Part shown: positions 1 through 64,000 of the stretch, one piece after another
How positions within the stretch are numbered: the first letter of the stretch is position 1
Layout: the number at the start of each line of letters is the position of its first letter
Made by a program: the position numbers and the translations under genes
The notes under the pieces: generated by a model
Databases searched by the model: none
What the model was told of the DNA's origin: nothing
Seen by the model: only the letters and a program-made list of their open reading frames with translations
Source: Escherichia phage Ec_Makalu_003
Sequence record: MN882349.1
Length of the DNA: 64,000 nucleotides
Direction: 5' to 3' (one strand)

Positions 1-272
1 CGGTAAAGAAACGACGCTCACCCGACCAAAACCACACACCAGAACAACCAATAGGGGATTCTTTTAACGTCATAGAGTCGAAATTACTACCAATAATAGT
101 AATTTCTCTAACATCACCATCATCGTCAAGGTCTTCTACCCTAAACGGGCGACCAGCCAACAAGTCAACAATACATCTGTTAATAGACGACGAAAATTTA
201 GTCAGTTCGGCTTTCGACGCTTCGCATTCAATCTTGTAAGTTTTACCAACTTCCCATTCCATAATAATCACC

Positions 273-782
273 TCAAATAATTTTCACGGGAATACTATTA
301 ACAATCTTGTATTGTACTTGATTGTCAGACCCCCGCCACGGCTTCTTCGTTGGCATATCTTTAATATAACGCCCATCGATGAACATGTCAACCGATTCTA
401 CAATTTTTCTTTGCTCATCATTCAATTGGTCAAGGGTATAACCGGACCATAGCCAAATATCTTTATTTGGCATCCATGATTTTACTTCATCGATGATCCG
501 CTGTACACCCTTTAAATTGCGTTTATACAGCGGATCTCCACCTAAGAATGTTAGCCCCTGAATAAAATCAGGTCTAAGCAGATCCAGAATCAATCCCATT
601 GTATCATCGGTGAATGGTTCCCCGTTCTTAGGATTGAGTATACTGGAATTAAAGCAACCATCACATGCGTGTGAACATCCGGTAACGTAAAGGGAGACTC
701 TCACTCCCTCACCGTTAACCATATCACAATCTTTAATATCGGCATAGCGTAGTTTGCCGTATGTATCAGAACTCATATTCAA
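273..782 (-). CDS. nrdG: anaerobic ribonucleotide reductase activating protein (radical SAM)
   Basis: 169 aa; radical-SAM cysteine cluster in 'VTGCSHACDGCFN'; lies downstream of nrdD as in T4. Confidence 0.9.
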   Translation of the reverse strand: MNMSSDTYGKLRYADIKDCDMVNGEGVRVSLYVTGCSHACDGCFNSSILNPKNGEPFTDDTMGLILDLLRPDFIQGLTFLGGDPLYKRNLKGVQRIIDEVKSWMPNKDIWLWSGYTLDQLNDEQRKIVESVDMFIDGRYIKDMPTKKPWRGSDNQVQYKIVNSIPVKII

Positions 783-918
783 TTACCCCGAACTCGTTTA
801 CAATCTGCGCTTTATAGTAACCACCGCGAGATGCCAATAGATAAGCTGGGCTTAGGTATTCGTATTCACGGATTTCTACTTGTGCGTTTTCAGTTTCCCA
901 AATCAGTAAAGTCCACAT
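766..918 (-). CDS. small hypothetical protein (50 aa)
   Basis: Track ORF 766..993 trimmed to the ATG at 918, which follows RBS AGGAGAATCAAA; the longer N-terminus would overlap the promoter cassette. Confidence 0.4.
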   Translation of the reverse strand: MWTLLIWETENAQVEIREYEYLSPAYLLASRGGYYKAQIVNEFGVIEYEF

Positions 919-992
919 ATTTGATTCTCCTGTAAAGTTGTATCTCGTCTTGATGAATATAGTATAGGGGATCTCGCGATCCCCGTCAAGCA
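919..992 (-). promoter_or_regulatory. early promoter/stem-loop cassette (PeSL-like) copy A
   Basis: minus strand: TTGACG, 17-nt spacer formed by palindrome GGGGATCTCGCGATCCCC, TATACT, conserved leader, RBS AGGAGAATCAAA. Confidence 0.6.
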
Positions 993-993
993 T

Positions 994-1545
994 TTATTTA
1001 AATTTTTCGAGAGATTTCAACCACAGGCGGCCTGGTAGGTACTCTCCGGCAAACATGAAATTGTCATCTGGATAAGAACGCAGCATATTCAAAATAAACT
1101 TCCGGCACTCTTCGTAATCTTTACGTTTAAGATAAATCACATTCTCGCCAGTACCGATCACACCTTTGCTGTATCCATGCTCTTTACGCACAGACCATTG
1201 TACAGTATCCTTTTTAACCCGAATCACAACAGGTTCCCAATACCCAGCGCATCCGGCTACACCACACGAACAGGTGAGGAAGTATTGACCTTTTGCTTTG
1301 TTTTCCTCCCACCCGATATTAACCGGATGCCATTCGTGAAACAAGGCTAAAGCATCGTGTGTCTCTTCGATCTGTTTATTGTCAATTCTTACCGTAACCA
1401 TCCATACAGGGATCTTATTTGTTGGTTCATCATCATAACATGAATCATCATCAATATGTTCTAATGTCATATCAACATTAATTGATTTTGCGTGTTCCAT
1501 GTGTCGTTGTGCTTTACGTTTACGGTTTAATGATTTCATAGTCAC
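994..1545 (-). CDS. hypothetical protein
   Basis: 183-aa ORF; no recognisable motif. Confidence 0.5.
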   Translation of the reverse strand: MTMKSLNRKRKAQRHMEHAKSINVDMTLEHIDDDSCYDDEPTNKIPVWMVTVRIDNKQIEETHDALALFHEWHPVNIGWEENKAKGQYFLTCSCGVAGCAGYWEPVVIRVKKDTVQWSVRKEHGYSKGVIGTGENVIYLKRKDYEECRKFILNMLRSYPDDNFMFAGEYLPGRLWLKSLEKFK

Positions 1546-1556
1546 CTCACATTATT

Positions 1557-2099
1557 TCAAAGATCGCGATATTGTACATTATGAAAGTGAGAACTTGCAT
1601 TACCAATATTGTAGATAATAAATTCTTCATCCGGCGCTTGCGCTACAAATTGAGTATGAGCAACCGCCACAACCTTAAAAATACGATCCGTGATCTTGTG
1701 TTTAATTTCGGCTCCTACTTCCATAGGAACATATTCATGTGTTTCTGTTTCAGTCGCAAAAAAGCCATCTTCTTCATAAGCACGAACAAATCGATCGCAA
1801 TCAGTACGCTTAACAAATTCAAGAGTATACAATTCTCGTGAATTGTCGGTATATACCAATATAGAATTATTATGATAGCGAATCACATACAGGTTATTAT
1901 CATCGTCAATTACGCAAAAGCTACGGATTTGTGTTCCTTCTCCTTTACTCCAGCAGATATTAACTACCGTTCCTCTAATAAAAAAACTTTCCTTTAAATT
2001 AAAACTAGCCAATGTGCTAGCGTGCATTTTAACAACAACACCATCACCAATTTCCAGTTTACGAAGTTTAACTTCTTTGCTCAGTACACAAAACATCAT
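1557..2099 (-). CDS. hypothetical protein
   Basis: 180-aa ORF with promoter cassette directly upstream. Confidence 0.5.
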   Translation of the reverse strand: MMFCVLSKEVKLRKLEIGDGVVVKMHASTLASFNLKESFFIRGTVVNICWSKGEGTQIRSFCVIDDDNNLYVIRYHNNSILVYTDNSRELYTLEFVKRTDCDRFVRAYEEDGFFATETETHEYVPMEVGAEIKHKITDRIFKVVAVAHTQFVAQAPDEEFIIYNIGNASSHFHNVQYRDL

Positions 2100-2160
2100 A
2101 ATGTTGTCCTCTCTTTGTTTTCGATGTGAGCATTATACATGAGCTAATCATGTTGTCAAC
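2100..2160 (-). promoter_or_regulatory. early promoter/stem-loop cassette copy B
   Basis: minus strand TTGACA, 16-nt palindromic spacer (ACATGA..TCATGT), TATAAT. Confidence 0.6.
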
Positions 2161-2163
2161 ACC

Positions 2164-2196
2164 CCAAAACGAAAAGCCGACCCTTTCGGATCGGCT
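2164..2196 (-). terminator. rho-independent terminator after nrdD
   Basis: hairpin GCCGACCC-TTTC-GGATCGGC followed by U-tract on minus strand. Confidence 0.6.
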
Positions 2197-2201
2197 GAAA
2201 T

Positions 2202-4064
2202 TTACATGTGCTTAACGCGGTTTACCATCTCGGAGTGTTTCCCGTGGTTGAATGGACGCAGGTCAACAGATCCAAGATATCCACTAACGCGACGGATAAC
2301 ATTCATCTTTTCAAGATTGTCATTGCCACAATCAGGGCAAACAAAACCAGACTCGGTCGCTCTCATTTCCTTAGTAGATCCGCATACATGACATACATCA
2401 GAAGGAGTATTAACACCGAAGTAGTGCAATTTATCCATTGCATAGTCTACTACAGTTTCAAGCCCTTTAATGTTGTTTTTCATGTCCGGGAACTCAACAT
2501 AAGAGATCATACCACCAGACGCCAGCCAGTGATAGTCTTTCTCAAAGTCTATTTTCTCAAACGGTGTAACTTTCCGGTCTACGTCAATGTGGAATGAGTT
2601 GGTGTACCAGTCTTTATCGGTAGCACCCTTAACAATACCAAATTGCTCTCGGTCCAGTCGATTAAATCGATAACAAAGGCTCTCGGCTGGCGTGCCGTAA
2701 AGACTAAACCCAAGTCCGGTTTCGTCCTTCCATTTTTCAGTATAATGACGCAGGATTTTAAGAATATGTTTACCGTATCGCTGCGCATCTTCCGAATCAA
2801 ACGGATGAACACCAAACAGGACGCTCAACACTTCATGTAAACCAATATACCCAAGAGAGATACTAGCGCGACCATCTTTCAGCACTTCCAAAATTTCATC
2901 GTTTTGATGAATACGGAAAAATGCACCTTCGGTATACAGTACAGGAGCAACATTGGCTTTAGCCCCTTTTAAAGCGTCTACGCGACTCATGAGCGCATCA
3001 AAGCAAATAGGCAGACGATTAGCTAGCTCTTGTTCGAATAGCTCAATTCTGCGCATTACAGACGCTTTACCAGCACGACGCGCGGCAATAAGTGCAATAC
3101 GCGGAAGATTCAGAGTCACAACACCTAAGTTATTACGTCCGTCTAATACTTCTTCGCCTTTCTCATTATGCCACACACCCAGGAAGCTACGACAACCCAT
3201 CGGGCTAACCGGAACACTAGATCCAGTGATACTACGGTTATTCTTCGCAGAGATATAATCAGGGTAAAGACGCTTACTAGAACATTCCAATGCAAGTTGC
3301 TTAATGTCGTAGTTCGGATCTTCCGGTTTAAGGTTTAATCCTTCTTCTAAGAACATCACCAGCTTAGGAAACACCGGAGTTATACCATCTTTACCTAAAC
3401 CTTTAGTTCGAACTTTCAGGATCGCTTTCTGAATCAGTTTTTCTTCCCAGCTAGTACCCATACCAAAGGTTAAAGTCACAAAAGGTGTTTGACCGTTGGT
3501 AGAGAACAAAGTGTTGATCTCATATTCCAACGCCTGATATCCGTCTAGTGTTTCTTTTTCTGTCTTCTCTTGTGCATAGAGAGTATTAGCTTTGATTCCG
3601 TAGGTTTCGGCATCAGCAAGGTGTTTATGATATGTTTTCTTAACATACGGTGCTAACACCTGATCGATGTTTGCTATGGTAGTTCCGCCATATTGATGAC
3701 TTGCCACCTGTGCGATAATTTGAGCTGTTACAGCACATGCAACACCGATCGATTTAGGACTTTCGATTTGTGCGCTACCCAATTTAAAACCATTCTCTAA
3801 CATGTCTTTGAGATTAACAAGACAGCAGTTAGTAAACGGCATAGCGGGTGCATAATCCATATCATGATAATGAATATCACCGTCTACATGCGCTTTATAG
3901 ATGTGCTCAGGTAACACGGTTTTAGCAATCTGTTTAGACACAGCACCAGCAATCAGATCTCGACGTGTCGGGAATGTTCGCGCGTCTTTGTTCGCGTTCT
4001 CTTTGCTTACTTCGTTTTCTTTACCCGTTGCGATCTCTGTAATGTCTTTGATTAGTTTTTCCAT
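2202..4064 (-). CDS. nrdD: anaerobic ribonucleoside-triphosphate reductase (class III RNR)
   Basis: 620 aa; C-terminal glycyl-radical motif 'RVSGYLG' and Zn-ribbon 'CHVCGS..CPDCG'; uninterrupted, no intron. Confidence 0.95.
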   Translation of the reverse strand: MEKLIKDITEIATGKENEVSKENANKDARTFPTRRDLIAGAVSKQIAKTVLPEHIYKAHVDGDIHYHDMDYAPAMPFTNCCLVNLKDMLENGFKLGSAQIESPKSIGVACAVTAQIIAQVASHQYGGTTIANIDQVLAPYVKKTYHKHLADAETYGIKANTLYAQEKTEKETLDGYQALEYEINTLFSTNGQTPFVTLTFGMGTSWEEKLIQKAILKVRTKGLGKDGITPVFPKLVMFLEEGLNLKPEDPNYDIKQLALECSSKRLYPDYISAKNNRSITGSSVPVSPMGCRSFLGVWHNEKGEEVLDGRNNLGVVTLNLPRIALIAARRAGKASVMRRIELFEQELANRLPICFDALMSRVDALKGAKANVAPVLYTEGAFFRIHQNDEILEVLKDGRASISLGYIGLHEVLSVLFGVHPFDSEDAQRYGKHILKILRHYTEKWKDETGLGFSLYGTPAESLCYRFNRLDREQFGIVKGATDKDWYTNSFHIDVDRKVTPFEKIDFEKDYHWLASGGMISYVEFPDMKNNIKGLETVVDYAMDKLHYFGVNTPSDVCHVCGSTKEMRATESGFVCPDCGNDNLEKMNVIRRVSGYLGSVDLRPFNHGKHSEMVNRVKHM

Positions 4065-4065
4065 T

Positions 4066-4090
4066 GTATCACCTATGAAAAAGCGGGATT
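4066..4090 (-). terminator. hairpin/terminator between upstream gene and nrdD
   Basis: AGCGGGA-TTTTC-TCCCGCT hairpin followed by U-run on minus strand. Confidence 0.45.
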
Positions 4091-4109
4091 TTCTCCCGCT
4101 CGTTGATAG

Positions 4110-4604
4110 TTATTTTACCAGTTCTGCTAATTCTTTTTCTTTAGCTTCCAGTTCAGCCTTAAGCTGTTTAATCTCTTGTCGCTTCTTATTAGCGGCTTCC
4201 TGCTTACTATTTCGGATAATCTGATCTAGATACAACTCCCAATCCTGAATATTTTTGATAATATAACCGTCAACATTAATTGGTCGGATATTTAGTACAG
4301 CTTCCAGTTTAGTCGCAAAGACTTTAATTGCTGGGGTGAAGTATTCATATTCGTTATCTTCAAACCAATAACCTAGACTTGCATTATCAATACGAAGACG
4401 AAGTTCAAGATCAAGGTCTTTATCTTCGGTGTATAGGTCTTTTACACCCCCCATCGAACCAACAACAACTTTAAAACGAATTTTATCAACACCACCAAAC
4501 ACATCAGTAAGGATACCAGCAATTGAACTATTAGCGCAAGATTGGTCGCTGAATGCGTCAAGGTTTTCTTTAGTTACAGTATACCAAACATCTTGTACCC
4601 ACAT
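4110..4604 (-). CDS. hypothetical protein with C-terminal coiled coil
   Basis: 164-aa ORF; C-terminal K/E-rich heptad-like tail; promoter cassette upstream. Confidence 0.55.
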   Translation of the reverse strand: MWVQDVWYTVTKENLDAFSDQSCANSSIAGILTDVFGGVDKIRFKVVVGSMGGVKDLYTEDKDLDLELRLRIDNASLGYWFEDNEYEYFTPAIKVFATKLEAVLNIRPINVDGYIIKNIQDWELYLDQIIRNSKQEAANKKRQEIKQLKAELEAKEKELAELVK

Positions 4605-4662
4605 AATATAATCCTCTCGTTGTTAAGTGGGAGTATTATAGCATACTCCCTTCGCATGTCAA
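4605..4662 (-). promoter_or_regulatory. early promoter/stem-loop cassette copy C
   Basis: minus strand TTGACA-N16-TATAAT; palindrome GGGAGTA..TACTCCC encloses the -10. Confidence 0.6.
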
Positions 4663-5837
4663 GCACGAACTTTTTTCTTTACTGCTTTCACCTTCTGGCG
4701 AATTGCTCGAATCTCTTCGATCTCTTTTTCAGTCTCTTTAACAATTTCTTTGCGATTCTGAATATCTGTATCGAGATTATCATCAAGTTTAGGCAGCATG
4801 TCAATCAAGAACTTTTTAAAGTCTTTCAGGTTTCGGATAACCGCACCTTCACCCATTACCGCCACCCCTACACCATCCGGCAGATCACCAAACAGCTTAA
4901 CCAGTTCAGATAGATGATCATGATCCTCTAGTGCTTCTTCCGGTTCAGATGGCAGTTCAACAAAGTTATAACGTTCATCATTGCTGATCAGATGATACCA
5001 GCAAAGCCCGAAAGATTTAGGAGTATATTCTACACCATCAACTTCAACCGCGTCAACACTTCCGAAAGGATCTACTTTAGTTACCTTAAATCCATGTTCC
5101 AGCTTTTGAACAATTTCAATAACATGGCTGGATACGGTTTCAGTGTTAAACCAATGAGGCAAATTATGCTGATTTGGCTTGTAGCGTTCGCCTACTTTAA
5201 ATCGCTGACCTTCCGCTTGCATAGAATGAAATTGATGGTTGGTGATTTCCGCGAAGTATTCAAATTCGCCACCGTCAAACACACAAGCCCATTGATCACA
5301 AAAACGATCTGCCTTAACGGTTTCACCTTTCGCGGTGATCATGGTAGCTGATCCGTGCAATTCTTCTTCAACCAAAAAGCCATATTCGACAAAATCAGCA
5401 AGTTTCATGGCTTCTTTGTGTTCTGGGTCATGCTCTCCCCAGAATCGCTTAAATTCTTGCAAACCTTCTGGGGTAAACGAATAACATTTACCTTTTTCAA
5501 AGTAAGTCGGCATTGCATCCTCTTTCTTGTTCATCGCTTCGTATGCCTCTTTTGAGATACGTTTAAAGTATTTGCGCTCATTGTGCATAATCATAGTAGA
5601 CCAATAATAAACGATATCCTCAGCGGAATAAACTACATCTCCAGCTTCAATAGTAATAACATGACCGTGGTCATCTTTTTCTAATACTTTAAAGCCCTTT
5701 TCTACGATTTCAGCAACTCGAATATGACCACGGCGCGAAGCATCGGTCAGAATAATTGAATAGCGAGAAAAGTCTAGAAACTCATCTTTACCGCCTTCAC
5801 GGAATGCATAGTAATGACCTTCAAAGAATTTAGCCAT
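4659..5837 (-). CDS. hypothetical protein, paralog family member (two repeated domains)
   Basis: 392 aa; shares the 'GFKVL..NERKYFKRI(S/T)K' domain with the 5901..6479 and 6488..6748 products. Confidence 0.6.
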   Translation of the reverse strand: MAKFFEGHYYAFREGGKDEFLDFSRYSIILTDASRRGHIRVAEIVEKGFKVLEKDDHGHVITIEAGDVVYSAEDIVYYWSTMIMHNERKYFKRISKEAYEAMNKKEDAMPTYFEKGKCYSFTPEGLQEFKRFWGEHDPEHKEAMKLADFVEYGFLVEEELHGSATMITAKGETVKADRFCDQWACVFDGGEFEYFAEITNHQFHSMQAEGQRFKVGERYKPNQHNLPHWFNTETVSSHVIEIVQKLEHGFKVTKVDPFGSVDAVEVDGVEYTPKSFGLCWYHLISNDERYNFVELPSEPEEALEDHDHLSELVKLFGDLPDGVGVAVMGEGAVIRNLKDFKKFLIDMLPKLDDNLDTDIQNRKEIVKETEKEIEEIRAIRQKVKAVKKKVRA

Positions 5838-5897
5838 AATATAATCCTCTCGTTGTTTAGATGGGAGTATCTTACTACTCCCGTTTCATCATGTCAA
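5838..5897 (-). promoter_or_regulatory. early promoter/stem-loop cassette copy D
   Basis: minus strand TTGACA-N17-TAAGAT; palindrome GGGAGTA..TACTCCC. Confidence 0.55.
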
Positions 5898-5900
5898 GCG

Positions 5901-6479
5901 TTAAAGTGACTTTTTAATCTCTTTCAGTTCTTCCACTTTCTCGGCGCTGAATTTAGCGTAGGTATCATGTCGAATAATTTCACTTTCAAGAAAGGTTTCC
6001 AGTCGAGATCTATTTTCAATAAGGAACTCTTTCAGGTCTTCCGCGTTCTTGACAAAGATTTTATTGTCGGTAATGTCATCTTCAATCGCAAAGGAGATAG
6101 AGCGAACTTTACCAAACAAGTTAATCAGATCTTCCAGAGATTCTTCTTTCTTAACTGGTTTCATTTCTTCAAACTGCTTTTTAGTGATGCGTTTAAAGTA
6201 TTTGCGCTCGTTTGCAGCAATCAGAACAGATGCACCTTCATACCCATGAGTTTCTACCAGATACACACGCCCCATCGCATCAACAGTGAGAACTTTAAAG
6301 CCGTTACAAAGCACGTCATACAAGAACTTATTATGTTGCGGACATCGTTTGATAAATTCTGCGGCTGTTTCTGCACTACGGAAAGTGTAATAACGACCTC
6401 GTTCAAAAACAGCATCATTTGAAGACTTAGCCGGATACAATTTATACGTTTTCTGTACCATAATATAATCCTCTATCAT
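5901..6479 (-). CDS. hypothetical protein, paralog family member
   Basis: 192 aa; shares 'NERKYFKRITK' and an identical 20-nt DNA stretch with 4659..5837. Confidence 0.6.
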   Translation of the reverse strand: MIEDYIMVQKTYKLYPAKSSNDAVFERGRYYTFRSAETAAEFIKRCPQHNKFLYDVLCNGFKVLTVDAMGRVYLVETHGYEGASVLIAANERKYFKRITKKQFEEMKPVKKEESLEDLINLFGKVRSISFAIEDDITDNKIFVKNAEDLKEFLIENRSRLETFLESEIIRHDTYAKFSAEKVEELKEIKKSL

Positions 6480-6487
6480 TTCACTAA

Positions 6488-6748
6488 TTAAACAGCACGG
6501 AACAGAATGCGCTCACACGGAAGCAGCATAAATTCCCAACGCGGGTCAAAGTCTTTAGCGGTGTATGTTTTCCCATCAACCGCTATTTCACTTACATAAC
6601 CAACAGGTGACACTTTAAGAACAGTAAACCCATTCTTGATGACTTCGTAGGTATCTTTCACCCCTTCGTATTCATCATCTAAGAAGTCTTTATGTGCTTG
6701 CTCAGATTTAAAAACATAGGCCACACCAGCTTTAAACATCTTACGCAT
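6488..6748 (-). CDS. hypothetical protein, short paralog family member
   Basis: 86 aa; 'NGFTVLKV..DG..YT' resembles the repeated domain of its neighbours. Confidence 0.5.
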   Translation of the reverse strand: MRKMFKAGVAYVFKSEQAHKDFLDDEYEGVKDTYEVIKNGFTVLKVSPVGYVSEIAVDGKTYTAKDFDPRWEFMLLPCERILFRAV

Positions 6749-6808
6749 TGTTGATTCTCCTTCTTGATTAGATGGGAGTATTTTACTACTCCCATTTTAT
6801 GTTGTCAA
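6749..6808 (-). promoter_or_regulatory. early promoter/stem-loop cassette copy E
   Basis: minus strand TTGACA-N17-TAAAAT; palindrome GGGAGTA..TACTCCC. Confidence 0.55.
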
Positions 6809-6811
6809 CTA

Positions 6812-7300
6812 CTATCTTAATCTTTGTATGAATTGTTTCTTATACTTCTTCGTGATCTCTTCTCTTGTATCAGCGTCGCAGTAATCGAAACCTTCTGCGT
6901 CCATAATAGCAACCATCTCCGCGCGTGTCAAGCGTGAAAATCGTTTTACTTTATCAACGGCATATTGAGGATGTAAATGATTGTTGGTGTAGTCTCCTTT
7001 GATGTAATTAACGTAGTTTGTAGCCCAAACTACGAAATCAGCACCTAAAGCACCAACACCAAACCGCTTAAAGTCTCCGGTCAACGATCCTTCTAGGCGG
7101 TTGCAACACGAATGAAGCAATCCCCTTACGCGGCCTTGACCTTTCCCATCTAGGTCGTGATCATGGTCAAGATGATTTTTGCTCATATCCTCAAAAAGTG
7201 GTAATTGACAAAGGGGGCAAATGCCCCCTTGTTTTTCGAATAGTTCTTGTTTGTACTCTTTAGCACTCTTAGCAGTCAGTAACATAAATTCACCCTCCAA
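6812..7300 (-). CDS. 49: endonuclease VII (Holliday-junction resolvase)
   Basis: 162 aa; Zn-binding CPLC plus 'NHLDHDHDL..RGLLHSCCN' endonuclease-VII-type motif; position between nrdD and nrdC as in T4. Confidence 0.85.
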   Translation of the reverse strand: MEGEFMLLTAKSAKEYKQELFEKQGGICPLCQLPLFEDMSKNHLDHDHDLDGKGQGRVRGLLHSCCNRLEGSLTGDFKRFGVGALGADFVVWATNYVNYIKGDYTNNHLHPQYAVDKVKRFSRLTRAEMVAIMDAEGFDYCDADTREEITKKYKKQFIQRLR

Positions 7301-7309
7301 AGAAGGTAT

Positions 7310-7603
7310 TTAACCATTAATCTTGTTTTTGACTACAAAGGATCTGAACTCATCAAAGCCACCGATATAATCACCATTATAGAAAATCTGCGGCATGGTG
7401 GCAATAACTTCTACCCCTGCGCGATCCTGAATGTCGGCAATGATAGAATCAATCTTTACCGGACGACCGTTTTCGTCTACACCATCATTAACCGGAATGT
7501 AGATGTAAGGGATCTTACGCGATTCACAAAGGCGCTTTGCATTCTGGCAATACTTACAGTTGTAACCTTCAAAACCAAAAATTTCTACCATATTATACCT
7601 CAA
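7310..7603 (-). CDS. nrdC: glutaredoxin/thioredoxin (RNR reductant)
   Basis: 97 aa; CxxC active site 'CKYC'; 'NGDYIGGFDEF' end typical of glutaredoxins. Confidence 0.8.
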   Translation of the reverse strand: MRYNMVEIFGFEGYNCKYCQNAKRLCESRKIPYIYIPVNDGVDENGRPVKIDSIIADIQDRAGVEVIATMPQIFYNGDYIGGFDEFRSFVVKNKING

Positions 7604-8412
7604 TCTACGTTAGTTACATAAACTTCTTGCGTATCAGAAGACTTGCCACCTGAACGATCTAGGCAATAGGTCTTATTCAACAGGACGCAGTTTAGATCAT
7701 TCCGCTTGATAAAGTCAAGAAGATGATCATTTACCTTTCCCTTATGATGCGTGACATTACTGATACCAAACTGAAAACCACGCGCCATAATAGATTCTAC
7801 CCACTGATAGAATTTAATCTCTTCCTCGTCACTCCAGAACTTATTATATTCCGCAGAAGTGATAAGATACGGCGGGTCCAAATAAACGAAATCACCTGGC
7901 AAGATCTCGATCTCGTCATATCGTCCAGAAGTAAAAATGATTCGACCGTCTTTGTTTTCTTCCTTAAAATTCAGGACACGCTCTACCGCGTTTTCGTTAA
8001 AAGTCCGGCGACCAAAATTAGCATTAAATTCGCCCTTCCGGTTATGGCGGTTAATGTTGCTAAAACTATGCTGAATCAACACAAACAGCGATAGCGGATC
8101 TGGATTCTCGTTATACTTCTTACGGAATGTCATGTAAGCGTCTTTATCTTCGCGAGACAAACCATTTTCGGCAATAATCCGCTTGATCGTAGAAACCGGA
8201 TCAGGACACTCGTCAATGGCCTTGTAAGCGTCAATTAATTGGTGATCATAGTCATTAGCCAGCACATCACCTTCGACGTACAGAGACACGCTCAAGCCAC
8301 CACAAAAGGCATCAACAAAGCGTTTGTAGTGCTTAGGGAAATACTTACTAATTGTCGGTAATAACTTTTCTTTATTGCCAGTATAGGGAATTAAACCTAA
8401 TACTTTCTTCAT
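7600..8412 (-). CDS. dam: DNA adenine methyltransferase (Dam-type, alpha-class N6A)
   Basis: 270 aa; SAM motif 'FVDAFCGGLSV' and catalytic 'DPPY'. Confidence 0.9.
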   Translation of the reverse strand: MKKVLGLIPYTGNKEKLLPTISKYFPKHYKRFVDAFCGGLSVSLYVEGDVLANDYDHQLIDAYKAIDECPDPVSTIKRIIAENGLSREDKDAYMTFRKKYNENPDPLSLFVLIQHSFSNINRHNRKGEFNANFGRRTFNENAVERVLNFKEENKDGRIIFTSGRYDEIEILPGDFVYLDPPYLITSAEYNKFWSDEEEIKFYQWVESIMARGFQFGISNVTHHKGKVNDHLLDFIKRNDLNCVLLNKTYCLDRSGGKSSDTQEVYVTNVD

Positions 8413-8843
8413 TATCCCTTCCTCAAATAAGTTCTCTCAATCTCTACCAGTTCGAAAAATTCATCCCAATCACACGGAAAGTTACAGTTTCCAAAATGGT
8501 CTTCGTTGTAGAGTTCTTTACCGGATGGCAACTTAATATCTGTTACAGTATACCAACCGCAGCAATCGCAATCACCCTCAACAACAGAAACCTTCGTAGG
8601 AATTTGCATCATTGCCAGATACAAAGGTACGTCAGACTGTTCAAAGATCATGTAACCTTCATGGTCAAACGAGACAAAATTGTCATCACCCAAAAAAGGA
8701 ATGTAATGGTCATAATCGATGACAGGTTGACCGTGCAATTCCCATTCTACAATTTTAACAATACCACTAAACTTTATACCCATCATATCAACCATAAAAT
8801 GGGTATCATCAATGTAAATCTTACTAGGTGTTGGATAAACCAT
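8412..8843 (-). CDS. hypothetical protein
   Basis: 143-aa ORF. Confidence 0.5.
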   Translation of the reverse strand: MVYPTPSKIYIDDTHFMVDMMGIKFSGIVKIVEWELHGQPVIDYDHYIPFLGDDNFVSFDHEGYMIFEQSDVPLYLAMMQIPTKVSVVEGDCDCCGWYTVTDIKLPSGKELYNEDHFGNCNFPCDWDEFFELVEIERTYLRKG

Positions 8844-8853
8844 TATATAATCC

Positions 8854-9150
8854 TCATATCTCAGAGAATAGAATCTCTGTTAGCTTCACTGACTGCTCTC
8901 TGAATGTTAGCGTATACTCGAAAGGAAAGTCAACACCTAATTTCAGAAGAGAATAACCTACCGCCTCTTTATGCTTATCGGTTAGGGCGATCCTAACCAA
9001 TTCCCGTTGAATCTCTTTAGGCGGTGAATGGATAGTAACACGGGTATCATGTAATGTCCAGTCACCATTTCGAATTAAGATTAACGGTTTATCATCATTG
9101 AAGATCACCGACCCCTTTCCGGTCGGTGAATGTTTTATATTAATCATCAA
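8854..9150 (-). CDS. hypothetical protein
   Basis: 98-aa ORF. Confidence 0.45.
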   Translation of the reverse strand: MMINIKHSPTGKGSVIFNDDKPLILIRNGDWTLHDTRVTIHSPPKEIQRELVRIALTDKHKEAVGYSLLKLGVDFPFEYTLTFREQSVKLTEILFSEI

Positions 9151-9361
9151 ATTCTAAGAAATATTCTGGAACGATATAACCGTTAAAGTCATTGCACTTA
9201 TAAAAATGTGGTGCATTTAATGCTGGATGAGCATTAGTAAAGAGTTTACCCTCTAGAAACAGAATGTAATTAATCGGTCTAATACCGACAGAATCAGGGT
9301 CTAAACCTTTTTCTTTCAGTTCAGCCAGCGTTAAAACTCGTCCAGATCTTAACTTAGCCAT
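9140..9361 (-). CDS. hypothetical protein
   Basis: 73-aa ORF. Confidence 0.4.
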   Translation of the reverse strand: MAKLRSGRVLTLAELKEKGLDPDSVGIRPINYILFLEGKLFTNAHPALNAPHFYKCNDFNGYIVPEYFLEFDD

Positions 9362-9647
9362 GATTTACCCCCAATTCATCAAGATTATGTCGCAGCATTT
9401 CAGAGTATTTTTCTACTTCCTTAATCTTAGTGTGGATCTCCACGATCTCATCCACACTATCAGAAATTTTAATGGCATTCGCGAGCGTGCTTTTACCCGC
9501 TTTCACAGTCTCTTTCATTTCAACCAACATGTCCGCGTGTTTCAATAGTAATTCTTCACGTCGAACATAGGCGACGGTCAAAGCCTCATCAGCAAGTTCT
9601 AAAGCATTTTCAGCGACACCAACAACCATTTTACGAGTAGACAACAT
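9354..9647 (-). CDS. hypothetical protein
   Basis: 97-aa ORF. Confidence 0.45.
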   Translation of the reverse strand: MLSTRKMVVGVAENALELADEALTVAYVRREELLLKHADMLVEMKETVKAGKSTLANAIKISDSVDEIVEIHTKIKEVEKYSEMLRHNLDELGVNHG

Positions 9648-9661
9648 AAATTCACCTCACA

Positions 9662-9970
9662 TTATTTCACGTTAACGCCGTCATCAATCCAGCCGACGCT
9701 ATTTGGTTTAACAGTTTTACCATAGGATGCATACTTAATCAAGCATGGTTTAACATCATTATCAAATCTTCCTAAGCGCACTCCCAAATCAGGAATATCC
9801 ATGTATGCGGCTTTATATCCCCATGTACAATATTCAGCATCAATCTCAACCGGACGGCCTTTAAAAGCATATACTACACCGTAACGGTCAACAATAACAT
9901 AGCGATAGCCAGCCGGAAGATACACAGTTTCGCCGTAAACTTTAACTGGAGTAGCAGAAGAGATAAACAT
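9662..9970 (-). CDS. hypothetical protein
   Basis: 102-aa ORF with promoter cassette upstream. Confidence 0.5.
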   Translation of the reverse strand: MFISSATPVKVYGETVYLPAGYRYVIVDRYGVVYAFKGRPVEIDAEYCTWGYKAAYMDIPDLGVRLGRFDNDVKPCLIKYASYGKTVKPNSVGWIDDGVNVK

Positions 9971-10033
9971 AATATAATCCTCACATCGTTCATTTGATGC
10001 GGCTATTATAGGATAACCGCATTTTCATGTCAA
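9971..10033 (-). promoter_or_regulatory. early promoter/stem-loop cassette copy F
   Basis: minus strand TTGACA, imperfect palindrome GCGGCTAT..ATAACCGC enclosing TATAAT. Confidence 0.5.
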
Positions 10034-10039
10034 CTGTTT

Positions 10040-10414
10040 TTAAAAATCTTCTTCCGGTTTATATCGACCGTCGTCTTCTTGTTTTGGAGTAAATCCTGTA
10101 TGCTTGCGCGGCTTCGCTTCCGGTTTACCAGCAATCATCAAACCAAAACATTTCAGCCCCTTATAACACATAACAATATAAACTACTGTCCACGTTATAG
10201 GCCAGATGATTGCCGCAATACAAAATGCTCCTGTATCGACCTCTTTGGTGTCCTTGTCGAATCTGGCATACAAGCAGAATATAAGATACGAGATCATTGC
10301 ACCAGTAGGCCAAATATAAAGCACATTAACAATATCTTGTGTTGTCACATTATCCTCCTTACATGTCTTGCAGTGCGTAAAAGCATTTTTCTTCATAGTC
10401 ATAGAAAATGTCAA
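10040..10414 (-). CDS. predicted membrane protein
   Basis: 124 aa; two hydrophobic helices; charged C-terminus. Confidence 0.5.
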   Translation of the reverse strand: MTFSMTMKKNAFTHCKTCKEDNVTTQDIVNVLYIWPTGAMISYLIFCLYARFDKDTKEVDTGAFCIAAIIWPITWTVVYIVMCYKGLKCFGLMIAGKPEAKPRKHTGFTPKQEDDGRYKPEEDF

Positions 10415-10637
10415 AGTATGCTTTTTCTACATACTCGCCATTGATCCAAGCGGCAGTAACAATCAGAGTGGTCCAGTTAGATCCGCTCTCAACGGTAAAG
10501 GTTTTAATACCCAGCTTCACAGCAAGGTCACGCGCAAACTGGTCGCAACCACGGCAGGAAGTGATATTGGAAGTTTTGATTTTGATGCCACCGCGAGTTT
10601 TAGAAATTTCTACTTTAGCGAAAGACAGGTTGCTCAT
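10359..10637 (-). CDS. hypothetical protein
   Basis: 92-aa ORF with promoter cassette upstream. Confidence 0.5.
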   Translation of the reverse strand: MSNLSFAKVEISKTRGGIKIKTSNITSCRGCDQFARDLAVKLGIKTFTVESGSNWTTLIVTAAWINGEYVEKAYFDIFYDYEEKCFYALQDM

Positions 10638-10707
10638 TTTGATTCTCCTTAAAAAGTGTGTTTCGTTTTGATGTGTGTAGTATAGGGGATCGGCGATCCC
10701 CTGTCAA
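10638..10707 (-). promoter_or_regulatory. early promoter/stem-loop cassette copy G
   Basis: minus strand TTGACA-GGGGATCGCCGATCCCC-TATACT; the 17-nt spacer is a perfect palindrome with two GATC sites. Confidence 0.65.
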
Positions 10708-10723
10708 CAACTTTTTTATGATT

Positions 10724-11044
10724 TTAGTGAATTAACTCTACACCAAAATGAGGCACAGAGAACGCCTTACGAAACACATATTCATCATGTTTAGGAATCG
10801 CCCCTAACCGCTCTATTTCGCTCGCCATCACGATAAACTGTTTATCTGGTGCATATGCCTTGTGTGCTTCAACAACGCACGGAAAACGCGTTTTAGAGAG
10901 TTCTGGATAGTTTTCTGAATCCAGAAGGACAATGAATACCCTGTTACATTGATTGTAGAATCCTGTTTTTGATTTCATCAAGTTTTCTTCTATGTTCAAG
11001 TCGTGCAATCTTCTTTTCATGATTTCGTTGGTTCTTGTCTTCAC
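10724..11044 (-). CDS. hypothetical protein (true start may be an internal Met)
   Basis: 106-aa ORF overlapping the upstream ORF by about 100 nt in another frame. Confidence 0.35.
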   Translation of the reverse strand: MKTRTNEIMKRRLHDLNIEENLMKSKTGFYNQCNRVFIVLLDSENYPELSKTRFPCVVEAHKAYAPDKQFIVMASEIERLGAIPKHDEYVFRKAFSVPHFGVELIH

Positions 11045-11282
11045 AGTTTACCCACTCAACAAGATCTTTACCTAACTCAAAAGCCCATTCTCGGTCTTGC
11101 TTTACGTTTTGTAGGTATGGACTTTCCGACACTCGACGAAGTGATGTTGTCGTAACAAGAATGACCCCATGAATGGTCGGATGCTCCTTACCATATACAA
11201 TCGGACGGGAATCCCTTTCGACACCTTGTAAGAAGGTGTATCCTGAATCATTCAGCAACAAATACATTTTCGGTTCGTTCAT
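10944..11282 (-). CDS. hypothetical protein
   Basis: 112-aa ORF. Confidence 0.4.
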   Translation of the reverse strand: MNEPKMYLLLNDSGYTFLQGVERDSRPIVYGKEHPTIHGVILVTTTSLRRVSESPYLQNVKQDREWAFELGKDLVEWVNCEDKNQRNHEKKIARLEHRRKLDEIKNRILQSM

Positions 11283-11542
11283 TACAGCTTCCTCAACCAG
11301 TTATTAAAGCGAGCAAACAATGATGCTTTTCGTGCTTCTTCTTCGGCTTTGCACGCACGCAAACCACTGAAACACCATTCATAATCATCACTGAAACATG
11401 ATTCAACAGGAACACCCGCATTTCGTAGTTCTCTGGTCGTTATCATAAATCCTTGACATAATGGGCGACCTTCAACAATGATAGGAAGTTTAACTTTTTT
11501 CATGAAAGTATACCCAGCACGGTCAATAATTTCAATCTTCAT
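11282..11542 (-). CDS. small protein, 'GY(T/S)FMK..LPIIVEGRP' family copy 1
   Basis: 86 aa; paralog of 11561..11764 and 14117..14338. Confidence 0.55.
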   Translation of the reverse strand: MKIEIIDRAGYTFMKKVKLPIIVEGRPLCQGFMITTRELRNAGVPVESCFSDDYEWCFSGLRACKAEEEARKASLFARFNNWLRKL

Positions 11543-11560
11543 AATATAATCCTCAATTAA

Positions 11561-11764
11561 TTACACTGCCCAGGCTTCTTTGCTAAGAAAACACCATTTA
11601 TACTCAGGAGAATAACCTTTAATCGCTACGCCAGCTTTTTGCAATTCCTGCGTTTCAACAACATAATCAAGCCCATACGGTCGACCTTCCACGATGATAG
11701 GAAGTTCAACGCCTTTCATGAAAGAATATCCGCCATCGTCAAAAATTTCAATTTTAATTTTCAT
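11561..11764 (-). CDS. small protein, same family copy 2
   Basis: 67 aa; 'GGYSFMKGVELPIIVEGRP'. Confidence 0.55.
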   Translation of the reverse strand: MKIKIEIFDDGGYSFMKGVELPIIVEGRPYGLDYVVETQELQKAGVAIKGYSPEYKWCFLSKEAWAV

Positions 11765-12009
11765 TTTACATTATCTCCATAGATCTTTCCATCAATATCA
11801 ATTTCACCAGCGCGAACATCTAGGATAAGATGCGGTAGGTGTATGTAGTTTTCCCACCCTACGCGCTTCATTTCTTCTACGGTAACGTAAGCCCACCCGT
11901 TCGCTGTAATAAAGTCTACTTCAACCTTGAGAGGAAAGCAAGACTTTTCTATGTCTTCGAATCCGACAATATGTTTTGTTGTTGAATATGGAATATATCC
12001 GGTGATCAT
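11761..12009 (-). CDS. hypothetical protein
   Basis: 82-aa ORF. Confidence 0.45.
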   Translation of the reverse strand: MITGYIPYSTTKHIVGFEDIEKSCFPLKVEVDFITANGWAYVTVEEMKRVGWENYIHLPHLILDVRAGEIDIDGKIYGDNVK

Positions 12010-12440
12010 TTTGTGATCTCCTTATACTCAACACACCATAAGCGGGTAGCCCATGATAAACGCTCATAACGCTGGCAGAAATCGGACCATAGATATTGTG
12101 CACCGTTCGGCATAGTTGAAATATGCGTTTTCTCTCCAACTTTCACGAAAGAAGTGTTCGATTTTGTGATCTCGACCGGAGTATATCCGAAAGCGGGTTC
12201 CAAGCCAACATCTGAACTAAATGCCAATTTAACAGAATTTGTTTTTCTAACCGCTGTCCGGTTTCCTTCTGGGTATAGCACAGCAGGTTTAGCGCCTAAG
12301 CGGATAAACTCACTATTTTTAATAAACAGAATATCATGATAACCGTCATATTCCGACACTTCCATAGTAACAGGAAAATCGACATGTTCTAAACCTGGTA
12401 GATCTCGCATATCATGAAATGTAGCCATCAACTTTTTCAT
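12006..12440 (-). CDS. hypothetical protein, paralog pair member
   Basis: 144 aa; segment 'ITKSN(T/M)SFVKVGE.THI(S/T)TM' shared with 12451..12696. Confidence 0.5.
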   Translation of the reverse strand: MKKLMATFHDMRDLPGLEHVDFPVTMEVSEYDGYHDILFIKNSEFIRLGAKPAVLYPEGNRTAVRKTNSVKLAFSSDVGLEPAFGYTPVEITKSNTSFVKVGEKTHISTMPNGAQYLWSDFCQRYERLSWATRLWCVEYKEITK

Positions 12441-12450
12441 CTTGTATTCC

Positions 12451-12696
12451 TCACTCTTCTGTAATTACTTCATATTCAATTTTCCACACATCAATCGCCC
12501 AGCTTAAAAGCTCATACGATTTACAGAAAGATGACCAAATATACTGTTTTCCGTGCATCGTTGTTATGTGTGTATGCTCGCCAACTTCAACGAAAGACAT
12601 ATTTGACTTTGTGATAACTATAGGAATGTGACCGAAAGGAGGCGGTATTACTGATTCGTTGGTCTTCATTCTATATTCCTCACTCTTCTGTTTCAT
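12451..12696 (-). CDS. hypothetical protein, paralog pair member
   Basis: 81 aa; shares 'VITKSNMSFVEVGEHTHITTM..W..FC..YE.LSWA' with its neighbour. Confidence 0.5.
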   Translation of the reverse strand: MKQKSEEYRMKTNESVIPPPFGHIPIVITKSNMSFVEVGEHTHITTMHGKQYIWSSFCKSYELLSWAIDVWKIEYEVITEE

Positions 12697-12916
12697 TTCT
12701 TTTATATGGTACTATAACAGGATTAAGACAGCAAGCACCAATTGCGTTATGAGCACCACAATTTAAACATTTATAATCATGGAACTTATTAAGGAATCGA
12801 CCGAACTCATAACCGACTAACGCCGCGTGCACTTGAGTCTCGATCTCATCCATATCAGCCAATGTTTTAACCTTCATAATATAATCCTCAAAGGGTAGTT
12901 TTGCGAAGATGGTCAT
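12680..12916 (-). CDS. hypothetical Cys-rich small protein
   Basis: 78 aa; 'CLNCGAHNAIGACC'. Confidence 0.4.
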   Translation of the reverse strand: MTIFAKLPFEDYIMKVKTLADMDEIETQVHAALVGYEFGRFLNKFHDYKCLNCGAHNAIGACCLNPVIVPYKRNETEE

Positions 12917-13178
12917 TACATGCTTTTAATGCATCAGTCGCTGTGTCATAACGAGTATTATCATAGCACCAGTAACCATCTATCAACTGATAAATTAATC
13001 CATCCTTTTTAGCTTCGATGAAAGACAATTCTTTGAAAGTTTCTACTTTCTTTGCTGATAATCCACGATCACGGCGCTTATAGAGTTTAGCTAAAATGCG
13101 TTCAGCTTGTTCCTCTTTATCACCAGACAGATCCCAAATAATGTTGCGGATATGTTTGATTAATTGTTCAGTGGTCAT
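12888..13178 (-). CDS. hypothetical protein
   Basis: 96-aa ORF with promoter cassette upstream. Confidence 0.5.
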   Translation of the reverse strand: MTTEQLIKHIRNIIWDLSGDKEEQAERILAKLYKRRDRGLSAKKVETFKELSFIEAKKDGLIYQLIDGYWCYDNTRYDTATDALKACNDHLRKTTL

Positions 13179-13235
13179 CTTTGATTCTCCTTAGTTGGTA
13201 TGCGTGCATTATAGCACTATGATTTTCATTGTCAA
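13179..13235 (-). promoter_or_regulatory. early promoter/stem-loop cassette copy H
   Basis: minus strand TTGACA-N16-TATAAT; short GTGC..GCAC stem. Confidence 0.5.
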
Positions 13236-13240
13236 CAACT

Positions 13241-13272
13241 AAAAACAAAAAAGGCTACCCCGAAGGATAGCC
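13241..13272 (-). terminator. rho-independent terminator after glycine-rich gene
   Basis: GGCTACCC-CGAA-GGATAGCC hairpin plus U-tract on minus strand. Confidence 0.6.
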
Positions 13273-13279
13273 CATAAAA

Positions 13280-14059
13280 TTACACGCGAGCACCGTAGAT
13301 CGTGCCTACTTTATCCCAGCGAGGGGCATTGCCAGTAACAGCCTTACCAGCCGCCCCGCCATTATATTCCGATCCCTGTCCACGGATATTACATTTACCA
13401 CCAGCACCGCCAGCATCACCACCGTTACCGCCATTATATACACCGTTGACAGACCCTTTACCTGGCGCGGAAATAGTACCAGCAGTAGCACCCCGTTCCA
13501 TATTAGCAGACCCTCCAGCAGCACCAAACGGACGACCGCCGCCACCACCAAAGGTTAATTTCATTTGTGACATAGGAGACCAGTATCCGCCGCCACCGCC
13601 GCCACCGCCACCGCAAATAGCGCCGTTATTTGTGATGCGTAAGCGTGTGCCTATACCGTTGTTAATTGCATTACCACCAGCACCACCAGCGGAGTTATTG
13701 CCACCATTACCACCACGCCCCCAAACATGAACACCGGGGTTAATGATCAATGTTACATATTCGTTTGTTAACGAGCTAGGGAAGTCAAGACAAGGAACGC
13801 CAGTAGAATGGGAAACAATATTACCTGTGATAGTAATTACTACCGGAGTAGATCCTTGTGCTTTCATCCAGTTAATAAGAGTGTCTTTATTGTAAGAGTC
13901 ACTAGCGCCAATGCTATAATGAATCTCTTTAGAGCGTCCGACCATCGCTGACATATACGCCGGACGGCCTAAGCGTACAGCTTGCATTGCGGCGCTCATC
14001 CACCGTTGACCTGTTTCTGATACGGCAGATGAACCGACCCACCCAGAAGATATTGCCAT
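13280..14059 (-). CDS. glycine-rich low-complexity protein of unknown function
   Basis: 259 aa; structured N-terminal ~110 aa, then GG(N/A)GG repeats including a run of nine Gly; local GC content visibly above neighbours. Confidence 0.6.
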   Translation of the reverse strand: MAISSGWVGSSAVSETGQRWMSAAMQAVRLGRPAYMSAMVGRSKEIHYSIGASDSYNKDTLINWMKAQGSTPVVITITGNIVSHSTGVPCLDFPSSLTNEYVTLIINPGVHVWGRGGNGGNNSAGGAGGNAINNGIGTRLRITNNGAICGGGGGGGGGYWSPMSQMKLTFGGGGGRPFGAAGGSANMERGATAGTISAPGKGSVNGVYNGGNGGDAGGAGGKCNIRGQGSEYNGGAAGKAVTGNAPRWDKVGTIYGARV

Positions 14060-14065
14060 AAAATT

Positions 14066-14094
14066 TCCTCACAAGAAAAGCCCCAATTAAGGGG
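14066..14094 (-). terminator. hairpin/terminator immediately upstream of glycine-rich gene
   Basis: GCCCC-TTAATT-GGGGC followed by UUUUCUU on minus strand, ending a few nt before the RBS. Confidence 0.45.
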
Positions 14095-14116
14095 CATTGT
14101 TGATTGATAATATTAC

Positions 14117-14338
14117 TTAGATGATCTCAGCTTCACCATTCAGGAAGAAAGACCAAGTTTTGTTTGGGTAACGACGCGCCCATGATTCGGCGGTTTTAAC
14201 ACCAGCTTCGAACAATTGACGGCTGGTTACTTTAGCCATACCATCTTCGATGGCAACGTTTTCAATAATCATCGGGTACTTAGCGCCACGCATGAAACCG
14301 AAGCCAGCGGAAGATTTGATAATTTTAACAGTTGCCAT
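14117..14338 (-). CDS. small protein, 'GF(G/S)FM..PxII' family copy 3
   Basis: 73 aa; 'SAGFGFMRGAKYPMIIENV' is related to 11282 and 11561 products. Confidence 0.5.
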   Translation of the reverse strand: MATVKIIKSSAGFGFMRGAKYPMIIENVAIEDGMAKVTSRQLFEAGVKTAESWARRYPNKTWSFFLNGEAEII

Positions 14339-14408
14339 TTTTGATTCTCCTAGAAAGTGTATCTCGTTTCGATGGGTGTATTATGCAATAACACCGGATC
14401 GCTGTCAA
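14339..14408 (-). promoter_or_regulatory. early promoter/stem-loop cassette copy I
   Basis: conserved RBS and leader; -35 TGTCAA (rc) at 14403-14408. Confidence 0.55.
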
Positions 14409-14427
14409 CACTTTCTAAGAAAATTTT

Positions 14428-14712
14428 TTAAACTAATCGAAGATAGCCCAGAATTTCAGCACCTTTAGCCAGACCTAAAACTTCCCAATCAAGGTCGCCG
14501 TAGTCATAATTTGCAACCATCAGTTCACCATTTTTCATGCAGCAATCATGAGAGAAAATTTGCCCTGCATAAACTACGATAGTAATAAACTTTCCTGATT
14601 CTGGCGGTGTGGAAGACAAAGCGACCATATGACCATTCAGCTTAGTCACCAGTGACGGAACAATAAAATTCGGGCTTACCTGAATGCCGTTAAATTCGTT
14701 TGTGTCTTTCAT
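14428..14712 (-). CDS. hypothetical protein
   Basis: 94-aa ORF. Confidence 0.45.
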   Translation of the reverse strand: MKDTNEFNGIQVSPNFIVPSLVTKLNGHMVALSSTPPESGKFITIVVYAGQIFSHDCCMKNGELMVANYDYGDLDWEVLGLAKGAEILGYLRLV

Positions 14713-15059
14713 GCCATACCCCTTAAAACACTAATAGCATAATCATGCTGGTTATTCATAATATCAATTGCATTGTGATAACGAGCTAAACCATCAAGGA
14801 TAAATTCTTGTTTATCTTGTTTCAGCTTAGTATCACGCGCAGCCATAAGAGCATCGAGAACAGGTCCAAAGAGATTGTCCAATTCATCTTCGGTTGCAAT
14901 GTTTCCTATTGCCTCGTCGATCCGTGATTCTAATGCTTGCTTTTCGTTGATCACTTGCTGGGTGTATTCCAGAACATCAAGAATATCGCGGGTAACGTCG
15001 CCGTGATAAGGTATTCCCGCATGAAGATGATCAATTAATCGCTGAATATCAATGTTCAA
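14709..15059 (-). CDS. hypothetical protein
   Basis: 116-aa ORF. Confidence 0.45.
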   Translation of the reverse strand: MNIDIQRLIDHLHAGIPYHGDVTRDILDVLEYTQQVINEKQALESRIDEAIGNIATEDELDNLFGPVLDALMAARDTKLKQDKQEFILDGLARYHNAIDIMNNQHDYAISVLRGMA

Positions 15060-15394
15060 TTGTAGCCCTCCTCTGAAAGTACATCCCAGATCGTTGCGTC
15101 AAGGTGCATTAAATTCCACATAATAGAATCATAACTACCTAAGCCAGAAGTAAAAATTACATCACACTGGCGATAGGTCTTATGAAAATCGGTGGCTGTC
15201 TCGGCATCAATCGGCATATCGTCACCGGAAAGCACCAGACATTTAAGAATCATAACCCTGTTAGCCGTTGGCGCTTGCTTAGTCTTTTCAGCATATTTTT
15301 CGATGATCCGTTTTGCCTTCTCTTCTTTGATACGTCCAGACCAAATCCGGTTTCGGTATTGATTCATAATAATTTCAATCACATCATTTTGCAT
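15056..15394 (-). CDS. hypothetical protein
   Basis: 112-aa ORF. Confidence 0.45.
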   Translation of the reverse strand: MQNDVIEIIMNQYRNRIWSGRIKEEKAKRIIEKYAEKTKQAPTANRVMILKCLVLSGDDMPIDAETATDFHKTYRQCDVIFTSGLGSYDSIMWNLMHLDATIWDVLSEEGYN

Positions 15395-15593
15395 TCTTTA
15401 CAGTCTCCATAATTGTTTTGTAAGCCAGTTTAAGATGATCACCGAAAAACTTTGCGGTGTTACCTTTCGGATCGCGAAGCATGGTTTCTACGATCTCATC
15501 GGCAGTAACAATTTCTCCTTTCTTTGCTGCATGTTCTACCATATACTTCAAAGTTTCTTCGGAAGCAAGTGCTGCGGCTACTGGATTAATCAT
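15384..15593 (-). CDS. hypothetical protein
   Basis: 69-aa ORF with promoter cassette upstream. Confidence 0.45.
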   Translation of the reverse strand: MINPVAAALASEETLKYMVEHAAKKGEIVTADEIVETMLRDPKGNTAKFFGDHLKLAYKTIMETVKNAK

Positions 15594-15651
15594 TTTGATT
15601 CTCCTTTGTTGTCGATGTGTGCATTATGCTATACTATATTCCGGTTGTCAA
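15594..15651 (-). promoter_or_regulatory. early promoter/stem-loop cassette copy J
   Basis: conserved RBS/leader; -35 TGTCAA (rc) at 15646-15651. Confidence 0.5.
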
Positions 15652-15659
15652 CACCTAAA

Positions 15660-15692
15660 AACGAAAAAGCCACCCTTTCGGATGGCTTTTGA
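15660..15692 (-). terminator. rho-independent terminator
   Basis: AGCCACCC-TTTC-GGATGGCT hairpin with flanking T/A runs. Confidence 0.55.
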
Positions 15693-15921
15693 TTATATTT
15701 TATTCACGTCCATTTGTATAGTAGTGTTTGAATCGACCTTTGCTAAACTAGTTAAACATAGTAACCAATTCACCATCCCTTTCCAATGATAACCCTTCCT
15801 CGTCTTAGACGGGTCTTCCGATTCGGCAGTAATTGAACACGCGAAAGTATGAGGAAGCCAAATAGTTGTGTTAATGCTAGTATTCTTTTACTTCTGGTAT
15901 GCATCCACCCTGTGACTAACA

Positions 15922-16320
15922 TTAAGCTAGTCGAGTGAGTTTATAAATTGTTTTAAAGCATAGAATTTTGATATCGTCTAAAACGCTCTGTAACGAGCTA
16001 TCAACATCATTATAAATCTCACTAGCCATTTGCGTTAACTCTTGCAAATAGGCAATTTCGCTAATCTCCTTGCGGACGACCAACGTTGGCTGATAACGAC
16101 CAGTGATCCCAATATTGGTTTCAGTGAAATTATCAACCAATTCTTGCATTTCAAGATAGAACTCTTCTAGAGCCTTATGTTTTGCATAAGATCCAGGACC
16201 AGTTACCCCAAAATGCGCAGAATGCATATAAGTAACACTCATCAGACATTCACCGATAAAGCGGTCAACTTTATTAGCTTTCCCATCTTCGGACGTCTTT
16301 CGAAAATCACTGAATTTCAT
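15922..16320 (-). CDS. hypothetical protein, tentatively ferritin/Dps-like
   Basis: Start reassigned to 'MKFSDFRK' after a GGAGAATC RBS; 'HSAHFGVTGPG..HKALEEFY' resembles the Dps ferroxidase-site pattern as far as I recall it. Confidence 0.3.
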   Translation of the reverse strand: MKFSDFRKTSEDGKANKVDRFIGECLMSVTYMHSAHFGVTGPGSYAKHKALEEFYLEMQELVDNFTETNIGITGRYQPTLVVRKEISEIAYLQELTQMASEIYNDVDSSLQSVLDDIKILCFKTIYKLTRLA

Positions 16321-16609
16321 GTTCTCGATTCTCCACATTATGCAGCATAACAAATTGGTTTGCGGCATATTCCCCCATAATAAAACACTGCTTAGAATCC
16401 ATACATTTACTACGAGCATACATCTTCATAATATGGGCATGAAACTTCTGGCTGGTTTCAATGGAAGGTGATATTTTGTTTACATATACTATCATTGCAC
16501 CGTCGAAATAATCAGTAAAGTCACCAGTTGGATCATATTGATCAGCACTGACACTTCCGACCGCAGTCAAGCATATTGCCGCTGTTAGAGTTTTACGAAT
16601 AAATGACAT
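16307..16609 (-). CDS. exported small protein, rI-like (lysis-inhibition regulator) by position and architecture
   Basis: 100 aa; N-terminal signal or anchor segment; sits next to tk where T4 has rI. Confidence 0.4.
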   Translation of the reverse strand: MSFIRKTLTAAICLTAVGSVSADQYDPTGDFTDYFDGAMIVYVNKISPSIETSQKFHAHIMKMYARSKCMDSKQCFIMGEYAANQFVMLHNVENREHEIQ

Positions 16610-16642
16610 AAGTCATTCCCCCAGATTTAAAATATTCAGTTA

Positions 16643-16650
16643 TATTTATA
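16643..16650 (-). promoter_or_regulatory. late-promoter-like TATAAATA upstream of rI-like gene
   Basis: minus-strand TATAAATA about 34 nt upstream of the ATG, inside a stem-loop. Confidence 0.4.
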
Positions 16651-16677
16651 ATCTGGGGCTTTATTTATGATTAACTC

Positions 16678-17274
16678 TTAGTTGGTAGTGCCATCAATAA
16701 AATGTTTACGGCACACAGAGACATATTTATCCTCTGCACCAACTTCTATTTGAGCACCATCGCGAATAACATTACCCTCTTTATCTACACGAAGGACCAT
16801 TGTTGCTTTCTTGCCACAATGACAAATACCCTTCATTTCGACCAGTTTATCAGCAAATGCCATCAATGCAGCAGATCCTTCAAATAGATTGCCCTGAAAG
16901 TCAGTGCGAAGACCATAACACAGGACAGGGATATTTGCATCATCAACAAGCGCACACAAGCCTAAAACATGCTCTTTAGTCATAAATTGGGCTTCGTCTA
17001 CAAAAACTGCATCTGGACGCCATCGATCCGGTCTACGCTTACCTAACGATTCACGATAAACCAAGTCGAAAAGATCATCCGATTCAGTGAAGGTGATCGC
17101 TGGAGCACTTAGGCCAATTCGGGAAACAACTTCACTTTCTGAATCTCGATTATCAATCGCTGGCTTAAGAATTAATACTCGCATATCACGTTCGGTATAG
17201 TTATAAGCACTTTGTAACAGGGAAGTTGATTTGCCAGCGTTCATAGATGCATAGTAGAAATATAATTGCGCCAT
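16678..17274 (-). CDS. tk: thymidine kinase
   Basis: 198 aa; P-loop 'SMNAGKST'; C-terminal Zn-binding 'CHCGKKA..CRKH'. Confidence 0.9.
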   Translation of the reverse strand: MAQLYFYYASMNAGKSTSLLQSAYNYTERDMRVLILKPAIDNRDSESEVVSRIGLSAPAITFTESDDLFDLVYRESLGKRRPDRWRPDAVFVDEAQFMTKEHVLGLCALVDDANIPVLCYGLRTDFQGNLFEGSAALMAFADKLVEMKGICHCGKKATMVLRVDKEGNVIRDGAQIEVGAEDKYVSVCRKHFIDGTTN

Positions 17275-17567
17275 TAATTAATCTCCAAAAATCCAGCAAG
17301 ACCTAAGCCGATATAAGTCCAAATACAAAGTAAAAAGAAGCAAACACCCATAACAAAGATAAATCCGCGTAGTGTCTTTGGATAACCTACCCAATATTCC
17401 CGACCATCTTCTAACCGGATCAGCTTATTTCCTTGAGAGTCCATATCAATTACAACATGTTTATTTCTGGATTGTAAAAGATATTGCTTGACAATCTCAA
17501 TACCCGCCATAATAACAATAACGAAATTGAAAGTCCACATAACAAGGTTAATGATAGTCTCAAGCAT
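17274..17567 (-). CDS. predicted membrane protein
   Basis: 97 aa; two hydrophobic segments. Confidence 0.5.
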   Translation of the reverse strand: MLETIINLVMWTFNFVIVIMAGIEIVKQYLLQSRNKHVVIDMDSQGNKLIRLEDGREYWVGYPKTLRGFIFVMGVCFFLLCIWTYIGLGLAGFLEIN

Positions 17568-17802
17568 TTTCTATCACCTCCACCCAATCAGGGGTTTCCT
17601 GAAAGACTCCTTCGCCTTCATGATGGTCGCAACCTTTATTGCTGCAATACATCCACCAATCCCACATTCCCCACGGTAAACGCTGCATATCGTCGTTACA
17701 GCAAGTGAAGATGATAGGCCAACCACATCTAACACATCGGCAGTTTTCCTTCATGTGAGCGGTATTAGGCTTCTTCATAGATGACTCCAATATAATCGAC
17801 AT
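17560..17802 (-). CDS. Cys/Trp-rich small protein (putative Zn-binding)
   Basis: 80 aa; 'CRCVRCG..CCND..CSNKGCDHH'. Confidence 0.45.
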   Translation of the reverse strand: MSIILESSMKKPNTAHMKENCRCVRCGWPIIFTCCNDDMQRLPWGMWDWWMYCSNKGCDHHEGEGVFQETPDWVEVIENA

Positions 17803-18005
17803 TTACATGTAGGGCAATGCGGTTCTTTAATATAATACCCGTCTGTCTTTGGAACACTAACAGGAGCGGTTTTTATATTGTATTCAGTGAAACAACGAAA
17901 ACAAGTTACGTTTTCTACAGACTGACGTTTAACCCAATCGCCGGAATATAGATCATTTTTATTTGCCATATTCAACCACCACAATATTGATATCTGGAGT
18001 AGCAA
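17775..18005 (-). CDS. Cys-rich small protein (putative Zn-ribbon)
   Basis: 76 aa; 'CFRCF..CPTCKC'. Confidence 0.4.
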   Translation of the reverse strand: MLLQISILWWLNMANKNDLYSGDWVKRQSVENVTCFRCFTEYNIKTAPVSVPKTDGYYIKEPHCPTCKCRLYWSHL

Positions 18006-18414
18006 TATTAATGATTTCTTCTACGCATTCCCACTCAAGGCCACCGATACCGCAACCGATTTTAGGGATATAGAAAGGCTGTATAGCACCTTCAAAAACA
18101 TCATTGAGAGACTCAAATCCTTTCAGGATAGCACTATATTCAGCATTTGGACCAGGTCGGAATTGGGTATAGAGATTCACCCCGCACCAGTTATAACCAT
18201 TAACTTGATGAGTCCAGACACTAAACCCACCCAGCTTTTCTACCTTACCGCGAGAAGTTTGCTTGTCAATCTCTAACGCTTGCGGGAACTCTTTTGCGAT
18301 ATCCGCAGCAATACCAGCGCCCATAGTATGAAAACAATTACAACCATGAATTAAATGACCGTTTCCTTGTTTAAACAGGGCGATGAGATCGCCCTTTACA
18401 GTATCAATAATCAT
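17959..18414 (-). CDS. macro-domain protein (ADP-ribose binding/processing)
   Basis: 151 aa; 'HGCNCFHTMGAGIAADIAKEFP' and 'IPKIGCGIGGL' match macro-domain core motifs. Confidence 0.7.
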   Translation of the reverse strand: MIIDTVKGDLIALFKQGNGHLIHGCNCFHTMGAGIAADIAKEFPQALEIDKQTSRGKVEKLGGFSVWTHQVNGYNWCGVNLYTQFRPGPNAEYSAILKGFESLNDVFEGAIQPFYIPKIGCGIGGLEWECVEEIINIATPDINIVVVEYGK

Positions 18415-18429
18415 AATATAAACCTCTAA

Positions 18430-26625: not shown

Positions 26626-26844
26626 TTATTTATATCGCTTTCTCTCGCGACGTTTTTGATCTTCTTCCTTGATAGAGTTAAATGCATCAAAAAGACACAT
26701 GACACTAATAATAAACATAACCGTATTTTCTACGATATCCCACGGCTTCGCATCAGTACAGATCCCCCAAACGGTAAGAAATGCAAATAAGGCAGAAGAG
26801 ATCACAAGCATGATACTTGCTAAGATATAAAAGGTCATCTTCAT
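26626..26844 (-). CDS. small membrane protein
   Basis: 72 aa; two TM helices; basic C-tail 'KRRERKRYK'. Confidence 0.45.
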   Translation of the reverse strand: MKMTFYILASIMLVISSALFAFLTVWGICTDAKPWDIVENTVMFIISVMCLFDAFNSIKEEDQKRRERKRYK

Positions 26845-27035
26845 GGTTTTACCTCAATTCTTCGATATTCATCACACATCCACGCAGTAAGCAAGAATCC
26901 CAACACATAAGCAACAAAATACGTTAATGCTTCTTCTGGTTCGGTGCTATGCGCCATCATCAGACCAGCGAGAAAGGTCTTAACAATTACATTTAAAATA
27001 ATTAGCCACGCAAATAATTTCATCGTTTGCCCCAT
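26841..27035 (-). CDS. small membrane protein
   Basis: 64 aa; hydrophobic. Confidence 0.45.
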   Translation of the reverse strand: MGQTMKLFAWLIILNVIVKTFLAGLMMAHSTEPEEALTYFVAYVLGFLLTAWMCDEYRRIEVKP

Positions 27036-27259
27036 TTCGGTCGAGTCTTCTCAAACTTATACATTCCGTAACAATCTCGAATCATCCACGTAACAAGAGC
27101 ACCAGTCAACACAGACAATACACAGAAGAAGTAAAACGGTCCGGTTGCATTATCAACATGAGCAAGCCATGTAAAGAATACACATGCTAAGAATGTAAAG
27201 AACATCATAAAACACAAGAAAGCAAAATATTTTATGCTACTCATATCGCCACCATACAA
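27020..27259 (-). CDS. small membrane protein
   Basis: 79 aa; hydrophobic. Confidence 0.45.
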   Translation of the reverse strand: MYGGDMSSIKYFAFLCFMMFFTFLACVFFTWLAHVDNATGPFYFFCVLSVLTGALVTWMIRDCYGMYKFEKTRPKWGKR

Positions 27260-27347
27260 CAGATCATAAGAAACCCCAACGCAATAAGAATTGCATCAAA
27301 TTTAGTGAACTCCGGTCCACCTATCAACATCATTCGTTCCTGTTCAG

Positions 27348-27545
27348 TCATAGATCACAGATCCATCTAAAAGCACCACATACAGCGATCAGGAGTGTAG
27401 GAACACTTGAGAAGAAAACCAATGTACAAAAATCATCTAGTGTAATACCGGAATAACTACCTACTGCAATCACACCGATGATCAGACACAGAAAGAAAAC
27501 AAATGCAATCAGAAACAAAGTATTGCTAAACAGTTTAGTGATCAT
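27348..27545 (-). CDS. small membrane protein
   Basis: 65 aa; hydrophobic. Confidence 0.45.
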   Translation of the reverse strand: MITKLFSNTLFLIAFVFFLCLIIGVIAVGSYSGITLDDFCTLVFFSSVPTLLIAVCGAFRWICDL

Positions 27546-27739
27546 TAGACACCCCCACGACGGTCAATTTCAAAAACTTTCTTATCACAGACAAAGCAGG
27601 TCACTACAGCCTCATTGACTTCCGCAAATTGTTGTGTTACCCACTTAAGGTCAGAGCTAAACAATGTTTTGTTAATAACAAATGTTTTACCTTTCTTATC
27701 TTTACCCATAAATTTTGCGTTAACCATATCCAATTCCAT
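27545..27739 (-). CDS. hypothetical protein
   Basis: 64-aa ORF. Confidence 0.4.
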   Translation of the reverse strand: MELDMVNAKFMGKDKKGKTFVINKTLFSSDLKWVTQQFAEVNEAVVTCFVCDKKVFEIDRRGGV

Positions 27740-27748
27740 ATTATCACC

Positions 27749-27907
27749 TTATTTGCTAATCGCTAAACCTAATCCGAAGAGAGCACCAGACGCTACAGTA
27801 TACCCGAAAGTTTCAAAGGCAGTAAAGATATCCAACCCACCAGCTAACAGAGTTGCAGTAAACAGAGTACCAGCTACGAACATAAAAGTTTTACCGATAA
27901 ATTTCAT
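27749..27907 (-). CDS. small hydrophobic peptide (52 aa), absent from the ORF track
   Basis: Hand-translated as MKFIGKTFMFVAGTLFTATLLAGGLDIFTAFETFGYTVASGALFGLGLAISK; ATG follows the cassette RBS. Confidence 0.4.
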   Translation of the reverse strand: MKFIGKTFMFVAGTLFTATLLAGGLDIFTAFETFGYTVASGALFGLGLAISK

Positions 27908-27967
27908 TTTGATTCTCCTTTCGTTTGTTTGTGGGGGTATCTTACTACCCCCGTTTCATGTTGTCAA
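27908..27967 (-). promoter_or_regulatory. early promoter/stem-loop cassette copy O
   Basis: palindrome GGGGGTATCTTACTACCCCC, -35 TGTCAA (rc). Confidence 0.55.
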
Positions 27968-27974
27968 ACTGTTT

Positions 27975-28352
27975 TTAAGAATATTTTACTTCGTCTACAA
28001 TGTCTTTCATGACATTAATTTCCATTCCGGTCAGAACACGTTGGAACATGTGCTGCACATACGCTTTCAGGTATTCATTTGATGGCTTGCTATCAAAAGT
28101 CTTTTTAATGTAGTAGTCATCACCGAAAGCTACTGTAATTACATTTTCGTCGTCGTTCCAGGCAATATAAGCAAATTTTCCGTTATCCCAGAAGCGAGCA
28201 CTAATTGCTACTTTGGTTGAATCGAATCCGACTTCGCTGTGAGATTCAAGAACTACTTGCGTGCCCGTTTCTTTATGAATGTAGTAGCGGGATACTAAGT
28301 CAAAGTTACGGGTGTAGTGACATTCGAATTTATCTTTAAACATCATCATCAT
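27975..28352 (-). CDS. hypothetical protein
   Basis: 125-aa ORF with promoter cassette upstream. Confidence 0.5.
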   Translation of the reverse strand: MMMMFKDKFECHYTRNFDLVSRYYIHKETGTQVVLESHSEVGFDSTKVAISARFWDNGKFAYIAWNDDENVITVAFGDDYYIKKTFDSKPSNEYLKAYVQHMFQRVLTGMEINVMKDIVDEVKYS

Positions 28353-28420
28353 TTTTTGATTCTCCTAAGTGTGTTTCGTTTCGATGTGTGCATTATGCTA
28401 TATTCGTTTATGGTTGTCAA
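28353..28420 (-). promoter_or_regulatory. early promoter/stem-loop cassette copy P
   Basis: conserved RBS and leader GTGTTTCGTTTCGATGTGTG, -35 TGTCAA (rc). Confidence 0.55.
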
Positions 28421-28424
28421 CACA

Positions 28425-28456
28425 TAAAAACAAAAAACCCCGAAAAAAATTTCGGG
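28425..28456 (-). terminator. rho-independent terminator after 57B/acb1
   Basis: CCCCGAAA-AAAA-TTTCGGGG hairpin followed by a long U-tract on minus strand. Confidence 0.65.
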
Positions 28457-28464
28457 GTATAGAA

Positions 28465-28935
28465 TTACAGTTTGGTCGTCCACTCCAGGTCTAGATCTTC
28501 GACATATTCATGTGATCGGACAATCTCTAAATCGAACTCTAGGTCAGTGCCAAATTTACGCGCACCAACATCATAAGAAAGCGTGATATGCGGTACATAT
28601 TCAGGATAATCCCACGTCGCACCTAAAGCAGTGCCGATATCGTGTCTGAATTGCATGTAGTCGCTTTCAAATGCCAGCACAAGTGCATTAGTACCGGATT
28701 GAGTTTCAAACACTTTCAGATGGCACAGAGAGCCTAAGAACTTCTCTCCTTCTTCTGGGATAAACGGAACATAAACACGAGAATATAAGATCGTGCTATG
28801 AAGTTTATCACGAGGAACGGCATTAGGCAGATCGTAGAACTCCTGCAATTTTTCAATGCGGTCTAGTGTATCCTCAGTGAATTTAACCGCCGCATATGTA
28901 CCTTTAACGGATTCTCGAAACGGGGTCATAATCAA
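28465..28935 (-). CDS. acb1: 2H-phosphoesterase (gene 57B position; Acb1-type cyclic-nucleotide phosphodiesterase)
   Basis: 156 aa; two H-x-(T/S)-x motifs ('HSTILYS', 'HITLSYD') typical of the 2H/LigT fold; immediately upstream of 57A as in T4. Confidence 0.7.
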   Translation of the reverse strand: MIMTPFRESVKGTYAAVKFTEDTLDRIEKLQEFYDLPNAVPRDKLHSTILYSRVYVPFIPEEGEKFLGSLCHLKVFETQSGTNALVLAFESDYMQFRHDIGTALGATWDYPEYVPHITLSYDVGARKFGTDLEFDLEIVRSHEYVEDLDLEWTTKL

Positions 28936-29198
28936 GCCTCCGTGATCAGTTCTACTTCCTCGTCTGCTTCTTCTGCGTCTTCTTCTTTAGGGAGAAGTGC
29001 TTTCACTTCTTCGACAATCGCATCAAGGGAAACAGTGCCGTTTTCGTCTGGCTGAATACCCAGAATGCGTACCAGTTCCATCAATACACGCTCACGATCT
29101 TTCAGTTGGCCTTCTAAGAATGCGGCCTTTTCTTGAGTGTCAAACAGACGTACTTTCAGGACATTAATCATTTGTTCATGCTGATTGGACATATTCAC
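28932..29198 (-). CDS. 57A: tail-fibre assembly chaperone gp57A
   Basis: 88 aa; coiled-coil with acidic C-tail; position before gene 1. Confidence 0.75.
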   Translation of the reverse strand: MNMSNQHEQMINVLKVRLFDTQEKAAFLEGQLKDRERVLMELVRILGIQPDENGTVSLDAIVEEVKALLPKEEDAEEADEEVELITEA

Positions 29199-29224
29199 AT
29201 CTCCTACTTGTTGATAACTTTTTA

Positions 29225-29881
29225 TTAAATGTTCGCGAGAATCGCGCTTTCAAATTCTTCTAATGTACCATTATTTATGATAATGGTTTCACCGTCAATA
29301 GGCAAAATTCCTTTTTCGGTGGAGTGAGTCGATACAATACCAGTATCACGATGAATATGCAACACCTTTGCTCCCATAGCACGCATGAGAGCAATTTCAA
29401 TAGGCTGACGCACATCAACCACTACAAAATACCCTTCTTCATTTTTGCGCTTCATAAACTCATTCACGAAGAGATTACACCAATAAAGCGGATTGATCAA
29501 GTTAACCATTATATCAGTACCGAGAGTGGTTAACATGAGACGAATAGACCAGACGTTATTATGTTTTTCGCCAATCTCATTAACGACCTTGTAAATCTCA
29601 GACAGACGATCACAAGTAAAGGAACTACCGCCATACTTCGAATCTAGCATAAGCAGACACTGAATAAACCACTTATGCGCGGTATATGTATCAATACCTA
29701 GATCGGCTTCTCTGTCACGCCCTAACCCGTCAAAGTCAAGATAAGTCAGACCTAAGTCTGGTTGACATTCGCATAAGATTTCTTTGATCGGTGCTGCCAG
29801 TTGATAACTGTGTCCATCAATGATTAACGCGGCAGTGTCTTTTCCTACTCGCTTTTTACCACAAAGTGCAATCAATTTCAT
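29225..29881 (-). CDS. 1: deoxynucleoside monophosphate kinase
   Basis: 218 aa; P-loop 'CGKKRVGKDT'; canonical 1-3-2-4 order. Confidence 0.85.
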   Translation of the reverse strand: MKLIALCGKKRVGKDTAALIIDGHSYQLAAPIKEILCECQPDLGLTYLDFDGLGRDREADLGIDTYTAHKWFIQCLLMLDSKYGGSSFTCDRLSEIYKVVNEIGEKHNNVWSIRLMLTTLGTDIMVNLINPLYWCNLFVNEFMKRKNEEGYFVVVDVRQPIEIALMRAMGAKVLHIHRDTGIVSTHSTEKGILPIDGETIIINNGTLEEFESAILANI

Positions 29882-29896
29882 AATATAAGCCTCTTG

Positions 29897-30487
29897 TTAC
29901 TTTCTAAAAGCAGGGTGCATAGCTTTAATTCCTTCCACTCGCTGACGATCCGCCGCCTGAATTGCTGGGCGAGGAACGATCAGTTGACCATCACGTTCAA
30001 TGCTCATTGTTTTAAATGGAAGAATTGCAGTACACACCAGAGATTCATGCATATCATCGGTGTATGTTAACTCAAGTTCCCCCAATTGTGAACACCAACA
30101 ACCATAAAAGTTAAAGGTGCATACAATGTTACGGCGTTCATTGTCCATCATGTGAACTTGAACGGCTTCCGGCATTGAATCCTTCCACGCGGTGGAGTTA
30201 CCGTTATTGTAGTCTACTATAGAAAGCATCCATGTGTAAAGGTTTAGATAGCTTTCCAAATGCTCATCGACAATAAACCGGACTACCAGCGGGTCAAACT
30301 CTACATGACTGGAAGGATAATCAGCGACCGCCAAACCATATTGACCAGCAACTTGCTTAGTCGGTGGAATGGTTATAGCCGGAAGTGTAACACCTTGAGC
30401 ATTTAAAGTAAAGCCTTTTGTTAGTTGACCATCTGGAATACTGATCTGCCAGTTACTAGGGTTAGCATAGTTAAAGAGATTAGACAT
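29897..30487 (-). CDS. 3: tail completion / sheath stabiliser protein gp3
   Basis: 196 aa; position between genes 1 and 2. Confidence 0.75.
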   Translation of the reverse strand: MSNLFNYANPSNWQISIPDGQLTKGFTLNAQGVTLPAITIPPTKQVAGQYGLAVADYPSSHVEFDPLVVRFIVDEHLESYLNLYTWMLSIVDYNNGNSTAWKDSMPEAVQVHMMDNERRNIVCTFNFYGCWCSQLGELELTYTDDMHESLVCTAILPFKTMSIERDGQLIVPRPAIQAADRQRVEGIKAMHPAFRK

Positions 30488-30676
30488 TACTGATTCCTCA
30501 AATGAAAATATTTATTAACAATTGTCGCTTTGCGACGTGCCGTAGGCACTGACTACTTTTTAACCGAAACAATTTTTTATTATTCTAAAGATCTTTCTTC
30601 GTTTTGGTTATGTTTTAACCAATAACTATATTTTTATACAGTAATAAATAAAACGGGTACTATACGAGGACTTCTT

Positions 30677-30931
30677 ATGACAGAAGACATTTTGTTAAAA
30701 CTCTATGATCGTTTGGATAACGAATTAGCAACATTGCGGGGTGAAGTTCTCTATTTGTCTAAATGCAATACAGATCTGCTTAAGCAGATTGCAGAAAGGG
30801 ATGATCAAATAAAATCCCTTTCAGGTGCATTACGTGATCGCGACAAGGCATTAGAGATTTTACAGCGTGTTACCAATAAGGAAGAATTAAAAGACTTCTT
30901 ACATGGTTATGCTCATGCTATCGATCTATAA
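30677..30931 (+). CDS. small coiled-coil protein of unknown function (non-backbone insert)
   Basis: 84 aa; GAGGA RBS 7 nt upstream; ends 2 nt before a terminator hairpin; lies opposite to flanking genes 3 and 2. Confidence 0.5.
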   Translation: MTEDILLKLYDRLDNELATLRGEVLYLSKCNTDLLKQIAERDDQIKSLSGALRDRDKALEILQRVTNKEELKDFLHGYAHAIDL

Positions 30932-30958
30932 TAAAAAAAGCCCGTCATTGACGGGCTT
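30932..30958 (-). terminator. bidirectional terminator hairpin (after gene 2 and after the plus-strand ORF)
   Basis: GCCCGTCA-TTG-ACGGGC hairpin; U-tract on minus strand, weaker T-run on plus. Confidence 0.6.
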
Positions 30959-30962
30959 AATA

Positions 30963-31784
30963 TTATGCATCCTTCCAAACTTTCCTTGCGTCGTATTTCT
31001 TGCCTTTTGACATAAACTGATATGTAGGCATATAGATAATATTGCTCCAGTCTTTCGGGCTAATCTCAACAAGTTTTGTTTTAATGTGTCCCGGCAAGTA
31101 TGCTTTGATCATGTGATCACTTCCACGCATACCTTTTACATCGCTCCATTTGATTTTTAAGCGTGTTTTATTGCTCAAGGTAGGCGTAGATGCATATTGC
31201 TTTAAAAGTGCTTCCAGAAACTGCTGACGGGCTTTAGGCGTTACATAGTGTAAGTTAAGACCCAGCATTACAGTATTACCCGCCTTTGTCTTAGAATCAC
31301 CCAGACAAATGATCAGCGGGAAAACATCCCAATATGGCAAAGTGTCTTTATACTTCGCATCATACATAAAAGTATAGATTCGCCCTACTTGCGGTTTTAC
31401 AATCTGGTGTCCCTTTATTCCCGCTTTTATTGTTTTGGTAAACCATTCCTGTGATTTTTCTTTAGGACGACTCTTTGATACAGCACGCATAGACGCACGA
31501 AAATCATTAATCATCATCATTGCGCGTTGCTGCTTATTGAGACCCTTTGCACCTTTCCCTTTTAGTTTTTCAACTTCTATTGCTGTTTTAATTTCGCTGG
31601 CATAACGAGACATACTTTTAGTGAAAGTCGCATAGGCTATTCCCTTAGAATCTGCAAATGCTTTAGCTGTCATGCCTTTGGCTTTTGCTTTCGCAAATTC
31701 TACACCCAATTCGACCCACTGTTTAGACTTTCGCTTTTGGGGAGACGGCTTTTCGTCTTCTGTGATTATTTCAAATACGCTCAT
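30963..31784 (-). CDS. 2: DNA end protector protein gp2
   Basis: 273 aa; basic; canonical position. Confidence 0.8.
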   Translation of the reverse strand: MSVFEIITEDEKPSPQKRKSKQWVELGVEFAKAKAKGMTAKAFADSKGIAYATFTKSMSRYASEIKTAIEVEKLKGKGAKGLNKQQRAMMMINDFRASMRAVSKSRPKEKSQEWFTKTIKAGIKGHQIVKPQVGRIYTFMYDAKYKDTLPYWDVFPLIICLGDSKTKAGNTVMLGLNLHYVTPKARQQFLEALLKQYASTPTLSNKTRLKIKWSDVKGMRGSDHMIKAYLPGHIKTKLVEISPKDWSNIIYMPTYQFMSKGKKYDARKVWKDA

Positions 31785-31795
31785 AATATTATCCT

Positions 31796-32269
31796 CTATT
31801 TGTTAAGCCCTTTAAAGCCAAATACTTTCTTTAATGCATGTTCGGTTATGATCTTAAACTCCATGTTATGCTTTTGGCATAATTTCACGGCAGCTAACCA
31901 TTTTTCAGTATTTTTTGTGTACGTCCATACTTCATGCATATACCGTTGCTTTGTCTTCGCGGTCATTCTTTTTGGCTTTTCCGGTGGCCTTGTCTCTTTA
32001 GCTGGTTTAACTTCCCATAAATGCTCCTTGCCATCATCAAACTTAACGTAAAAATCCATAAAGTATCTGTGTCTTTTTCCATCTGTTGATGACTCATAAG
32101 GAATTACTACGGTCTCAGATCCCCATTTTGCAACTCTAGGATTGCGGTCTAGCCACTGCATGATCCATCTTTCCCAGCTTGAACGGTATGTGATTTTCCG
32201 TATATCCCCTTTATACTTTTCCTTATTCTCAGGAACATACTTGCCCTTATAAGTGTTAGATCCTCCCAT
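31796..32269 (-). CDS. 4: head completion protein gp4
   Basis: 157 aa; canonical position divergent from gene 53. Confidence 0.8.
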   Translation of the reverse strand: MGGSNTYKGKYVPENKEKYKGDIRKITYRSSWERWIMQWLDRNPRVAKWGSETVVIPYESSTDGKRHRYFMDFYVKFDDGKEHLWEVKPAKETRPPEKPKRMTAKTKQRYMHEVWTYTKNTEKWLAAVKLCQKHNMEFKIITEHALKKVFGFKGLNK

Positions 32270-32284
32270 TTTAGCACCCTTTAT

Positions 32285-32292
32285 TATAAATA
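32285..32292 (+). promoter_or_regulatory. late promoter (TATAAATA) for gene 53 operon
   Basis: exact TATAAATA about 33 nt upstream of the gene 53 ATG. Confidence 0.6.
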
Positions 32293-32324
32293 CATAATAC
32301 TATTTATCAATTGAGGGTGCTAAA

Positions 32325-32879
32325 ATGCTCTTTTCTTTCTTCCCTGCCATAGAATACAACGGCAAGATGATTACTGACATTGTGCGCAATTACCGCGCAT
32401 ATTTCAACGCAATAATTTCTGATTATAACATACAAACATATTACATTCAAGGTAGTCCACGACCGGAACAAGTTGCATATGAAGTATACGGAAACCAGCA
32501 ACTTTATTGGATCTTGCTGATGCTTAATGACGTATACGATCCGTTTCATGACTGGATCACCGATCAAGAGACAGCATATGAATCAGCCGAACAACGATAT
32601 GCAAATGTAGGAGGAAATCAAGTATTATATCACGTTGATATTGACGGAAACAAGTATTGGAATCTTACCGAATATCCGAAAGGGTCAAGCAATTGGTACG
32701 ACAAAGGGGATATTCATCACCGTCATTTGCAGTTTCATGGTGCACTGTCGGCTGTAGACACACTGGAAGATGCGATCCTCCGCAATGAGGAACGACGCAA
32801 GATCAAGATCATAGATCCTACACAAATTAAACAATTTATTAACGCATTCATTCGAGAAATGGAAAAGGCTGATGTGTAA
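32325..32879 (+). CDS. 53: baseplate wedge protein gp53
   Basis: 184 aa; position before gene 5. Confidence 0.8.
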   Translation: MLFSFFPAIEYNGKMITDIVRNYRAYFNAIISDYNIQTYYIQGSPRPEQVAYEVYGNQQLYWILLMLNDVYDPFHDWITDQETAYESAEQRYANVGGNQVLYHVDIDGNKYWNLTEYPKGSSNWYDKGDIHHRHLQFHGALSAVDTLEDAILRNEERRKIKIIDPTQIKQFINAFIREMEKADV

Positions 32880-32890
32880 GGTGATTAATT

Positions 32891-34690
32891 ATGCTAATGT
32901 TTAATAACTCCGTTAAATGGTTTACCGGAATTGTGGAAAATAGGGAAGACCCGTTAATGTTAGGCCGAGTTCAGGTCAGGATTCATGGTATACATCCTTC
33001 GCTATCCGCACACGGTGACATTCAAGGTCTTCCAACCGAAGATCTATTATGGATTACGCCAGTACAAGATATTACAAGCGCGGCGATCTCCGGTATAGGT
33101 CAAAGCCCTACTGGTATTGTTGAAGGTTCAATGGTATTTGGTTTGGCCTTAGATGAACGTTATTTAAACTGCGTTATTCTGGGTACTATTGCCGGACAAT
33201 ATACAGAGAAACCACTCACTACAGAAGGTTTTTGCGACCCTTCTGGTGCATACCCGCGCTATATTGGTAATGATGTTAATATTCTTGCCCGTGGCGGTAT
33301 TAACCCAGAAACCGGACAAACAACAAAACCTGATAGTGTCTATATTCGAGATGAAAACACTGGAGTTGCAGTAAATCCAGACGACGAGCCATTAGATCAA
33401 ATTCCGGTTGATGATAATCCTGATTTTACAATAGAAAAAATGCTGCGGGGAGATGAGGGATATCGCGAGAAATGGTATCTTGATTCAGAAGGATACCCGA
33501 CAATAGGCATCGGGCATTTGATCATTTATAAGAAAACCAGTGATCTGGGTATTATCAATAATGAACTTTCTAAGCTGGTAGGGCGTGAAGTTACAAACGG
33601 AAGACTTACCGCCGAAGAAGTTAGTAAGGTATTTGCTGACGATATAGAAAAAACTCGTCGTGATATGCGCAAACATCCACGAATTGCACCTGTCTATAAT
33701 AAATGTAATGCTTCTCGTCGTATGGCATTAGAAAATATGGCGTTTCAAATGGGTGTTGGTGGATTGGGTAAATTTAAGAATAGTCTTGCTGCGATGTTAG
33801 CGGAAGAATGGAAACAAGCCTATGATGGATTACGTCAATCAGTATGGGCTAATCAAACTCCGGGACGCTCCAGCCGTGTTTCTAAAATTATTCTTACTGG
33901 CAACTTAGAATCCTATGGCGTAATTGCTCCTAAGAAAGAGGAATCTGTTTCCGATGATCCGCGAGCACGTTTGAGAAATGCCCGTATTGCTGCCTATAAG
34001 ACGCAGAGAGCAGAAGAAGACCCAGAAGCACCGTTTACCCCACAAGACACACGAATCATGTTTAAAGAGCCTAAGAGTTCGTATTCTGCAAGGTATCCAT
34101 ATAACCATGTGTACGAATCAGAGAGCGGTCATATTATCGAGATTGATGATACTCCTTCTCATGAGCGTTATCATCGCAAACATCCTTCTGGTACATTTGA
34201 AGAAACCAGACCGGACGGAACGAGGGTAGAAAAGATTGAAGGCGATGATTATTTGATCGTTAAGCAAGGCCGCAAAGTCAACGTTAAGGGAAATCTGCAA
34301 GTTGTTGTTGAAGGTGACGCGCAAGTTTATTATATGGGTAATGTGATGCAAACCGTTGATGGTAACGTCACTGAATTTATTCGTGGTAATGTTAATCAAA
34401 CCGTTGAAGGTACAGCTAATATGCATGTTGTAGGTGATGTTACCGCACAACTTGACGCTAATTTGACGGCTAACGTCAAGGGTAATGCTGAATTAATGAT
34501 CGAGGGTAACACTACCGAGACAATTAAAGGAAACTATGATTTAACCGTTGAAGGTAATTTTAATATGACCGTCAATGGCACTAAATCAGATCAGGTTAAT
34601 GGTGACTGGTCCCGTAATTGTGGTGCAAGCGTTAAAGATATTGCATCGGGTACAGTTAAAATTGATGGTAGCCGTATTGATCTTGGGTGA
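32891..34690 (+). CDS. 5: baseplate hub + tail lysozyme gp5
   Basis: 599 aa; central lysozyme domain 'YLDSEGYPTIGIGHLI'; C-terminal VxGxxxxx beta-helix repeats. Confidence 0.9.
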   Translation: MLMFNNSVKWFTGIVENREDPLMLGRVQVRIHGIHPSLSAHGDIQGLPTEDLLWITPVQDITSAAISGIGQSPTGIVEGSMVFGLALDERYLNCVILGTIAGQYTEKPLTTEGFCDPSGAYPRYIGNDVNILARGGINPETGQTTKPDSVYIRDENTGVAVNPDDEPLDQIPVDDNPDFTIEKMLRGDEGYREKWYLDSEGYPTIGIGHLIIYKKTSDLGIINNELSKLVGREVTNGRLTAEEVSKVFADDIEKTRRDMRKHPRIAPVYNKCNASRRMALENMAFQMGVGGLGKFKNSLAAMLAEEWKQAYDGLRQSVWANQTPGRSSRVSKIILTGNLESYGVIAPKKEESVSDDPRARLRNARIAAYKTQRAEEDPEAPFTPQDTRIMFKEPKSSYSARYPYNHVYESESGHIIEIDDTPSHERYHRKHPSGTFEETRPDGTRVEKIEGDDYLIVKQGRKVNVKGNLQVVVEGDAQVYYMGNVMQTVDGNVTEFIRGNVNQTVEGTANMHVVGDVTAQLDANLTANVKGNAELMIEGNTTETIKGNYDLTVEGNFNMTVNGTKSDQVNGDWSRNCGASVKDIASGTVKIDGSRIDLG

Positions 34691-34695
34691 GGTAA

Positions 34696-35268
34696 TTGAT
34701 GGTTGAAATTCTTCCTATGAGTTCAAAATTGGAGGATATCAGCGAGCGAGAAATCTTTGAGGTGGTGTTCTCTTATAAGGCAACGCCACCTGATGAAAAT
34801 ACCACATACACGATTAAAGAGTTTAAGATCAGCGAGTATCGCCCTAATAAGGGCGTTACCGTTGAAGAAACTAAAATATCTGGTGAGTATCGGGATAGTT
34901 TTTCGCTTGGCGCGGATTCTCTTAAATATATAACGAAAGATCGAATTAAAAAATCTGCCGGAAGTTTTGATGATTTACCAGATCCAACTACAGCAGATCT
35001 ATATTATTTTAACGCTCCTACACGTCTACAGGAGGTTTATACTTATAAAGTAACCCTAACCTATATCCAATCTGTTTCAGAGTCTTCTGGTGGTTCAGGT
35101 GAAGGAAATAGTGGTGGTTCTAACAGTCGAGAGGGTGCTGGTGAAACTAATCCGCCTCCGGTAGTAACCGAACACACAATAGAGAAAGTTTATACTCAAA
35201 CTGTTTTTGGAAATTGGGATGTGTGGAGTAAACAGTTAAGAGATTATGTTAGAAGAAGTGAGGGATAA
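34696..35268 (+). CDS. hypothetical protein in gene 5-6 interval (T4 5.1 position)
   Basis: 190 aa; Ser/Gly-rich linker. Confidence 0.6.
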   Translation: MMVEILPMSSKLEDISEREIFEVVFSYKATPPDENTTYTIKEFKISEYRPNKGVTVEETKISGEYRDSFSLGADSLKYITKDRIKKSAGSFDDLPDPTTADLYYFNAPTRLQEVYTYKVTLTYIQSVSESSGGSGEGNSGGSNSREGAGETNPPPVVTEHTIEKVYTQTVFGNWDVWSKQLRDYVRRSEG

Positions 35269-35269
35269 T

Positions 35270-35809
35270 ATGATTGAAGTAATTCATTACACCAAAGAAG
35301 ATGAAATTTTATATAATAGACTACATGAACTATTTTATGAAGTTGATGGAAAGGTTTATAGAAGGTTCTCTCGTGGGCGTTCTAAAGCAGGAAGTCTAGT
35401 TGGTGGATTGAAGATAAATCCGTGTGGATATAGATATTGGAGACTTGCTGTTGATGGTAAAGAGTTTCAGAGGTCTCATGTTGTTTATCATATGCATCAC
35501 GGACACACTCCAAGAAAACCACTACAAATAGATCATATTAACACAAACTCCCTTGACGACCGAGTTAGCAATTTAAGACCAGCAACCGTTACTCAACAAA
35601 TGTACAACCAAAATAAACAATCCGATTGCACATCTTCATATATTGGTGTTAATTGGAATAAAAACTCCAAAAAATGGGAAGCTAGAATTAGAGTTAATGG
35701 AAAACGAATCCGTTTAGGTCTATTTGATAATGAAATTGACGCTGCGATTGCCTATAACACCGCTGCATTATCTAGAGATTCAAAAGTTAACAAATTAAAC
35801 GATGTATGA
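35270..35809 (+). CDS. free-standing HNH homing endonuclease with AP2 DNA-binding domain
   Basis: HNH motif 'HHGHTPRKPLQIDHINTNSLDDRVSNLR'; AP2-like 'YIGVNWNKNSKKWEARIRVNGKRIRLGLFDNEIDAAIAYNTAA'; AT-rich codon usage; start taken at the Met after GAGGGA RBS (track ORF begins 35246). Confidence 0.8.
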   Translation: MIEVIHYTKEDEILYNRLHELFYEVDGKVYRRFSRGRSKAGSLVGGLKINPCGYRYWRLAVDGKEFQRSHVVYHMHHGHTPRKPLQIDHINTNSLDDRVSNLRPATVTQQMYNQNKQSDCTSSYIGVNWNKNSKKWEARIRVNGKRIRLGLFDNEIDAAIAYNTAALSRDSKVNKLNDV

Positions 35810-35824
35810 ATATGGGGGTGTTTA

Positions 35825-36118
35825 ATGGCTGGATTATCCTACGATAAAGCTAAAACTACAGGGCACGGAAACTACCCACCTACGGTAATTAATGCAACTC
35901 AATCTAAGGTATTTGTTGAGGGTATCCCTGTATTAGTCGAAGGAGACCCAATTACACCACATACAAAAACAACAAAACCTTATGATACACACGGGGGAAC
36001 TACGGTCGCCAGTACCCCGAAAGTATTTGTTACCGGAAAGAAAGCAATTCAAATGGCAGATCGTATTAGCTGTGGCGATACCGTCGCTATGGCATCACCG
36101 AAGGTATTCATAAAATGA
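35825..36118 (+). CDS. 5.4: PAAR-repeat spike-tip protein gp5.4
   Basis: 97 aa; PAAR-type repeats. Confidence 0.8.
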
Positions 36119-38019
36119 CAAAGCAAAAGATTACACAAATTCCTGATATTTTTAATGCTGCTACATTCGATGAAATTAAAAGCGCATTAACCGACTGGAT
36201 GAGAAACCAGGAAGAATTTAAAGATTTTGATTTTAATGGTGCTGGTATTAACGTATTGATGGACTTGCTCGCATATAACACTCTGTATATTCAGCAATTC
36301 GCCAACGCCGCGCTATATGAATCTTTTATCAGAACGGCAATTAAGCGTAGTTCAGTTGTTCAAGCCGCGCAAGATTTAGGATATTTGCCAGCGAGTAAAA
36401 CTAGTGCATCGACTACAATTATGTTGCATGTTTCCCATCCACGAAATCCGGCAAGTATTCGAATCCCACGAGGGACTAAATTTATTGCAAGTGTGGATCG
36501 CCAGACTTCTTACCCATTTGTTACTACAGAAGACGTTGTGAGCGTTTTAGGTTCAAATGGTTTATATACGCCTATGCTTAAAGTCGCACAAGGTCGTATT
36601 GTTCGTACAGAAATGTTATTTGATCCGAAGAAACAAATTCTGATCCGTGACCCTGATATTGACCGCGCTCAGGTTAAATTGTGGGTGGACGGTGCTGAAT
36701 GGAAAGACTGGACACGAGAAAGTATTGTTAATGCAACTGGCGCAAGCAATATTTTCTATATGCGTGAAACCGTAGACGGACATACAGAAATTTTCTTTGG
36801 TGAAGGTGAATCAACCTTATCTGCGGCTGGCGGGGCGCTGGAAGCAAATTATATTGGTGGACTTAAGCCGTCAACTGGCGCTAATATTGTTATCGAATAT
36901 ATCAGCACTAAGGGCGCGGAAGCAAACGGTTCAGTTAATTTCACATACGCGGATACCCTTGCATCTATCTCTATTGTTAAAATTATTGAGAATCCGACAA
37001 ATGATCGTGATTATGTCGGTGCAGATGGTGGTGGTGATCCTGAATCAATCGAACGTATCCGTGAACTTGCTCCGGTAATGCGTGAATCTCAGCGTCGTTG
37101 TGTAACTGCTTCCGACTACGAGGCTTTTGTTTCTAGCCGTTTTGGTAGTATTGTTCAGGCGGTACAATGTTTCACCGACCGAGAGAAACCGGGTTATGCT
37201 TTTGTTGCTGTTAAGCCTAAATCTGGATTGCGCTTGACAACTGTTCAAAAAGAAGATATGCGCGATTATCTGGCAAAATATAATCTTGCCCCTATCACAC
37301 CGAGCATCATTGACCCTAACTATCTGTATATTAAACAGAATATTAAAGTTTCCTATTCAATCAACGACTTGTCAGAATCAGAGCAGTGGTTGCGTGGTGC
37401 GGTCATTGATCAGATTGATGCATATTACACCGACGAAGTGGAAATTTTTAACCAGACCTTTAGTAAGTCTAAAATGCTTGCGCGCATCGACAAAGCTGAT
37501 GTATCTGTGATAGGTTCTAGTGCAGAAATCGAGATGGTGCGAGAGATCGACAACTTCTATAAAGCACCGATGGCTGGAATCAAGTTTTTAAACCAGTATA
37601 AGAGCGGAATCAAGTCTAGTTCATTCAACTTCGAAAAGGACGACAAGCAATATCCGATCCATTATGTAAGTACAGAAATGAACAAAGAATCCGGTTTAGC
37701 TAAATTGCTGGTTGGACCTTTCCCTGTTGGTTCTGCAATCGCTTTACCGCACTATTCCGGCACTGATTTTGATAAAGAGGTTATCGACGGTGCGGACCTA
37801 TACTTTGAGGTTGGAGAGGTTCAGCATTATGACGACCTTATTTCATGGGATCTGGGTAAACTGAATATCAATAGCGATCGCTTTACTGGTTCATATATTG
37901 AGTTGACAGCTAAACCGATTGCTGATAACATCTTTACTAAAGACGGTTCTTTGATCGTGTTTGAAAACGATCTCCGTCCTCAGTACACAACTATTAGTCT
38001 GGAGGCAATTGCTCAATGA
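36115..38019 (+). CDS. 6: baseplate wedge protein gp6
   Basis: 634 aa; canonical order. Confidence 0.85.
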
Positions 38020-41000
38020 TTAAAGCGCCTAGTGTAACTAGCTTGACAATAGAAAAATTGTCTGCTAATCAGGCGTATATCACATGGGATGACGTAGGCG
38101 AAAACTTCTTTTATTTTGTAGAGTTAGCCGAAACCAGAACACGAGACGGGGAGATCATCCCCGTCGATGAGTTAAGCTGGGTAAACCTGGGATATACTGC
38201 CGATCAAAACTGGTTTGAGGATAAAAACCTTTTTCCAGAATATTATTACAAGTTTCGTGTAGCAGTAGCCGCAGAAGGATTCGAACAAAGTAAATGGATT
38301 GAAACCGAAGAGTTTCAGACATTTAAGACAAACGCATATAATTTTTCTATGATGCGAGAGTTCAACCTTGCAAACGAGTTTATAAAGGAAAAATTTACAT
38401 ACGATAATAGAGAGTATGTCAAGTTTAATACTGACCTGATTCAAGCATCATTGATGAAGGAAGATTTTGTCTTTAGTCCTGAATATGCAAACATGACCAA
38501 TATCTCAAACTACATTGTAGTTGATGAGAACTTTCATGAAATACAGGACCACATAGAAAAAGTTTGTACTGATATAAACCGCACGATGTTAGCGGAAATG
38601 AACGGTGTTTTGTACCTTTTCGAACGGTTCCAGCCGATCGTGAAAGTGTCAAATGATAAAGGTCAATCATGGAAAGCATACAAGGCTTTTAATGACCGTG
38701 TAGGCAATCCGGTTTCCCGTACATGCGTTTATCAGTCTAAAACCACTACTTACGTTTTAGGATATGACCGAATCTTTTACGGACGACAAGCGAGCGATAC
38801 TAGATGGAGCGCGGACGATGTTCGATTTAGTGATGATACGATCACTTTTGCAAAGGTTGGTGACGAAAACGACTTAGGGTTTGATGTTGAGGTCTTTGGT
38901 GTATTTTCCAGATTAACAGGTGATACCACAAAATACGCCGAAGCTATGGCGTGCAGTGATGACTATTTGTGGGTTGGTGCTAAGGATGTTATTCGCCGGA
39001 TTCGTCTTAAGAATACTCCAGTTGATACCGTTCAGGGTTCGCCTACATTTGGGGAAAAGATATTTGACCCTGATATTATCCGAGTAACAGGAAATGACAA
39101 AGCTGTTATTCAGAAAATGGATGTTGTTGACGGAAAATTACTGGTATTTGTTACGGGTGAAGTTAAACAGCGTTATCAAGATCCGACCAAACCAGAAAAC
39201 GTTGTACCGTCAGATGATGCTGGTGTATACTTAATAGGGAGTGATGGTCTGTCTTTTCAGAGAGTATTTGGCAACACTCCGCAGGAAAGGGAATATATTC
39301 AGCACGGGTTCAGTAATATGTCAACCAATGGTGATGAGGTGTTCATAAGCCATTATAATCATCACTTCGAAAGCATTTTACCTGATCCAGAAACTGCCGC
39401 AAAATATGAATTAGGCGAAGCTGTGAAATATTCTCAGGAGCCAACTTATCTAACTGATAAGAAAATACATCAAACGACTTTCAGAGCAAGTTATGATGAT
39501 TTGCGTATTTGGGAGTTAGGACCGCAAGCGTATTATAATGAGGCTGATTATACATGGATGCGTCGAAACGGTGTCCGTGTGTGGATCACAAATGATAATC
39601 GCCCGTTGGTTGTTTATCCAGAGGTTATCTATACCCAAGAAGTTGATACATCTGGCATTCTTGACCAAAATAGGGTCAACCGAGAAGTTTATGATAAAGG
39701 GACCGTGACCTGTTATCTTAACAATGTTAAATTTGAAGGGTTCAAACAATATGCATCCGGTGTAATGTTCCATAAAAACACGGGAGAGATCATTGGATTC
39801 TATCAATTTAATTATCGTGTTCGTGACCAAGTTGGTGTATATTGGAAACCTACAAATGTAGCATTTGTTGCTGAATTACAAAATCAGGTTCGAGAGGTTC
39901 CCTGGGTTCCTGTTCATTATGACAGAGAGCAAGACCCAGATTTACGGCCTTTACTGAATAAGATGACCCCGGATAGCTTTTTGCTTGAGAACGAAAATTT
40001 CAGAAAATTCTCTGAATATTATCTGCAATTCTTAAGTGATGGTTCAGGAACATATTATAATAAACTAAAAAATCTGATTAAAAACAAATACCCACGCGAG
40101 CAAGATGCATATGAGTATCTTTGGTCAGAGATGAACAAACGAAACATCTATGCAGATAAAAACAAGCGAGATGCGGTAGTAAGATTCTTCGAATCCCGCA
40201 AATCAGATTTTTATTCCACTAAGGGCGTGGAGGCTTCTTATAAGTTCTTGTTTAAGTTACTTTATAATGAAGATGTGGAAATTGAGGTTGAATCGCAAGC
40301 CGGACTAGAGTATGATATTGTTGTTAGTTCAACGAACATTGACGAGGATATCGTAGGTCGCACGATCTATACTCCAACCGGACGGGCTAACGTGACGTAT
40401 CTTGAAAGGGAATATGAAGGTGGTCGCCTACGCTGGCGAGTAACCATTCATAACCTGATCGGGCGGTTCGAAGAAGGTCAAGTGATCAAATCAGAGAAAA
40501 CAGCGTTTGAAGGGATGATCCTTGTTGGTGTACGTGGTAAAGAGTTGTTGAGTAGTTCAATCGACTATATCAACCGCTCACGAAGCCAATACACCATGAA
40601 GATTAAAAGTGCATTACCAGTTTCGCGCTATGCAAATGATGTAATGCGATTCGTTCATCCTGTCGGCTTTGGGTTTATCGGTGTTACCCTGCTTACGATG
40701 TTCATTAACAGCGGGTTGAGCATGAAGCACACCGAGACTATAATTCAATCTCTGAAAAATTATAAGTTTGACAGCGGATTGCCTAGCGTGTATCCTGATC
40801 GGGTGGCAGACCTTGACGTTGACGGAAACATTAAGAAAGACCCGCTTACCGGAAAAGCATTATATTTGACTTCACCTTTAATCGGTGAAGAATTTCCGGT
40901 TCCTCCTGAATATGATCAGGAGAACAGCGAATTGTTCCACGGACTTAAAGCAAGCGAACGAAGATTTGCAATGAGTCCACTGTTTGACCAGTCGGCGGTA

Positions 41001-41102
41001 TCATTCTCTATGTTCCGTGAACTTGTAGATAAACGGTTGAAGGATAATATAGGGAATCCACGCGATCCGAAGAATCCGACACAGAGGAAAATTAATGGCT
41101 AA
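38016..41102 (+). CDS. 7: baseplate wedge protein gp7
   Basis: 1028 aa (T4 gp7 is about 1032). Confidence 0.85.
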   Translation: MIKAPSVTSLTIEKLSANQAYITWDDVGENFFYFVELAETRTRDGEIIPVDELSWVNLGYTADQNWFEDKNLFPEYYYKFRVAVAAEGFEQSKWIETEEFQTFKTNAYNFSMMREFNLANEFIKEKFTYDNREYVKFNTDLIQASLMKEDFVFSPEYANMTNISNYIVVDENFHEIQDHIEKVCTDINRTMLAEMNGVLYLFERFQPIVKVSNDKGQSWKAYKAFNDRVGNPVSRTCVYQSKTTTYVLGYDRIFYGRQASDTRWSADDVRFSDDTITFAKVGDENDLGFDVEVFGVFSRLTGDTTKYAEAMACSDDYLWVGAKDVIRRIRLKNTPVDTVQGSPTFGEKIFDPDIIRVTGNDKAVIQKMDVVDGKLLVFVTGEVKQRYQDPTKPENVVPSDDAGVYLIGSDGLSFQRVFGNTPQEREYIQHGFSNMSTNGDEVFISHYNHHFESILPDPETAAKYELGEAVKYSQEPTYLTDKKIHQTTFRASYDDLRIWELGPQAYYNEADYTWMRRNGVRVWITNDNRPLVVYPEVIYTQEVDTSGILDQNRVNREVYDKGTVTCYLNNVKFEGFKQYASGVMFHKNTGEIIGFYQFNYRVRDQVGVYWKPTNVAFVAELQNQVREVPWVPVHYDREQDPDLRPLLNKMTPDSFLLENENFRKFSEYYLQFLSDGSGTYYNKLKNLIKNKYPREQDAYEYLWSEMNKRNIYADKNKRDAVVRFFESRKSDFYSTKGVEASYKFLFKLLYNEDVEIEVESQAGLEYDIVVSSTNIDEDIVGRTIYTPTGRANVTYLEREYEGGRLRWRVTIHNLIGRFEEGQVIKSEKTAFEGMILVGVRGKELLSSSIDYINRSRSQYTMKIKSALPVSRYANDVMRFVHPVGFGFIGVTLLTMFINSGLSMKHTETIIQSLKNYKFDSGLPSVYPDRVADLDVDGNIKKDPLTGKALYLTSPLIGEEFPVPPEYDQENSELFHGLKASERRFAMSPLFDQSAVSFSMFRELVDKRLKDNIGNPRDPKNPTQRKING

Positions 41103-42090
41103 TGAAAATAGTGTGATCTATCGCTCAATCATTACTAGTAAATTCAGAACGGAAAAACTTCTGAATTTCTATAATTCTGTAGGCGATGGGGCAAATCAAA
41201 TTACAATTTATGGAACGTTTGGACGTTCGGAGCCGTGGTCAGAAAACGAAAAAGAGGTGGGCTTTGCCCCACCTTATCCGACCGATTCAACGGCTGGTGT
41301 TGTTGACATGTGGACCCATATGATGGGGGCGGTTAAGATTAATAAATCACTTCTTGATGCGGTTATCCCTCGTAAAGATTGGGGTGATACCGGACAGGAT
41401 AACCCGCGCACATTCTTTATCAATGACATTGTTGTTGTCAACTCAGCACCATATAACCGAACTGATGTTGGTAGCGGCTGGATGGTGTATCGCGTAACCG
41501 ATGTTCCTGATCGCGGTTACTGCTCGATTTCAAGCATTGACGCTAAAGTCGAGTGTTTGAAGTTGGGCGGAAAGTGGACACCTACTCATGAATCAATCGC
41601 GCCACCTGTAGGAAAGGGCGATTCTATTGATATGGGTGATGGGTATCGTTGGGAATATCTGTACACAATTCCACCTGATGCGGCGATCAACCGTTGCACC
41701 AATGAACATATTGTTGTACCGTTCCCCGATGAACTGCGACAAGATCCGGCGCGCTGGGGCTACGACAATGTGATCACATGGTATAATGACTATAATCTGC
41801 TTTATCGGCTGAAAGTAGTAACTTTGCGTTTTCAGGCTTATATGGACTCTGCGCAATTCCCAACTACCGCGTTAGTGGGTAATACTGGTTTCCGTCAGTT
41901 AAGCATTATCCTTAACCCATTGGAAAAGAAAGCACGCCCTAGCGATCCAGACGTTAAAGCGGTTCAAGATAAGTACCGTCCGCAAGACTTAGAGCCACAC
42001 TCAGGCGAAATGATCTACATGGAAAACCGACAACCTATCGTTCGGTCATTAGATCAAACAGAACTTGTTTCTGTACTGTTTGAGTTCTAA
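41095..42090 (+). CDS. 8: baseplate wedge protein gp8
   Basis: 331 aa; canonical order. Confidence 0.85.
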   Translation: MANENSVIYRSIITSKFRTEKLLNFYNSVGDGANQITIYGTFGRSEPWSENEKEVGFAPPYPTDSTAGVVDMWTHMMGAVKINKSLLDAVIPRKDWGDTGQDNPRTFFINDIVVVNSAPYNRTDVGSGWMVYRVTDVPDRGYCSISSIDAKVECLKLGGKWTPTHESIAPPVGKGDSIDMGDGYRWEYLYTIPPDAAINRCTNEHIVVPFPDELRQDPARWGYDNVITWYNDYNLLYRLKVVTLRFQAYMDSAQFPTTALVGNTGFRQLSIILNPLEKKARPSDPDVKAVQDKYRPQDLEPHSGEMIYMENRQPIVRSLDQTELVSVLFEF

Positions 42091-42103
42091 GTGTATGATT
42101 TAA

Positions 42104-42131
42104 AAGCCAATTCGAGAGAGTTGGCTTTTTC
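42104..42131 (+). terminator. rho-independent terminator after gene 8
   Basis: AAGCCAA..TTGGCTT hairpin followed by TTTTT. Confidence 0.6.
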
Positions 42132-42142
42132 TATTTTGGGTG

Positions 42143-42170
42143 TTGACAATCTTGTCTGATAAGGTATAAT
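42143..42170 (+). promoter_or_regulatory. near-consensus sigma70 promoter driving the cassette
   Basis: TTGACA (42143-42148), 16-nt spacer, TATAAT (42165-42170); GGAGG RBS follows. Confidence 0.65.
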
Positions 42171-42199
42171 GCTCACATCTAAACAACGGAGGATAAATT

Positions 42200-42457
42200 A
42201 TGGCACGTCGTAAATTTACAGATAATTGTGAAGCAATTCAGGTATCCCCTTGCGGTTGGGATGTGATCGCGAAAGGTGAAAAGATCGGAGAGATCATCGA
42301 TCATACTCATTCATCACTAGCCGATTACACCGATGAACTGTGGGAGGGTATCAACTTCATGAATGACACTAAACGATTCAAGACTATCGACGAAGCTATC
42401 TATTTTGTGTATAATCCAACTTTCGGTATGTGGACTGATAGAAAATGGCACGCGTAA
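42200..42457 (+). CDS. cassette protein 1, unknown function
   Basis: 85 aa; begins MAR; ends '..MWTDRKWHA'. Confidence 0.55.
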   Translation: MARRKFTDNCEAIQVSPCGWDVIAKGEKIGEIIDHTHSSLADYTDELWEGINFMNDTKRFKTIDEAIYFVYNPTFGMWTDRKWHA

Positions 42458-42774
42458 ATATTAAACGGCATTATACAATGGGTAAACCAAAACATCCAAT
42501 GCATAAAGTGTTTTGGGGCTTACATCTTCAAGAAAAATGGCATGATAACTATTGGTTTTGTGACCATGATAAGAAGTGGCATTCTCAAGATGAAGTTAAT
42601 GCGATGATGGAACAGGGTATAAAGTTTAATTACTCTAATTATGACCATAGCATTACTTGTATTCGAAAATTGAAACGGTTTATTCGAAAGAATCCACAAT
42701 TTAAAAACTTTGTGTTCTTTATGTCTCATGTTTATTTGGGGCATAGCGTTACCGTAACAGCAAAGGTTAAATAA
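42445..42774 (+). CDS. cassette protein 2, Trp/His-rich, unknown function
   Basis: 109 aa; 'EKWHDNYWFCDHDKKWH' repeats the W..KWH motif. Confidence 0.55.
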   Translation: MARVNIKRHYTMGKPKHPMHKVFWGLHLQEKWHDNYWFCDHDKKWHSQDEVNAMMEQGIKFNYSNYDHSITCIRKLKRFIRKNPQFKNFVFFMSHVYLGHSVTVTAKVK

Positions 42775-43613
42775 TGGCACGACTTTCCAAACAAGAACAA
42801 AAATTACACGATCGGGCAATGGAGCTAATCAATTCAGACCGCCCATTGACATATGAAGAAAAGGAGTTTTGCTATAATAACTATCATGGAGATGGTCTAG
42901 GTGGTTCCGGTGCATTCTTTACCCCAGAGGGGCTTGCGTGGGATTTTACCATTGACGCACACTGCACCGGAAAAGTATTAGATTTGTGTGCTGGGATCGG
43001 TCGCTTATCTTTCTGTATGTTACATCGATGCAGACCAGAAAAGATCGTATGCGTCGAACTCAATCCAGAATTTTCGCGGATTGGCAAGCGACTATTACCG
43101 GAGGCAGAATGGATCACCAGCGATATATTCGAATTTGAGTCAAACGAAAAATTCGATGTGGTGATCAGCAATCCACCTTTCGGTAAAATCAATACAACCG
43201 ACACAAAGGATGTATTTGAATACACAGGCGGCGAATTTGAATTTAAGGTTATGACGTTAGGCCAGAAGTTTTCCGATGTAGGTTATTTTATTGTTCCTTC
43301 TGGTTCCGCTGGGTTTGCGTATTCTGGTAGACCTTATTATGATGGATCAGTGAAGTCTAATAAATATCTAAAGTGGAGCAAACAAACTGGCCTTGTGACT
43401 TATGCCGGATGTGGGATCGATACATCAATTTATCGCGATGAATGGCACTGCACCAACGTTTTAACAGAAGTGGTTGAGGTTCGGTATTACGAGAAAGAAG
43501 CCGTAGAAGCGCCTAAATCGCGTCCTAACGAACAAATAGAAGAAAGTAAGGAGATTACCTTACCAGAACAGGAAAGCGAGTCTGGGACGCTCTCAGACTT
43601 GTTTGACATTTAA
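42774..43613 (+). CDS. amino-methyltransferase, probably gamma-class N6-adenine DNA methyltransferase
   Basis: 279 aa; motif X 'FFTPE', motif I 'VLDLCAGIGRL', motif IV 'ISNPPFGK' in that order. Confidence 0.7.
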   Translation: MARLSKQEQKLHDRAMELINSDRPLTYEEKEFCYNNYHGDGLGGSGAFFTPEGLAWDFTIDAHCTGKVLDLCAGIGRLSFCMLHRCRPEKIVCVELNPEFSRIGKRLLPEAEWITSDIFEFESNEKFDVVISNPPFGKINTTDTKDVFEYTGGEFEFKVMTLGQKFSDVGYFIVPSGSAGFAYSGRPYYDGSVKSNKYLKWSKQTGLVTYAGCGIDTSIYRDEWHCTNVLTEVVEVRYYEKEAVEAPKSRPNEQIEESKEITLPEQESESGTLSDLFDI

Positions 43614-43616
43614 TTA

Positions 43617-43646
43617 AAAGCCGTCCTTGTGGGCGGCTTTTTTGTA
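43617..43646 (+). terminator. rho-independent terminator after cassette
   Basis: GCCGTCC..GGGCGGC hairpin followed by TTTTTT. Confidence 0.6.
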
Positions 43647-43653
43647 TGTATTT

Positions 43654-43661
43654 TATAAATA
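43654..43661 (+). promoter_or_regulatory. late promoter (TATAAATA) for gene 9
   Basis: exact TATAAATA about 28 nt upstream of the gene 9 ATG. Confidence 0.6.
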
Positions 43662-43688
43662 ATACATCATAACATGAGGAATTAAACA

Positions 43689-44543
43689 ATGGCACAAGTT
43701 CCAAAGAAAAGAATAGACACAGGTACTGTCGGCAATCCATCGACTGGCGATATCTTATATGATGGCGGTAATAAAATTAACGATAACTTTGATTCAATAT
43801 ATGACGCATTTGCTGATCAGCGGTTTAAAGACGTAGACCACGGCGTGGGAAGAATGGTTATTCATGCAACCGGATACTATCAGAAGCATCCACGTCAAAG
43901 CTACGCTGGTTCCGCTGTTGAGATTGGGAGTCTACACGATATCGATACAACTCAAGGCGCACTTATTGCTATTCTACCTAAAGCAAAGGTCGGCGAGGGT
44001 GTTGTATTCATAAATAGTAACGGTAGCCTTTCAACGACTACACCGCTCAATATTCGAACTCAAGCAGGTGATTCTATTAGCGGGTATTCTGGTGATGCTA
44101 CAATAACACAACCATTTTCAAAAGTCACTGTTTGGTGTACTGCCGTTGAAGGTAGTCGCGTAACGTGGCGATTGGGTATCGAAAGTATGTTTACCGATAC
44201 AACAACGCCATTGGATAAAACAGTTAACGTAACTGGAGTAGCAACAAACGTTGCTATTGCCGCAAAAACAGAATACGTTTCCATCAAATTATTAACTACC
44301 GCTAGCAATACATCCGGTTCAAAAATGCGTTCAAGTGAAACGCTACTGATGATTGATTCTAAAGCCGGAAAAGTTTATGCGACGGAATATGCAGTTTTGC
44401 AGAAGACAGAAGATGAACTATACACGGTTCGTTATTTCATCGGTTCCGGCGATAAAGTATATGCAGAGTATAAGGCTACTGGCGAAAATATTCGTTTAGC
44501 AGTTAAAGCCGTAGACACTATTAAAATCGGGGTTGCTACATGA
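43689..44543 (+). CDS. 9: baseplate wedge / long-tail-fibre socket protein gp9
   Basis: 284 aa; 'GNPSTGDILYDGGNKIN' N-terminus. Confidence 0.85.
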   Translation: MAQVPKKRIDTGTVGNPSTGDILYDGGNKINDNFDSIYDAFADQRFKDVDHGVGRMVIHATGYYQKHPRQSYAGSAVEIGSLHDIDTTQGALIAILPKAKVGEGVVFINSNGSLSTTTPLNIRTQAGDSISGYSGDATITQPFSKVTVWCTAVEGSRVTWRLGIESMFTDTTTPLDKTVNVTGVATNVAIAAKTEYVSIKLLTTASNTSGSKMRSSETLLMIDSKAGKVYATEYAVLQKTEDELYTVRYFIGSGDKVYAEYKATGENIRLAVKAVDTIKIGVAT

Positions 44544-46342
44544 AACAATTAATTAATATCGGTAACGTTGTTGATGACGGTACAGGTGATTATCTAAGAA
44601 AAGGTGGTCAAAAGATTAATGACAACTTTTCTGAACTTTATACTAAGCTGGGGGATGGTGATATCCCTCATGCATCCGGCGCGTGGAAAACTCACACACA
44701 ACCAGTATTAAAACCAAATTTTGGTGATGCATGGGCGATTAATACAACGAACAACGCTGTTTCTGTTGAATTGCCTAAAGGAAGCGCGAGTGATTATAAT
44801 AAAACAATTAAACTTCGTGATGTTTGGCGCTCATGGGCTGCACATAACGTAACGTTGAAGCCAGCACAAGGTGATACCATTAAGGGATCTCCAATCGACC
44901 GTGAGTTGTATAAAGATTTCATGGATGTTGAATTGGTTTATTGTGCGCCTGGACGTTGGGAATATGTCGAAAATAAACGAGTAGATACTATCACCACTTC
45001 CGATTTAAGCACAGTTGCCAAAGAAGTTTATATTGCAACCGAAGGACAAACAGACTTCCCTAATGTTTTTGGTTCCAATACTTACAATATTCGAAATGTT
45101 GAAGTGTATTATCGCGGTAACTTGCTTTATTATGGCAAGGATTTAACCGATGATTCTAACTATGGTTCAATCGGTGAAAACGGTGATATTGTTCCGCTGG
45201 ACGGTAAAAGCATTAAATTACGCTTCCCTTGTTCGGCTGGTGATACCATTCAAATCATAACTTATATGGACGGTATCGCATCCTTCCGGTCAAGCTATAT
45301 TACTCATACAATCCGCGTTTATGAAACAGGAATGACCACTTTGGAATCCATCCCCGGTGAAGTTTGGGTTGGTGAACTAGCTAATAAGAAAGAATTTACT
45401 AATGCTGAATTAGGCGTAAGTAAGCGAGATCTTATTAATCCAAATTCATTTGAATTGCTGATCAACGGCACACAAATGATTAAAGCGGGTGATGCGGATT
45501 TACCTTCCTTTATTTGTGAAGGCGCTGACGGTGAAACGGAAGAAACCTGCGTACTTGCTGGCGGTCAATGGGTGGAATCTGGGGAAGATTATTCATTGAT
45601 GTTCGACGAAAACAGCGTGGTGACTGGTATTAAATTATCTAAAGCACTAGATAACCGAGATACTATCACAATTCGCTGGTTTAATAATGATATCGGAACA
45701 TTAATGGAATGGGACGGTGTAGGCGGTATTAAAGAAAAAGCAGATAAAATCTATCTTAATAACGAAGATGAAGTTACTCTGACAAATCGAATTGAATATA
45801 CCGATTTCCAAAATCCAAGCCAAGCAACTAAACGCCCAATGGAAGATTATACAGGTCGTGTGATGGATATCTATTCCATATTCGATATTTTCTATCCTAT
45901 AGGCACAATTTATGAAAATGCGCATAACCCAGCTAACCCAGCGACATATATGGGATTTGGTACATGGGTACGTTATGCAGAAAAAGAATTTTTAGTTGGT
46001 TGGTCTTCTGACGCAAGCGATCAAAACTTCGCACTAAACAACAACGATCTTGATACACATGGTCAACCTACACACACCGCAGGTGGTAACGGTGGTGATG
46101 TTGCATACCAGATCAAGAAAAATATGATTCCTGAATTACAGAGCGACGTTCGGGTTCTTGTAAAAGATGATAACGGAAATATTATCATTGGTGGTTGTCA
46201 GGTAGACCCTGATGCAGTAGGTCCAGCGTTTACCAAATATCGAGAAGATAATGTTAAAGTTAATCAGGGAAATACCGACCCATCAATGATTGGTATTCTT
46301 CCTCCATACAGAACTGTCTATCGTTGGCTAAGGGTAGGTTAA
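44540..46342 (+). CDS. 10: baseplate wedge protein gp10
   Basis: 600 aa; canonical order. Confidence 0.85.
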   Translation: MKQLINIGNVVDDGTGDYLRKGGQKINDNFSELYTKLGDGDIPHASGAWKTHTQPVLKPNFGDAWAINTTNNAVSVELPKGSASDYNKTIKLRDVWRSWAAHNVTLKPAQGDTIKGSPIDRELYKDFMDVELVYCAPGRWEYVENKRVDTITTSDLSTVAKEVYIATEGQTDFPNVFGSNTYNIRNVEVYYRGNLLYYGKDLTDDSNYGSIGENGDIVPLDGKSIKLRFPCSAGDTIQIITYMDGIASFRSSYITHTIRVYETGMTTLESIPGEVWVGELANKKEFTNAELGVSKRDLINPNSFELLINGTQMIKAGDADLPSFICEGADGETEETCVLAGGQWVESGEDYSLMFDENSVVTGIKLSKALDNRDTITIRWFNNDIGTLMEWDGVGGIKEKADKIYLNNEDEVTLTNRIEYTDFQNPSQATKRPMEDYTGRVMDIYSIFDIFYPIGTIYENAHNPANPATYMGFGTWVRYAEKEFLVGWSSDASDQNFALNNNDLDTHGQPTHTAGGNGGDVAYQIKKNMIPELQSDVRVLVKDDNGNIIIGGCQVDPDAVGPAFTKYREDNVKVNQGNTDPSMIGILPPYRTVYRWLRVG

Positions 46343-46343
46343 T

Positions 46344-46988
46344 ATGATTTCGAAAACACGTTCAAAAGCTAGTGTATTTTCCAGCGATGCGGCGTTTATT
46401 TCATACGATCCAGGATCGAAAGATCCTGTTATCGGTGGTTCTCGTCCAATTGGTGGCGTTAATGTCGATCAATCAAGAAAAGGTTCCTATGTAAGCAACG
46501 TTCAATCTGCAATTGATGACCTTTATTCATTGTCAATGATCCGAATTGGTGATGTGTTGGTTACAACCAACTCAACTCCACCACAAGCCGCAGGACAGAT
46601 TGAAACTCTGTCATTTTCTGGTTCTGTTAACAATCAGCATAATCCAGACGCAAACAAAGTATTAATTGATGTTTTGGGTTATCCATTTATTGTTGATGTT
46701 GGTTCTTCCGGCGTTTCTCTATGTGAGAAAGTAACGGAAAAATTTACCGAACTAATGAATAAAAACATTATGTTCAAAGAAGTAAAAAGAAAAGGAAGTA
46801 GCAACGACCAATTAGAAATTCATTATATCGATTCTCTTGAACACCCACCAACCGATATTAACAAGTACGGAATTACAATCACAGGAAATGTTGATTCCCC
46901 TTCCCGTGTTGGTTATGGTTCATGGTCTCGCATGGGTACAGAAGAGAAATTTGGAACTACCCTATATTATTTCAAACGTATTGCATAA
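46344..46988 (+). CDS. 11: baseplate wedge protein gp11
   Basis: 214 aa; canonical order. Confidence 0.85.
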   Translation: MISKTRSKASVFSSDAAFISYDPGSKDPVIGGSRPIGGVNVDQSRKGSYVSNVQSAIDDLYSLSMIRIGDVLVTTNSTPPQAAGQIETLSFSGSVNNQHNPDANKVLIDVLGYPFIVDVGSSGVSLCEKVTEKFTELMNKNIMFKEVKRKGSSNDQLEIHYIDSLEHPPTDINKYGITITGNVDSPSRVGYGSWSRMGTEEKFGTTLYYFKRIA

Positions 46989-46999
46989 GGTGATGTATA

Positions 47000-48400
47000 A
47001 TGTCAAACAATACTATTAACCATGTAAAAGACGATGCTCAATACGTCAAGTTTAACCCTGTAAATGATTGGCCTCAAAGCATTACCAACGTACAAGCGGC
47101 TTTAGCCGCTATTAATGGCTTTGCCGTAAATGGATTACCGGACGCTACGGAAGATACAGCCGGGATCGCTGCAATCGCAACTCAGGAAGAAGTAAACGAC
47201 GGGGTAGTAGACAATAAGATCGTGACTCCAAAAACACTGGCTGTTAAAATGTCACGTCCAGATGCTACAAAAGAAGTAAAAGGCATTACCCGATTTGCCA
47301 CAATGGAAGAATCGCTGCAAGAGAGCAACGAGAACATGGCAATCGGTCCAGACACACTAAACCATTACTTCACCACTAAAAAGGCGTCAGAGAGCGTTCA
47401 GGGGACTATTAAGATATGTTCTCTTGAGGCGGCAAAGATTGGCAGTGATGACACAATGGCAGTAACACCGAAAAAGATGCACACTGCCATTGCACAGATT
47501 GTACCGGGATTAATTCCAGATCAAAACACAGCAACCGAAAGCGCACAGGGTTTAGTTCAGTTAGCAACCAGTGCGCAGGTTTTACAAGGCCAGATTCGAG
47601 AAGGTTTTGCAATTAGTCCTTATGCATTTGCAAATGCTCGCGCCAATGAGAATCAGGCGGGTACTGTTAAGATCGCCAGTCAGTCACAGATGAATGCTGG
47701 TTCAGATGATACTGTAGTTGTTTCTGCTAAGAAGTTTGCAAGCACTAAGGCAACAACGTCTCAATACGGTATTGTTAAACTACGAGACACCGTAGGAAGT
47801 GAGGCTAATGCTGCACTATCAGCAAATGCTAAGGTTCTTCCTAGCACTGGCGGTACGGTAAGCGGAAACGTCTATAAAGGTTCAAACTCAGACGGCAACC
47901 AGTTTGTTACTAAAAATGAATTAGCGAATCACGCAATGCCAATTGGTGGTATTATCCTTTCTGGATTCAATGCCGACCGAGGTGACTTTCTGATCTGTAA
48001 TGGTCGTTCACTGAATAAAAATCAATATCCGCAATTATTTTCTGCGATTGGTTATACCTTTGGTGGTTCAGGTGACAATTTTAACATTCCTGATATGCGC
48101 GGTTTAGTTGCTCGTGGTTGCGATCATGGAAGAAACCTTGATCCAGGTCGTCGATTTGGTTCTTATCAAGAAGACGCAATGCAGAGAATTACTGGTAAAT
48201 TCCCTGTAGCTGACCGCTGGCGCGGTTGGTATGGTGGCGCATTTACTGCACAGCGCGGTCAATGGAGCACGAACTATAAAAATGGTGGGGGTGATGATTG
48301 GGGTTCTACTGTTAACTTTGACTCAGGAAGATCCGTAAGAACGGCTAACGAGACTCGCGTCAAGAGTCTGGCATTAAACTATATCATAAGGGTGCGCTAA
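47000..48400 (+). CDS. 12: short tail fibre protein gp12
   Basis: 466 aa; N-terminus 'MSNNT..YVKF' and C-terminal 'NIPDMRGLVARG' region. Confidence 0.85.
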   Translation: MSNNTINHVKDDAQYVKFNPVNDWPQSITNVQAALAAINGFAVNGLPDATEDTAGIAAIATQEEVNDGVVDNKIVTPKTLAVKMSRPDATKEVKGITRFATMEESLQESNENMAIGPDTLNHYFTTKKASESVQGTIKICSLEAAKIGSDDTMAVTPKKMHTAIAQIVPGLIPDQNTATESAQGLVQLATSAQVLQGQIREGFAISPYAFANARANENQAGTVKIASQSQMNAGSDDTVVVSAKKFASTKATTSQYGIVKLRDTVGSEANAALSANAKVLPSTGGTVSGNVYKGSNSDGNQFVTKNELANHAMPIGGIILSGFNADRGDFLICNGRSLNKNQYPQLFSAIGYTFGGSGDNFNIPDMRGLVARGCDHGRNLDPGRRFGSYQEDAMQRITGKFPVADRWRGWYGGAFTAQRGQWSTNYKNGGGDDWGSTVNFDSGRSVRTANETRVKSLALNYIIRVR

Positions 48401-50169
48401 TGATTGAACAATTAAACATCCACGAGATCCCACATGTTGACGGTGTACCAAGCGAAGGACAGCACCGTATTAATTGGATCAAGAATGGCGAATGTTTAAG
48501 CGCAGCAACGACACAGACTGGCAATGACGGGACGCTTAACCGCGCCCCGGTTGCAATTCAAGAAAACGTTGCACGCGTAAACGAAAACGCAAAATCAACC
48601 GTCTCTAAAGTTAACGAGGTTGTAACGGCGGTTAACGATATTAAAACAACTTTAGGGGTAATTTCTGACGGAAGTATCATTGATGTGGTTAACCAGACTG
48701 TCGCAAAAGTTGAATCCGTCGAAGAGAACTTAGGAGAAACAGCAAGAACTCTGCAAACAACGGTAGACGCTGTATCAGAACTTAACATCAAGATTGGTGA
48801 TCGCCCCGCTGCCGATCCGAGCACAAGAACAATCTATGATGACATTTCTTTCATCAAACAAGAAATGGGTTCTTATCCTAACTTTAATATCAATGGTTCC
48901 CCTGATGCTGGCAGTTCCGGTTCTGGCATCAAATACCGAGTTATTCAGAATACCGCAGCATTAAATGACCACGGTCGCCGAATCGTTCAGCTTGAAAACG
49001 ACTGGCAAGATTCTGACGTAGGCGAGTTAACAAGACAAGTTAACAAAATGCGCAGTGAGATCGGCGACACGTCTCTTGCCACACAAGAAAATGTGTATGT
49101 TCGTCTCCGCACCAACGCAAGAAACATTGCTAACCTATCAAACGAAGTTCTAGAAGTCAAGAAAGCAATTTTGTTTGATTCAATCCCTGATATCGGGACT
49201 AAAGTCACTACGCTGGGCACTAATTATGAACTTCTAAACAATGATGTTAATGGTGTAGATTCCGGTATTCGTCCTCGTCTTCTGGCTGTCGAGAATAAGA
49301 TCGGAACGCCTCAATCGGCTGGAAGCATTGATTATCGATTAACCAACACAGAGCGAGAATTTTTAGATCTTAAACAGGTTGTTGGTGTAAGCGGTGCTGA
49401 CGGTTTGCGCGGTGAAGTTGTTCGACTTTCCAATGAGATTGGCACTGACAGCGATCGACATACTCTAGCCGGACGTATTAAAGTTGTAGAAAACACTCAG
49501 GGTCGGTTAGAAGCAAGCGTACAGGACATGGAGCAGATTGTAGGTGATCGCGAATCAGGTTTGACCGCTGGCGTCATTAAACTATCAAGTGATATCTATG
49601 GTGATGATGGTTCAGAAGATCCATTTACTCAGAAAGGCGTGATTAAAATCGTCAAAGAGCTACAAACATCTAACGGAAACAAAGTAGATGATGTACCTGA
49701 TGACGGTTTCCATTATCTGCGTAAGCGCGGAGAATGGGTGCAAGTTGCATATGCTGCTGGATCATTTAAAAATACCGCAGATATTACGGTTGAACTTGAC
49801 GAACAGGATGTTTATAAACAGATTCCACTTAACGACATGGCGGCAGAAGTTAATGCTCGTCAAATGGTGAAAAGTGAATCTGTTGTCACCGTTCAGGACA
49901 AAGGTTTATTCCGTTGTGTATTCCGTTGTGCTGTACAAGCTCAACATAATGCAACATTCACTGTTGCGATTTTCAAAAATGGACAGATGGTATATGAAGC
50001 GAAAAATGGTCATTACGGCACAGACGAATTGATCAGCTATTCTACCAGTGCTTTCCTAAATATTGAAAAGGGAGATCAGATTAACATCCGTATTAAGGGT
50101 GTATCTGCCGAAGCAGTAGCACAGCCAGTACAAATTAAAGAGTTCCTCTTTGGGATTTCTCCGGTATAA
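48400..50169 (+). CDS. wac: fibritin (whisker) with extra C-terminal domain
   Basis: 589 aa; 'DGVPSEGQHRINWIKNGE' N-terminus, coiled-coil body, foldon-like 'DDGFHYLRKRGEWVQV', then about 130 further residues. Confidence 0.85.
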   Translation: MIEQLNIHEIPHVDGVPSEGQHRINWIKNGECLSAATTQTGNDGTLNRAPVAIQENVARVNENAKSTVSKVNEVVTAVNDIKTTLGVISDGSIIDVVNQTVAKVESVEENLGETARTLQTTVDAVSELNIKIGDRPAADPSTRTIYDDISFIKQEMGSYPNFNINGSPDAGSSGSGIKYRVIQNTAALNDHGRRIVQLENDWQDSDVGELTRQVNKMRSEIGDTSLATQENVYVRLRTNARNIANLSNEVLEVKKAILFDSIPDIGTKVTTLGTNYELLNNDVNGVDSGIRPRLLAVENKIGTPQSAGSIDYRLTNTEREFLDLKQVVGVSGADGLRGEVVRLSNEIGTDSDRHTLAGRIKVVENTQGRLEASVQDMEQIVGDRESGLTAGVIKLSSDIYGDDGSEDPFTQKGVIKIVKELQTSNGNKVDDVPDDGFHYLRKRGEWVQVAYAAGSFKNTADITVELDEQDVYKQIPLNDMAAEVNARQMVKSESVVTVQDKGLFRCVFRCAVQAQHNATFTVAIFKNGQMVYEAKNGHYGTDELISYSTSAFLNIEKGDQINIRIKGVSAEAVAQPVQIKEFLFGISPV

Positions 50170-50175
50170 GAAATT

Positions 50176-50198
50176 AAAGGGGCGTTAAGCCCCTTTTT
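50176..50198 (+). terminator. rho-independent terminator after wac
   Basis: GGGGC-GTTA-AGCCCC hairpin followed by TTTTT. Confidence 0.6.
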
Positions 50199-50215
50199 CG
50201 TTTATAGGTGATATT

Positions 50216-51148
50216 ATGTCAGGATATGTAACCAATAACCCAAGAGAATTAAAAGACGCTATTCTGCGTCGTTTAGGCGCACCAGTGATTAACGTAGAAG
50301 TAACAGAAGACCAGATTTACGATTGTATTCAGAGAGCACTAGAACTCTATGGGGAATATCATTTCGATGGTGTGAATAAAGGATATAAAGTATTTCGTGT
50401 TAGCGCAGAGCAAGCACAACACGGGGTATTTGATTTAAGCGATTCTGGGGTATTCGCAGTAACTAAAATTATTCGAACAAACGTAGGTAGCGCGGCTACG
50501 ATGGATGGCACTGCCGTTTATCCGTGGTTTACCGACTTTCTGTTGGGTTTAGCGGGTGTAAATGGCGGTCTAGGATCTGGATGTAGTAAATTTTATGGTC
50601 CAAATGCAATGGGCGGTGATCTAGGATATTTCGAACAGCTTATGAGCTATCGAGCCACTATGCAAAATATGCTCAATCCGCTGCCAGATTATTGGTATAA
50701 CAGCGCAAACGGACAACTTAAGATAACAGGAAACTTCCGAGAAGGTGATCTCATTGTTGTTGAATTATATGTTAAAAGCTATGTAGACGTTCCTGATATG
50801 ATCGGCGCGGTTGCTGGTTATGCTCATGCGGGAGGATGTTCTACCGCTGGAGGAATTAGTGCCGTTTATGATAATCCAACTGCTGGTTTAAGCGGGATTG
50901 TTGCTGGCATGGGACCGATCAGTGAGAACAAGCAGGGCGCATATAATAACCGTTGGGTTAAAGACATGGCAACCGCTTTCACTAAGGAGGTGTGGGGGTC
51001 CATCATGGCTAAACATCAAGGTCTGCAATTACCCGGCGGTGTCACTGTTGATGGTATCCGAATCATTGAAGAAGCACGCGCCGACATTGAGAAATTGCGA
51101 CAAGAACTAGAATTATTAGATCCTCCGTTCGGCATCCTCATGATTTGA
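50216..51148 (+). CDS. 13: neck protein gp13
   Basis: 310 aa; canonical order. Confidence 0.8.
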
Positions 51149-51184
51149 TTTATTGGGGGAGTATTCCCCCATTTGGAGTAACAT

Positions 51185-51925
51185 ATGTTTAACAACACTC
51201 TTTTTGCTCGCCTTGAATCGCAAAAGGATTATGAGAATACACGACAAACCGAGATTCTCAATCCTTATGTGAACTTCAATAGGCATACTAATACCCAGAC
51301 GTTAGCCGACGTTATGGTCGCTGAAGCTATTCAGATGCGAGGTGTAGAATTATATTACATCCCTCGTGAATTTGTCAAACCAGACATGATCTTTGGCGAG
51401 GATGTTCAAAGCAAATTTACTAAAGCATGGAAATTTGCGGCTTATATTAACTCATTTGATGGGTATGAAGGAGCGGGGAATTTCTTCTCTAGTTTCGGTT
51501 ATCAAGCCAATGATGAACTAACTTTTACGGTTAACCCCAACCTATTCAAGCATCAAGTAGATGATCAAGAGCCAAAATCAGGTGACTTGATTTATATTCC
51601 AATGAGTAATGATTTATTTGAAATTAATTACGTTGAGCCATATCAGCCGTTTTTTCAGGCTGGCAAAAATGCTATGCGTAAAATTATTGCAGAGAAATTC
51701 GTGTATAGCGGTGAGGAATTGCGACCAGAATTACAACGCAACGAGGGAATTAATGTTGATGAGTTTGCGGATCTGGATCTTGCACCGATCACTAATCTGG
51801 ACGGGTTAACAGATATCAACTTAGATCAGTACAAAGAAGATAAGCAATTCAGAAGCGAAGGACAAGATTTTATTGATCCGTTTGATCCTATTAATGGCAA
51901 GGGTTCACCTTTCGCCGATTTTTGA
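51185..51925 (+). CDS. 14: neck protein gp14
   Basis: 246 aa; canonical order. Confidence 0.8.
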
Positions 51926-51953
51926 TAAATACTCATAAACAAGGGGGGGTCAA

Positions 51954-52787
51954 ATGTTCGGTTGGCACTATAATTCGTCAATTAGACGGTATATTGTATT
52001 GCTGGGTAATTTATTCTCCGGCGTACAAATTAAAAGGGTGCGTAGCGACGGTGAGCGTTTTATTAAAGTTCCTATCACCTACGCAAAGAAAGAAAAATTC
52101 ATGATGAGTCTGGACAAATATAACAATATCTCAAGTGAGGAAGACGTAGCAAAGGTAGAAACTATTTTACCGCGTATGTGTCTTTCTTTGATTGATATGA
52201 CATACGCCCAGAACTTTAAAACAAATATTGCAAATAAGACAGTACCAAAATATACGGCTGATGGAATCAGGAGCGTAACACAATATAATCCTGTACCATA
52301 TAAGTTTACTTTCGAGTTAGGGATTTATACGCGTAACGAAGATGATATGTTTCAGATAATTGAACAGATTCTTCCTTACTTCCAGCCTCATTTTAACTGT
52401 AAGATTAAAGAACTACACGGTAATGATGTATGGATTGATCGAGATATTCAGGTCACAATTAGTTCTATTACTCCAGATGAACAGGTAGGCGAAGATAAGT
52501 TTTCTCGTCGTCGTCTTGAGTGGACCATTATGTTCGAATTTATCGGATTTATATATCCTCCAGCTACCGACGTTAAAGGGGAAATTCGAACGATTTATCT
52601 TGATTTTCATGCCAATTCTCGTGAATTGAATCCTAGCGGTAATTTTGAATCAGTGGATCACGAGGTCGTTAAACGTGACGTCGAGCAAGAAGATTGGGAC
52701 GGAACTATCAAAGAATCATATTCTAGTGATATTCCAATACCAGTTGCACCGACTCCACCGGGTCCACGTAGTGTAAGAGAATTTTAA
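51954..52787 (+). CDS. 15: tail sheath stabiliser / tail terminator gp15
   Basis: 277 aa; canonical order. Confidence 0.8.
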   Translation: MFGWHYNSSIRRYIVLLGNLFSGVQIKRVRSDGERFIKVPITYAKKEKFMMSLDKYNNISSEEDVAKVETILPRMCLSLIDMTYAQNFKTNIANKTVPKYTADGIRSVTQYNPVPYKFTFELGIYTRNEDDMFQIIEQILPYFQPHFNCKIKELHGNDVWIDRDIQVTISSITPDEQVGEDKFSRRRLEWTIMFEFIGFIYPPATDVKGEIRTIYLDFHANSRELNPSGNFESVDHEVVKRDVEQEDWDGTIKESYSSDIPIPVAPTPPGPRSVREF

Positions 52788-52800
52788 GAGGTAATTTATT

Positions 52801-56114
<3,314 letters not shown>

Positions 56115-56145
56115 CGATAATGCATAAAAAGATGAGGAAATTCTA

Positions 56146-58146
56146 ATGACTCTATTATCACCGGGTTTCGAAACGAAAGAAACTACTCTCTCCACTACCA
56201 TTGTGCAATCTGCGACTGGTCGCGCGGCACTGGTAGGTAAATTCCAATGGGGTCCAGCTTTCCAGATTATTCAAGTAACTAATGAAGTTGAATTAGTTAA
56301 TAAATTTGGTCAGCCGGATAATAACACCGCAGACTATTTCATGAGCGGGGCTAACTTCCTCCAGTACGGTAATGATCTGCGTGTTGTTCGTGTATTGAAT
56401 AAAGAAAAAGCGAAAAACGCAACCGCACTGGCTGGTAACATCGAGTTTGAAATCACAAACGAAGGTTCAAACTATGAAGTAGGCGATACCATCAAGATTA
56501 AACATAACCGTCAAGATATTGAAACGGCAGGTAAAGTAACTAAAGTTGATGGTGATGGTAAAGTTAAGGGCGTATTTATCCCAACTGGTAAAATTATCGC
56601 TCACGCTAAAGCAATCGGTGTATATCCAGAACTTGATGGCGGTTGGACGGCAGAGTTCACTTCTTCGTCAGGTAACGGTAGTGCGGCGCTGTCAGTAACT
56701 AAAATTGTTACTGATTCCGGTCTTCTGTTAACGGATCTGGAAACTTCCCGCGCCAATATCACAAATCAAACTTTCTTGACTAAACTCCAGAAGTATGATA
56801 TGCCAGCGGTAAGCGCGATCTATGCTGGTGAGATTGGCAACTCGCTGGAAGTTGAAATTCTGGCACGTAGTGCGTTTAAGAACACTGCACCGGATCTGAC
56901 CATGTATCCTTATGGTGGCGAGCGCACCGCAGCACGCAACCTGATTCCATATGCACCGCAGAATGATAATCAATATGCATTTATTGTTCGTCGCGATGGT
57001 GTTGTGGTAGAATCCTATGTACTGTCTACTCTGAAAGGGGATAAAGACGTATACGGCAATTCTATCTACATGGACGACTTCTTTGCTCGTGGTTCTAGCC
57101 AGTACATCTATGCAACCGCTCAAGGGTGGGTAGATGGTTTCAGTGGTATTATCTCTCTTGCTGGTGGTGTTTCTGCTAACGAAGCAACGACTGGTGGAGT
57201 TGGTGCTGATCCGTTCATCGGTGCGATGATGCAAGGTTGGGATCTGTTTGCTGAACGTGAATCTATTCACGTAAACCTTCTGATCGCTGGTGCATGTGCT
57301 GGCGAAGGCGATGCGTTCTCTACCGTACAGAAACATGCTGTTTCCATCGGTGATGAGCGTCAGGATTGCTTAGTAATGGTTTCTCCGCCGCGTAGCACTG
57401 TTGTTAATATTCCGGTGACTACTGCAATTGATAATCTGATTGCATGGCGCGAAGGTTCAGGAAACTATAATGAAAACAACATGAACATTAATACCACTTA
57501 CGCGGTTATTGATGGTAACTACAAATATCAGTATGACAAATACAACGACGTAAACCGTTGGGTTCCGTTGGCTGCTGATATTGCTGGTTTGTGCGCTCGT
57601 ACTGATGCTGTATCCCAGCCGTGGATGAGTCCGGCAGGTTATAACCGTGGTCAGATCATGAACGTGGTTAAACTGGCAATTGAGCCTCGCAAGGCGCACC
57701 GCGATCGTCTGTATCAGGCCGCAATCAACCCGGTGATCGGTGCTGGTGGTGAAGGGTTTATCCTGATGGGTGATAAAACCGCTACGACTGTTCCCAGCCC
57801 GTTTGACCGCATTAACGTTCGTCGTCTGTTTAACATGCTGAAAAAGAATATCGGCGATTCAAGCAAATACAAACTGTTTGAAAACAACGATAACTTTACT
57901 CGCGCTTCCTTCCGTATGGAGGTTTCGCAATATCTCAGCACGATTCGCTCTCTGGGCGGCATTTATGACTTCCGAGTACAATGCGACACCACGAATAACA
58001 CGCCGGATGTAATTGATCGTAACGAATTTGTTGCTAGTATGTTCATCAAACCAGCAAAATCGATCAACTATATCATGCTCAATTTCACTGCTGTTGCAAC
58101 GGGTTCTGATTTTGACGAAATTATCGGTCCAGCTAATCAGGCATAA
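56146..58146 (+). CDS. 18: tail sheath protein gp18
   Basis: 666 aa; N-terminus 'MTLLSPGFETKETT' and conserved 'NRWVPLAADIAGLCARTD' region. Confidence 0.95.
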   Translation: MTLLSPGFETKETTLSTTIVQSATGRAALVGKFQWGPAFQIIQVTNEVELVNKFGQPDNNTADYFMSGANFLQYGNDLRVVRVLNKEKAKNATALAGNIEFEITNEGSNYEVGDTIKIKHNRQDIETAGKVTKVDGDGKVKGVFIPTGKIIAHAKAIGVYPELDGGWTAEFTSSSGNGSAALSVTKIVTDSGLLLTDLETSRANITNQTFLTKLQKYDMPAVSAIYAGEIGNSLEVEILARSAFKNTAPDLTMYPYGGERTAARNLIPYAPQNDNQYAFIVRRDGVVVESYVLSTLKGDKDVYGNSIYMDDFFARGSSQYIYATAQGWVDGFSGIISLAGGVSANEATTGGVGADPFIGAMMQGWDLFAERESIHVNLLIAGACAGEGDAFSTVQKHAVSIGDERQDCLVMVSPPRSTVVNIPVTTAIDNLIAWREGSGNYNENNMNINTTYAVIDGNYKYQYDKYNDVNRWVPLAADIAGLCARTDAVSQPWMSPAGYNRGQIMNVVKLAIEPRKAHRDRLYQAAINPVIGAGGEGFILMGDKTATTVPSPFDRINVRRLFNMLKKNIGDSSKYKLFENNDNFTRASFRMEVSQYLSTIRSLGGIYDFRVQCDTTNNTPDVIDRNEFVASMFIKPAKSINYIMLNFTAVATGSDFDEIIGPANQA

Positions 58147-58180
58147 TCAGTAAATTAGCATAGATTAAAAGTTAAATCAA

Positions 58181-58199
58181 GCGGGGAGAAAATCCCCGC
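58181..58199 (+). terminator. intergenic hairpin after gene 18 (attenuator/terminator-like)
   Basis: GCGGGGAGAAAATCCCCGC; near-identical hairpin recurs after gene 19. Confidence 0.4.
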
Positions 58200-58219
58200 T
58201 CTATTAAGGAATATCAATT

Positions 58220-58714
58220 ATGGCACTCGATTTGAATGATATTACACGCGGTTTCGAGTCTGGCGATTTTGCTCGTCCTAACCTGTTTGAAGTTGAGATC
58301 CCGTATCTGGGGCAAAACTTTAAGCTGATGTGTAAGGCTGCTACTGTCCCGGCTGCTACCGTAGAAAAAATTGCTGTAGGCTATCAAAACCGTAAAATTA
58401 ACATCGCTGGCGACCGTGTATACGACGACTGGACCATCACTGTATTCAACGATGACGCACACAAGATCCGTGATGCTATCGTTGCATGGAGCGATCAGAC
58501 ACATGGCACTGGTTCGGCGATCACGGGTGCAACTCCTGCACAATATAAGAAACAAGCTATTGTTCGTCAACTTAACCGTAACACCGAATCAACTAGCGAA
58601 AAAACATTGTACGGTATTTTCCCTACCAACGTTGGTGAAGTAACCCTCGATTGGGAACAAAACAACGAAGTTGAAACGTTTGAAGTTACTTTTGCTATCG
58701 ATTGGGTAGAATAA
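58220..58714 (+). CDS. 19: tail tube protein gp19
   Basis: 164 aa; 'FESGDFARPNLF' and 'NRKINIAGDR' motifs. Confidence 0.95.
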   Translation: MALDLNDITRGFESGDFARPNLFEVEIPYLGQNFKLMCKAATVPAATVEKIAVGYQNRKINIAGDRVYDDWTITVFNDDAHKIRDAIVAWSDQTHGTGSAITGATPAQYKKQAIVRQLNRNTESTSEKTLYGIFPTNVGEVTLDWEQNNEVETFEVTFAIDWVE

Positions 58715-58726
58715 ATATATTATCAT

Positions 58727-58745
58727 GCGGGGAGAAGTTCCCCGC
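58727..58745 (+). terminator. intergenic hairpin after gene 19 (attenuator/terminator-like)
   Basis: GCGGGGAGAAGTTCCCCGC. Confidence 0.4.
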
Positions 58746-58769
58746 CTAATTTCTCCCAATTCGAGGTGA

Positions 58770-60338
58770 ATGATGTTTAGTAGATTAAAAATGCTTGCGC
58801 GTTGGGCTGATTTTGACAACGACAAATACGAAGAACAAATTAAAGATAAAGCAGAGTCTATCGCCGCACCTAAAAACAATGATGGTGCTACGGAAGTAGA
58901 AATTAACGATAATTCACCTGCTAGCTCGTGGAACTCTCTTACCCAGCAATTTTACAGCACCGACCAGAAAATCAGCACAACTAAGCAATTAGTTAACACA
59001 TATCGCGGTTTGATGAATAACCATGAAGTCGAAAACGCTGTACAAAATATCGTTAACGATGCGATTGTATTTGAAGAAGGTCATGAAGTTGTTTCATTAA
59101 ATCTTGAGGCGACTGGCTTTAGTGAATCTGTAAAAGAGCGCATTCATGAAGAATTTAAAGATCTTTTAAACACTATCCAGTTTGATAGGCGCGGTCAGGA
59201 TATGTTCCGTCGCTGGTATGTCGATTCGCGTATTTTCTTCCATAAAATCATCGGCAAAAATCCAAAAGATGGTATCATAGAATTACGCCAGCTTGATCCA
59301 CGAAATCTTGAATATGTTCGCGAGATCATTACAGAAGACACACCGGAAGGTAAAATTTATAAAGCAACGAAAGAATATTTCATTTACACTGTAGGTAATA
59401 GCTCTTATTGCGCAGGTGGTCAAGTATTCTCTCCTAACAGTCGCGTTAAAATCCCGCGTAGTGCTATTACATACGCTCACAGCGGCTTGATGGATTGCGA
59501 TGATAAATATATCATTGGTTATTTGCATCGGGCTGTTAAGCCAGCAAACCAGCTTAAATTGTTGGAAGACGCGATGGTCGTTTATCGTATCACGCGTGCA
59601 CCGGAACGCCGAGTGTTCTTTATTGATACCGGAAACATGAACAACCGCAAGGCTGCACAGCACATGAACTCAGTGGCACAGTCTTTTAAAAACCGCGTTG
59701 TTTATGATGCATCGACTGGTAAACTTAAAAACCAGCAAGCAAATCTATCAATGACAGAGGACTACTGGTTACAGCGTCGAGATGGTAAAGCAATAACCGA
59801 CGTTACTACTTTACCTGGTGCATCCGGTATGAGTGATATCGATGATATTCGCTACTTTAACCGTAAATTGTATGAAGCGTTGCGTGTACCATTGTCACGC
59901 AGTAATCTCTCCGATGCTAATATGGTGATCGGTGGTGACGGTTCAGAAATTACTCGCGATGAGTTGGAATTTTCGAAATTCATTAGAACTCTGCAATCAC
60001 AGTTTTCGGAAGTATTGCGCGATCCTCTGAAATATAATCTGATTCTCAAAAATGTAATTACTGAAGATGATTGGGATCGTGAAATAAATAATATCAAGGT
60101 GGTTTTCCATCGGGACTCTTATTATACAGAAGTTAAAGACGCGGAAATTTTAGAACGTCGAATCGGTCTAATCGAACGTATTACACCTTACATTGGTAAA
60201 TATTTCTCTAACCAGACAGTGATGCGTGACATTCTGAAATATACCGATGACCAGATGGACACCGAGAAGAAACAGATCGAAGAAGAAGCGAACGATCCGC
60301 GCTTTAAACAAACTCCCGATGAAATAGAGGATTTTTAA
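58770..60338 (+). CDS. 20: portal vertex protein gp20
   Basis: 522 aa; canonical position. Confidence 0.9.
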   Translation: MMFSRLKMLARWADFDNDKYEEQIKDKAESIAAPKNNDGATEVEINDNSPASSWNSLTQQFYSTDQKISTTKQLVNTYRGLMNNHEVENAVQNIVNDAIVFEEGHEVVSLNLEATGFSESVKERIHEEFKDLLNTIQFDRRGQDMFRRWYVDSRIFFHKIIGKNPKDGIIELRQLDPRNLEYVREIITEDTPEGKIYKATKEYFIYTVGNSSYCAGGQVFSPNSRVKIPRSAITYAHSGLMDCDDKYIIGYLHRAVKPANQLKLLEDAMVVYRITRAPERRVFFIDTGNMNNRKAAQHMNSVAQSFKNRVVYDASTGKLKNQQANLSMTEDYWLQRRDGKAITDVTTLPGASGMSDIDDIRYFNRKLYEALRVPLSRSNLSDANMVIGGDGSEITRDELEFSKFIRTLQSQFSEVLRDPLKYNLILKNVITEDDWDREINNIKVVFHRDSYYTEVKDAEILERRIGLIERITPYIGKYFSNQTVMRDILKYTDDQMDTEKKQIEEEANDPRFKQTPDEIEDF

Positions 60339-60578
60339 ATGAAACAATTTATCGAAGCAATTAAAACTCGCGATCTAACGCTGATCGAAAAAGAATTTGA
60401 TAAGATCATGGAGGCTAAAAAAGCCCAGATCATCGAATCCCAGCGTGTCGAAATCGCATCCAGTATCATGATCGAAGGTGAAGAAGAAAAAGACCGCGAT
60501 GATGAAGAAGATATGGAAGATGAGGACGACGAAGACGAAGATCGCAAAGACGATAAAAAAGACAAAGAAGACGAATAA
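60339..60578 (+). CDS. 67: prohead core protein gp67
   Basis: 79 aa; highly acidic D/E tract. Confidence 0.75.
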   Translation: MKQFIEAIKTRDLTLIEKEFDKIMEAKKAQIIESQRVEIASSIMIEGEEEKDRDDEEDMEDEDDEDEDRKDDKKDKEDE

Positions 60579-60590
60579 TAGGAAGCCAAC

Positions 60591-60998
60591 ATGATTAAAG
60601 ATTTTACTCCTAAAGCTGACTTAGAAACTTTTCTGCCGGAAGCACAGGAAAAATTGGACATGTTGGCTATGTTTGAGTCAGAAGAACTGTTGAAAATCGT
60701 TGAAGGTATCGCCGAAGATGAGCCAGAATTGGCTGTAGCAATGTTGTCTATTATCGACGGAATTACTGTAAACGAAGCAATGGTTAAACATGTAAACGCA
60801 CGCGGGGAAGTTGCACGCAAGAAAGATCGCAAAACCCGTGAGCGTAATGCTTACATGACTACTGGCCTAAGCAAAGCTAAACGCCGTCAAATTGCCCGTC
60901 GTGCTGCAAAAACCAAACGCGCAAATCCATCTATCGAACGTCATGCGGAACGTAAGCGCAAAAAAGCAATGCGTAAACGTAAGGCGTTAGGATTATAA
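60591..60998 (+). CDS. 68: prohead core protein gp68
   Basis: 135 aa; basic C-terminus. Confidence 0.75.
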   Translation: MIKDFTPKADLETFLPEAQEKLDMLAMFESEELLKIVEGIAEDEPELAVAMLSIIDGITVNEAMVKHVNARGEVARKKDRKTRERNAYMTTGLSKAKRRQIARRAAKTKRANPSIERHAERKRKKAMRKRKALGL

Positions 60999-61009
60999 CA
61001 GGAAACAAC

Positions 61010-61705
61010 ATGGAAAAGAACGAATTACTGATCGAACAATGGGGCGTTCCTTGTGCTCGCGGTAGTTCGTCATTGCTTGAATCATTTGATGATAAGGCTA
61101 CAGGAAATCTCTATATTCAAGGGATTTTCCTGCAAGCCGAAACGGTAAACCGCAATAAACGCTGGTATCCTCGCAGTGTTCTAGAAAATGCGGTTACTAA
61201 ATACATACATGAACAAGTTGAGACACATCAAGCTCTAGGCGAACTTAATCACCCAGCAAGAGCAATGCCAGATCCATCTAATGCTTGCATCATAATTGAA
61301 AAATTATGGTGGGAAGGTAATAACGTGATGGGTAAAGCCCGTGTTATTGAAGGGGATAAAGGCGCAGGTGATAAACTTGCTGCACTGATTCGCGCTGGCT
61401 GGATTCCTGGCGTTTCCTCCCGTGGGTTGGGTCGGTTGAAAGACTCTGGTCGCGGATACAATATTGTACAGGAAGGTTTTGTGTTGACGGTTGGTGTTGA
61501 TGTTGTTTGGGGTCCAAGCGCACCAGATGCGTGGGTAACTCCTGTGGTTGAGTCAACGGATAGCGATTCTAGCGCGTCAGACGCACCAGAAAGTGATAAA
61601 ACCGAAAAAGTGACTAACCCTACAGCCTCACAACAAAACATCGTAGAATTGAATAATAGCGCGTTTATGGCGCTCGCAGAAGCGTTATCTAAACGTTATA
61701 AATAA
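61010..61705 (+). CDS. 21: prohead core scaffold protein and protease gp21
   Basis: 231 aa; 'ALGELNHP' and 'IRAGWIPGVSSRGLG' motifs. Confidence 0.9.
   Translation: MEKNELLIEQWGVPCARGSSSLLESFDDKATGNLYIQGIFLQAETVNRNKRWYPRSVLENAVTKYIHEQVETHQALGELNHPARAMPDPSNACIIIEKLWWEGNNVMGKARVIEGDKGAGDKLAALIRAGWIPGVSSRGLGRLKDSGRGYNIVQEGFVLTVGVDVVWGPSAPDAWVTPVVESTDSDSSASDAPESDKTEKVTNPTASQQNIVELNNSAFMALAEALSKRYK
61697..61704 (+). promoter_or_regulatory. late promoter (TATAAATA) for gene 22
   Basis: exact TATAAATA about 33 nt upstream of the gene 22 ATG. Confidence 0.55.
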
Positions 61706-61736
61706 TAACGTCGTTATCAACAAGAAGGTTATAACC

Positions 61737-62531
61737 ATGCTTAAAGAAATGCTGCTCGAAGAAGCAAAACAGATCACCGTAGACGTTGCTCTCGATGACC
61801 TGTTTGAATCCGTCGAACTGTCGCCGGAAGTAAAAGAAAATTTTGGTACTATCTACGCTCAGGCGGTAAAAGCTAATGCTGTTGCTCTGGCAGAAAGCCA
61901 CATTGAAAAAATCGCCGCTAAAGCCGATGAACTGGTAGAATCAAAGGTCGAAGAAGCACGTACCGAGATTGAAACCAAACTATACGAAGATGCAGATAAA
62001 TTCCTGAATCACTTAGGCGCTAAATGGCTGGCAGAAAATAAAGAAGCCGTCACCCGTAATATTAAAGCGGATCTGTGCGAATCCCTGATTGGTTCTCTGA
62101 AAGATGTTTTCGTTACTCACAATGTTGTAGTACCGGAAGAATCTGTAGACGTTGTTGCTGAACTTGACGAAGCACTCAAAGAAGAAAAAGAAAAAACCTC
62201 TGAACTCTTTGATGCCAAACTGCAACTTGAAAGCGAAATTCGTGGCATGAAGCGCGAACAAGCGATCAATGAAAGCACTCGTGATCTTTCCGATACTCAG
62301 AAAGAAAAAGTAACCGCGCTGATTGAAGGTCTGGAATATAGCGAAACTTTCGATAAGAAATTAACTGCAATTGTCGAAATGGTTGCTAAGAAAGAAGACA
62401 AACCAGCGAAGATTGAAGAATCACTAAATACTGATGCCGACAAGCTGAATGTTATTGCAGAAGCTGTCGAAGAATCAGAGAAAAAGGCAACTGTAGATTC
62501 CGGCGTATCCCGCTACCTGAATTTCATCTAA
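61737..62531 (+). CDS. 22: prohead core scaffold protein gp22
   Basis: 264 aa; acidic, helical. Confidence 0.85.
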   Translation: MLKEMLLEEAKQITVDVALDDLFESVELSPEVKENFGTIYAQAVKANAVALAESHIEKIAAKADELVESKVEEARTEIETKLYEDADKFLNHLGAKWLAENKEAVTRNIKADLCESLIGSLKDVFVTHNVVVPEESVDVVAELDEALKEEKEKTSELFDAKLQLESEIRGMKREQAINESTRDLSDTQKEKVTALIEGLEYSETFDKKLTAIVEMVAKKEDKPAKIEESLNTDADKLNVIAEAVEESEKKATVDSGVSRYLNFI

Positions 62532-62549
62532 TGTAATTCAAATCTACTT

Positions 62550-62557
62550 TATAAATA
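62550..62557 (+). promoter_or_regulatory. late promoter (TATAAATA) for gene 23
   Basis: exact TATAAATA about 34 nt upstream of the gene 23 ATG. Confidence 0.65.
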
Positions 62558-62590
62558 CTTTAGGTTAACAACAAACAAGGTTTAAAGAAC

Positions 62591-64000
62591 ATGAAAACTA
62601 CCAAAGAACTGATGGAAAAATGGTCCCCGCTGCTGGAGAACGAAAAACTGCCGGAAATCGCAACTGCGTCTAAGCAGAAACTGGTTGCTAAAATTCTGGA
62701 ATCTCAGGAAGCGGATTTTGCTGTAGACCCGATCTATAAGGATGAAAAAGTTGTTGAAGCATTCGGTGGCTTTATCGCAGAAGCCGAAGTTGCTGGCGAC
62801 CACGGTTATGATGCATCTCACATCGCGGCTGGTCAGACTACTGGCGCAATCACTAACGTAGGTCCGGCTGTTATCGGTATGGTTCGCCGTGCTATCCCTA
62901 ACCTGATCGCATTTGATATTTGTGGCGTTCAGCCGATGAGCACTCCGACTAGCCAGATCTTTGCAATCCGTTCTGTATATGGTGCTGATCCGCTGAAATC
63001 CGGTGCTCGCGAAGCATTCCATCCGATGTATGCACCTGATGCGTTCCATAGCTCTCTTGCTGCTAAAGGTGCAACGACTGTTTCTCCTACTGGTACTGCA
63101 TTCGCTAAACTAACTCTCAGTACTCCGATTGAAGCAGGTGATATTGTACACCACACATTCGCAGAAACTGGCATTGCATATCTGCAAAACGTAACCGCAG
63201 GACAAGTAACCCCGACTCAAGCTGGCAGCGAGTCAGATGATGAAGTTGTCATGAAGCTGATGGAAGAAGGTAAACTGGCTGAAATCGCTTTCGGTATGGC
63301 GACTTCCATTGCCGAAATTCAGGAAGGCTTTAACGGTTCCAGCAATAACCCGTGGGCTGAAATGTCAATGCGTATTGACAAACAGGTTGTTGAAGCGAAA
63401 TCTCGCCAACTGAAAGCCCGTTACTCTATCGAAGTTGCGCAGGATCTGCGTGCTGTACACGGTATGGATGCTGACGCTGAACTGAATGCTATCCTGGCTA
63501 ACGAAGTTCTGCTGGAAATCAACCGTGAAATCGTTGACGTTATCAACTTTACCGCACAGGTTGGTAAGACTGGTATGACTCAGACCGTTGGTTCTAAAGC
63601 TGGTGTATTTGACCTGCAAGACCCGATCGATACTCGCGGTGCTCGTTGGGCTGGTGAATCCTTCAAATCTCTGATCTACCAGATCGACAAAGAAGCTGCT
63701 GAAATCGCTCGTCAGACTGGTCGCGGTGCTGGTAACTTTGTTATCGCTTCCCGTAACGTTGTAAACATTCTGGCTTCTGCTGATCAGGGTATTAGTCTTG
63801 CTATGCAGGGTGCTGCAAAAGGTCTGAATACCGACACCACTAAAGCTGTTTTCGCTGGTGTTCTGGCTGGTAAGTACAAAGTATTCATCGACCAGTATGC
63901 TCGTCAGGACTACTTCACCGTAGGTTACAAAGGCGACAACGAAATGGATGCTGGTATCTACTATGCTCCGTATGTTGCTCTGACTCCGCTGCGTGCAACT
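62591..64000 (+). CDS. 23: major capsid protein gp23 (5' partial, continues past window end)
   Basis: Not in the ORF track because no stop is reached; translation reads 'MKTTKELMEKWSPLLENEKLPEIA..GPAVIGMVRRAIPNLIAFDICGVQPM..'; strongly biased codon usage. Confidence 0.95.
   Translation, partial: MKTTKELMEKWSPLLENEKLPEIATASKQKLVAKILESQEADFAVDPIYKDEKVVEAFGGFIAEAEVAGDHGYDASHIAAGQTTGAITNVGPAVIGMVRRAIPNLIAFDICGVQPMSTPTSQIFAIRSVYGADPLKSGAREAFHPMYAPDAFHSSLAAKGATTVSPTGTAFAKLTLSTPIEAGDIVHHTFAETGIAYLQNVTAGQVTPTQAGSESDDEVVMKLMEEGKLAEIAFGMATSIAEIQEGFNGSSNNPWAEMSMRIDKQVVEAKSRQLKARYSIEVAQDLRAVHGMDADAELNAILANEVLLEINREIVDVINFTAQVGKTGMTQTVGSKAGVFDLQDPIDTRGARWAGESFKSLIYQIDKEAAEIARQTGRGAGNFVIASRNVVNILASADQGISLAMQGAAKGLNTDTTKAVFAGVLAGKYKVFIDQYARQDYFTVGYKGDNEMDAGIYYAPYVALTPLRAT

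Follow-up and report, generated by a model that had tools for sequence, protein, structure and literature searches.

The RB49-like coliphages carry repeated promoter-early stem-loop elements, or PeSLs, which were defined in RB49 and Phi1 by Arbiol, Comeau, Kutateladze, Adamia & Krisch (2010, Genome Biol Evol 2:140; PMC2839356; a further reference is Comeau et al. 2014) and assayed there as promoters, as attenuators and for the formation of mini-circles. The promoter activity of PeSL206/205 came to about 13,000 Miller units; in a reporter, the stem-loop of PeSL211/210 lowered expression of downstream lacZ as much as rrnB T1 did; and cassette-bounded mini-circles, published for RB49 and Phi1 only, had their crossovers between the -10 element and the SD (PMC2839356). 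The 5' ends of RB49 early transcripts were mapped by Desplats (2002, as cited in PMC1524935), and the RB49 early-promoter consensus agrees with this mapping and with C at -3 to -1 (PMC1524935). RegB sites and GATC find no discussion in the published PeSL work (PMC2839356).

The 64,000-nucleotide stretch of DNA analysed here (the window) is that of a Krischvirus, an RB49-like T4-type coliphage: it is 98-99% identical to Ec_Makalu_001/002, which together with GEC-3S are its closest isolates, and about 95% identical to RB49 and Phi1. Sixteen repeats on its minus strand are all present where the original prediction had placed them (Table 1), and the suggested likeness to the promoter-early stem-loop elements of T4-type phages is borne out: positional orthologues of every repeat occur in all of RB49, Phi1, JSE, Makalu_002, SSG23 and a second RB49 assembly (OZ-RB49), and every sequence-level property by which Arbiol et al. 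(2010) recognise a PeSL is found in the set. With high probability, the repeats are PeSL cassettes, the compact intergenic expression units of an RB49-like phage. Because the PeSLs of RB49-like coliphages have already been published, the cassettes are a correct rediscovery of something known, and no new element.

The correspondence can be followed down to single assayed elements. The promoter core of the cassette at 10707 is almost identical to that of Phi1 PeSL206/205, the hairpin loop being GCC in the former and ACC in the latter. Its RB49 orthologue bears the hairpin GGGGATCGGTGATCCCC, which recurs in Phi1 in the cassette ahead of ORF210, and that cassette is taken to be the equivalent of PeSL211/210, the tested terminator/attenuator. 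Promoter strength, attenuation, early 5' ends and mini-circles have been demonstrated by others, on RB49 and Phi1 elements orthologous or nearly identical to these cassettes.

Table 1. Cassettes and related genes in the window. Cassettes are cited in the text by the first base of their -35 hexamer; parts are listed from 5' to 3', with the spacer length in nt between -35 and -10.
Feature	Coordinates	Strand	-35 first base	Parts	ATG	Gene, operon or module	Fold z
Cassette A	916..1001	-	989	TTGACG, hairpin GGGGATC-gcga-GATCCCC filling spacer, TATACT, leader, AGGAGAATCAAA	918	50-aa DUF7170 ORF	-2.6
Cassette B	2097..2196	-	2159	terminator 2196-2175, TTGACA-16-TATAAT, GAGAGGACAACATT	2099		-4.5
Cassette C	4602..4674	-	4662	TTGACA-16-TATAAT, hairpin GGGAGTAT/ATACTCCC with -10 in loop, GAGAGGATTATATT	4604		-3.0
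Cassette D	5835..5909	-	5897	TTGACA-17-TAAGAT, hairpin GGGAGTA/TACTCCC over -10	5837	frd.2/goF-like gene, 392 aa	-2.9
Cassette E	6746..6820	-	6808	TTGACA-17-TAAAAT, hairpin ATGGGAGTA/TACTCCCAT over -10, AGGAGAATCAAC	6748		-3.4
Cassette F	9968..10045	-	10033	TTGACA-17-TATAAT, hairpin GCGGTTAT/ATAGCCGC over -10 (one G.U)	9970		-3.7
Cassette G	10635..10719	-	10707	TTGACA, GGGGATCGCCGATCCCC, TATACT, full leader, AGGAGAATCAAA	10637		-3.3
Cassette H	13176..13273	-	13235	terminator 13273-13252, TTGACA-16-TATAAT, AGGAGAATCAAA	13178	terminator closes gp38 module	
Cassette I	14336..14420	-	14408	TTGACA-17-CATAAT, imperfect hairpin over -10, AGGAGAATCAAA	14338		-0.7 (weakest)
Cassette J	15591..15690	-	15651	terminator 15690-15665, TTGACA-17-CATAAT, AGGAGAATCAAA	15593		
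Cassette K	20233..20308	-	20296	TTGACA-18-TAATAT, hairpin GGGGGTA/TACCCCC over -10, CGGAGTATTAAA	20235	operon runs on into regB	-2.4
Cassette L	25384..25469	-	25457	TTGACA-17-CATAAT, hairpin GGGTGTAT/ATACACCC over -10, exact leader, AGGAGTATCAAA	25386	LPD25-domain ORF	-3.4
Cassette M	26096..26168	-	26156	TTGACA, GGGGAG-gataa-CTCCCC, TACAAT, GGGAGAATCAAA	26098		-4.4
Cassette N	26348..26478	-	26425	terminator 26478-26457, A/T tract, TTGACA-17-CATAAT, exact leader, CGGAGAATCAAA	26350	DUF7421 gene	
Cassette O	27905..27979	-	27967	TTGACA-17-TAAGAT, hairpin GGGGGTA/TACCCCC over -10, AGGAGAATCAAA	27907	operon runs on into dmd	-2.9
Cassette P	28350..28458	-	28420	terminator 28458-28437, TTGACA-17-CATAAT, exact leader, AGGAGAATCAAA	28352		-4.8
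17th cassette	42102..42202	+		terminator-like hairpin, TTGACA-16-TATAAT, GGAGGATAAAT	42200		
regB	19473..19898	-				endoribonuclease (PF10715, 2e-48)	
dam	7600..8412	-				D12-class N6-adenine methyltransferase (PF02086)	

All sixteen cassettes have a sigma70-consensus -35/-10 pair with a spacer of 16-18 nt and end, on the 3' side, in an SD block and ATG. The -35 hexamer is TTGACA in fifteen and TTGACG in one; at -10, TATAAT occurs four times, CATAAT five times, TATACT and TAAGAT twice each, and TAAAAT, TAATAT and TACAAT once each. The spacer, which had been put at 16-17 nt, has that length in fifteen cassettes (16 nt in three, 17 nt in twelve) but measures 18 nt in the remaining one. The 20 nt 5' of the -35 are A/T-rich (mean A+T 74%, compared with 59% in the window), runs of at least four A's precede the -35 in 11/16, and the next gene upstream lies 54-306 nt away. 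Downstream of the promoter, the proposed uniformity is only partly retained: the leader motif CATCGAAACGAAACAC is confined to a subset (exact in three cassettes, within two mismatches in five), and the proposed common RBS, AGGAGAATCAAA, is exact in seven and within one mismatch in eleven, while in four cassettes the SD is GAGAGGATTATATT or resembles it. (The majority form of the SD block can be written GGAGAAUCAAA; the four deviating copies have GAGAGGAUUAUAUU, which is GAGG-type and lacks GGAG.) The genes thus headed are mostly small ORFs of unknown function, as had been said of them: the products, of 50-392 aa, are without a Pfam match in 12/16 cases, belong to DUF families in two and carry LPD25 in one, and the corresponding region is annotated as hypothetical proteins in relatives.

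Matches to the sigma70 consensus at 11 or more of 12 positions number 18 on the minus strand and none on the plus strand of positions 1-32000, and dinucleotide shuffles at the same threshold yield 0.76 +/- 0.93; the cassettes are accordingly far beyond chance. Comparison of the copies with one another, which had been proposed as a check, comes out in the same sense: in leave-one-out nhmmer, a profile built from the other fifteen recognises 15/16 (E from 1e-13 to 2e-4), the outlier being the cassette at 989. The sixteen-copy profile also finds a 17th cassette (42143, plus strand; E 6e-8), beyond the sixteen of the original prediction. This 17th copy heads a three-ORF early module between the late genes gp8 and gp9.

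The hairpin does not keep to one place. The palindrome lies wholly within the spacer in three cassettes (989, 10707 and 26156) and overlaps the -10 in eight (4662, 5897, 6808, 10033, 14408, where it is imperfect, 20296, 25457 and 27967), so that a spacer that is, or overlaps, a near-perfect palindrome is a correct description of 11/16. The other five (2159, 13235, 15651, 26425 and 28420) have a promoter core without palindrome and, just 5' of the -35, a hairpin with a T-run instead. These are canonical intrinsic terminators (GC-rich hairpin with immediate U-run), and they coincide exactly with the five cassettes that have no internal stem. The set splits cleanly in two, one group having a canonical terminator ahead of the promoter and the other a hairpin within it. 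Fourteen of the sixteen cassette regions fold at z < -2, those at 14408 and 26425 being the weakest. Stems extracted by hand vary in sequence yet remain complementary: three of seven pairs are changed on both sides and all cells pair, which demonstrates covariation of the stems.

What, then, are the hairpins inside the promoters? A terminator scan of the sense strand made no calls at these 11, finding no U-run after the 3' arm, so that they show no sign of classical intrinsic termination; and, being located 5' of the start from which their own cassette is transcribed, they can form only in read-through RNA. Instead of being terminators, they might serve 3'-end stability or processing of the read-through mRNA: once RegB or RNase E had cut downstream, 3' exonucleases would halt at the hairpin, and the message upstream would be protected. 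The missing U-run agrees with such a role, as does a position 5' of the cassette's own start, which places the hairpin in upstream transcripts only; and five stem changes confined to one arm, seen among orthologues and paralogues, produce G.U when read on the sense strand. This strand comparison is ambiguous, however, since on the antisense strand several stems can be lengthened by a G.U-closed pair; and the GGGGATCGGTGATCCCC hairpin belongs to the Phi1 cassette that is taken to be the equivalent of PeSL211/210, whose stem-loop reduced lacZ like rrnB T1 (PMC2839356). A stabilizing role in place of an insulating one is accordingly considered unlikely.

That the stems are GC-rich and have been kept as palindromes, in a window that also holds an EndoVII gene, could alternatively mean that the GGGG...CCCC palindromes act in DNA, either by binding a phage protein or by being extruded and cut by EndoVII or gp46/47, so as to target recombination. 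But stems of 6-10 bp with loops of 3-8 nt are too short for ready extrusion; internal G.T wobbles become A.C mismatches on the opposite strand; and the stem sequences vary between classes, so that there is no single recognition sequence. The published crossovers, moreover, lie between the -10 and the SD, outside the stem (PMC2839356). Although Arbiol et al. raised the speculation themselves (PMC2839356), action in DNA appears improbable, and the hairpins are treated below as elements that would shield the unit from transcription arriving from upstream.

The original prediction also drew attention to GATC and Dam. The phage does encode Dam (a PF02086 match, 7603-8412), and four spacers contain GATC (6 sites against 1.9 expected), as they might if Dam methylation of the spacer tuned early promoters according to whether the DNA is injected and methylated or newly replicated. 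At least four copies were said to carry GATC in the palindrome: four do so in the spacer, but inside the palindrome it is found only at 989 and 10707, the sites of 14408 and 26425 lying in the spacer outside any stem. The enrichment is not significant (at least four GATC-bearing spacers are expected with P = 0.09), the four include two paralogues, 12/16 cassettes have no GATC, and the window as a whole, with 376 sites against 340 expected, is neither depleted nor special. Nor is the site conserved, as that of a Dam-controlled promoter should be: present in 4/16 spacers, it comes and goes among orthologues, being lost in Phi1 (14408 and the second site of 10707) and in SSG23 (26425), and gained at 15651 in Phi1 and SSG23. 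Neither spacer enrichment nor the comparison of orthologues reveals a link between dam and the cassettes; the supposed relevance of GATC is not supported, and tuning by Dam is a most improbable explanation.

The SD block is another matter. The consensus for cleavage by RegB/S1 is GGAGRAYARAA, with GGAGAAUAAAA in T4 (PMC3014915, PMC1702504), and the conserved RBS block GGAGAATCAAA agrees with it at 10/11 positions. Within one mismatch, the RegB consensus is matched by 9/16 cassette genes as against 1/64 other genes (p = 4.5e-7), and the single exception among the 64 is regB itself, whose own SD, GGATAATAAAA (19895-19905), is a RegB-like site of the GGAU type; this SD and that of the 17th cassette likewise match at 10/11 positions. 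The RegB/S1 sites of T4 early mRNAs (Durand et al. 2006; Uzan & Miller 2010) are comparable in being 11-nt single-stranded blocks, GGAG followed by an A-rich stretch, that double as the SD of early genes, and the window phage encodes regB. They differ in that position 8 of the cassette block is C where A is favoured, the match being one of sequence, and in that four cassettes have a GAGG-type SD without GGAG. RegB is likely to be the trans-acting partner of the cassette SD blocks. One can go further and suggest that the block GGAGAAUCAAA is a RegB/S1 site that serves as a timed off-switch for each cassette-led operon, and that the U-less hairpins are 3' stoppers choosing which upstream messages survive; the chances of this fuller scheme are put at somewhat short of even. 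If true, it would make PeSLs complete on-then-off expression modules, and would thereby account for a conservation of the hairpins, and of the RBS in its 3' half, that exceeds the needs of transcription and translation.

A course of events consistent with these features can be proposed. The A/T-rich tract and the consensus sigma70 -35/-10 would be read by unmodified host RNA polymerase immediately after infection, with a start site that is probably the A of a conserved CATC, 7 nt past the -10. The GC-rich hairpin, whether a canonical intrinsic terminator before the -35 (5 copies) or placed in the spacer or across the -10/discriminator (11 copies), would insulate the unit. An A/C-rich leader of 25-45 nt with little structure would lead to the conserved SD block and ATG. 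Because the SD block would double as a RegB/S1 site, phage RegB probably inactivates the cassette-led early mRNAs minutes later; for the window phage, we infer this cleavage and the exact start sites.

Since one cassette of 70-100 nt stands before many unrelated small genes, the cassettes offer homology patches for recombination, and phage recombination at these patches could delete, insert or swap gene modules while keeping expression intact. Are they, instead, ordinary early promoters and terminators, made alike by selection for sigma70 recognition and a strong RBS, that sit at fixed sites and are neither portable nor recombinogenic? In the collinear genomes compared, none of the sixteen has changed position, all standing at identical junctions in RB49, Phi1, JSE, Makalu_002, SSG23 and OZ-RB49; four of about 14 indel or replacement events in 1-33000 touch a cassette (binomial p = 0.08-0.3), and the others, about 10, are homing-endonuclease insertions or small-ORF indels; and the cassettes within the window average 56% pairwise identity. 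Their exact common tracts, of 12-32 nt, are short for homologous recombination. But selection of this kind does not account for the likeness of parts that no consensus requires, namely the discriminator, the leader CATCGAAAC and the SD block in its 3' half, and there are junctions that fall within cassettes. The gp38 module is missing in G2248 and LF73P4, where another class-I promoter stands in place of the one in cassette H and homology picks up again between the -10 and the SD, leaving a chimeric cassette. The Phi1 ORF189.1-ORF210 block adjoins window-type sequence in LF73P4 with an overlap of 94 nt that is exactly the cassette itself (the assembly is unannotated, and this junction could be a misassembly at a repeat). 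The published mini-circles also have their crossovers between the -10 and the SD (PMC2839356). The genomes of SSG23, G2248 and Brandy have an additional 2-kb gene, whose insertion point is about 50 nt upstream of the cassette J terminator. On balance it is doubtful that the cassettes are only fixed sites; any recombination at them in the window phage is inferred.

PeSLs are of interest as a concrete mechanism of modular evolution in large lytic phages, including the RB49-like therapy candidates Phi1 and GEC-3S; they mark likely swap points for accessory genes and supply very strong, compact early promoters. That they could be recovered by reading raw sequence indicates that phage regulatory and recombination cassettes of a genuine class, backed by experiment, are accessible in this way, with no new biology added. 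The small additions are the apparent likeness of the cassette RBS to a RegB site and the comparative junctions that fall within cassettes, at the gp38 module as well as in LF73P4.

Nothing categorical separates the cassettes from the PeSLs of RB49 and Phi1: both have the A/T-rich tract, the sigma70-consensus promoter, the SD and start codon, and a polyG/polyC stem-loop at several positions relative to the -35/-10; both are intergenic and stand ahead of ORFans in hyperplastic regions; the window isolate differs slightly in loops, spacers and small-ORF content. The early promoters of T4 (Tequatrovirus) and the stem-loops of the T-even IP loci are more distant. They too involve strong promoters for host RNA polymerase with upstream A-tracts, ahead of early and often non-essential genes, and their repetition has been proposed to guide shuffling; but the T4 -35 is GTTTAC-like and dependent on Alt modification, the IP-locus stems are AT-rich without polyG/polyC, and the PeSL authors regard these elements as analogues, not homologues. 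Integron gene cassettes and phage "morons" are similar in a more general sense, as small self-sufficient units, gained and lost between conserved genes, that have their own promoter and terminator or use one. The PeSL system has neither integrase nor attC-type site, however, and unlike integrons it would exchange genes by general homologous recombination at the repeated promoter cassette itself, whereas morons are not thought to be mobile through their regulatory sequences.

A promoter scan (TTGAC(A/G/T) and a -10-like hexamer, 16-18 nt apart), with inspection of its hits, yields precisely sixteen intergenic elements on the minus strand, every one of them leading into a Shine-Dalgarno sequence (SD) and an ATG; number and limits (919-28420) agree with the original prediction of a sixteen-copy family. 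These cassettes, A-P, stand well above chance. In window 1-32000 there are 18 sigma70 consensus matches (at least 11/12) on the minus strand and 0 on the plus strand, and dinucleotide shuffles yield 0.76 +/- 0.93; A+T averages 74% over the 20 nt that precede the -35, and 59% over the window. An nhmmer profile built from the sixteen recovers all of them and a plus-strand copy at 42133-42194 (E 6e-8), beyond which it finds nothing above noise; in leave-one-out searches the other fifteen recognise 15/16 copies, and p989 is the most divergent.

Sixty-seven records, all from RB49-like coliphages of the genus Krischvirus, match the window (megablast of 10000-16000 and 1-25000 against a phage collection); the best are Ec_Makalu_001/002 (98-99%), and RB49, Phi1, JSE and GEC-3S match at 94-96%. 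GC skew places genes on the minus strand to ~32 kb and plus-strand late genes beyond. Given this skew, the RB49-like identity and the limits taken from annotation tables, the cassettes span the early hyperplastic region of an RB49-type genome (nrdG to gene 57B). The downstream genes are, as anticipated, small ORFs of unknown function (50-392 aa, 13 of them at most 125 aa), and 12/16 lack a Pfam family. LPD25, large polyvalent protein associated domain 25, is found (E 3e-14) in the gene of cassette L (25060-25386, minus), homologue of the RB49 ORF113, for which Arbiol et al. pointed out a relationship to genes of plasmids or integrons (PMC2839356).

Cassettes (position of the first base of the -35) and insertion, deletion or replacement events relative to related genomes
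Feature	Window position	Strand	Remark
A (p989)	989	-	hairpin fills spacer
B (p2159)	2159	-	no promoter-core stem; upstream terminator
C (p4662)	4662	-	hairpin over -10
D (p5897)	5897	-	hairpin over -10
E (p6808)	6808	-	hairpin over -10
F (p10033)	10033	-	hairpin over -10
G (p10707)	10707	-	hairpin fills spacer
H (p13235)	13235	-	no promoter-core stem; upstream terminator
I (p14408)	14408	-	hairpin over -10 (imperfect)
J (p15651)	15651	-	no promoter-core stem; upstream terminator
K (p20296)	20296	-	hairpin over -10
L (p25457)	25457	-	hairpin over -10
M (p26156)	26156	-	hairpin fills spacer
N (p26425)	26425	-	no promoter-core stem; upstream terminator
O (p27967)	27967	-	hairpin over -10
P (p28420)	28420	-	no promoter-core stem; upstream terminator
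ORF054 replacement	ends 1010		21 nt upstream of cassette A -35
End of LF73P4 homology	10634		counted as cassette-touching
gp38 module	13202-14117	-	missing in G2248, LF73P4
2-kb gene insertion	15738-15810		SSG23, G2248, Brandy; just upstream of cassette J terminator
Homing-endonuclease insertions	3185, 21466, 22654, 30961, 31799		off cassettes
Small-ORF indels	11542-11679, 12462-12665, 17773-17967, 24663-24864		off cassettes
End of LF73P4 homology	30622		off cassettes

A palindromic spacer had been proposed as the common architecture. It holds for 11/16 cassettes: in 3 the hairpin fills the spacer, and in 8 it straddles the -10, with the 5' arm at the spacer end, the -10 in the loop and the 3' arm in the discriminator (for example GGGTGTAT...ATACACCC). 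It fails for the other 5, in which a canonical terminator (hairpin and T-run) closely precedes the -35. Upstream terminator and in-promoter hairpin stand in a strict either/or relation: over 71 distinct promoter cores (the window and eight related loci), every stemless core of the window type is orthologous to these five cassettes. The regions of 14/16 cassettes fold with z < -2. Pairing potential is conserved across copies, as expected: stem sequences vary and yet remain complementary (GGGAGTA/TACTCCC, GGGTGTA/TACACCC, GGGGGTA/TACCCCC, GCGGTTA/TA(A/G)CCGC); both sides have changed in 3/7 pairs and all cells pair, a figure of 100% that is partly circular, because the stems were extracted by hand and chosen as hairpins.

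What might such hairpins do? In the spacer and over--10 classes the 3' arm stops short of the probable start site, so that the hairpin would form only in read-through transcripts begun upstream; its position fits a role in insulating the cassette from upstream transcription. No U-run follows the in-promoter stems, and the terminator scan does not call them on the sense strand. Wobble pairs do not single out an acting strand: in the sense reading G.U occurs at five internal pairs, but in the antisense reading several stems are lengthened by a G.U-closed extension. (Four further observations: in cassettes E and O (6770-6797 and 27931-27954, plus) T-rich sequence follows the hairpins in the antisense reading, in which they score as terminator-like; plus-strand terminators are also marked at cassette positions in the Makalu_002 annotation, and the hairpins may insulate in both directions; ahead of the gp4 homologue, at 32277-32320 (minus), lies TTGATA-16-TATAAT, a promoter not detected by the cassette profile, whose entire length is spanned by an 8-nt inverted repeat, AGCACCCT ... 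AGGGTGCT; and neither Rfam, applied to the entire window at its gathering threshold, nor ARAGORN yields a known RNA family or tRNA that accounts for the leaders and hairpins.)

The leader core CATCGAAACGAAACAC, predicted to be conserved, occurs unchanged in 3 copies and, when up to 2 mismatches are allowed, in 5; it does not extend to the rest. The predicted RBS, AGGAGAATCAAA, matches perfectly in 7 cassettes and, allowing one mismatch, in 11; four have GAGAGGATTATATT or a near variant. SD blocks come in a GGAGAAUCAAA type and a GAGAGGAUUAUAUU type. The target of T4 RegB/S1 is described as an 11-nt single-stranded GGAGRAYARAA (T4 consensus GGAGAAUAAAA) that in most cases serves as an early gene's SD (PMC3014915, PMC1702504), and GGAGAAUCAAA agrees with that consensus at 10/11 positions. 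Nine of the 17 matches in the window (at most one mismatch) are cassette SDs, one belongs to a seventeenth cassette (described below), and one is the SD of regB itself, a gene present in the window (PF10715). By a heuristic gene set, the site precedes 9/16 cassette genes and 1/64 others (p = 4.5e-7), and a GGAG-type SD precedes 12/16 and 18/64 (p = 0.001). The regB RBS, GGATAATAAAA (19895-19905, minus), is of the GGAU type and fits the report that the GGAU SD of RB49 regB is cleaved by RegB, providing autocontrol (PMC3014915). By analogy with established T4 biology, the cassette SD block would then be a RegB/S1 site; RegB is not mentioned in the PeSL paper (PMC2839356).

Control of the cassettes through Dam, originally suggested by GATC in at least four palindromes, is rejected on the grounds of non-significant enrichment and evolutionary lability. 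Only two copies have GATC in the palindrome proper. Spacers hold 6 sites in 4 copies where 1.9 are expected (P = 0.09 for at least 4 spacers), two of the four being paralogues. Among orthologues, GATC is lost from p14408 in Phi1, from p26425 in SSG23 and from the second p10707 site in Phi1, JSE and G2248, and gained at p15651 in Phi1 and SSG23.

The seventeenth cassette heads a module (42102-43688, plus) flanked by two late baseplate genes, gp8 (41095-42090) and gp9 (43689-44543): a terminator-like hairpin, TTGACA-16-TATAAT, GGAGGATAAAT and an ATG at 42200 precede three ORFs (85, 109 and 279 aa), of which the third is a second methyltransferase (MTS/Eco57I/N6_Mtase-like). The late-promoter motif TATAAATA follows the module at 43654, ahead of gp9, and nearly all Krischvirus records found have the module. 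Separately, ~170 non-coding nt that separate the ORF118 stop from cassette N (26457-26626, minus) are a candidate small RNA: they begin directly after TATAAATA (26634-26627), end in a terminator (26478-26457), fold into three hairpins plus that terminator (MFE -63.9, z -3.9), are 97-100% identical in nine relatives, exceeding the conservation of the flanks, and match neither Rfam nor a tRNA.

Do the cassettes promote gene shuffling? Alignment of window 1-33000 with nine related loci shows ~14 indel or replacement events, of which 4 touch a cassette; with these nine genomes the association is not significant (p = 0.08-0.3), and exact tracts common to cassettes within the window are only 12-32 nt. 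The argument for shuffling is accordingly left to single cases and the literature, and the window by itself would not make it the main driver. (Match starts adjoining a cassette ATG were discounted: that of Brandy at 6758 is a joining artefact, the fetched sequence being collinear, and that of JK32 at 4602, from a similarity table, was not counted as breakpoint evidence.)

Two junctions are clean. 1) Where G2248 and LF73P4 lack gp38, they have a different promoter with a spacer hairpin, TTGACACGGGGAGAAATCCCCGTATAAT, and homology restarts at CATACCAACTAAGGAG, between -10 and SD, the interval to which Arbiol et al. mapped mini-circle crossovers (PMC2839356). The adhesin gene itself (13280-14059, minus) is a self-contained module bracketed by terminators (14095-14080 and 13273-13252), with no TATAAATA upstream. 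2) Downstream of cassette G, LF73P4 (OZ035795.1, junction at ~37.6 kb) is collinear with the ORF189.1-ORF210 block, which lies ~80 kb away in Phi1; homology of the Phi1 type and homology of the window type have 94 nt in common, and these are cassette G: on this alignment, it looks like a recombination junction. The LF73P4 joins are either a large rearrangement or an assembly error at repeats; the record is an unannotated assembly. (The parts concerned are 9900-17439 and 36592 onward of locus L008, the hyperplastic block being joined through cassette G.)

Other differences among the genomes deserve listing. The extra gene at 15738-15810 encodes ~715 aa (L006 24240-26387, L007 23345-25489 and L018 14623-16770, loci of SSG23, G2248 and Brandy); Phi1 has the small ORF084.1 there. 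Homing-endonuclease genes split nrdD in JSE (window site 3185-3195), occupy the nrdC.11/vs.6 gap in JSE and LF73P4 (21466-21493), precede the endolysin gene in JSE, G2248 and OZ-RB49 (22654-22678) and fill the gp2/gp4 gap in Makalu_002 (31799-31809); at 30961, Phi1, JSE and G2248 have a ~1-kb ORF (ORF130.1) annotated only as hypothetical. The window lacks all five insertions. Three neighbouring small ORFs at 11282-12009 (minus; 86, 67 and 82 aa) resemble one another in the sequence that codes for their N-termini. Six of the compared genomes differ from the window by an indel of the middle ORF, where the alignment ends overlap as they do at repeats; this suggests that tandem copies arose and were lost with no cassette involved.

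The cassettes are promoter-early stem-loops (PeSLs), as originally proposed, and already known ones: all sixteen have positional orthologues in RB49, Phi1, JSE, Makalu_002, SSG23 and a second RB49 assembly. A pattern scan of IMG/VR for the cassette outside the genus hits only 3 contigs, one of them phage ECD7, and gives no hint that a wider family shares the exact core. Arbiol et al. (2010, PMC2839356) describe ~100 such motifs in Phi1 and RB49, mainly preceding ORFans in hyperplastic regions. Each combines a sigma70-consensus promoter, an AT-rich region upstream of it, a polyG/polyC stem-loop and, 3'-terminally, an SD with the start codon; the stem-loop takes any of five positions and most commonly lies in the -35/-10 interval or spans the -10. 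Their PeSL206/205 of Phi1, at ~13,000 Miller units, has the sequence TTGACAGGGGATCACCGATCCCCTATACT, set apart from p10707 by its hairpin loop; the Phi1 cassette upstream of ORF210, which we take to be equivalent to PeSL211/210, has GGGGATCGGTGATCCCC, the hairpin of the RB49 orthologue of p10707. The PeSL211/210 stem-loop cut downstream lacZ as strongly as rrnB T1 (PMC2839356), a result that concerns the spacer class only. The RB49 early-promoter consensus of Nolan et al. (2006, PMC1524935), who cite the 5'-end mapping of Desplats (2002), fits the CATAAT/TATAAT hexamers and ...CCC discriminators of the window, so that for orthologous elements the question of early 5' ends is in effect answered. 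To the known PeSLs the present analysis makes modest additions: the RegB-site reading of the RBS, the either/or relation of terminator and hairpin, and the two comparative junctions.

Follow-up and report, generated by a model that had tools for sequence, protein, structure and literature searches.

The receptor-binding tip of the long tail fibres of T-even-type phages is the well-known protein gp38, and the accounts given in Trojet 2011 and in PMC12032242, which summarizes the S16 structure, describe an N-terminal domain that docks on the tip of gp37, glycine-rich motifs (GRMs) that form a polyglycine-II sandwich, and hypervariable segments (HVSs) whose loops contact the receptor. The structure of Salmonella phage S16 gp38 (PDB 6F45 chain D; Dunne et al. 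2018) is one reference for this family. In RB49, the type phage of Krischvirus, the displacement of g38 has been published (Trojet 2011), reports of 2025 and 2026 mention it once more for Krischvirus (PMC12032242; bioRxiv 10.64898/2026.04.02.716166), and host-range mutants map to gp38 E230K/Y231S (PMC9569957). The GRMs are regarded as recombination hot spots (PMC12032242), and engineered swaps exchange gp38 "from HVS2 onwards" (bioRxiv 10.64898/2026.04.02.716166). Another known system that bears on the locus studied here is the PeSL element of RB49 and phi1, which consists of a stem-loop terminator, a T-rich spacer and a near-perfect sigma-70 promoter and lies between ORFs of the hyperplastic region (Arbiol 2010; Comeau 2014); g38 is not mentioned in the PeSL papers.

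We analysed a window of 64,000 nucleotides (the whole stretch of DNA under study) from Escherichia phage Ec_Makalu_003 (MN882349.1), a phage of Krischvirus gec3s, in which an earlier note had described the product of the gene now identified as g38 (Table 1) as a glycine-rich low-complexity protein. The reading frame, which starts with ATG, was confirmed to be a genuine protein-coding gene by its Pfam, PHROG and PDB matches. The product matched two family models over their full length and above the curated cut-off of 25 bits that applies to each, namely PF05268 (GP38; 5e-72, 242.7 bits, profile positions 1-218 of 218) and PF21721 (Gp38_N; 3.9e-18, 65.6 bits, profile positions 1-40 of 40), and it also matched PHROG 2056, "tail fiber protein; host specificity" (2.7e-101), and S16 gp38 (6f45_D; E 4e-50, residues 1-257). 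The Escherichia phage Ec_Makalu_001 protein was 100% identical to it, and the identity with those of GEC-3S and its relatives was 96-98%; all these phages belong to Krischvirus gec3s. The protein is the gp38 tip of T-even-type long tail fibres and not an anonymous low-complexity protein; the richness in glycine was described correctly, but the anonymity and low complexity were not, since the glycine motifs are the conserved structural core of a gp38 adhesin. We consider it highly probable that this ORF is the adhesin gene g38 of a phage of the RB49-like kind (Krischvirus gec3s), with the function, role of the glycine run, location and expression set out below.

Table 1. Features of the g38 locus of Ec_Makalu_003 (positions in the window)
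Feature	Position	Strand	Basis
g38 CDS, 259 aa, T2/S16-type long-tail-fibre adhesin (receptor-recognising protein gp38)	13280..14059	minus	ORF list, Pfam, PHROG, PDB
N-terminal attachment domain, aa 1-40, predicted to dock on gp37 tip	13940..14059	minus	Pfam Gp38_N; role from literature
Predicted beta-helix and polyglycine-II sandwich region, aa 45-259	13283..13927	minus	Pfam GP38; conservation in 105 homologues; AlphaFold2; TM
Specificity module HVS2-HVS4, JK38/T6-like (Tsx-type), unlike the RB49 module	13340..13615	minus	Informative sites, protein alignment
(GGN)9 tract, nine Gly, aa 150-158	13586..13612	minus	Codons, TRF, homologue alignment
RBS GAGGA, 6 nt before ATG	14066..14070	minus	Sequence; annotated RBS in MN894885
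Upstream stem-loop SL1, GCCCC-TTAATT-GGGGC + TTTTCTT	14070..14095 (hairpin 14095..14080)	minus	Folding, conservation
Downstream stem-loop SL2, GGGCTATCC-TTCG-GGGTAGCC + T run	13242..13273 (13273..13252)	minus	Folding; annotated terminator in both GenBank records
Present/absent segment, SL1 + RBS + g38 + SL2, 878 bp	13239..14116	minus	Comparison with empty-site Krischvirus genomes
Perfect sigma-70 early promoter, TTGACA-16-TATAAT with TG, for the next gene	13208..13235	minus	Sequence
73-aa ORF, function not assigned, immediately upstream of g38; small local paralogue family	14117..14338	minus	ORF list
Nearest upstream promoter, TTGACA-17-CATAAT, before the 73-aa ORF	14380..14408	minus	Sequence; annotated promoter in GEC-3S
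PeSL-type element: 11-bp stem-loop, T run, TTGACA-17-CATAAT	15623..15690	minus	Sequence; annotated terminator and promoter in GEC-3S
Nearest same-strand T4-type late promoter motif, TATAAATA, before rI, 2.6 kb upstream of g38	16643..16650	minus	Motif search

Structure prediction pointed in the same direction. The AlphaFold2 model, for which the input alignment held 59 homologues, had a mean pLDDT of 94.1, and in a Foldseek comparison it agreed with S16 gp38 (TM 0.83/0.86) and with gp38 of phage PP01 (9v85_C; TM 0.76/0.87), the search of the PDB returning nothing below an E value of 1 besides gp38 structures. The model is predicted to comprise an N-terminal attachment domain, a beta-helix and a polyglycine-II sandwich. 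The protein resembles S16 gp38 over its full length, with the same order of attachment domain, beta-helix and GRMs with variable loops and with ICGGGGGGG in both, whereas the identity is 44%, the hypervariable loops are different, and g38 of Ec_Makalu_003 is not adjacent to g37. The gp37 of Ec_Makalu_001 (980 aa, beyond the window) has a self-cleaving C-terminal chaperone domain (Peptidase_S74, 872-931) and also matches the S16 gp37 tip fragment 6f45_A, and is the partner expected for a T2/S16-type adhesin. The GenBank records of RB49, JSE, GEC-3S, PHB13, JEP8 and ELT4 carry names such as "distal long tail fiber assembly catalyst" and "tail assembly protein", which would make the product a T4-type gp38 chaperone and not a virion adhesin. 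This reading is barely credible, because the matches are to the adhesin family and to the crystal structure of S16 gp38 on the gp37 tip, because Trojet 2011 describes the T2/T6-type gp38 adhesin and the T4 form of this gene as unrelated, and because the RB49 host-range mutations fall in gp38 (PMC9569957). As an adhesin, one gp38 monomer would cap each long tail fibre: the gp37 C-terminal chaperone domain would cleave itself off, the gp38 N-terminal domain would then dock on the trimeric gp37 tip, the GRMs would pack as a three-layer polyglycine-II sandwich, and the hypervariable segments would form the loops that touch the outer-membrane receptor of the host.

The distribution of glycine agreed with the earlier description of about 110 ordinary residues followed by a glycine-rich part, as residues 1-113 contain 10 glycines and residues 114-259 contain 50. 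The region of aa 45-259 comprises five GRMs with four HVSs in between, and a conserved C-terminal tail is also present. In a set of 105 full-length homologues with 46-97% identity, the conserved blocks were GRGGNGG, G7-9, GGGGGRPFG, GGxGG..G.AGG and GGAAG, and the stretches between them were unconserved. The nine-glycine run, which is the second GRM by sequence order, was 7-9 residues long in 97 of the 105 homologues, with a mode of nine (55/105), and its first seven positions were at least 95% conserved; a length of 7-10 covered 99 homologues, and the remaining six had 4 or 6. Because of these conserved blocks and the conserved run of 7-9 glycines, the glycine-rich region can be regarded as a structural core, and in the predicted model the motifs are what forms the polyglycine-II core.

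The earlier note had also placed a perfect GGN run at 13587-13613 and pointed out that it could vary in length by slippage without changing the frame. Nine consecutive glycines encoded by GGN codons were confirmed, but the tract lies one base away from that position and is not a pure repeat, since its codons are mixed (GGT GGC GGT GGC GGC GGT GGC GGC GGA); TRF detected a 9-nt unit in 2.6 copies with a 100% match and a 3-nt unit in 9.3 copies with a 76% match. A proline-rich ORF of 142 aa is present on the plus strand at 13302-13730; it was rejected as a gene, being the mere complement of the GGN codons. Repeat-length comparison across relatives did reveal variation: in the cluster of 90% identity, nine glycines were found in 13 of the 14 full-length members and also in a fifteenth member, a fragment of 185 aa, and the other full-length member, P0127, had seven, its two missing glycines corresponding to the loss of one GGTGGC unit. 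Since one of 15 close relatives has seven glycines and the family range is 7-10, in-frame change of the tract length exists but is rare and bounded. These same observations, namely the exact GGTGGC deficit in P0127, the family range and the 9-nt unit detected by TRF, could be taken to indicate a slippage-prone contingency repeat, in which high-frequency variation of the protein length would diversify the adhesin. We regard such a repeat as very improbable, because nine glycines are retained by nearly all of the cluster and are the mode across the far broader homologue set, because the gene length is equal in the 14 closest phage records, because the first seven glycines are so strongly conserved and the codons are mixed, and because the diversity sits in the hypervariable segments outside the tract, with substitutions among close relatives concentrated in HVS2 and HVS3. 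The frequent variation in repeat number among close isolates that characterizes a simple-sequence contingency locus was not observed, and the behaviour of the tract appears to be that of a conserved motif, at which recombination joins alleles, instead of a hypervariable slippage tract.

The role as a junction is suggested by a column-wise comparison of aligned g38 alleles using informative sites. The RB49 gene (product AAL15128) occupies the same locus, with the same flanking hairpins and promoters, and shares 93-98% DNA identity with the Ec_Makalu_003 gene in columns 61-300 and at the 3' end, whereas the HVS2-HVS4 module is just 50-70% identical, with NRGRLVF in RB49 where Ec_Makalu_003 has YWSPMSQMKLTF and with a 4-residue insertion in HVS3. 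The module is instead near-identical to that of Tequatrovirus phage JK38 (83-92% DNA identity) and close to that of T6, the gp38 proteins of which are Tsx-specific; these phages are unlike Ec_Makalu_003 in carrying g38 between g37 and the holin gene and in attachment-domain residues 1-44. Site by site, the allele was RB49-like in columns 61-330 (67:1), mixed in columns 331-450, JK38-like from column 451 to about 750 (81:12) and RB49-like again in columns 751-810 (16:0), and the switch to JK38-like sites at columns 451-480 coincided with the (GGN)9 tract (columns 454-480). The g38 of phage kvi was reciprocal, being RB49-like only in columns 481-720 (89:4) and having ends of the T-even type. On these site patterns, Ec_Makalu_003 and kvi represent two independent mosaics whose left breakpoints both lie at (GGN)9 and whose right ones both lie near the last GRM, and the (GGN)9 tract is the apparent left breakpoint of the swapped specificity module in both, in agreement with the view of GRMs as recombination hot spots. 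At the DNA level, the nine-glycine run may supply the conserved homology for exchange of the specificity module between g38 alleles, and the Ec_Makalu_003 allele would be an RB49-type attachment half joined to a JK38/T6-like specificity module.

The predicted receptor of Ec_Makalu_003 is Tsx, since HVS2-4 are near-identical to those of JK38, which is reported to be Tsx/Kdo-dependent (bioRxiv 10.64898/2026.04.02.716166), and close to those of T6. This would set the phage apart from RB49, for which the reported receptor is OmpA or O-antigens (PMC9569957; bioRxiv 10.64898/2026.04.02.716166). Two reports weigh against the assignment: a single HVS substitution, Q206L in RB68, can switch the receptor (bioRxiv 10.64898/2026.04.02.716166), and RB49-like gp38 proteins can use O-antigens too (PMC9569957).

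To the eye, the composition of g38 also stands out, and the earlier note had taken its higher local GC content as a suggestion of acquisition. The GC content is indeed higher, g38 as a whole having 0.505 and its C-terminal half 0.55 compared with 0.409 for the window, but its use as a sign of foreign origin was ruled out by codon-position analysis: the GC3 of 0.373 falls within the range of the neighbours (0.30-0.45), the GC of non-glycine codons is 0.42, and the preference among glycine codons (GGT > GGC) is the same as in the neighbours. The high GC of g38 is due to its 60 GGN codons. Besides the GC difference, a recent foreign acquisition would fit with the location of g38 away from the tail-fibre cluster, the empty site in some relatives and the similarity of the HVS2-4 module to a Tequatrovirus allele. 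It is nonetheless an unlikely explanation, not only because of the codon-position data but also because the gene and its flanks are kept at this site in RB49, phi1, JSE, GEC-3S and about 43 records, so that the placement is taken to be old, and because the exchange is limited to the internal specificity module, with related phages of similar composition as the source. The gene is nevertheless, as far as comparison of alleles and genomes indicates, mosaic and displaced; it is this comparative evidence, and not the composition, that points to it.

The displaced position of g38 is between tk/rI and dam, in the hyperplastic region of early genes and on the early strand. It does not lie directly downstream of g37, which is its usual though not its defining place; in MN894885, g37 ends at 154091 and g38 occupies 45079-45858, about 55 kb away, and the usual place between g37 and the holin gene is taken by a 79-aa ORF. 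About 43 phage records have g38 at the Ec_Makalu_003 site; for at least 13 records from Krischvirus, the match is confined to the flanks. The 73-aa ORF, which itself had no match in a Pfam search, is followed directly after its stop codon by TTGTTGACA in kvi, G5211 and UPWr_E1, and the junction is identical in all three; from this identical empty-site junction, the 878-bp segment can be defined as the present/absent unit. The kvi g38 (259 aa) directly follows a different g37, 40% identical to the Makalu gp37, and precedes the same 79-aa ORF, and ten bases past its stop codon is AAAAAGAATTAA, which matches the last codons of RB49-type g37. This short remnant suggests that the canonical g37-g38 arrangement in kvi-type phages may be a secondary import. 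Each genome has one g38, at either site, the empty site described here going with g38 next to g37 in kvi, and the same either-site pattern was found for FL15/FL20 versus FL37/FL38. Krischvirus has two mutually exclusive g38 placements.

With respect to the flanks of the gene, the terminator hairpins that had been noted on both sides were found to be present, SL1 5' of the RBS and SL2 3' of the gene, and they differ in strength. SL1, with 5 bp, a centroid of -11.2 kcal/mol and a z score of -1.8, is a weak terminator or attenuator by prediction, with no promoter attached; it does not vary among GEC-3S, RB49, Brandy and kaaroe. The canonical g37-g38 junctions of kvi and teqsoen likewise have a hairpin immediately before the RBS of g38, and this shared layout means that a hairpin before g38 does not preclude expression. 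SL2, with 9 bp, a UUCG loop, -14.7 kcal/mol and a z score of -3.5, none of the shuffles folding equally well, is predicted to be a strong intrinsic terminator that closes the g38 unit. Together with the promoter at 13235..13208, it is a putative PeSL-type composite. Perfect TTGACA-N16-18-TATAAT sites numbered six in the window against 0.08 expected, and the same layout of hairpin, T run and promoter recurs near 2159. An Rfam scan of 12800-14500 gave just a chance-level ryfA hit (15 bits against a threshold of 80 bits).

The right flank of g38 has the PeSL layout, in which a stem-loop terminator is followed by a stretch rich in AT or T and then by a sigma-70 promoter close to the consensus, and which is repeated in hyperplastic regions, and the presence/absence polymorphism at g38 falls exactly at such an element. 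The likeness to the RB49/phi1 elements is not complete: the left flank has a stem-loop without a promoter, SL1, the nearest promoter lying upstream of the 73-aa ORF; the SL2 stem does not have the typical GGGG...CCCC; and the g38 segment is known here from sequence, whereas mini-circles, excised when flanking PeSLs recombine, are known from the RB49/phi1 work, where inverse PCR was applied to infected cells (Arbiol 2010).

The arrangement of these signals bears on when and how g38 is transcribed, which the earlier note had called unclear and which is so from the sequence, given that no late promoter motif occurs within 2.6 kb. Searches of the coding strand at 14060-14700 for TATAAATA, for the 7-mer ATAAATA and for one-mismatch variants found none, and neither TATAAATA nor ATAAATA occurs on the g38 strand between g38 and the site ending at 16650; a dedicated late promoter was rejected on this basis, as the T4-type motif (T/A)ATAAATA is missing shortly upstream of g38. 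The published RB49 late-promoter predictions agree in having none near g38 (Nolan 2006), and the motif before rI corresponds to Pl:48756 of RB49 (Nolan 2006, Additional file 5). Escape from RegB by means of an RBS without GGAG was considered as well and was not discriminating, because 8 of 17 neighbouring genes are also without GGAG. A literature search for transcript or protein data on g38 of Ec_Makalu_003 or RB49 and for Krischvirus/RB49 transcriptomes returned nothing relevant.

The strong terminators at 15690-15665 and 13273-13252 enclose two near-consensus sigma-70 promoters (15651 and 14408), five small ORFs, SL1 and g38. The PeSL-type element at 15623..15690 opens an early unit of about 2.4 kb, of which g38 is the last gene, and the promoter at 14380..14408 drives the 73-aa ORF and, through read-through of SL1, probably g38. 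In our proposal, to which we give about an even chance, g38 would most likely be transcribed as the last gene of this unit from the two sigma-70 early promoters by read-through of the weak SL1, the 878-bp segment being flanked by a weak stem-loop on one side and by a strong terminator-promoter of the PeSL type on the other. A virion protein made solely from early promoters would be unusual for a T4-type phage. The main alternative, which we hold to be possible though not probable, is genuine late expression, in which transcription of g38 would start at the rI late promoter instead of the early ones and would read through two terminators. Virion proteins of the T4 type are normally late, and the motif at 16643-16650, predicted as a late promoter in RB49, is the only TATAAATA/ATAAATA on the strand within 2.6 kb. 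Such a transcript must, however, cross the terminator with an 11-bp stem at 15690-15665 plus SL1, and downstream of that terminator, before g38 is reached, come the two near-consensus sigma-70 promoters. Read-through of SL1 from the early unit would be the most economical reading.

The literature already covers the gp38 family, its polyglycine fold, its modular build of GRMs and HVSs, and the displacement of the gene in RB49-like phages, and in these respects the present analysis contains no new biology. What it adds is that the composition of g38 is no sign of acquisition, that the glycine run is a conserved motif and apparent recombination junction, and that empty-site alleles define an 878-bp unit. 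The reciprocal mosaics with a left breakpoint at (GGN)9 appear to offer a compact natural illustration of GRMs as recombination junctions. As gp38 is the main host-range determinant in most T-even-type coliphages, recognition of its modules is useful for phage therapy and receptor prediction. Furthermore, we tentatively raise the idea, itself rather unlikely, that the adhesin of RB49-type phages may have become uncoupled from late transcription, by way of early promoters and an attenuating stem-loop, and that its gene may constitute a self-contained module, with a stem-loop at either end, inside a hyperplastic region rich in PeSLs. Consistent with this idea, kvi-type genomes have a clean empty site and carry a chimeric g38 next to g37. 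If it is true, host-range determinants could be moved or lost as a cassette.

The g38 site of Ec_Makalu_003, which encodes the adhesin gp38, was found to be empty in at least 13 Krischvirus genomes, in which the counterpart of window 13239-14116 is vacant. The junction was the same in all three empty sites inspected (kvi, L003 2826-2886, and the two loci L011 and L012), reading TAA/TTGTTGACA-CGGGGAGAAATCCCCG-TATAAT, and in these three its promoter spacer encloses a G4...C4 stem-loop. Since the junctions are identical, the sequences point to one single past event behind the empty g38 site.

Perfect sigma-70 consensus promoters numbered six in the window against 0.08 expected by chance, and a GC hairpin followed by a T run lies directly before those at 2159 and 13235, resembling the promoter-early stem-loop (PeSL) arrangement of stem-loop terminator, T-rich stretch and sigma-70 promoter. 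The small ORFs of unknown function near g38 group into local paralogue families, and each ORF flanking g38, on the left and on the right, has a nearby paralogue. A 142-aa proline-rich ORF antisense to g38 (13302-13730, plus strand) was rejected as a gene, because it arises from the complement of the GGN codons.

Coordinates of promoters, small ORF families and the conserved 'Dc5' ORF
Feature	Location	Strand	Remark
Perfect sigma-70 promoters	window 2132-2159, 4635-4662, 10005-10033, 13208-13235, 51349-51378	-	
Perfect sigma-70 promoter	window 42143-42170	+	
o67/o86 and o73	window 11282-11542, 11561-11764, 14117-14338		o67/o86 paralogues, E 1e-21; o73 to o86, E 2e-7
o144/o81	window 12006-12440, 12451-12696		paralogues, E 2e-26
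o96/o112b	window 12888-13178, 15056-15394		paralogues, E 5e-4
79-aa ORF 'Dc5'	L005 16133-16372 (Ec_Makalu_001); L006 9142-9381 (kvi)		conserved

Within the adhesin, the nine-Gly run (aa 150-158) is shortened to seven Gly in P0127 (HGU0232797.1), a gp38 that is encoded in an E. coli assembly and is almost identical to this allele. Of the 15 listed members of the cluster, P0127 alone differs in length. In the GenBank records AY343333, EU863408, HE978309, MK573636, MT764208 and OM803178, the adhesin bears a name transferred from the unrelated T4 gp38 chaperone, either 'distal long tail fiber assembly catalyst' or 'tail assembly protein'; the Cognac, Brandy and KFS-EC records label it 'hypothetical protein'. 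The GEC-3S record HE978309 also carries a 'minus_10_signal' feature of 996 bp covering most of g38 (L001 5683-6678), evidently a coordinate error of the deposited annotation.

In the tail-fibre region of kvi (L006 5493-9381), g37 immediately precedes g38 and is a replaced version, with 40% identity to Makalu gp37. The 'Dc5' ORF, for which no Pfam match was obtained, lies in both genome layouts with the adhesin or g37 on one side and the holin gene on the other. The kvi gp38 is a chimera, in which an RB49-type specificity module of hypervariable segments 2-4 (93-96% DNA identity) is placed between T-even-type ends. Furthermore, AAAAAGAATTAA, located 10 nt past the kvi g38 stop codon, matches the 3' end of RB49-type g37, and this remnant suggests that the g37-g38 module of kvi was acquired by a secondary import.

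Follow-up and report, generated by a model that had tools for sequence, protein, structure and literature searches.

What does a phage gain from a macro-domain protein? The question is raised by a 151-codon minus-strand ORF in the window, that is, the whole stretch of 64,000 nucleotides of Escherichia phage Ec_Makalu_003 (MN882349.1) analyzed here. The original prediction, made from the sequence alone, recognized in this ORF the glycine-rich ADP-ribose-binding motifs of macro domains and proposed that the product could reverse host ADP-ribosylation-based toxicity or degrade ADP-ribose-derived immune signals. The coordinates of the gene, its active-site codons, its neighbors, and its relatives in other sequences are collected in Table 1.

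The gene starts with ATG (18414–18412) and ends with TAA (17961–17959), and the predicted product has a mass of 16.5 kDa and a pI of 5.1. Its AGAGG sits in the 15-nt gap past the stop codon of vs, at the place where a ribosome binding site is annotated in the Makalu_002 record. The protein matches the Pfam Macro profile PF01661 over positions 1–118 of 118 (29.5 bits for a gathering cutoff of 22, E = 7.6e-7) and PHROG 335 (E = 2e-62). It also matches the PADLOC DarG model (53.8 bits, E = 5e-15) and, in the macro (N-terminal) part only, the NCBIfam DarG model NF048014 (51.2 bits, E = 1e-13). The AlphaFold2 model built with a 77-sequence alignment (pLDDT 96.4, pTM 0.91; a single-sequence run, with a pLDDT of only 39, was unusable) displays the three-layer alpha/beta/alpha macro fold, and the best Foldseek match is human TARG1 (E = 5e-11, TM 0.76–0.82, 29% identity). 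In both sequence and structure, the nearest class is ALC1-like/TARG1-like (TARG1, DarG, SCO6735, BT1257, Poa1p), while the MacroD-like, PARG-like, and viral nsP3 classes are more distant. The Pfam and PHROG matches, the predicted fold, and the loop alignments described below confirm the predicted macro domain; the product is a genuine macro-domain protein and belongs to a very common phage gene family.

The gene is not new. Judged by sequence and gene order, it is the Krischvirus (RB49-type) ortholog of T4 tk.4, alias adfM (anti-DarT factor, macrodomain), and it has been named in RB49 and T4 annotation for two decades ("A1pp phosphatase motif"). The RB49 record describes tk.4 as "phosphatase; contains A1pp phosphatase motif", and the window protein is 97.4% identical to RB49 Tk.4, with four substitutions. 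Over the 4 kb around tk.4, the window shares 99.4% identity with Escherichia phage Ec_Makalu_002 and 97% with RB49, two phages of the genus Krischvirus (family Straboviridae). On the minus strand, the order is regB, vs.1, vs, tk.4, two genes for Zn-binding micro-proteins, a gene for a small hydrophobic protein (probably a membrane protein), tk, and rI. T4 has regB, vs.1, vs, tk.4, tk.3, tk.2, tk.1, and tk, so that synteny holds among the window, RB49, and T4. Thymidine kinase is encoded four genes (685 bp) downstream of tk.4 in the same gene string. Thus, of the surroundings originally described, the Zn-binding micro-proteins (PF23895 and PF23903) downstream and the signal-peptide-like Vs and Vs.1 upstream stand, but the claimed separation from nucleotide-metabolism genes does not. 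The N-termini of Vs and Vs.1 that resemble signal peptides are MKKLTVIAMIAMMLSAGALA... and MLKVLKAIVLSLSLAVGATHA..., respectively; an apparently exported "valyl-tRNA synthetase modifier" is odd, and no Pfam match was obtained for Vs.

The genes of this string are closely packed. The 64-aa micro-protein gene, with its ATG at 17969, shares 11 nt (17959–17969) with the 3′ end of tk.4, and the two micro-protein genes (17560–17802 and 17775–17969) overlap each other; such packing suggests translational coupling along the regB–tk string. Expression of tk.4 is probably early or middle, from promoters of this string; one candidate, located ~330 nt before tk.4 near the start of the vs coding sequence, could drive it. 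An 8-bp hairpin, AGGGCGAT-CTC-ATCGCCCT, followed by GTTTAAAC, occurs within codons 7–13 of tk.4 (18376–18394, minus strand); it is labeled a terminator in the Ec_Makalu_002 record and was not called in a terminator scan. Farther along, the rI.-1 ORF (DUF5856; 15922–16419, minus strand) has 165 aa when read from an upstream ATG, as against 132 aa in RB49, and its start codon is uncertain.

Table 1. Positions of tk.4, its predicted active-site elements, neighboring features, and related genes
Feature	Sequence	Positions	Strand	Basis or remark
tk.4/adfM-like CDS	Window	17959..18414	(-)	ORF call; 151-aa stand-alone macro domain
Shine–Dalgarno AGAGG	Window	18423..18427	(-)	Sequence reading; 8 nt 5′ of tk.4 ATG
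Asn26 codon	Window	18337..18339	(-)	Alignment to DarG N22, PhiKZ AdfM N23, SCO6735 N27
Loop 1, M31-GAGIA-36, glycine-rich, phosphate-binding	Window	18307..18324	(-)	TARG1 MGAGIA identical
Thr83-Gln84 codons	Window	18163..18168	(-)	Gln84 aligned at catalytic Lys position
Loop 2, I119-GCGIGG-125, glycine-rich, phosphate-binding	Window	18040..18060	(-)	Alignments to TARG1, DarG
vs (valyl-tRNA synthetase modifier)	Window	18430..18789	(-)	RB49, Makalu_002 annotation; directly upstream of tk.4
vs.1	Window	18797-19387		SLT lytic-transglycosylase domain
64-aa Zn-binding micro-protein	Window	17775..17969	(-)	PF23903 Phage_zn_bind_2, E = 2.5e-23
80-aa Zn-binding micro-protein	Window	17560..17802	(-)	PF23895 Phage_zn_bind, E = 5.6e-34
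tk, thymidine kinase	Window	16678..17274	(-)	PF00265, E = 1e-51
Candidate sigma-70-type promoter, TTGACA-17-TG-TATGAT, 11/12	Window	18752..18780	(-)	Consensus match only; extended -10
Second candidate promoter, TTGACT-17-TATTAT	Window	19450-19422		Between regB and vs.1; consensus match only
Vequintavirus homolog	L007, Escherichia phage AlexBoehm	2501-2959		69.8% identity
Vequintavirus homolog	P0006, EduardKellenberger bas59_0089			~70% identity
Macro + NADAR (PF08719) and/or DUF4326 fusions	P0152, P0205, P0210, P0156			Metagenomic family members

The two glycine-rich loops announced in the original prediction can be assigned to MGAGIA (31–36) and IGCGIGG (119–125), which align with the corresponding loops of TARG1 and DarG; loop 2 continues with L-E-W (compare GGLDW in DarG). 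In the 77-sequence alignment, G34 and A36 of loop 1 and P117, I119, G120, and G122 of loop 2 are invariant. Asn26 is invariant in all 256 family members fetched, and Gln84 is kept in 76 of the 77 aligned sequences and in 252 of the 256. The most interesting residue-level point is this conserved Gln in place of the Lys of DarG and TARG1. Gln84 aligns with K84 of TARG1, K80 of Thermus aquaticus DarG (the catalytic lysine), and K78 of PhiKZ AdfM, but also with Gln85 of SCO6735 and a Gln of BT1257; T4 Tk.4 likewise has Gln at the catalytic-lysine position. This equivalence is indicated by three concordant sequence or profile alignments (HMMER to 5m3i and 4j5r, the family profile to 5e3b and 2fg1, and MAFFT of all) and not by superposition. 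The position of Asp125 in TARG1 is occupied by Gly124, as it is by Gly in DarG.

The stand-alone Streptomyces macro protein SCO6735 hydrolyzes DarT-made thymidine-ADP-ribose on DNA and protects against DarT; both Gln85 and Asn27 are needed, the Q85A substitution abolishes hydrolysis, and the proposed mechanism relies on water and not on a lysine (PMC9411070). Since Gln84 and Asn26 match Gln85 and Asn27 of SCO6735 and are conserved in the family, the Gln-type active site of the window protein is complete, and sites of this type have been demonstrated to process the very product of DarT2. With Asn26 and Gln84 and neither Lys nor Asp in the site, an SCO6735-like, water-mediated catalysis is more likely than the lysine route of DarG and TARG1. 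The Gln-for-Lys site offers a natural test of DNA de-ADP-ribosylation without the DarG lysine.

Which substrate such a site would act on is suggested by the relatives of the protein. In T4, the transposon screen HIDEN-SEQ identified tk.4 as the only gene becoming important on a DarTG2-expressing host, and a clean tk.4 knockout is sensitive to DarTG2; the gene was accordingly renamed adfM, and enzymatic removal of ADP-ribose from DNA was proposed as "likely" from genetics only (bioRxiv 10.1101/2025.11.20.689424, a preprint). This role fits the observation that T4 lacking both adfA and adfN remains DarTG2-resistant (PMC11825919). In the chimallivirus PhiKZ, gp104, independently named AdfM, removes DarT2-made thymidine-linked ADP-ribose from oligonucleotides; the N23A variant is inactive, and the protein protects against two DarTG2 systems (PMC13309987). 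The proposed reversal of host ADP-ribosylation toxicity is, therefore, supported by the genetics of the T4 ortholog. A full-text literature search on AdfM (an acronym shared with unrelated terms) returned only the T4 and PhiKZ papers as relevant. A separate search for direct tests of RB49 or other Krischvirus phages on DarTG2 hosts found none. Phages Bas46 and Bas47 are described as the nearest relatives of RB69, and the Tevenvirinae set was tested against DarTG1 only.

In our view, the tk.4 product is probably a free-standing macro ADP-ribosyl glycohydrolase that counters DarT2 on phage DNA. Orthology with T4 AdfM would imply the same phenotype, and the Gln-type site would make the protein a hydrolase of thymidine-linked ADP-ribose. 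Upon infection, host DarTG2 toxin–antitoxin systems release DarT2, which ADP-ribosylates thymidines of single-stranded phage DNA and blocks replication. The two glycine-rich loops of the macro domain would hold the DNA-attached ADP-ribose, with the distal ribose positioned by Gln84 and Gln84 itself fixed by Asn26; hydrolysis of the thymine–ribose glycosidic bond would then restore normal, replicable DNA. The tk.4 product would act as the phage's own orphan antitoxin. The protection is expected to be mainly catalytic since the DarT-binding domain of DarG is absent (the match covers 2–139 of the 338 profile positions). Against this explanation weigh the low identities to the relatives studied by experiment, 45% for T4 Tk.4 (genetics) and 26% for PhiKZ AdfM (biochemistry), as well as the missing DarG lysine. 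The class, moreover, also acts on protein-Glu/Asp-ADP-ribose, O-acetyl-ADP-ribose, and ADP-ribose-1″-phosphate, a choice of substrate that sequence cannot settle.

By tblastn, homologs of tk.4 occur in 2732 of 50,697 phage records. These come from large virulent phages of many families, with members in Vequintavirus, Felixounavirus, Ackermannviridae, and Pakpunavirus, among others. When 1.84 billion representatives of 50%-identity clusters were searched with the family profile, 17,776 matched at E ≤ 1e-3 and 1294 at E ≤ 1e-30. At least one family member is found alone in a bacterial chromosome, that of Pelagimonas, without darT nearby. Outside Krischvirus, the nearest relatives are in rV5-like Vequintavirus phages, with ~70% identity and an unrelated gene neighborhood. 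Because these copies are closer than T4 Tk.4 (45%), lateral transfer of tk.4 between unrelated coliphage groups is suggested. Two unannotated records, MG065662.1 and MG065664.1 ("Campylobacter phage A142" and "A132"), contain homologs with 67% and 35% identity, values near those of AlexBoehm (69.8%) and of Felixounavirus-type matches (34%–36%); their Campylobacter host labels may be wrong.

Among 10 longer family members scanned, three have a NADAR fusion and two a DUF4326 fusion, one of them with both. NADAR domains remove DarT1-made guanine-ADP-ribose from DNA. The NADAR fusions support a role of the tk.4 family in nucleic-acid de-ADP-ribosylation, and the fused proteins may erase both thymidine- and guanine-linked ADP-ribosylation of DNA. 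In the Krischvirus phage Aragogtheria (OR896826.1, 39632–40075), a homolog of T4 30.3/AdfN, the NADAR anti-DarTG1 factor, occurs with 38% identity ~89 kb from tk.4; in the window, a tblastn search for AdfN/NADAR gave nothing better than E = 0.07.

The Gln-type site also admits a variant of this explanation that we consider possible but doubtful: the T4/RB49-type AdfM would be not a captured DarG but an independently recruited, stand-alone macro domain of the bacterial SCO6735/BT1257 type, with a water-mediated, lysine-independent mechanism, a short acidic substrate loop, and perhaps a substrate range broader than or different from that of DarG. If so, the substrates might include protein or RNA adducts in addition to thymidine-ADP-ribose on DNA, and AdfM might be a general eraser directed against several such defenses rather than a DarT2-specific antidote.

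That the protein processes instead small ADP-ribose derivatives (ADP-ribose-1″-phosphate, O-acetyl-ADP-ribose, or ADP-ribose-derived immune signals or toxins) seems unlikely to us. Its ADP-ribose-1″-phosphate form is the original "A1pp phosphatase" annotation, Poa1p-like and linked to RNA repair, and to this old annotation and the similarity to Poa1p can be added the argument of Iyer et al. (2022) that phage macro domains target mostly small ADP-ribose derivatives. However, the sole phenotype known for an ortholog is DarTG2 sensitivity, the nearest characterized Gln-type enzyme acts on DNA, the NADAR fusions point to nucleic-acid adducts, and no KptA/Tpt1 or 2H partner gene is seen beside tk.4.

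We regard as quite improbable that the product removes ADP-ribose from proteins or RNA, whether by resetting phage Alt/Mod-type modifications or by neutralizing host ADP-ribosyltransferase toxins directed at proteins or RNA. TARG1, the best structural match, is a protein Glu/Asp-ADP-ribose hydrolase, SCO6735 is also active on auto-modified PARP1 (PMC9411070), and Alt is an example of the ADP-ribosyltransferases present in T4-like phages; but the Lys84/Asp125 dyad of TARG1 is replaced by Gln84 and Gly124, and a tblastn search of the window for an Alt-like ADP-ribosyltransferase likewise gave nothing better than E = 0.07. The spread over ~2700 phage records argues, weakly, for independence from T4-specific enzymes. 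Most improbable is a mainly stoichiometric binder that sequesters ADP-ribosylated sites or inhibits DarT2, with hydrolysis secondary or absent, since, even though the catalytic Lys is missing and catalytically dead macro domains of SCO6735, DarG, and TARG1 still inhibit DarT in vitro (PMC9411070), the ADP-ribose-binding and Gln/Asn active-site residues are strongly conserved, as for an enzyme, the protein has no counterpart of the C-terminal domain by which DarG binds DarT, and Q85A abolishes SCO6735 hydrolysis. These last three readings need not be mutually exclusive.

In the window, tk.4 is thus an expected accessory gene, with a counter-defense role already published, as a preprint, for its T4 ortholog. 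Should the anti-DarT2 glycohydrolase be confirmed, DarTG2 would meet an inbuilt antidote in the RB49-like phages, which are frequent components of therapeutic cocktails for E. coli and Shigella, and AdfM together with the distant NADAR/AdfN homolog would point to a layered anti-DarT protection in Krischvirus. With ~2700 phage records and ~17,800 clusters in the family, a single biochemical assignment would annotate many genes now called "phosphatase" or "hypothetical".

Comparison with known macro-domain systems places the protein more precisely. With respect to the DarG (DarG2) antitoxins of M. tuberculosis (5M3I) and T. aquaticus (5M31/5M3E), the window protein ends at residue 151, without the C-terminal DarT-binding domain, and has Gln84 in place of Lys80. 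It scores 51.2 bits for an equivalog cutoff of 250 in NF048014, and no darT toxin gene lies beside tk.4, the neighbors being vs, vs.1, regB, the Zn-binding micro-proteins, and tk. Identity as a DarG antitoxin is, therefore, rejected on the absence of the C-terminal domain, of a darT neighbor, and of the catalytic Lys. In TARG1/OARD1 (4J5R/4J5S), the MGAGIA loop is identical, but Ser occurs where the window protein has Asn26, and a TARG1-type mechanism is rejected because the Lys84/Asp125 dyad is absent.

The Gln-type, ALC1/TARG1-like proteins SCO6735 of Streptomyces coelicolor (5E3B) and BT1257 (2FG1/2AFC) are 23%–24% identical to the window protein, with a G-Q-H motif where the window protein has T-Q. 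Compared with SCO6735, the window protein has a "mobile loop" behind the Gln that is shortened by ~5 residues, without Lys89 and Lys94 (the proposed DNA holders) and with only Arg86 in it; SCO6735 is also basic (pI 9.6), whereas the window protein is acidic. Acidity is, however, no strong objection to a DNA substrate since PhiKZ AdfM, with a pI of 5.05, is just as acidic and yet active on DNA.

PhiKZ gp104 shares with the window protein its structural class, its acidity, the conserved Asn, and the architecture of a phage-encoded stand-alone macro domain. It differs in being only 26% identical, in retaining the catalytic Lys (K78), in being imported into the phage nucleus, and in scoring 132.9 bits on the PADLOC DarG model, far nearer to DarG than the window protein (53.8) or T4 Tk.4 (36). 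These identities and scores suggest that PhiKZ-type and T4/RB49-type AdfM are distinct lineages of one structural class, and PhiKZ AdfM looks like a separate recruitment sharing only the name; Gln84 puts the T4/RB49 type with SCO6735-like enzymes and apart from the PhiKZ type. The closest counterpart among the characterized proteins is T4 Tk.4. Although 55% of the residues differ, the T4 protein (155 aa) is also a full-length stand-alone macro domain, aligned over 149 of the 151 residues (45% identity, E = 2e-45), with the HGCNCFHTMG, NLYTQ, and IGxGIG motifs in common, including the Gln at the catalytic position, and in both phages the gene lies between small tk.x ORFs and vs.

Follow-up and report, generated by a model that had tools for sequence, protein, structure and literature searches.

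The 57B locus and its genes

The window analysed here, a stretch of 64,000 nucleotides from Escherichia phage Ec_Makalu_003 (MN882349.1), belongs to a Krischvirus, an RB49-like phage of the T4 type. On its minus strand it carries a short gene, for which we use the name acb1, that directly follows a homologue of the T4 gene 57A. The features of the locus are as follows.

29897..30487, minus strand: gene 3 homologue (tail tube terminator or sheath stabiliser); tblastn with T4 gp3 1.8e-49, and annotation in relatives
29225..29881, minus strand: gene 1 homologue (dNMP kinase); Pfam DNMK 5.5e-68, tblastn with T4 gp1 2e-32
29298..29270, minus strand: promoter-like site in the 3' end of gene 1, TTGACG-17 nt-AATAAT, 10/12; a consensus match only
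28932..29198, minus strand: 57A homologue (tail-fibre assembly chaperone); Pfam GP57 28.2 bits (cut-off 27), PHROG_1002 (tail fiber chaperone) 1.1e-26
28941..28937, minus strand: Shine-Dalgarno motif GGAGG of acb1, within the last codons of 57A, with a 7-nt spacer to the ATG
28465..28935, minus strand: acb1 open reading frame as mechanically called, with a TTG start at 28935
28930..28935, minus strand: the six bases from the TTG to the ATG of acb1, including the 57A stop codon TGA (28934..28932)
28465..28929, minus strand: acb1, the 57B orthologue as we read it, 154 aa plus stop, with the ATG at 28929
28458..28437, minus strand: intrinsic-terminator-like hairpin plus TTTTTTGTTTT, with 9 pairs (5 of them G-C), 7 nt past the acb1 stop
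28420..28392, minus strand: sigma-70-type promoter-like site, TTGACA-17 nt-CATAAT, 11/12; a consensus match only

For acb1 a start at the ATG (28929) is likelier than one at the TTG (28935): GGAGG stands 7 nt before this ATG, and the annotated proteins of the relatives begin at the equivalent ATG and are 154 aa long. A ribosome-binding site is likewise annotated at the matching place in Ec_Makalu_002, and the six bases at 28930..28935 probably lie outside the coding sequence of acb1.

The gene is well represented in public databases. At the DNA level the locus is 97-98% identical to that of Ec_Makalu_002, RB49, KFS-EC, the MIZ phages and others. Phages Skers, Whisky and Ec_Makalu_002 encode exactly the same protein (100% identity), versions of at least 99% identity are present in 55 phage records, and other Krischvirus isolates have the open reading frame intact and without change. 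The hosts of these phages are E. coli and Shigella. The Krischvirus records label the product 'hypothetical protein', 'RNA ligase' or 'putative RNA 2...', not Acb1. A search of the literature found no paper treating Acb1 together with Krischvirus or RB49.

Gene order and transcription unit

The minus-strand order 3-1-57A-acb1 of the window is the T4 order 3-1-57A-57B. The same arrangement is found in Acinetobacter phage Mokit, Aeromonas phage AsFcp_4, Vibrio phage K571 and Klebsiella phage 05F, which extend it to four other genera of the Straboviridae (Hadassahvirus, Angelvirus, a Vibrio T4-like phage and Slopekvirus), and the 57B proteins of all four phages belong to Pfam Acb1 too. A first-pass annotation of this DNA had placed the gene 'at the 57B position', which agrees with its location directly after 57A, on the same strand, within the 3-1-57A-57B block known from T4. 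It had also described the gene as lying immediately upstream of 57A; the adjacency is correct, the direction is not, since on the minus strand, which carries both genes, acb1 is transcribed downstream of 57A, just as 57B is in T4.

The ribosome-binding site of acb1 is embedded in the 3'-terminal codons of 57A, whose stop codon ends 2 nt before the ATG; this layout suggests that the translation of the two genes is coupled. At the other end of the gene, the hairpin at 28458..28437 coincides in place with a terminator annotated in Ec_Makalu_002. The succession of this hairpin and a near-consensus promoter-like site (28420..28392) ahead of the next gene points to acb1 as the last gene of its transcription unit, and the promoter-like site would open a separate early unit for the gene at 27975..28352. 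The weaker site within gene 1 (29298..29270) might tentatively account for early transcription of 57A and acb1. The region searched contained 17 such sites, with 8.6 expected. On the minus strand from 26634 to 64000 no T4-type late promoter TATAAATA was found; there is only a one-mismatch form, AATAAATA, before gene 3.

Assignment to the Acb1 family

The first-pass annotation had read the gene as a 2H phosphoesterase and a candidate anti-CBASS nuclease of the Acb1 type, on the strength of two H-x-T/S-x motifs. The protein contains exactly two such motifs, H44-S-T-I and H114-I-T-L, which align with H44/T46 and H113/T115 of T4 Acb1. Taken alone, the motif pair is weak evidence of identity and within chance: at least two H-x-T/S-x motifs also occur in 13 of the 90 open reading frames of at least 100 aa in the 64,000-nt window, and 13% of residue shuffles of the protein likewise show two.

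Comparisons over the entire protein are far more telling. Against the Pfam Acb1 profile (PF23474) it scores 174.4 bits (E 1.5e-51; curated cut-off 27), with an alignment that spans profile positions 1-143 of 144. A search of all chains in the PDB returned a single match, the Acb1 of Erwinia phage FBB1 (E 1.8e-43), solved in the apo form (7T26) and with 3'3'-cGAMP (7T27); residues 10-153 of the query pair with chain residues 2-143 at 53% identity. The T4 57B/Acb1 protein (NP_049750.1), the founder of the family, is 48% identical over the full length. As sequence matches, the full-length hit to the Acb1 profile and the hit to a solved Acb1 structure are to be placed far beyond chance, and together with the T4 comparison they bear out the earlier reading.

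A single-sequence AlphaFold2 model of the protein had a mean pLDDT of 37.6, too poor for use. The fold can nevertheless be regarded as settled because of the 53% identity to the FBB1 Acb1 crystal structure, and the protein is predicted to adopt the compact 2H phosphoesterase fold of the solved Acb1 enzymes. Judged from its sequence, it shows every Acb1-family feature that can be tested at that level. The gene is very probably the Krischvirus orthologue of T4 Acb1 (57B), encoding a 2H phosphodiesterase that would work by the Acb1 mechanism.

Catalytic and ligand-binding residues

In T4 Acb1 the catalytic tetrad is formed by H44, T46, H113 and T115, the bases of the ligand stack on the aromatic residues Y12, W74, F107 and W147, the N6 of adenine is contacted by E141, and residues 145-152 form a C-terminal lid (PMC9117128). 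These published numbers agree with the T4 sequence, and all nine functional residues are either kept in the Ec_Makalu_003 protein or exchanged for another aromatic residue. The tetrad corresponds to H44, T46, H114 and T116, invariant in an alignment of seven sequences; the first-pass annotation had proposed precisely such an alignment as a check, and both histidines fall on the catalytic H44 and H113 of T4 Acb1. The stacking residues are Y12, F74, Y108 and W150, of which F74 and Y108 are aromatic-for-aromatic replacements relative to T4 and are also found at these positions in the crystallised FBB1 Acb1. The adenine-contacting glutamate, E144, is invariant in both alignments made. The lid comprises approximately residues 148-154, its C-terminal LEWTTKL pairing with LDWADDLK of the T4 lid.

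The 57B/Acb1 homologue of the Slopekvirus Klebsiella phage vB_KpnM_05F (locus L007, 2459..3082, plus strand) departs from the common form. It is 207 aa long, with an extension of about 50 aa beyond the Acb1 domain, and has a lysine at the position of the lid tryptophan, which is conserved in the other six aligned proteins.

Proposed mechanism

A CBASS host that senses infection would respond through its CD-NTase, which would make cyclic dinucleotides or trinucleotides (3'3'-cGAMP, cUA, cAA, cAAA or cAAG, for instance). If it works as the T4 and FBB1 enzymes do, the Acb1 orthologue would take up those containing at least one adenosine in a U-shaped pocket, where the bases would be stacked on Y12, F74, Y108 and W150, E144 would read the adenine N6 and the C-terminal lid would shut over the ligand. 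The H44/T46 and H114/T116 tetrad would then carry out metal-independent acid-base catalysis, the 2'-OH of the adenosine attacking the 3'-5' bond, and a 2',3'-cyclic phosphate intermediate would be converted to a linear 3'-phosphate product that should be unable to activate the CBASS effector. With the effectors kept off, the phage would escape abortive infection. Enzymes of the T4/FBB1 type do not bind cGG or cA4 (PMC9117128). For the Krischvirus orthologue itself we infer catalytic activity, substrate range, expression timing and the anti-CBASS effect in vivo by analogy with its characterised relatives.

Alternative readings and substrate range

The labels in the databases would make the protein a 2'-5' RNA ligase or RNA 2',3'-cyclic phosphodiesterase of the LigT type, healing RNA ends such as those of tRNA cut by host anticodon nucleases. 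PHROG_755 and many GenBank records carry the name 'RNA ligase', and the protein does give weak matches to the Pfam families 2_5_RNA_ligase2 (PF13563, 19.4 bits) and LigT_PEase (PF02834, 14.1 bits); moreover, the Acb1 reaction itself forms and resolves a 2',3'-cyclic phosphate, so that some cyclic-phosphodiesterase chemistry is shared. However, both scores are below the family cut-offs (27 and 23.3, respectively), as against 174 bits for Acb1, and the residues that define a pocket for cyclic oligonucleotides, namely the stacking aromatics, the adenine-reading glutamate and the lid tryptophan, are all conserved. Within infected cells the T4 orthologue cleaves cGAMP, and on hosts without CBASS the loss of acb1 leaves the growth of T4 normal (PMC9117128). 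The name 'RNA ligase' is an old label passed on by homology, and a LigT-type role for the protein is extremely improbable.

A true Acb1-family enzyme might, on the other hand, have its main target in vivo outside CBASS, either in the cA3 of type III CRISPR or in a spectrum narrowed to avoid decoys (2'3'-c-di-AMP) and the Panoptes systems. This would be in keeping with the cleavage of cAAA, which is cA3, by T4 Acb1, with the relative PDE-9, which selectively spares 2'3'-c-di-AMP through differences in its core (Doherty et al. 2025), and with the 52% of positions at which the protein differs from T4 Acb1. Against it, T4 Acb1 does not cleave cA4 (PMC9117128). All the pocket residues named for the T4 and FBB1 enzymes are kept, and the sequence gives no sign of a changed specificity. 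In E. coli and Shigella, the hosts of these phages, CBASS is common, whereas type III CRISPR is seldom found. We therefore hold a main target other than CBASS to be very unlikely. Substrate range and products vary even among close 2H phosphodiesterases and are set by the protein core (Doherty et al. 2025); for this reason, and given an identity of only 48-53% to the enzymes tested, the exact substrate spectrum of the Ec_Makalu_003 protein is uncertain. The divergence of 52%, the residues F74 and Y108 and a two-residue insertion at 132-133 could speak for a spectrum shifted relative to T4 Acb1, for example one that spares 2'3'-c-di-AMP yet destroys CBASS signals, in an enzyme that would also form part of a lineage-specific anti-defence cluster with Dmd and a 125-aa protein (see below). 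We give this reading a slim chance, and an Acb1 orthologue directed at CBASS signals is the reading that we carry forward.

Other genes in the vicinity

The following genes of the window are of interest in relation to host defence or to the position of acb1.

27975..28352, minus strand: 125-aa protein, function unassigned; phrog_15253, with only a sub-threshold match to Pfam Gp30.7
27545..27739, minus strand: homologue of Dmd (discriminator of mRNA degradation), an antitoxin against RnlA/LsoA; PF17587 5.7e-13, PHROG_2102 3.6e-28
20755..21453, minus strand: Pol-beta-type nucleotidyltransferase of the RlaP family; PF10127 ('RNA repair pathway') 1.4e-13, PHROG_388
17959..18414: macro-domain gene, orthologue of T4 Tk.4 (45% identity)

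The distance from acb1 to the Dmd homologue downstream of it is only 0.7 kb, so that two counter-defence genes stand close together in this lineage. Between them, the 125-aa protein is encoded at the place of the T4 anti-restriction gene ipI, which itself had no tblastn match in the window. Downstream of Dmd there are four short open reading frames (64-79 aa, 26626..27545, minus strand) whose translations read as strongly hydrophobic and membrane-like; one of them (27348..27545, minus strand) matched only phrog_17225, a family with no function assigned.

The first-pass annotation had regarded the nucleotidyltransferase and macro-domain genes as neighbours that gave acb1 a functional context. 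Their distances from acb1 are 7 and 10 kb, respectively, and no link is evident; in the relative MIZ4, 26 annotated genes separate the nucleotidyltransferase from acb1 and 33 the macro-domain gene. The macro-domain gene is situated between tk and vs, as is Tk.4 in T4. A functional connection of acb1 with either gene was rejected on the grounds of this distance, of the RlaP and Tk.4 identities and of the T4-like tk-vs setting of the macro-domain gene. The RlaP-family gene adjoins a GrcA-like vs.6 gene and had no tblastn match from the T4 genes compared.

Three consecutive open reading frames (111, 86 and 64 aa; 19900..20733, minus strand) lie between regB and the nucleotidyltransferase. All match phrog_6261 and/or phrog_15978 and appear to be tandem paralogues, and they stand where T4 has vs.3-vs.5, including the gene of the cGAMP sponge Acb2 (Vs.4). 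By tblastn at E <=0.01, no homologue of Acb2/Vs.4 was detected in the window.

Significance

The gene is already known, identical sequences being public and a curated Pfam family covering it; it is an ordinary catalogued gene and its recognition here opens no new question. The widespread labels 'RNA ligase' and 'hypothetical protein' on Krischvirus acb1 are out of date. This RB49-like phage carries, like T4, an intact predicted counter-defence against CBASS signalling, which is useful for the prediction of host range: the phage should resist CBASS of the cGAMP and cAAA types. The phage should equally be open to attack by Panoptes guard systems, since these respond to the destruction of their decoy nucleotide by Acb1. 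According to recent work (including Doherty et al. 2025), Acb1 degrades the decoys 2'3'-c-di-AMP and cA3 and thereby sets off Panoptes of types I and II.

Comparison with known Acb1 enzymes

In T4, 57B is the enzyme responsible for the cleavage of cGAMP in infected cells, and deletion of acb1 causes a plating defect of more than 300-fold on CBASS hosts (PMC9117128). All nine further Acb1 homologues tested cleaved 3'3'-cGAMP and cAAA (Hobbs et al. 2022, PMC9117128). The same study describes a lysate screen that took in the RB49-species phage vB_EcoM-G2494, and it reports the degradation of CBASS signals by T4-related phages (PMC9117128).

The Acb1 domain also occurs in another context. In Pseudomonas phage psageK9 (NC_074661), gp70 (locus L008, 1052..2854, plus strand) is a protein of 600 aa, encoded next to the terminase, that joins a portal domain (PF06381, residues 38-385, 5e-89) to a C-terminal Acb1 domain (PF23474, residues 457-598, 1.9e-43), a fusion that could place the nuclease in the virion.

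The cellular 2H phosphoesterases, LigT included, share with the Ec_Makalu_003 protein the superfamily signature of two H-x-T/S-x motifs, visible in the weak Pfam matches. They differ in that these matches stay under the family cut-offs, while Acb1 is distinguished by an aromatic pocket for cyclic oligonucleotides and a C-terminal lid (PMC9117128).

T4 Acb1 is much closer. It is 152 aa long as compared to 154 aa here, and the HxT/HxT tetrad is the same, with Y12, the adenine-reading glutamate and the lid tryptophan kept; in contrast, T4 W74 is replaced by phenylalanine and T4 F107 by tyrosine, and the Ec_Makalu_003 protein has one extra residue after position 80 in addition to the two-residue insertion at 132-133. 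The genes are also set slightly differently, in that the 57A and 57B reading frames share 4 nt in T4 whereas here 2 nt lie between the 57A stop and the acb1 ATG, and 57B is followed by ipI in T4 but in the window by the unrelated 125-aa protein, which lies past the terminator and has its own promoter-like site. The FBB1 enzyme resembles the Ec_Makalu_003 protein over nearly the whole crystallised chain, and the two have the same phenylalanine and tyrosine stacking residues and the same L-E-W motif in the lid; they are set apart by a two-residue insertion before the last strand in the Ec_Makalu_003 protein and by the host genus. The Krischvirus 57B proteins deposited in GenBank (for example those of Skers, Whisky, Ec_Makalu_002 and RB49) differ from the Acb1 of the window in nothing of substance.

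Follow-up and report, generated by a model that had tools for sequence, protein, structure and literature searches.

ORF130w, a lineage-specific gene with a late-promoter-like motif and a predicted coiled-coil product, lies between genes 3 and 2 of RB49-like phages

The stretch of DNA analysed in this study, 64,000 nucleotides from Escherichia phage Ec_Makalu_003 (MN882349.1; hereafter the window), carries a small gene, ORF130w, on the plus strand between the minus-strand genes 3 and 2. Comparative analyses identified ORF130w as a real protein-coding gene under purifying selection, with a product that is modelled as an acidic 9.7-kDa leucine-zipper-type helix forming a coiled coil and with an expression that is probably late. 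The existence of the gene is already known, as it has been catalogued in GenBank since the deposit of the RB49 genome and as a PHROG family, and it is uncharacterised; the value added here lies in a late-promoter motif, a strong constraint, a shared terminator and an adjoining dispersed repeat. ORF130w is an ordinary lineage-specific phage gene, and the initial annotation of this DNA had read it correctly. The overall best explanation, to which we give about even chances, is that ORF130w is a real lineage-specific late gene of the RB49-like phages and that its coiled-coil product would serve as an accessory in virion completion.

Results

The 2.1 kb around ORF130w matched 58 phage records, all of which were RB49-like coliphages of the genus Krischvirus, and the best match to this region was Ec_Makalu_001 (99.4%). 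The source of the window is a Krischvirus, an RB49-like T4-type coliphage. According to Pfam, PHROG and the RB49 annotation, every one of the genes around ORF130w is morphogenetic. The minus strand carries gp57A (28932-29198; matched by Pfam GP57, E 1.6e-6), gene 1 for the dNMP kinase (29225-29881), gene 3 for the tail completion protein or sheath stabiliser (29897-30487; PHROG 45 and Pfam gp19-type tail tube, and gene 3 in the RB49 annotation), gene 2 for the DNA end protector (30963-31784; PHROG 429 and the RB49 annotation) and gene 4 (31796-32269), and genes 53 and 5 lie on the plus strand. Gene 3 is the left neighbour of ORF130w, in divergent orientation, and gene 2 is the right neighbour, in convergent orientation. 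The spacing of 475 bp that had been given for genes 3 and 2 was correct when the coordinates were re-checked. Moreover, the 84-aa plus-strand reading frame reported for this gap, at 30677-30931, was the sole ORF there, and its ribosome-binding site was confirmed as a Shine-Dalgarno sequence, GAGGA, at 30666-30670 on the plus strand, 6 nt before the ATG.

The match of the ORF130w protein (84 aa, 9.7 kDa, pI 5.1) to PHROG 17832 spans the whole protein and the whole profile (E 2.1e-57; residues 1-84, profile positions 1-84 of 84). Its counterpart in RB49 is the hypothetical protein RB49ORF130w (AAQ15383 / NP_891701; phi1p130), which is 100% identical in amino acids and is the same gene at the same site between genes 3 and 2, with nothing different. 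The database entries for RB49 ORF130w are without function, promoter or terminator annotation, and no mention of ORF130w was found in the literature searched. By tblastn, 58 phage records carried ORF130w, exclusively Krischvirus, and the protein was at least 99% identical in 52 of them. A large protein collection (5.8 billion) contained only eight clusters of ORF130w, and a profile search against 1.84 billion representatives returned three true hits and brought in one new member, P0008, the remaining matches of that search being long coiled-coil proteins. A second profile search for relatives of ORF130w gave no additions, and scans of IMG/VR and the JGI metagenomes gave close relatives only. 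As far as these sequence searches reach, the family is small and lineage-restricted, with no detectable relatives beyond itself.

ORF130w was also present in uncultured T4-type lineages, namely L003-L006 (67% identity), L007 (73%), L014-L023 (94%) and L025 (42-44%). In all four of these lineages it was located at the gene 3/gene 2 junction and ran in the direction opposite to its two neighbours, and the same site and strand were found in RB49, Phi1, JK32, MIZ4, phiS and AV108. Compared with the window, gp3, gp2 and gp4 were 72-77% identical in L003 and 72-75% identical in L025, and gp1 and gp57A were 46-55% and 38-44% identical, respectively; the identities of ORF130w set beside those of its L003 and L025 neighbours indicate that its rate of divergence matches that of gp57A and gp1. 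The dN/dS ratios of ORF130w against three lineages were 0.10, 0.09 and 0.15 by the Nei-Gojobori method, which counted 16.5 synonymous and 7.5 non-synonymous differences against lineage B, and synonymous change in the gene was saturated. Among the close relatives that were fetched (isolate records and uncultured contigs), ORF130w together with the preceding 34 nt showed 98-100% DNA identity, gene 3 showed 96-97%, and gene 2 went down to 77-82% in some phages. In addition, the reading frame, the ribosome-binding site and the promoter motif were maintained in five lineages.

ORF130w had been described as inserted between genes 3 and 2, and this wording holds in one sense. The junction gap is 106 bp in T4 and 81 bp in CC31, and neither gap holds a gene, which makes ORF130w lineage-specific relative to T4. 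A recent addition, however, was unsupported: ORF130w was fixed in 58 of 58 Krischvirus records, its place was kept in uncultured relatives with gp2 72-77% identical, and it was more conserved among isolates than its neighbours. The Krischvirus junction was polymorphic around a constant ORF130w. An HNH endonuclease was located between the gene 3 promoter and the first of two hairpins (see below) in phiS and AV108, and an endonuclease of 343-380 aa was located between the terminator and gene 2 in Phi1 and AV108; about a dozen further records (JSE, ECD7 and others) are judged to carry such an endonuclease at this site too, on the basis of a shared break in homology at ~30965. In JK32, ORF130w was of the A type (99.6%) whereas genes 2 and 4 were of the B type (77.5%), and the switch fell at the terminator hairpin. 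In Lw1, an RB43-like Pseudotevenvirus, the junction holds an opposite-strand gene of 261 aa that is preceded by AATAAATA; this gene was considered as a possible relative of ORF130w and was found to be unrelated.

Leucine accounts for 17 of the 84 residues of the protein. The initial annotation had called it heptad-rich, and the heptad analysis agreed, with one register that places L, I or V at 11 of the 14 a and d positions over residues 17-62. Position a is taken by L17, V24, N31, I38, I45, L52 and L59 and position d by L20, L27, L34, R41, L48, R55 and L62, so that the zipper core holds a buried Asn31 and two buried arginines, Arg41 and Arg55. The protein has the heptad leucine repeat of the bZIP type. 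Residues 1-16 (MTEDILLKLYDRLDNE) are acidic, however, and therefore no bZIP-type basic region is present; a basic DNA-binding region N-terminal to the zipper was absent from these residues, and the pI of the whole protein is 5.1. Pfam bZIP_1 gave a match solely for P0008, with an E of 0.01 that is below its threshold. AlphaFold, run on a six-sequence alignment, predicted helices at residues 2-64 and 68-83 (pLDDT 90.5). Three blocks were invariant, L-Y-x-[RK]-x-[DE]-N-E-L, L-R-D-R-x-K-A and F-L-x-G-Y-A-H. Sequence searches of Pfam, PHROGs, NCBIfam, PADLOC and the PDB returned nothing besides PHROG 17832 except sub-threshold coiled-coil noise, and Foldseek against viral models and the PDB returned the protein itself and generic helices only. 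The earlier description of an opposite-strand coiled-coil gene with its own ribosome-binding site is borne out by a dN/dS of about 0.1, by the conserved position and by the single long helix of the AlphaFold model.

A late-promoter-like motif for ORF130w, AATAAATA, was found on the plus strand at 30643-30650, 26 nt upstream of the ATG. The motif in the window is not the perfect TATAAATA; the aligned site is a perfect TATAAATA in L003, L007 and L014, and in L025 the gene is preceded, in this order, by its own dedicated terminator, CTAAATA and GGAGG. A late-promoter motif (AATAAATA, TATAAATA or CTAAATA) was located 17-40 nt upstream of the start codon in every lineage, and a Shine-Dalgarno sequence stood at the equivalent place in L003 (AGAGGA), L007 (AAGGAG) and L025 (GGAGG). 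In a motif scan of the window, six of the seven perfect copies of TATAAATA had an ATG ~30-40 nt downstream. Gene 3 has the same late-promoter-like motif as ORF130w, AATAAATA, on the minus strand at 30509-30516, 21 nt from its ATG, with the same motif in L003, and the late-promoter motif of gene 4 is GATAAATA. According to Nolan et al. 2006 (PMC1524935), most T4-like phages, RB49 among them, have A or T at position -13. The late promoters labelled in the RB49 record include TGTAAATA, GTAAATA and TCTAAATA, weaker variants thus being accepted; this GenBank record annotates some late promoters and none at ORF130w.

A sigma-70 consensus promoter was absent from both strands of 30488-30676, and no conserved sigma-70 promoter was found on the plus strand of L014, L003 or L007. 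ORF130w has the signals of a T4-type late gene, namely a TATAAATA-type motif just upstream of the ribosome-binding site without a -35 element, and it is from this T4-type late-promoter motif that we infer its late transcription. Neither a Krischvirus transcriptome nor a virion proteome was found in the literature searched. As a side observation, the late-type motif is mildly unusual when set against the early expression that is usual for novel ORFs of T4-like phages (PMC1524935).

ORF130w and gene 2 converge, with stop codons at 30929-30931 and 30963-30965, respectively, 31 nt apart. A GC hairpin, AAGCCCGTC-ATT-GACGGGCTT, was located in the space between them, at 30938-30958. The initial annotation had reported a terminator of ORF130w 2 nt past its stop codon. 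The hairpin itself is real, but its stem starts 7 nt after the stop with an A-run between, and it belongs at least equally to gene 2, lying 4 nt after the gene 2 stop with the T-run on the minus strand. The hairpin folded equally well on the two strands (z of -5.7 for plus and -4.5 for minus). In the terminator scan of the window, the minus strand matched with a 9-bp stem, 6 GC pairs, a T7 run and the tail TTTTTTTATT, and the plus-strand tail TTAATATTAT failed; in L014 and L003 the plus-strand tail passed. The stem GCCCGTC/GACGGGC was invariant in four lineages, and the relatives scored terminators on both strands. Taken together, the convergent stops, the folding on both strands and the two-way scan matches in relatives argue that the hairpin is a shared element, predicted to be a bidirectional terminator common to ORF130w and gene 2. 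Bidirectional terminators of convergent T4-like genes have been described, one of them downstream of uvsW.1 (Nolan et al. 2006, PMC1524935). The present hairpin is like them in being a single GC stem-loop between convergent stops, with an A-run and a T-rich run at its flanks; it differs from them in that the plus-strand U-run TTAATATTAT is weaker than that of the minus strand, TTTTTTTATT.

Two abutting mini-hairpins with 5-bp stems and 3-nt loops, which can form on either strand, were confirmed at 30524-30549, with GTCGC-TTT-GCGAC at 30524-30536 and GTGCC-GTA-GGCAC at 30537-30549. The AT-rich tract that had been noted beside them was likewise confirmed, the GC content of 30550-30642 being 22.6% against 40.9% for the window. 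Single 5-bp hairpins occurred in the window at chance level (31 found and 30.2 expected), and a directly abutting pair occurred once in 64 kb against 0.07 expected. The twin-hairpin fold had a z of about -2.7 as RNA and -3.3 as DNA on both strands. Both hairpins were conserved in four lineages and showed compensatory changes, the first with the variants GTCGC/GCGAC, TCTGC/GCAGA and ATTGC/GCAAT and the second with GTGCC/GGCAC and ATGCC/GGCAT. Seven distinct sequences were aligned in a fixed register, which required doubling a base in the row of lineage B and leaving out a spacer base in that of L003. In this alignment, 4 of 10 pairs had double changes and 97% of the cells were paired. This covariation was equalled by none of 500 shuffles, and slid controls collapsed. 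Most lineages also conserved the sequence of the core of the first hairpin, GC-TTC-GC, which reads GCGAAGC on the opposite strand. In relatives, each hairpin has a T-rich run after it on one of the strands, and the two were scored as weak terminators that point in opposite directions. An Rfam search of the gap returned nothing near threshold, and a long-range stem across the AT-rich spacer was rejected, as it folded no better than shuffles.

The hairpins and the AT-rich tract had been noted upstream of ORF130w. They are not an element private to this gene; they form one copy of a dispersed intergenic repeat of ~100 bp, located at 30515-30622 and composed of the twin hairpins, the spacer of 22.6% GC and an inverted repeat, TTGGTTA-N5-TAACCAA, at 30604-30622. 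The gene 35/gene 36 junction of RB49 contains an inverted copy (91.8% identity across 110 nt). In that copy the hairpins are at the end turned towards the TATAAATA of gene 36, as those of the present copy are turned towards the AATAAATA of gene 3. Moreover, two partial copies of the spacer and a covarying twin hairpin (ATCGC-TTC-GCGA / ACTCC-TAC-GGAGT) were found between ORF164c and ORF165c of RB49, which gives at least three repeat loci in that genome, at the 3/2 junction, the 35/36 junction and ORF164c/165c. No second copy was found within the 64-kb window. Two of the repeat copies are immediately upstream of the late-promoter motifs of late genes that belong to the conserved core, and the late-type promoter motif of ORF130w falls outside the repeat. 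The twin hairpins belong to the dispersed repeat and are no part of the expression signals of ORF130w. The 3/2 junction of Lw1 also contains GCGAAGC/GCTTCGC mini-hairpins and similar spacer motifs.

Several junctions fell at the repeat. These were the HNH cassette in phiS and AV108, the LF73P4 hybrids gene 36-element-ORF130w and gene 3-element-terminator-gene 35, and many metagenome contig ends, and their location at the repeat points to a recombination substrate. On this sequence evidence, the probable roles of the repeat are to stop transcription weakly in both directions and to serve as a site of recombination. As a stop, it would operate between divergent late units.

Discussion

ORF130w lies within the morphogenesis genes of RB49-like phages, and the following course of events is proposed for it. 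The gp55/gp33/gp45-RNA polymerase would transcribe ORF130w late from a start near 30656, and the GC hairpin would terminate both the ORF130w transcript and the gene 2 transcript. The product would be soluble and acidic, and its residues 17-62 may assemble into a coiled coil of the parallel leucine-zipper type, probably dimeric, with Leu at d, beta-branched residues at a, and Asn31 and Arg41/Arg55 buried in the zipper; the short C-terminal helix bears the invariant F-L-x-G-Y-A-H. Up to this point, that is, for late transcription and a soluble coiled-coil oligomer as product, we regard the proposal as likely. The further step is a guess that we hold tentatively and with some doubt, namely that the protein is a late assembly accessory or adaptor for the neighbouring completion proteins, the gp3 tail terminator, the gp2 DNA-end protector and the gp4 head completion protein; in such a role, dimerisation would fall to the zipper and partner binding to the conserved C-terminal helix. 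An assembly role is drawn only from timing, position and type of fold, and the family, profile and fold searches revealed no homology to any assembly factor. Since T4 and CC31 build virions without a gene at this junction, the function is no general requirement of T4-type assembly.

ORF130w could also be a late cytoplasmic regulator, either a RIII-like antiholin that stabilises lysis inhibition or a gp45-clamp adaptor that tunes late transcription or replication; we consider this unlikely. The protein is in the same size class as T4 RIII, a cytoplasmic antiholin of 82 aa, and shares with it a helical coiled-coil fold without a membrane or signal segment, and the RB49 annotation lacks an rIII at the site of the T4 gene, between 30.3 and 31. 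The genomic location of ORF130w, however, differs from that of T4 rIII, and homology to T4 RIII was rejected with a probability of 0.6% in the profile comparison by hhalign. With respect to the clamp, the conserved L-K-D-F-L-H-G is loosely like the L-x-D-hydrophobic-hydrophobic core of the clamp-binding tails of RB49, whose clamp ligands end in SLTDLFDI (gp43), SLDQFYEIEN (gp55) and NTLDI (gp33); ORF130w ends in ELKDFLHGYAHAIDL, and the resemblance is partial and internal. This likeness consists of five loosely defined residues that are inside a predicted helix and 7 residues from the C-terminus. The extreme C-terminus of ORF130w is not conserved, and the gp33 tail NTLDI of RB49 has nothing in common with the motif.

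To the same degree, we do not favour a late host-directed or anti-defence accessory that is needed on some hosts only, a moron-like passenger in a plastic spot. The family is indeed tiny and lineage-restricted, as shown by the eight clusters among 5.8 billion and the three true hits among 1.84 billion representatives, and the junction is indeed plastic, with HNH and other endonucleases inserted on either side of ORF130w and an unrelated 261-aa gene in Lw1. Nevertheless, ORF130w was never lost in 58 isolates, and its conservation is above that of its essential neighbours, unlike that of typical dispensable ORFans. Furthermore, it bears a late-type motif and not an early promoter, although early expression is the rule for novel ORFs in T4-like phages (PMC1524935), and it has no match in PADLOC or in any other family.

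It is quite improbable that ORF130w is a diverged paralogue or functional twin of the tail-fibre chaperone gp57A, which is encoded two genes away and is itself a small acidic coiled coil. The protein gp57A has a long-helix character, and the two proteins are comparable in this respect as well as in length (84 versus 88 aa) and acidity; there is also a local resemblance between LRDRDKALEILQRV and LKDRERVLMELVRI. Both genes lie in one cluster, as is also the case when ORF130w is compared with T4 gp57A (PF17594), although ORF130w is on the opposite strand. Paralogy was nonetheless rejected: BLASTP gave no alignment at E up to 100, the profile-profile comparison by hhalign reached a probability of 2.4% over 18 columns, Pfam GP57 (PF17594) matched gp57A and not ORF130w, and a normal gp57A is also present in all lineages.

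The presence of conserved stem-loops that bound the gene, with recombination junctions there in relatives, brings to mind the PeSLs of RB49 and phi1, and a recently acquired PeSL-type mobile cassette (early promoter, stem-loop and ORFan) or the cargo of a homing endonuclease has to be weighed, improbable as it is to a slightly greater extent than the gp57A reading. PeSLs have been described as a near-perfect TTGACA-N17-TATAAT promoter, often with G-run/C-run stems, in hyperplastic early regions (Arbiol et al. 2010, PMC2839356; Comeau et al. 2014, PMC4122927). The likeness is that of short conserved intergenic stem-loops that bound ORFan cassettes and coincide with recombination junctions, and directly after the twin hairpin of phiS and AV108 comes a minus-strand TTGACA-N17-TAGATT that drives the HNH endonuclease. 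The window, however, is without a sigma-70 consensus promoter, and the stems, of 5 bp with 3-nt loops, are not of the G-run/C-run type of the RB49 PeSLs (PMC4122927, PMC2839356). ORF130w is, moreover, single-copy, at a single location and old, and it is the endonucleases that come and go around it. The repeat itself is a conserved intergenic stem-loop that recurs, with a stem of a different type, and in the window no sigma-70 promoter is joined to it; for want of the sigma-70 consensus and of that stem type, it is not a PeSL as defined. The phiS hairpins, however, with the minus-strand TTGACA-N17-TAGATT directly after them, are arranged in a PeSL-like manner.

A chance ORF in an intergenic spacer from which no protein is made would suit a frame that is short, AT-rich and without a homologue of known function, but its probability is negligible in view of the dN/dS of about 0.1 with saturated synonymous sites, the frame, ribosome-binding site and promoter motif kept in five lineages, and the confident structure prediction.

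Returning to the preferred reading of ORF130w as a late accessory gene, a bolder version of it would join the gene with the repeat. The repeat would then be a dispersed boundary element and an undescribed counterpart of the PeSLs without a sigma-70 promoter. It would insulate divergent late units and provide the substrate on which RB49-like phages exchange modules, take up homing endonucleases and undergo large rearrangements, and ORF130w would be a fixed lineage-specific late leucine-zipper adaptor for head and tail completion. This combined picture is speculative, and we give it a rather low likelihood.

In conclusion, ORF130w is among the few lineage-specific T4-type ORFs that have a late-promoter motif and not an early promoter. 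Its location inside the conserved morphogenesis core, together with a constraint beyond that of its essential neighbours, makes it a candidate lineage-specific assembly or late-regulation factor. In addition, the repeat marks recombination junctions, which is relevant to the engineering and assembly of the genomes of Krischvirus, phages that are used in phage therapy.

The repeat at the gene 3/gene 2 junction and its possible recombination

The twin hairpins and the AT-rich spacer upstream of ORF130w, the 84-aa plus-strand coiled-coil gene lying between genes 3 and 2, were found to constitute one dispersed repeat of approximately 100 bp, which is present at no fewer than three RB49 loci. The copy at the 3/2 junction occupies window 30515-30622, an inverted copy lies at the RB49 35/36 junction (L037 14001-14110), and a further locus is the RB49 ORF164c/165c intergenic region (L040 3556-3763). 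At two of these loci, the 3/2 and 35/36 junctions, the hairpin end of the repeat is directed toward a late gene's late-promoter motif.

Moreover, the record of the Krischvirus LF73P4 (OZ035795) contains hybrid junctions located at this repeat. The following two arrangements were observed among OZ035795 139390-143926 and 54625-58248: inverted gene 36, the element and ORF130w; and gene 3, the element, the terminator and inverted gene 35. These hybrids fit either recombination between inverted repeat copies or a switch of assembly path, and the strands of the record are incompatible with a single simple inversion.

Insertions and breakpoints around ORF130w

In relatives, homing-type endonucleases were found at two distinct sites, one on either side of the ORF130w cassette (L010 1318-1851; L013 2117-2650 and 3154-4296; L011 2561-3592). 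An HNH-AP2 enzyme of 177 aa adjoins the hairpins and carries its own promoter (TTGACA-N17-TAGATT), and the site of the second endonuclease, of 343-380 aa, is between the terminator and gene 2.

The GenBank records of three phages, kvi, Skers and pEJ01, begin at the exact equivalent of window 30641, and the Sf20 record ends at approximately window 30961. Furthermore, many independent metagenome contigs terminate 97-151 nt upstream of ORF130w (record and contig ends at loci L006 and L017-L024). Because record starts, record ends and contig ends recur there, the ORF130w region is a recurrent assembly breakpoint, which is probably caused by the repeat together with the insertion polymorphism.

The gene 3/gene 2 junction in relatives

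In a 168-kb uncultured T4-like contig (L025), approximately ten iterons of the AGCGATTAC type are arranged as direct repeats at the 3/2 junction (4540-5070), together with several mini-hairpins. Next come a TTGACA promoter and two ORFs, of 64 and 204 aa, that matched no PHROG or Pfam family, and these precede the ORF130w homologue. Phage JK32, compared with the uncultured relative L014, has an ORF130w of the RB49 type, yet its genes 2 and 4 are of the diverged lineage B type (77.5% nucleotide identity). The switch is located at the terminator hairpin (window 30932-30962), whose stem, GCCCGTC/GACGGGC, is identical across four otherwise diverged lineages. In RB43-like phages, represented by the Pseudotevenvirus Lw1 (L034 3372-4157), the junction is occupied by an opposite-strand gene of 261 aa unrelated to ORF130w, likewise preceded by AATAAATA and GCGAAGC/GCTTCGC mini-hairpins.

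Late-promoter motifs and a putative methyltransferase elsewhere in the window

Genes 53 and 4 diverge from window 32285-32315, where the 8-mers of two late-promoter motifs, TATAAATA (plus strand) and GATAAATA (minus strand), are spaced 8 nt apart; L025 shows this layout as well.

Among late baseplate genes, window 42774-43613 (plus strand) encodes a protein of 279 aa, whose residues 1-250 match the DNA methyltransferase family PHROG 3820. The protein has an additional acidic tail ending in GTLSDLFDI, which is nearly identical to the clamp-binding C-terminus of the RB49 DNA polymerase gp43, ASLTDLFDI. The product could represent a methyltransferase that is tethered to gp45, the sliding clamp. 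Since distant homologues align only to approximately residue 234-251, the acidic tail may be specific to Krischvirus.

Follow-up and report, generated by a model that had tools for sequence, protein, structure and literature searches.

The open reading frame at 35270–35809 of the window (the whole 64,000-nucleotide stretch of Escherichia phage Ec_Makalu_003, MN882349.1, that was analysed) was identified as a free-standing homing endonuclease gene (HEG) of the HNH-AP2 class, carried in a compact 560-bp cassette between genes 5.1 and 5.4. It was concluded, with a probability of roughly 0.75, that the HEG is still active in homing or was so until very recently. The class itself is well known, whereas this member of it is uncharacterised, and we infer its activity, target site and homing. 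The architecture and fold, the insert boundaries, the presence/absence polymorphism, the intact reading frame with its purifying selection and the differing backbones were observed directly.

Gene Structure and Neighbourhood

The following features were located around the HEG:

32285–32292, + strand: T4-type late promoter motif TATAAATA, upstream of gene 53 and the nearest on this strand 5' of the HEG
32325–32879, + strand: gene 53
32891–34690, + strand: gene 5, hub and lysozyme
34696–35268, + strand: gene 5.1 (PHROG_1168, 8.8e-54; RB49 gene 5.1 by annotation)
35260–35264, + strand: Shine-Dalgarno GAGGG of the HEG, 5 nt 5' of its ATG
35270–35809, + strand: HNH-AP2 HEG, 179 aa (ATG at 35270, TGA at 35807–35809)
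35825–36118, + strand: gene 5.4, PAAR spike-tip protein (Pfam PAAR_motif, 2.9e-11), directly downstream of the HEG
36115–38019, + strand: gene 6
38016 onwards, + strand: gene 7

The coordinates of the reading frame agreed exactly with those proposed in an earlier, sequence-only reading of this DNA. An alternative in-frame ATG at 35246 would give a 187-aa version of the protein. The start at 35270 was preferred because of the Shine-Dalgarno sequence ahead of it, the N-termini of the homologues, which align to MIEVIHYT, and the identical choice made by the GenBank annotators. The earlier reading had placed the gene between genes 5 and 5.4. The 5.4 side of this placement held, but on the other side the neighbour was found to be gene 5.1, whose TAA stop (35266–35268) is separated from the ATG of the HEG by 1 nt; the local order on the + strand is thus 53-5-5.1-HEG-5.4-6-7.

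Just upstream of gene 53, an ORF on the opposite strand (31796–32269, −) matched the Pfam Tn7 TnsA-like endonuclease N-terminal domain (4e-21). The same ORF matched a PHROG 'head closure' family (6.1e-61) and is not a mobile element; by its position and family it is presumably the counterpart of the T4 head-completion gene 4.

Transcription of the HEG probably starts at the TATAAATA motif, by co-transcription with the genes in between. No private promoter or terminator of the HEG was found, nor was any promoter-like site present directly upstream of it. In some T4 HEGs the start codon is hidden in an RNA hairpin; such a structure was also considered here and was found unconvincing, since the segment 35215–35310 folded with −13 kcal/mol (z = −1.78) and 8 of 200 shuffles folded as well.

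The codon usage of the HEG had been described as more AT-rich than that of its surroundings. This was confirmed as a modest difference of about 2 sd when the 59 window ORFs of at least 120 aa each were compared. The GC content of the HEG was 0.348 against an ORF mean of 0.413 (sd 0.032), and its GC3 of 0.228 against a mean of 0.376 (sd 0.067) was the lowest of the 59. The lowest GC in the window (0.344) belonged to a 127-aa ORF at 24535–24918 (+), which lies on the strand opposite to its neighbours, has no Pfam or PHROG match and is possibly not a real gene. Low GC3 values were also recorded for the ORFs at 1557–2099 (−) and 4110–4604 (−) (0.254 and 0.273, respectively); they have no Pfam domain, match PHROGs without a known function (14838 and 15067) and do not resemble HNH genes.

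Domain Architecture and Catalytic Residues

Two domains were recognised in the 179-aa protein:

35477–35602, + strand: HNH_3 (His-Me finger) nuclease core, aa 70–111 (Pfam)
35636–35773, + strand: AP2-type DNA-binding domain, aa 123–168 (Pfam, PDB sequence searches and model)

An HNH motif and an AP2-type domain had been suggested from the letters alone, and both were upheld by Pfam, PHROGs, PDB sequence searches and an AlphaFold model. The Pfam match to HNH_3 had an E-value of 2.4e-9 (37.1 bits against a cut-off of 24.8), and the match to AP2 (PF00847) one of 8e-8, with 32.9 bits lying 0.4 under the gathering score of 33.3. The protein matched PHROG_99, 'HNH endonuclease', at 7.6e-46. A direct phmmer search of the PDB matched the AP2 part to plant WRI1 (2.9e-6), and a profile built from 27 homologues reached WRI1 at 8.6e-20, I-HmuI (1u3e) at 1.5e-10 and ERF1 at 1.2e-6.

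The AlphaFold2 model, computed on the homologue alignment, had a mean pLDDT of 91.6. In Foldseek searches of the PDB its N-terminal part corresponded to I-HmuI (1u3e) and its C-terminal part to plant AP2/ERF domains, all with a probability of 1.00. The match of the AP2 part to 1gcc gave a TM score of 0.74 normalised to the target and an rmsd of 2.2. This part was modelled as a three-stranded antiparallel sheet (127–130, 135–142, 145–152) with one helix (155–168). By Pfam, profile and model, the protein combined a match to the HNH_3/I-HmuI-like group 2 family with a beta-beta-alpha-Me fold; His-Me finger group 2 holds I-HmuI together with AP2-bearing homing endonucleases (PMC5714182). The AP2 part agreed with AP2/ERF domains in sequence (Pfam, phmmer, profile) as well as in the modelled fold.

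The residues D88-H89 and N101 were invariant across 25–27 homologues and aligned with D74-H75 and N87 of I-HmuI; N113 was conserved. The position of the I-HmuI metal ligand N96 is taken by Gln110 (codon 35597–35599); in HNN-AP2 proteins this position is known as the 'EN' box (PMC2248197). The 176 closest homologues retrieved gave 130 motif instances, with Asn in 125 and Gln in 5. All five Gln-bearing proteins were full-length and kept the next conserved Asn; of the 130 instances, those with Gln included four other, diverged homologues (P0019, P0021, P0050, P0172). In these alignments Gln at the metal-ligand position appears as a rare but recurrent variant, and its recurrence in four other diverged full-length proteins suggests that it is tolerated. 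Gln110 could still bind metal. As only 5 of the 130 motif instances have Gln, catalytic competence of the HEG is plausible, not assured.

Occupancy of the 5.1/5.4 Junction

The window comes from a T4-type phage of the genus Krischvirus (RB49-like). The 20-kb stretch around the HEG was ~97% identical to the phages MIZ4, SSG23 and kaaroe, and no identical record was found. A comparison of the interval in related phages had been proposed as a check, and it was performed on 58 Krischvirus records matching the 5.1/5.4 junction; two distant phages matched besides. The junction was empty in 45 of the 58, with the 5.1 stop overlapping the 5.4 start (TAATG) at the end of ...GATTATGTACATAGGGGTGTTTAATGGCTGG. 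The same HEG was present at the same junction in six records of five distinct phages besides the window (MIZ4, MIZ5, G37-3, G5211 and KFS-EC, the last with two records), which is a minority of about 10% of the sampled records. These carriers were 98.3% identical to the window at the nucleotide and 98.3–99.4% at the amino acid level, and three short metagenome contigs held the same HEG in the same context. The occurrence of this ORF here in all relatives, which would have spoken against a mobile element, was thus not observed.

A scan of IMG/VR by gp5.4 found only 10 loci, and in all ten gene 5.1 was followed directly by 5.4, at gp5 identities down to 47%. Because these more distant relatives were all empty, the empty junction was taken as ancestral and the HEG as an insertion. 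The gene thus showed the site-specific presence and absence of a free-standing HEG, with no intron or intein.

No copy of the HEG at another site was detected at the DNA level, and no paralogue within the window by tblastn (best E 0.38). The ORF at 994–1539 (−) was rejected as a paralogue, being weakly similar only and having no HNH domain. The closest paralogues (40–42% amino acid identity) were Krischvirus HNH-AP2 genes elsewhere in the genome, namely in the nrdA/nrdB interval, beside the helicase loader (gene 59), beside dam, and in the 5.4/6 interval of Whisky. The last of these, at 2989–3543 of the Whisky locus (L004), is a third HNH-AP2 gene of 184 aa, 42% identical to the HEG. Another hub-region HEG was noticed in a distant T4-like phage (IMGVR_UViG_2974787500_000001, L011), where a 288-aa ORF at 1606–2472 occupies the 5/5.1 interval; it looks GIY-YIG-like and matched PHROG_314 'homing endonuclease' at 5.8e-26.

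The HEG copies of the relatives are publicly deposited and are already labelled 'HNH endonuclease' in GenBank and RefSeq. Some neighbouring annotations deserve a remark. In G37-3 (L016, MK327941) gene 6 is split into two overlapping CDS (3616–5518), a probable frameshift or sequencing error. In KFS-EC (L018) the start of 5.4 (3303–3617) is annotated 21 nt too far upstream, so that it overlaps the HEG, and the metagenome gene caller placed it at the same too-far-upstream position.

Anatomy of the Insertion

The boundaries of the insertion were determined with exact anchor sequences in five occupied and ten empty loci, since the MAFFT alignment misplaced the gap. The following elements were defined:

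35227–35236, + strand: clustered polymorphism, 14–23 bp left of the insertion point
35250–35809, + strand: 560-bp insertion relative to empty-site relatives, from the anchored junction comparison
35810–35824, + strand: 15-bp spacer from the HEG stop to the 5.4 ATG; the former 3' end of 5.1, ACATAGGGGTGTTTA in empty sites

The junction segment was 651 bp long in occupied loci and 91 bp in empty ones. The insert consists of 20 bp, which supply the new C-terminal codons of 5.1, its stop and the Shine-Dalgarno sequence, followed by the 540-bp HEG ORF. Its right end falls exactly on the TGA of the HEG, and the boundaries were identical across carriers. In 5.1, six codons brought by the insert take the place of the final five, changing the terminus from RDYVHRGV* to RDYVRRSEG*. 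The spacer keeps the G-rich ribosome-binding stretch ahead of 5.4 and contains two HEG-linked substitutions, at 35811 and 35814, which were present in all carriers. The 5' sequence of 5.4 in the window was the same as in empty-site phages; altogether, the empty and occupied alleles showed almost no difference besides the insert.

A likeness between the 3' end of the HEG (GATGTATGA-ATATGGGGGTG) and the displaced terminus of 5.1 (GATTATGTACATAGGGGTG) hints at a microhomology-mediated origin. At the clustered polymorphism, AGTAAACAGT was found in all HEG carriers and in about 10 empty-site records, and GCGCAGCAAC in about 35 RB49-type empty-site records. This polymorphism may form part of the recognition site, or it may be a donor haplotype linked to the HEG.

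Selection and Transfer between Backbones

All five distinct HEG orthologues were intact, with pairwise pN/pS values of 0.03–0.27, and the frame was free of stops and frameshifts in five genomes and three metagenome contigs. The HEG is therefore under purifying selection and is not decaying.

The divergence between HEG copies was at most 1.7%. The flanks of the window differed by 3.1–4.8% from those of the other carriers; they were nearest to the HEG-less SSG23, from which the left flank differed by 2.5% and the right flank by 2.0%, the latter by 0.3% over its first 586 bp. The left flank of G37-3 was nearest to the HEG-less MIZ6 (0.6%) and kvi (0.8%). The HEG-linked SNP 35938A was shared by three of the five carriers. 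In all, the HEG was found on at least three backbone types together with the linked SNPs 35811, 35814 and 35938, a pattern that general recombination could also produce. The flank patterns would fit repeated transfer with co-conversion tracts of varying length. Since T4-like phages recombine freely, such diversity of backbones could arise without endonuclease-driven homing. In four of the five carrier types the flanks were identical to those of some empty-site phages (Makalu_002, ECD7, kvi) up to the junction, and for this reason an immunity-conferring flank polymorphism was not demonstrable.

A Second HNH Gene at the Same Junction

Seven of the 58 records broke at the start of 5.4: GEC-3S (two records), G2494, JEP8, W115, Skers and Whisky. 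In the three of these that were inspected, the junction held a different HNH_3 gene, of 246 aa:

1951–2691 of Whisky (L004, MZ504878): 246-aa HNH_3 gene
2695–3435 of GEC-3S (L027): 246-aa HNH_3 gene
2697–3437 of G2494 (L028): 246-aa HNH_3 gene

Like the HEG, this gene belongs to phrog_99 and lies at the same junction in the same orientation; the identity between the two was 30% (BLASTP), and the 246-aa gene has AP2-like C-terminal repeats. Unlike the HEG, it was inserted ~30 bp more to the right, within the very beginning of 5.4, with duplication of ATGGCTGG, and its start is preceded by a GC-rich hairpin of its own and a late-promoter-like CATAAATA. The 5' end of 5.4 beside it is recoded: 16 of the first 72 nt differ, most of them at third codon positions. 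With the further HEGs in the 5.4/6 interval of Whisky and the 5/5.1 interval of L011, the hub tip is evidently a preferred region for the insertion of HEGs.

In KFS-EC and the three metagenome contigs (L029–L031), the HEG of the window was joined to a recoded 5.4 start that was otherwise seen only beside the 246-aa gene. In KFS-EC (L018, NC_055757) the recoded tract at about 3311–3400 corresponds to 35818–35885 of the window; about 17–21 substitutions in 70 bp, mostly at third positions, were counted in these loci. Loci of this type could be recombinants of the two junction arrangements, or could hold an immunity tract. A comparison with the divergent relative L008 pointed to no donor of the recoded tract, as L008 was equally distant from both versions of 5.4.

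These observations may be combined into one tentative scheme, which we consider possible but doubtful. Homing elements would compete for the junction, which would exist in three allelic forms: empty, with the 179-aa HNH-AP2 gene, or with the 246-aa HNH gene. The recoded first ~23 codons of 5.4 would be an immunity tract marking the target of the 246-aa enzyme, and KFS-EC-type phages would be doubly immune recombinants. The HEG itself would be an active natural 'H-N-Q' variant, its AP2 domain reading the GC-rich RB49-type TGGGCGCAGC about 20 bp left of the junction.

Proposed Mechanism and Alternative Explanations

It was proposed that the HEG would share the transcript of the late baseplate operon, starting at the promoter 5' of gene 53, and would be translated from its own Shine-Dalgarno sequence just past the 5.1 stop. 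The AP2 domain would then bind a specific sequence at or beside the uninterrupted 5.1/5.4 junction of a co-infecting HEG-less relative, and the I-HmuI-like His-Me finger would nick or cut close to the bound sequence. Repair templated on the carrier genome would copy the cassette, with a variable length of flank, into the recipient (intronless homing). The carrier would be protected by the splitting of the junction, by the linked substitutions at 35227–35236 and 35811/35814, or by both. The interpretation of such genes as selfish mobile elements, offered by the sequence-only reading, was supported by the patchy occupancy, the HNH-AP2 architecture, the intact copies, the purifying selection and the differing flanks, from which we infer homing.

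A catalytically dead or weakened remnant would explain part of the same data. The cassette would have arrived once, by homing or illegitimate recombination, and would now move only by general T4-like recombination, hitch-hiking between essential baseplate genes. Gln in place of the metal-ligand Asn, the low frequency among Krischvirus records (6/58), the missing private promoter and the reported degeneration of HNN-AP2 genes once inserted (PMC2248197) are all compatible with such a history. However, the full-length frame in five orthologues and three metagenome copies, its low pN/pS, the intact general-base His, structural Asn and N113, and the four other diverged full-length homologues with Gln argue against it, and a remnant was judged unlikely. 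Still less probable is co-option by the phage, in which the protein, no longer purely selfish, would serve as a weapon against competing relatives, including carriers of the 246-aa HNH gene, or as an AP2-type late-gene regulator. The two HNH genes are alternative alleles at one junction with a hybrid of both in KFS-EC, the HEG is under purifying selection, and cases in which HEG domains were recruited for conflicts between phages are known (PMC10448857); yet ordinary homing with marker exclusion gives the same patterns, and most relatives do well without the HEG. A pure regulator is unlikely, because the nuclease motif is retained.

HNH endonucleases that assist the terminase in packaging, as in HK97-like phages, are generally known from some siphoviruses (mentioned in PMC5714182). 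Such a role was effectively refuted for the HEG, as the gene is dispensable in 45 of 58 relatives; most phages that are otherwise near-identical lack it and package normally. The subfamily is also the wrong one (HNH_3/I-HmuI-like with AP2 rather than the terminase-associated HNH group), and the gene lies in the baseplate cluster, not beside the terminase. An element that homes, or did so very recently, was thus retained as the preferred explanation.

The significance of these results lies mostly in annotation: a standard selfish element was confirmed and the assignment of its neighbour was corrected. Only two points are mildly unusual, namely the junction with three states and a naturally occurring hybrid, and the presence of Gln in place of the metal-ligand Asn, which offers a testable natural variant of the HNH motif. 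One junction between two essential baseplate genes, with two HNH alleles and a hybrid, would be convenient for studies of competition between homing elements. The near-identity of the empty and occupied alleles besides the insert may also interest specialists in homing endonucleases; T4-family HNH-AP2 enzymes seem to be without a mapped target.

Comparison with Known Systems

No paper on the HEG itself or on the Krischvirus 5.1/5.4 junction was found, and the literature searched yielded no cleavage or homing experiment on this protein or a close relative and apparently no mapped cleavage site for phage HNH-AP2 enzymes. HNH-AP2 genes are a recognised class of free-standing HEGs of T4-related phages (PMC1524935; PMC2993671, Table 5). 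The first to note such genes were Magnani et al. 2004, as cited in PMC1524935 and PMC2993671; they were tabulated for RB49, JSE, RB43 and RB16 (PMC2993671, Table 5); others were described in Xanthomonas phages (PMC2248197) and in ICP1 (PMC10448857). Members of the phage class (RB49ORF040c and those of JSE, RB43, RB16, Xp10/OP1/Xop411 and T5) share with the HEG an N-terminal HNH_3 and a C-terminal AP2 domain, a length of about 160–190 aa, a free-standing position between phage genes and a patchy distribution. The HEG differs from the known class in its 5.1/5.4 site, in its identity of at most 42% to any paralogue and in its 'EN' box, which reads QQ.

I-HmuI of the Bacillus phage SPO1 (PDB 1u3e) has the same nuclease core fold (97 aligned columns, Foldseek probability 1.00). 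It is intron-encoded, unlike the HEG, and binds DNA through NUMOD/helix-turn-helix modules instead of AP2; its metal ligand is N96, where the HEG has Gln110. I-HmuI nicks one strand.

Experiments have demonstrated intronless homing for the T4 genes of SegF, SegG and MobE (Belle et al. 2002; Liu et al. 2003; Wilson and Edgell 2009; as cited in PMC2993671). MobE is an HNH enzyme like the HEG, whereas the Seg proteins are GIY-YIG enzymes, and the Mob proteins belong to a different HNH group with zinc-finger-type regions in place of AP2. All three genes resemble the HEG in being inserted between conserved genes and absent from close relatives. They spread by cleaving the HEG-less allele with co-conversion of the flanks, as would be expected of the HEG.
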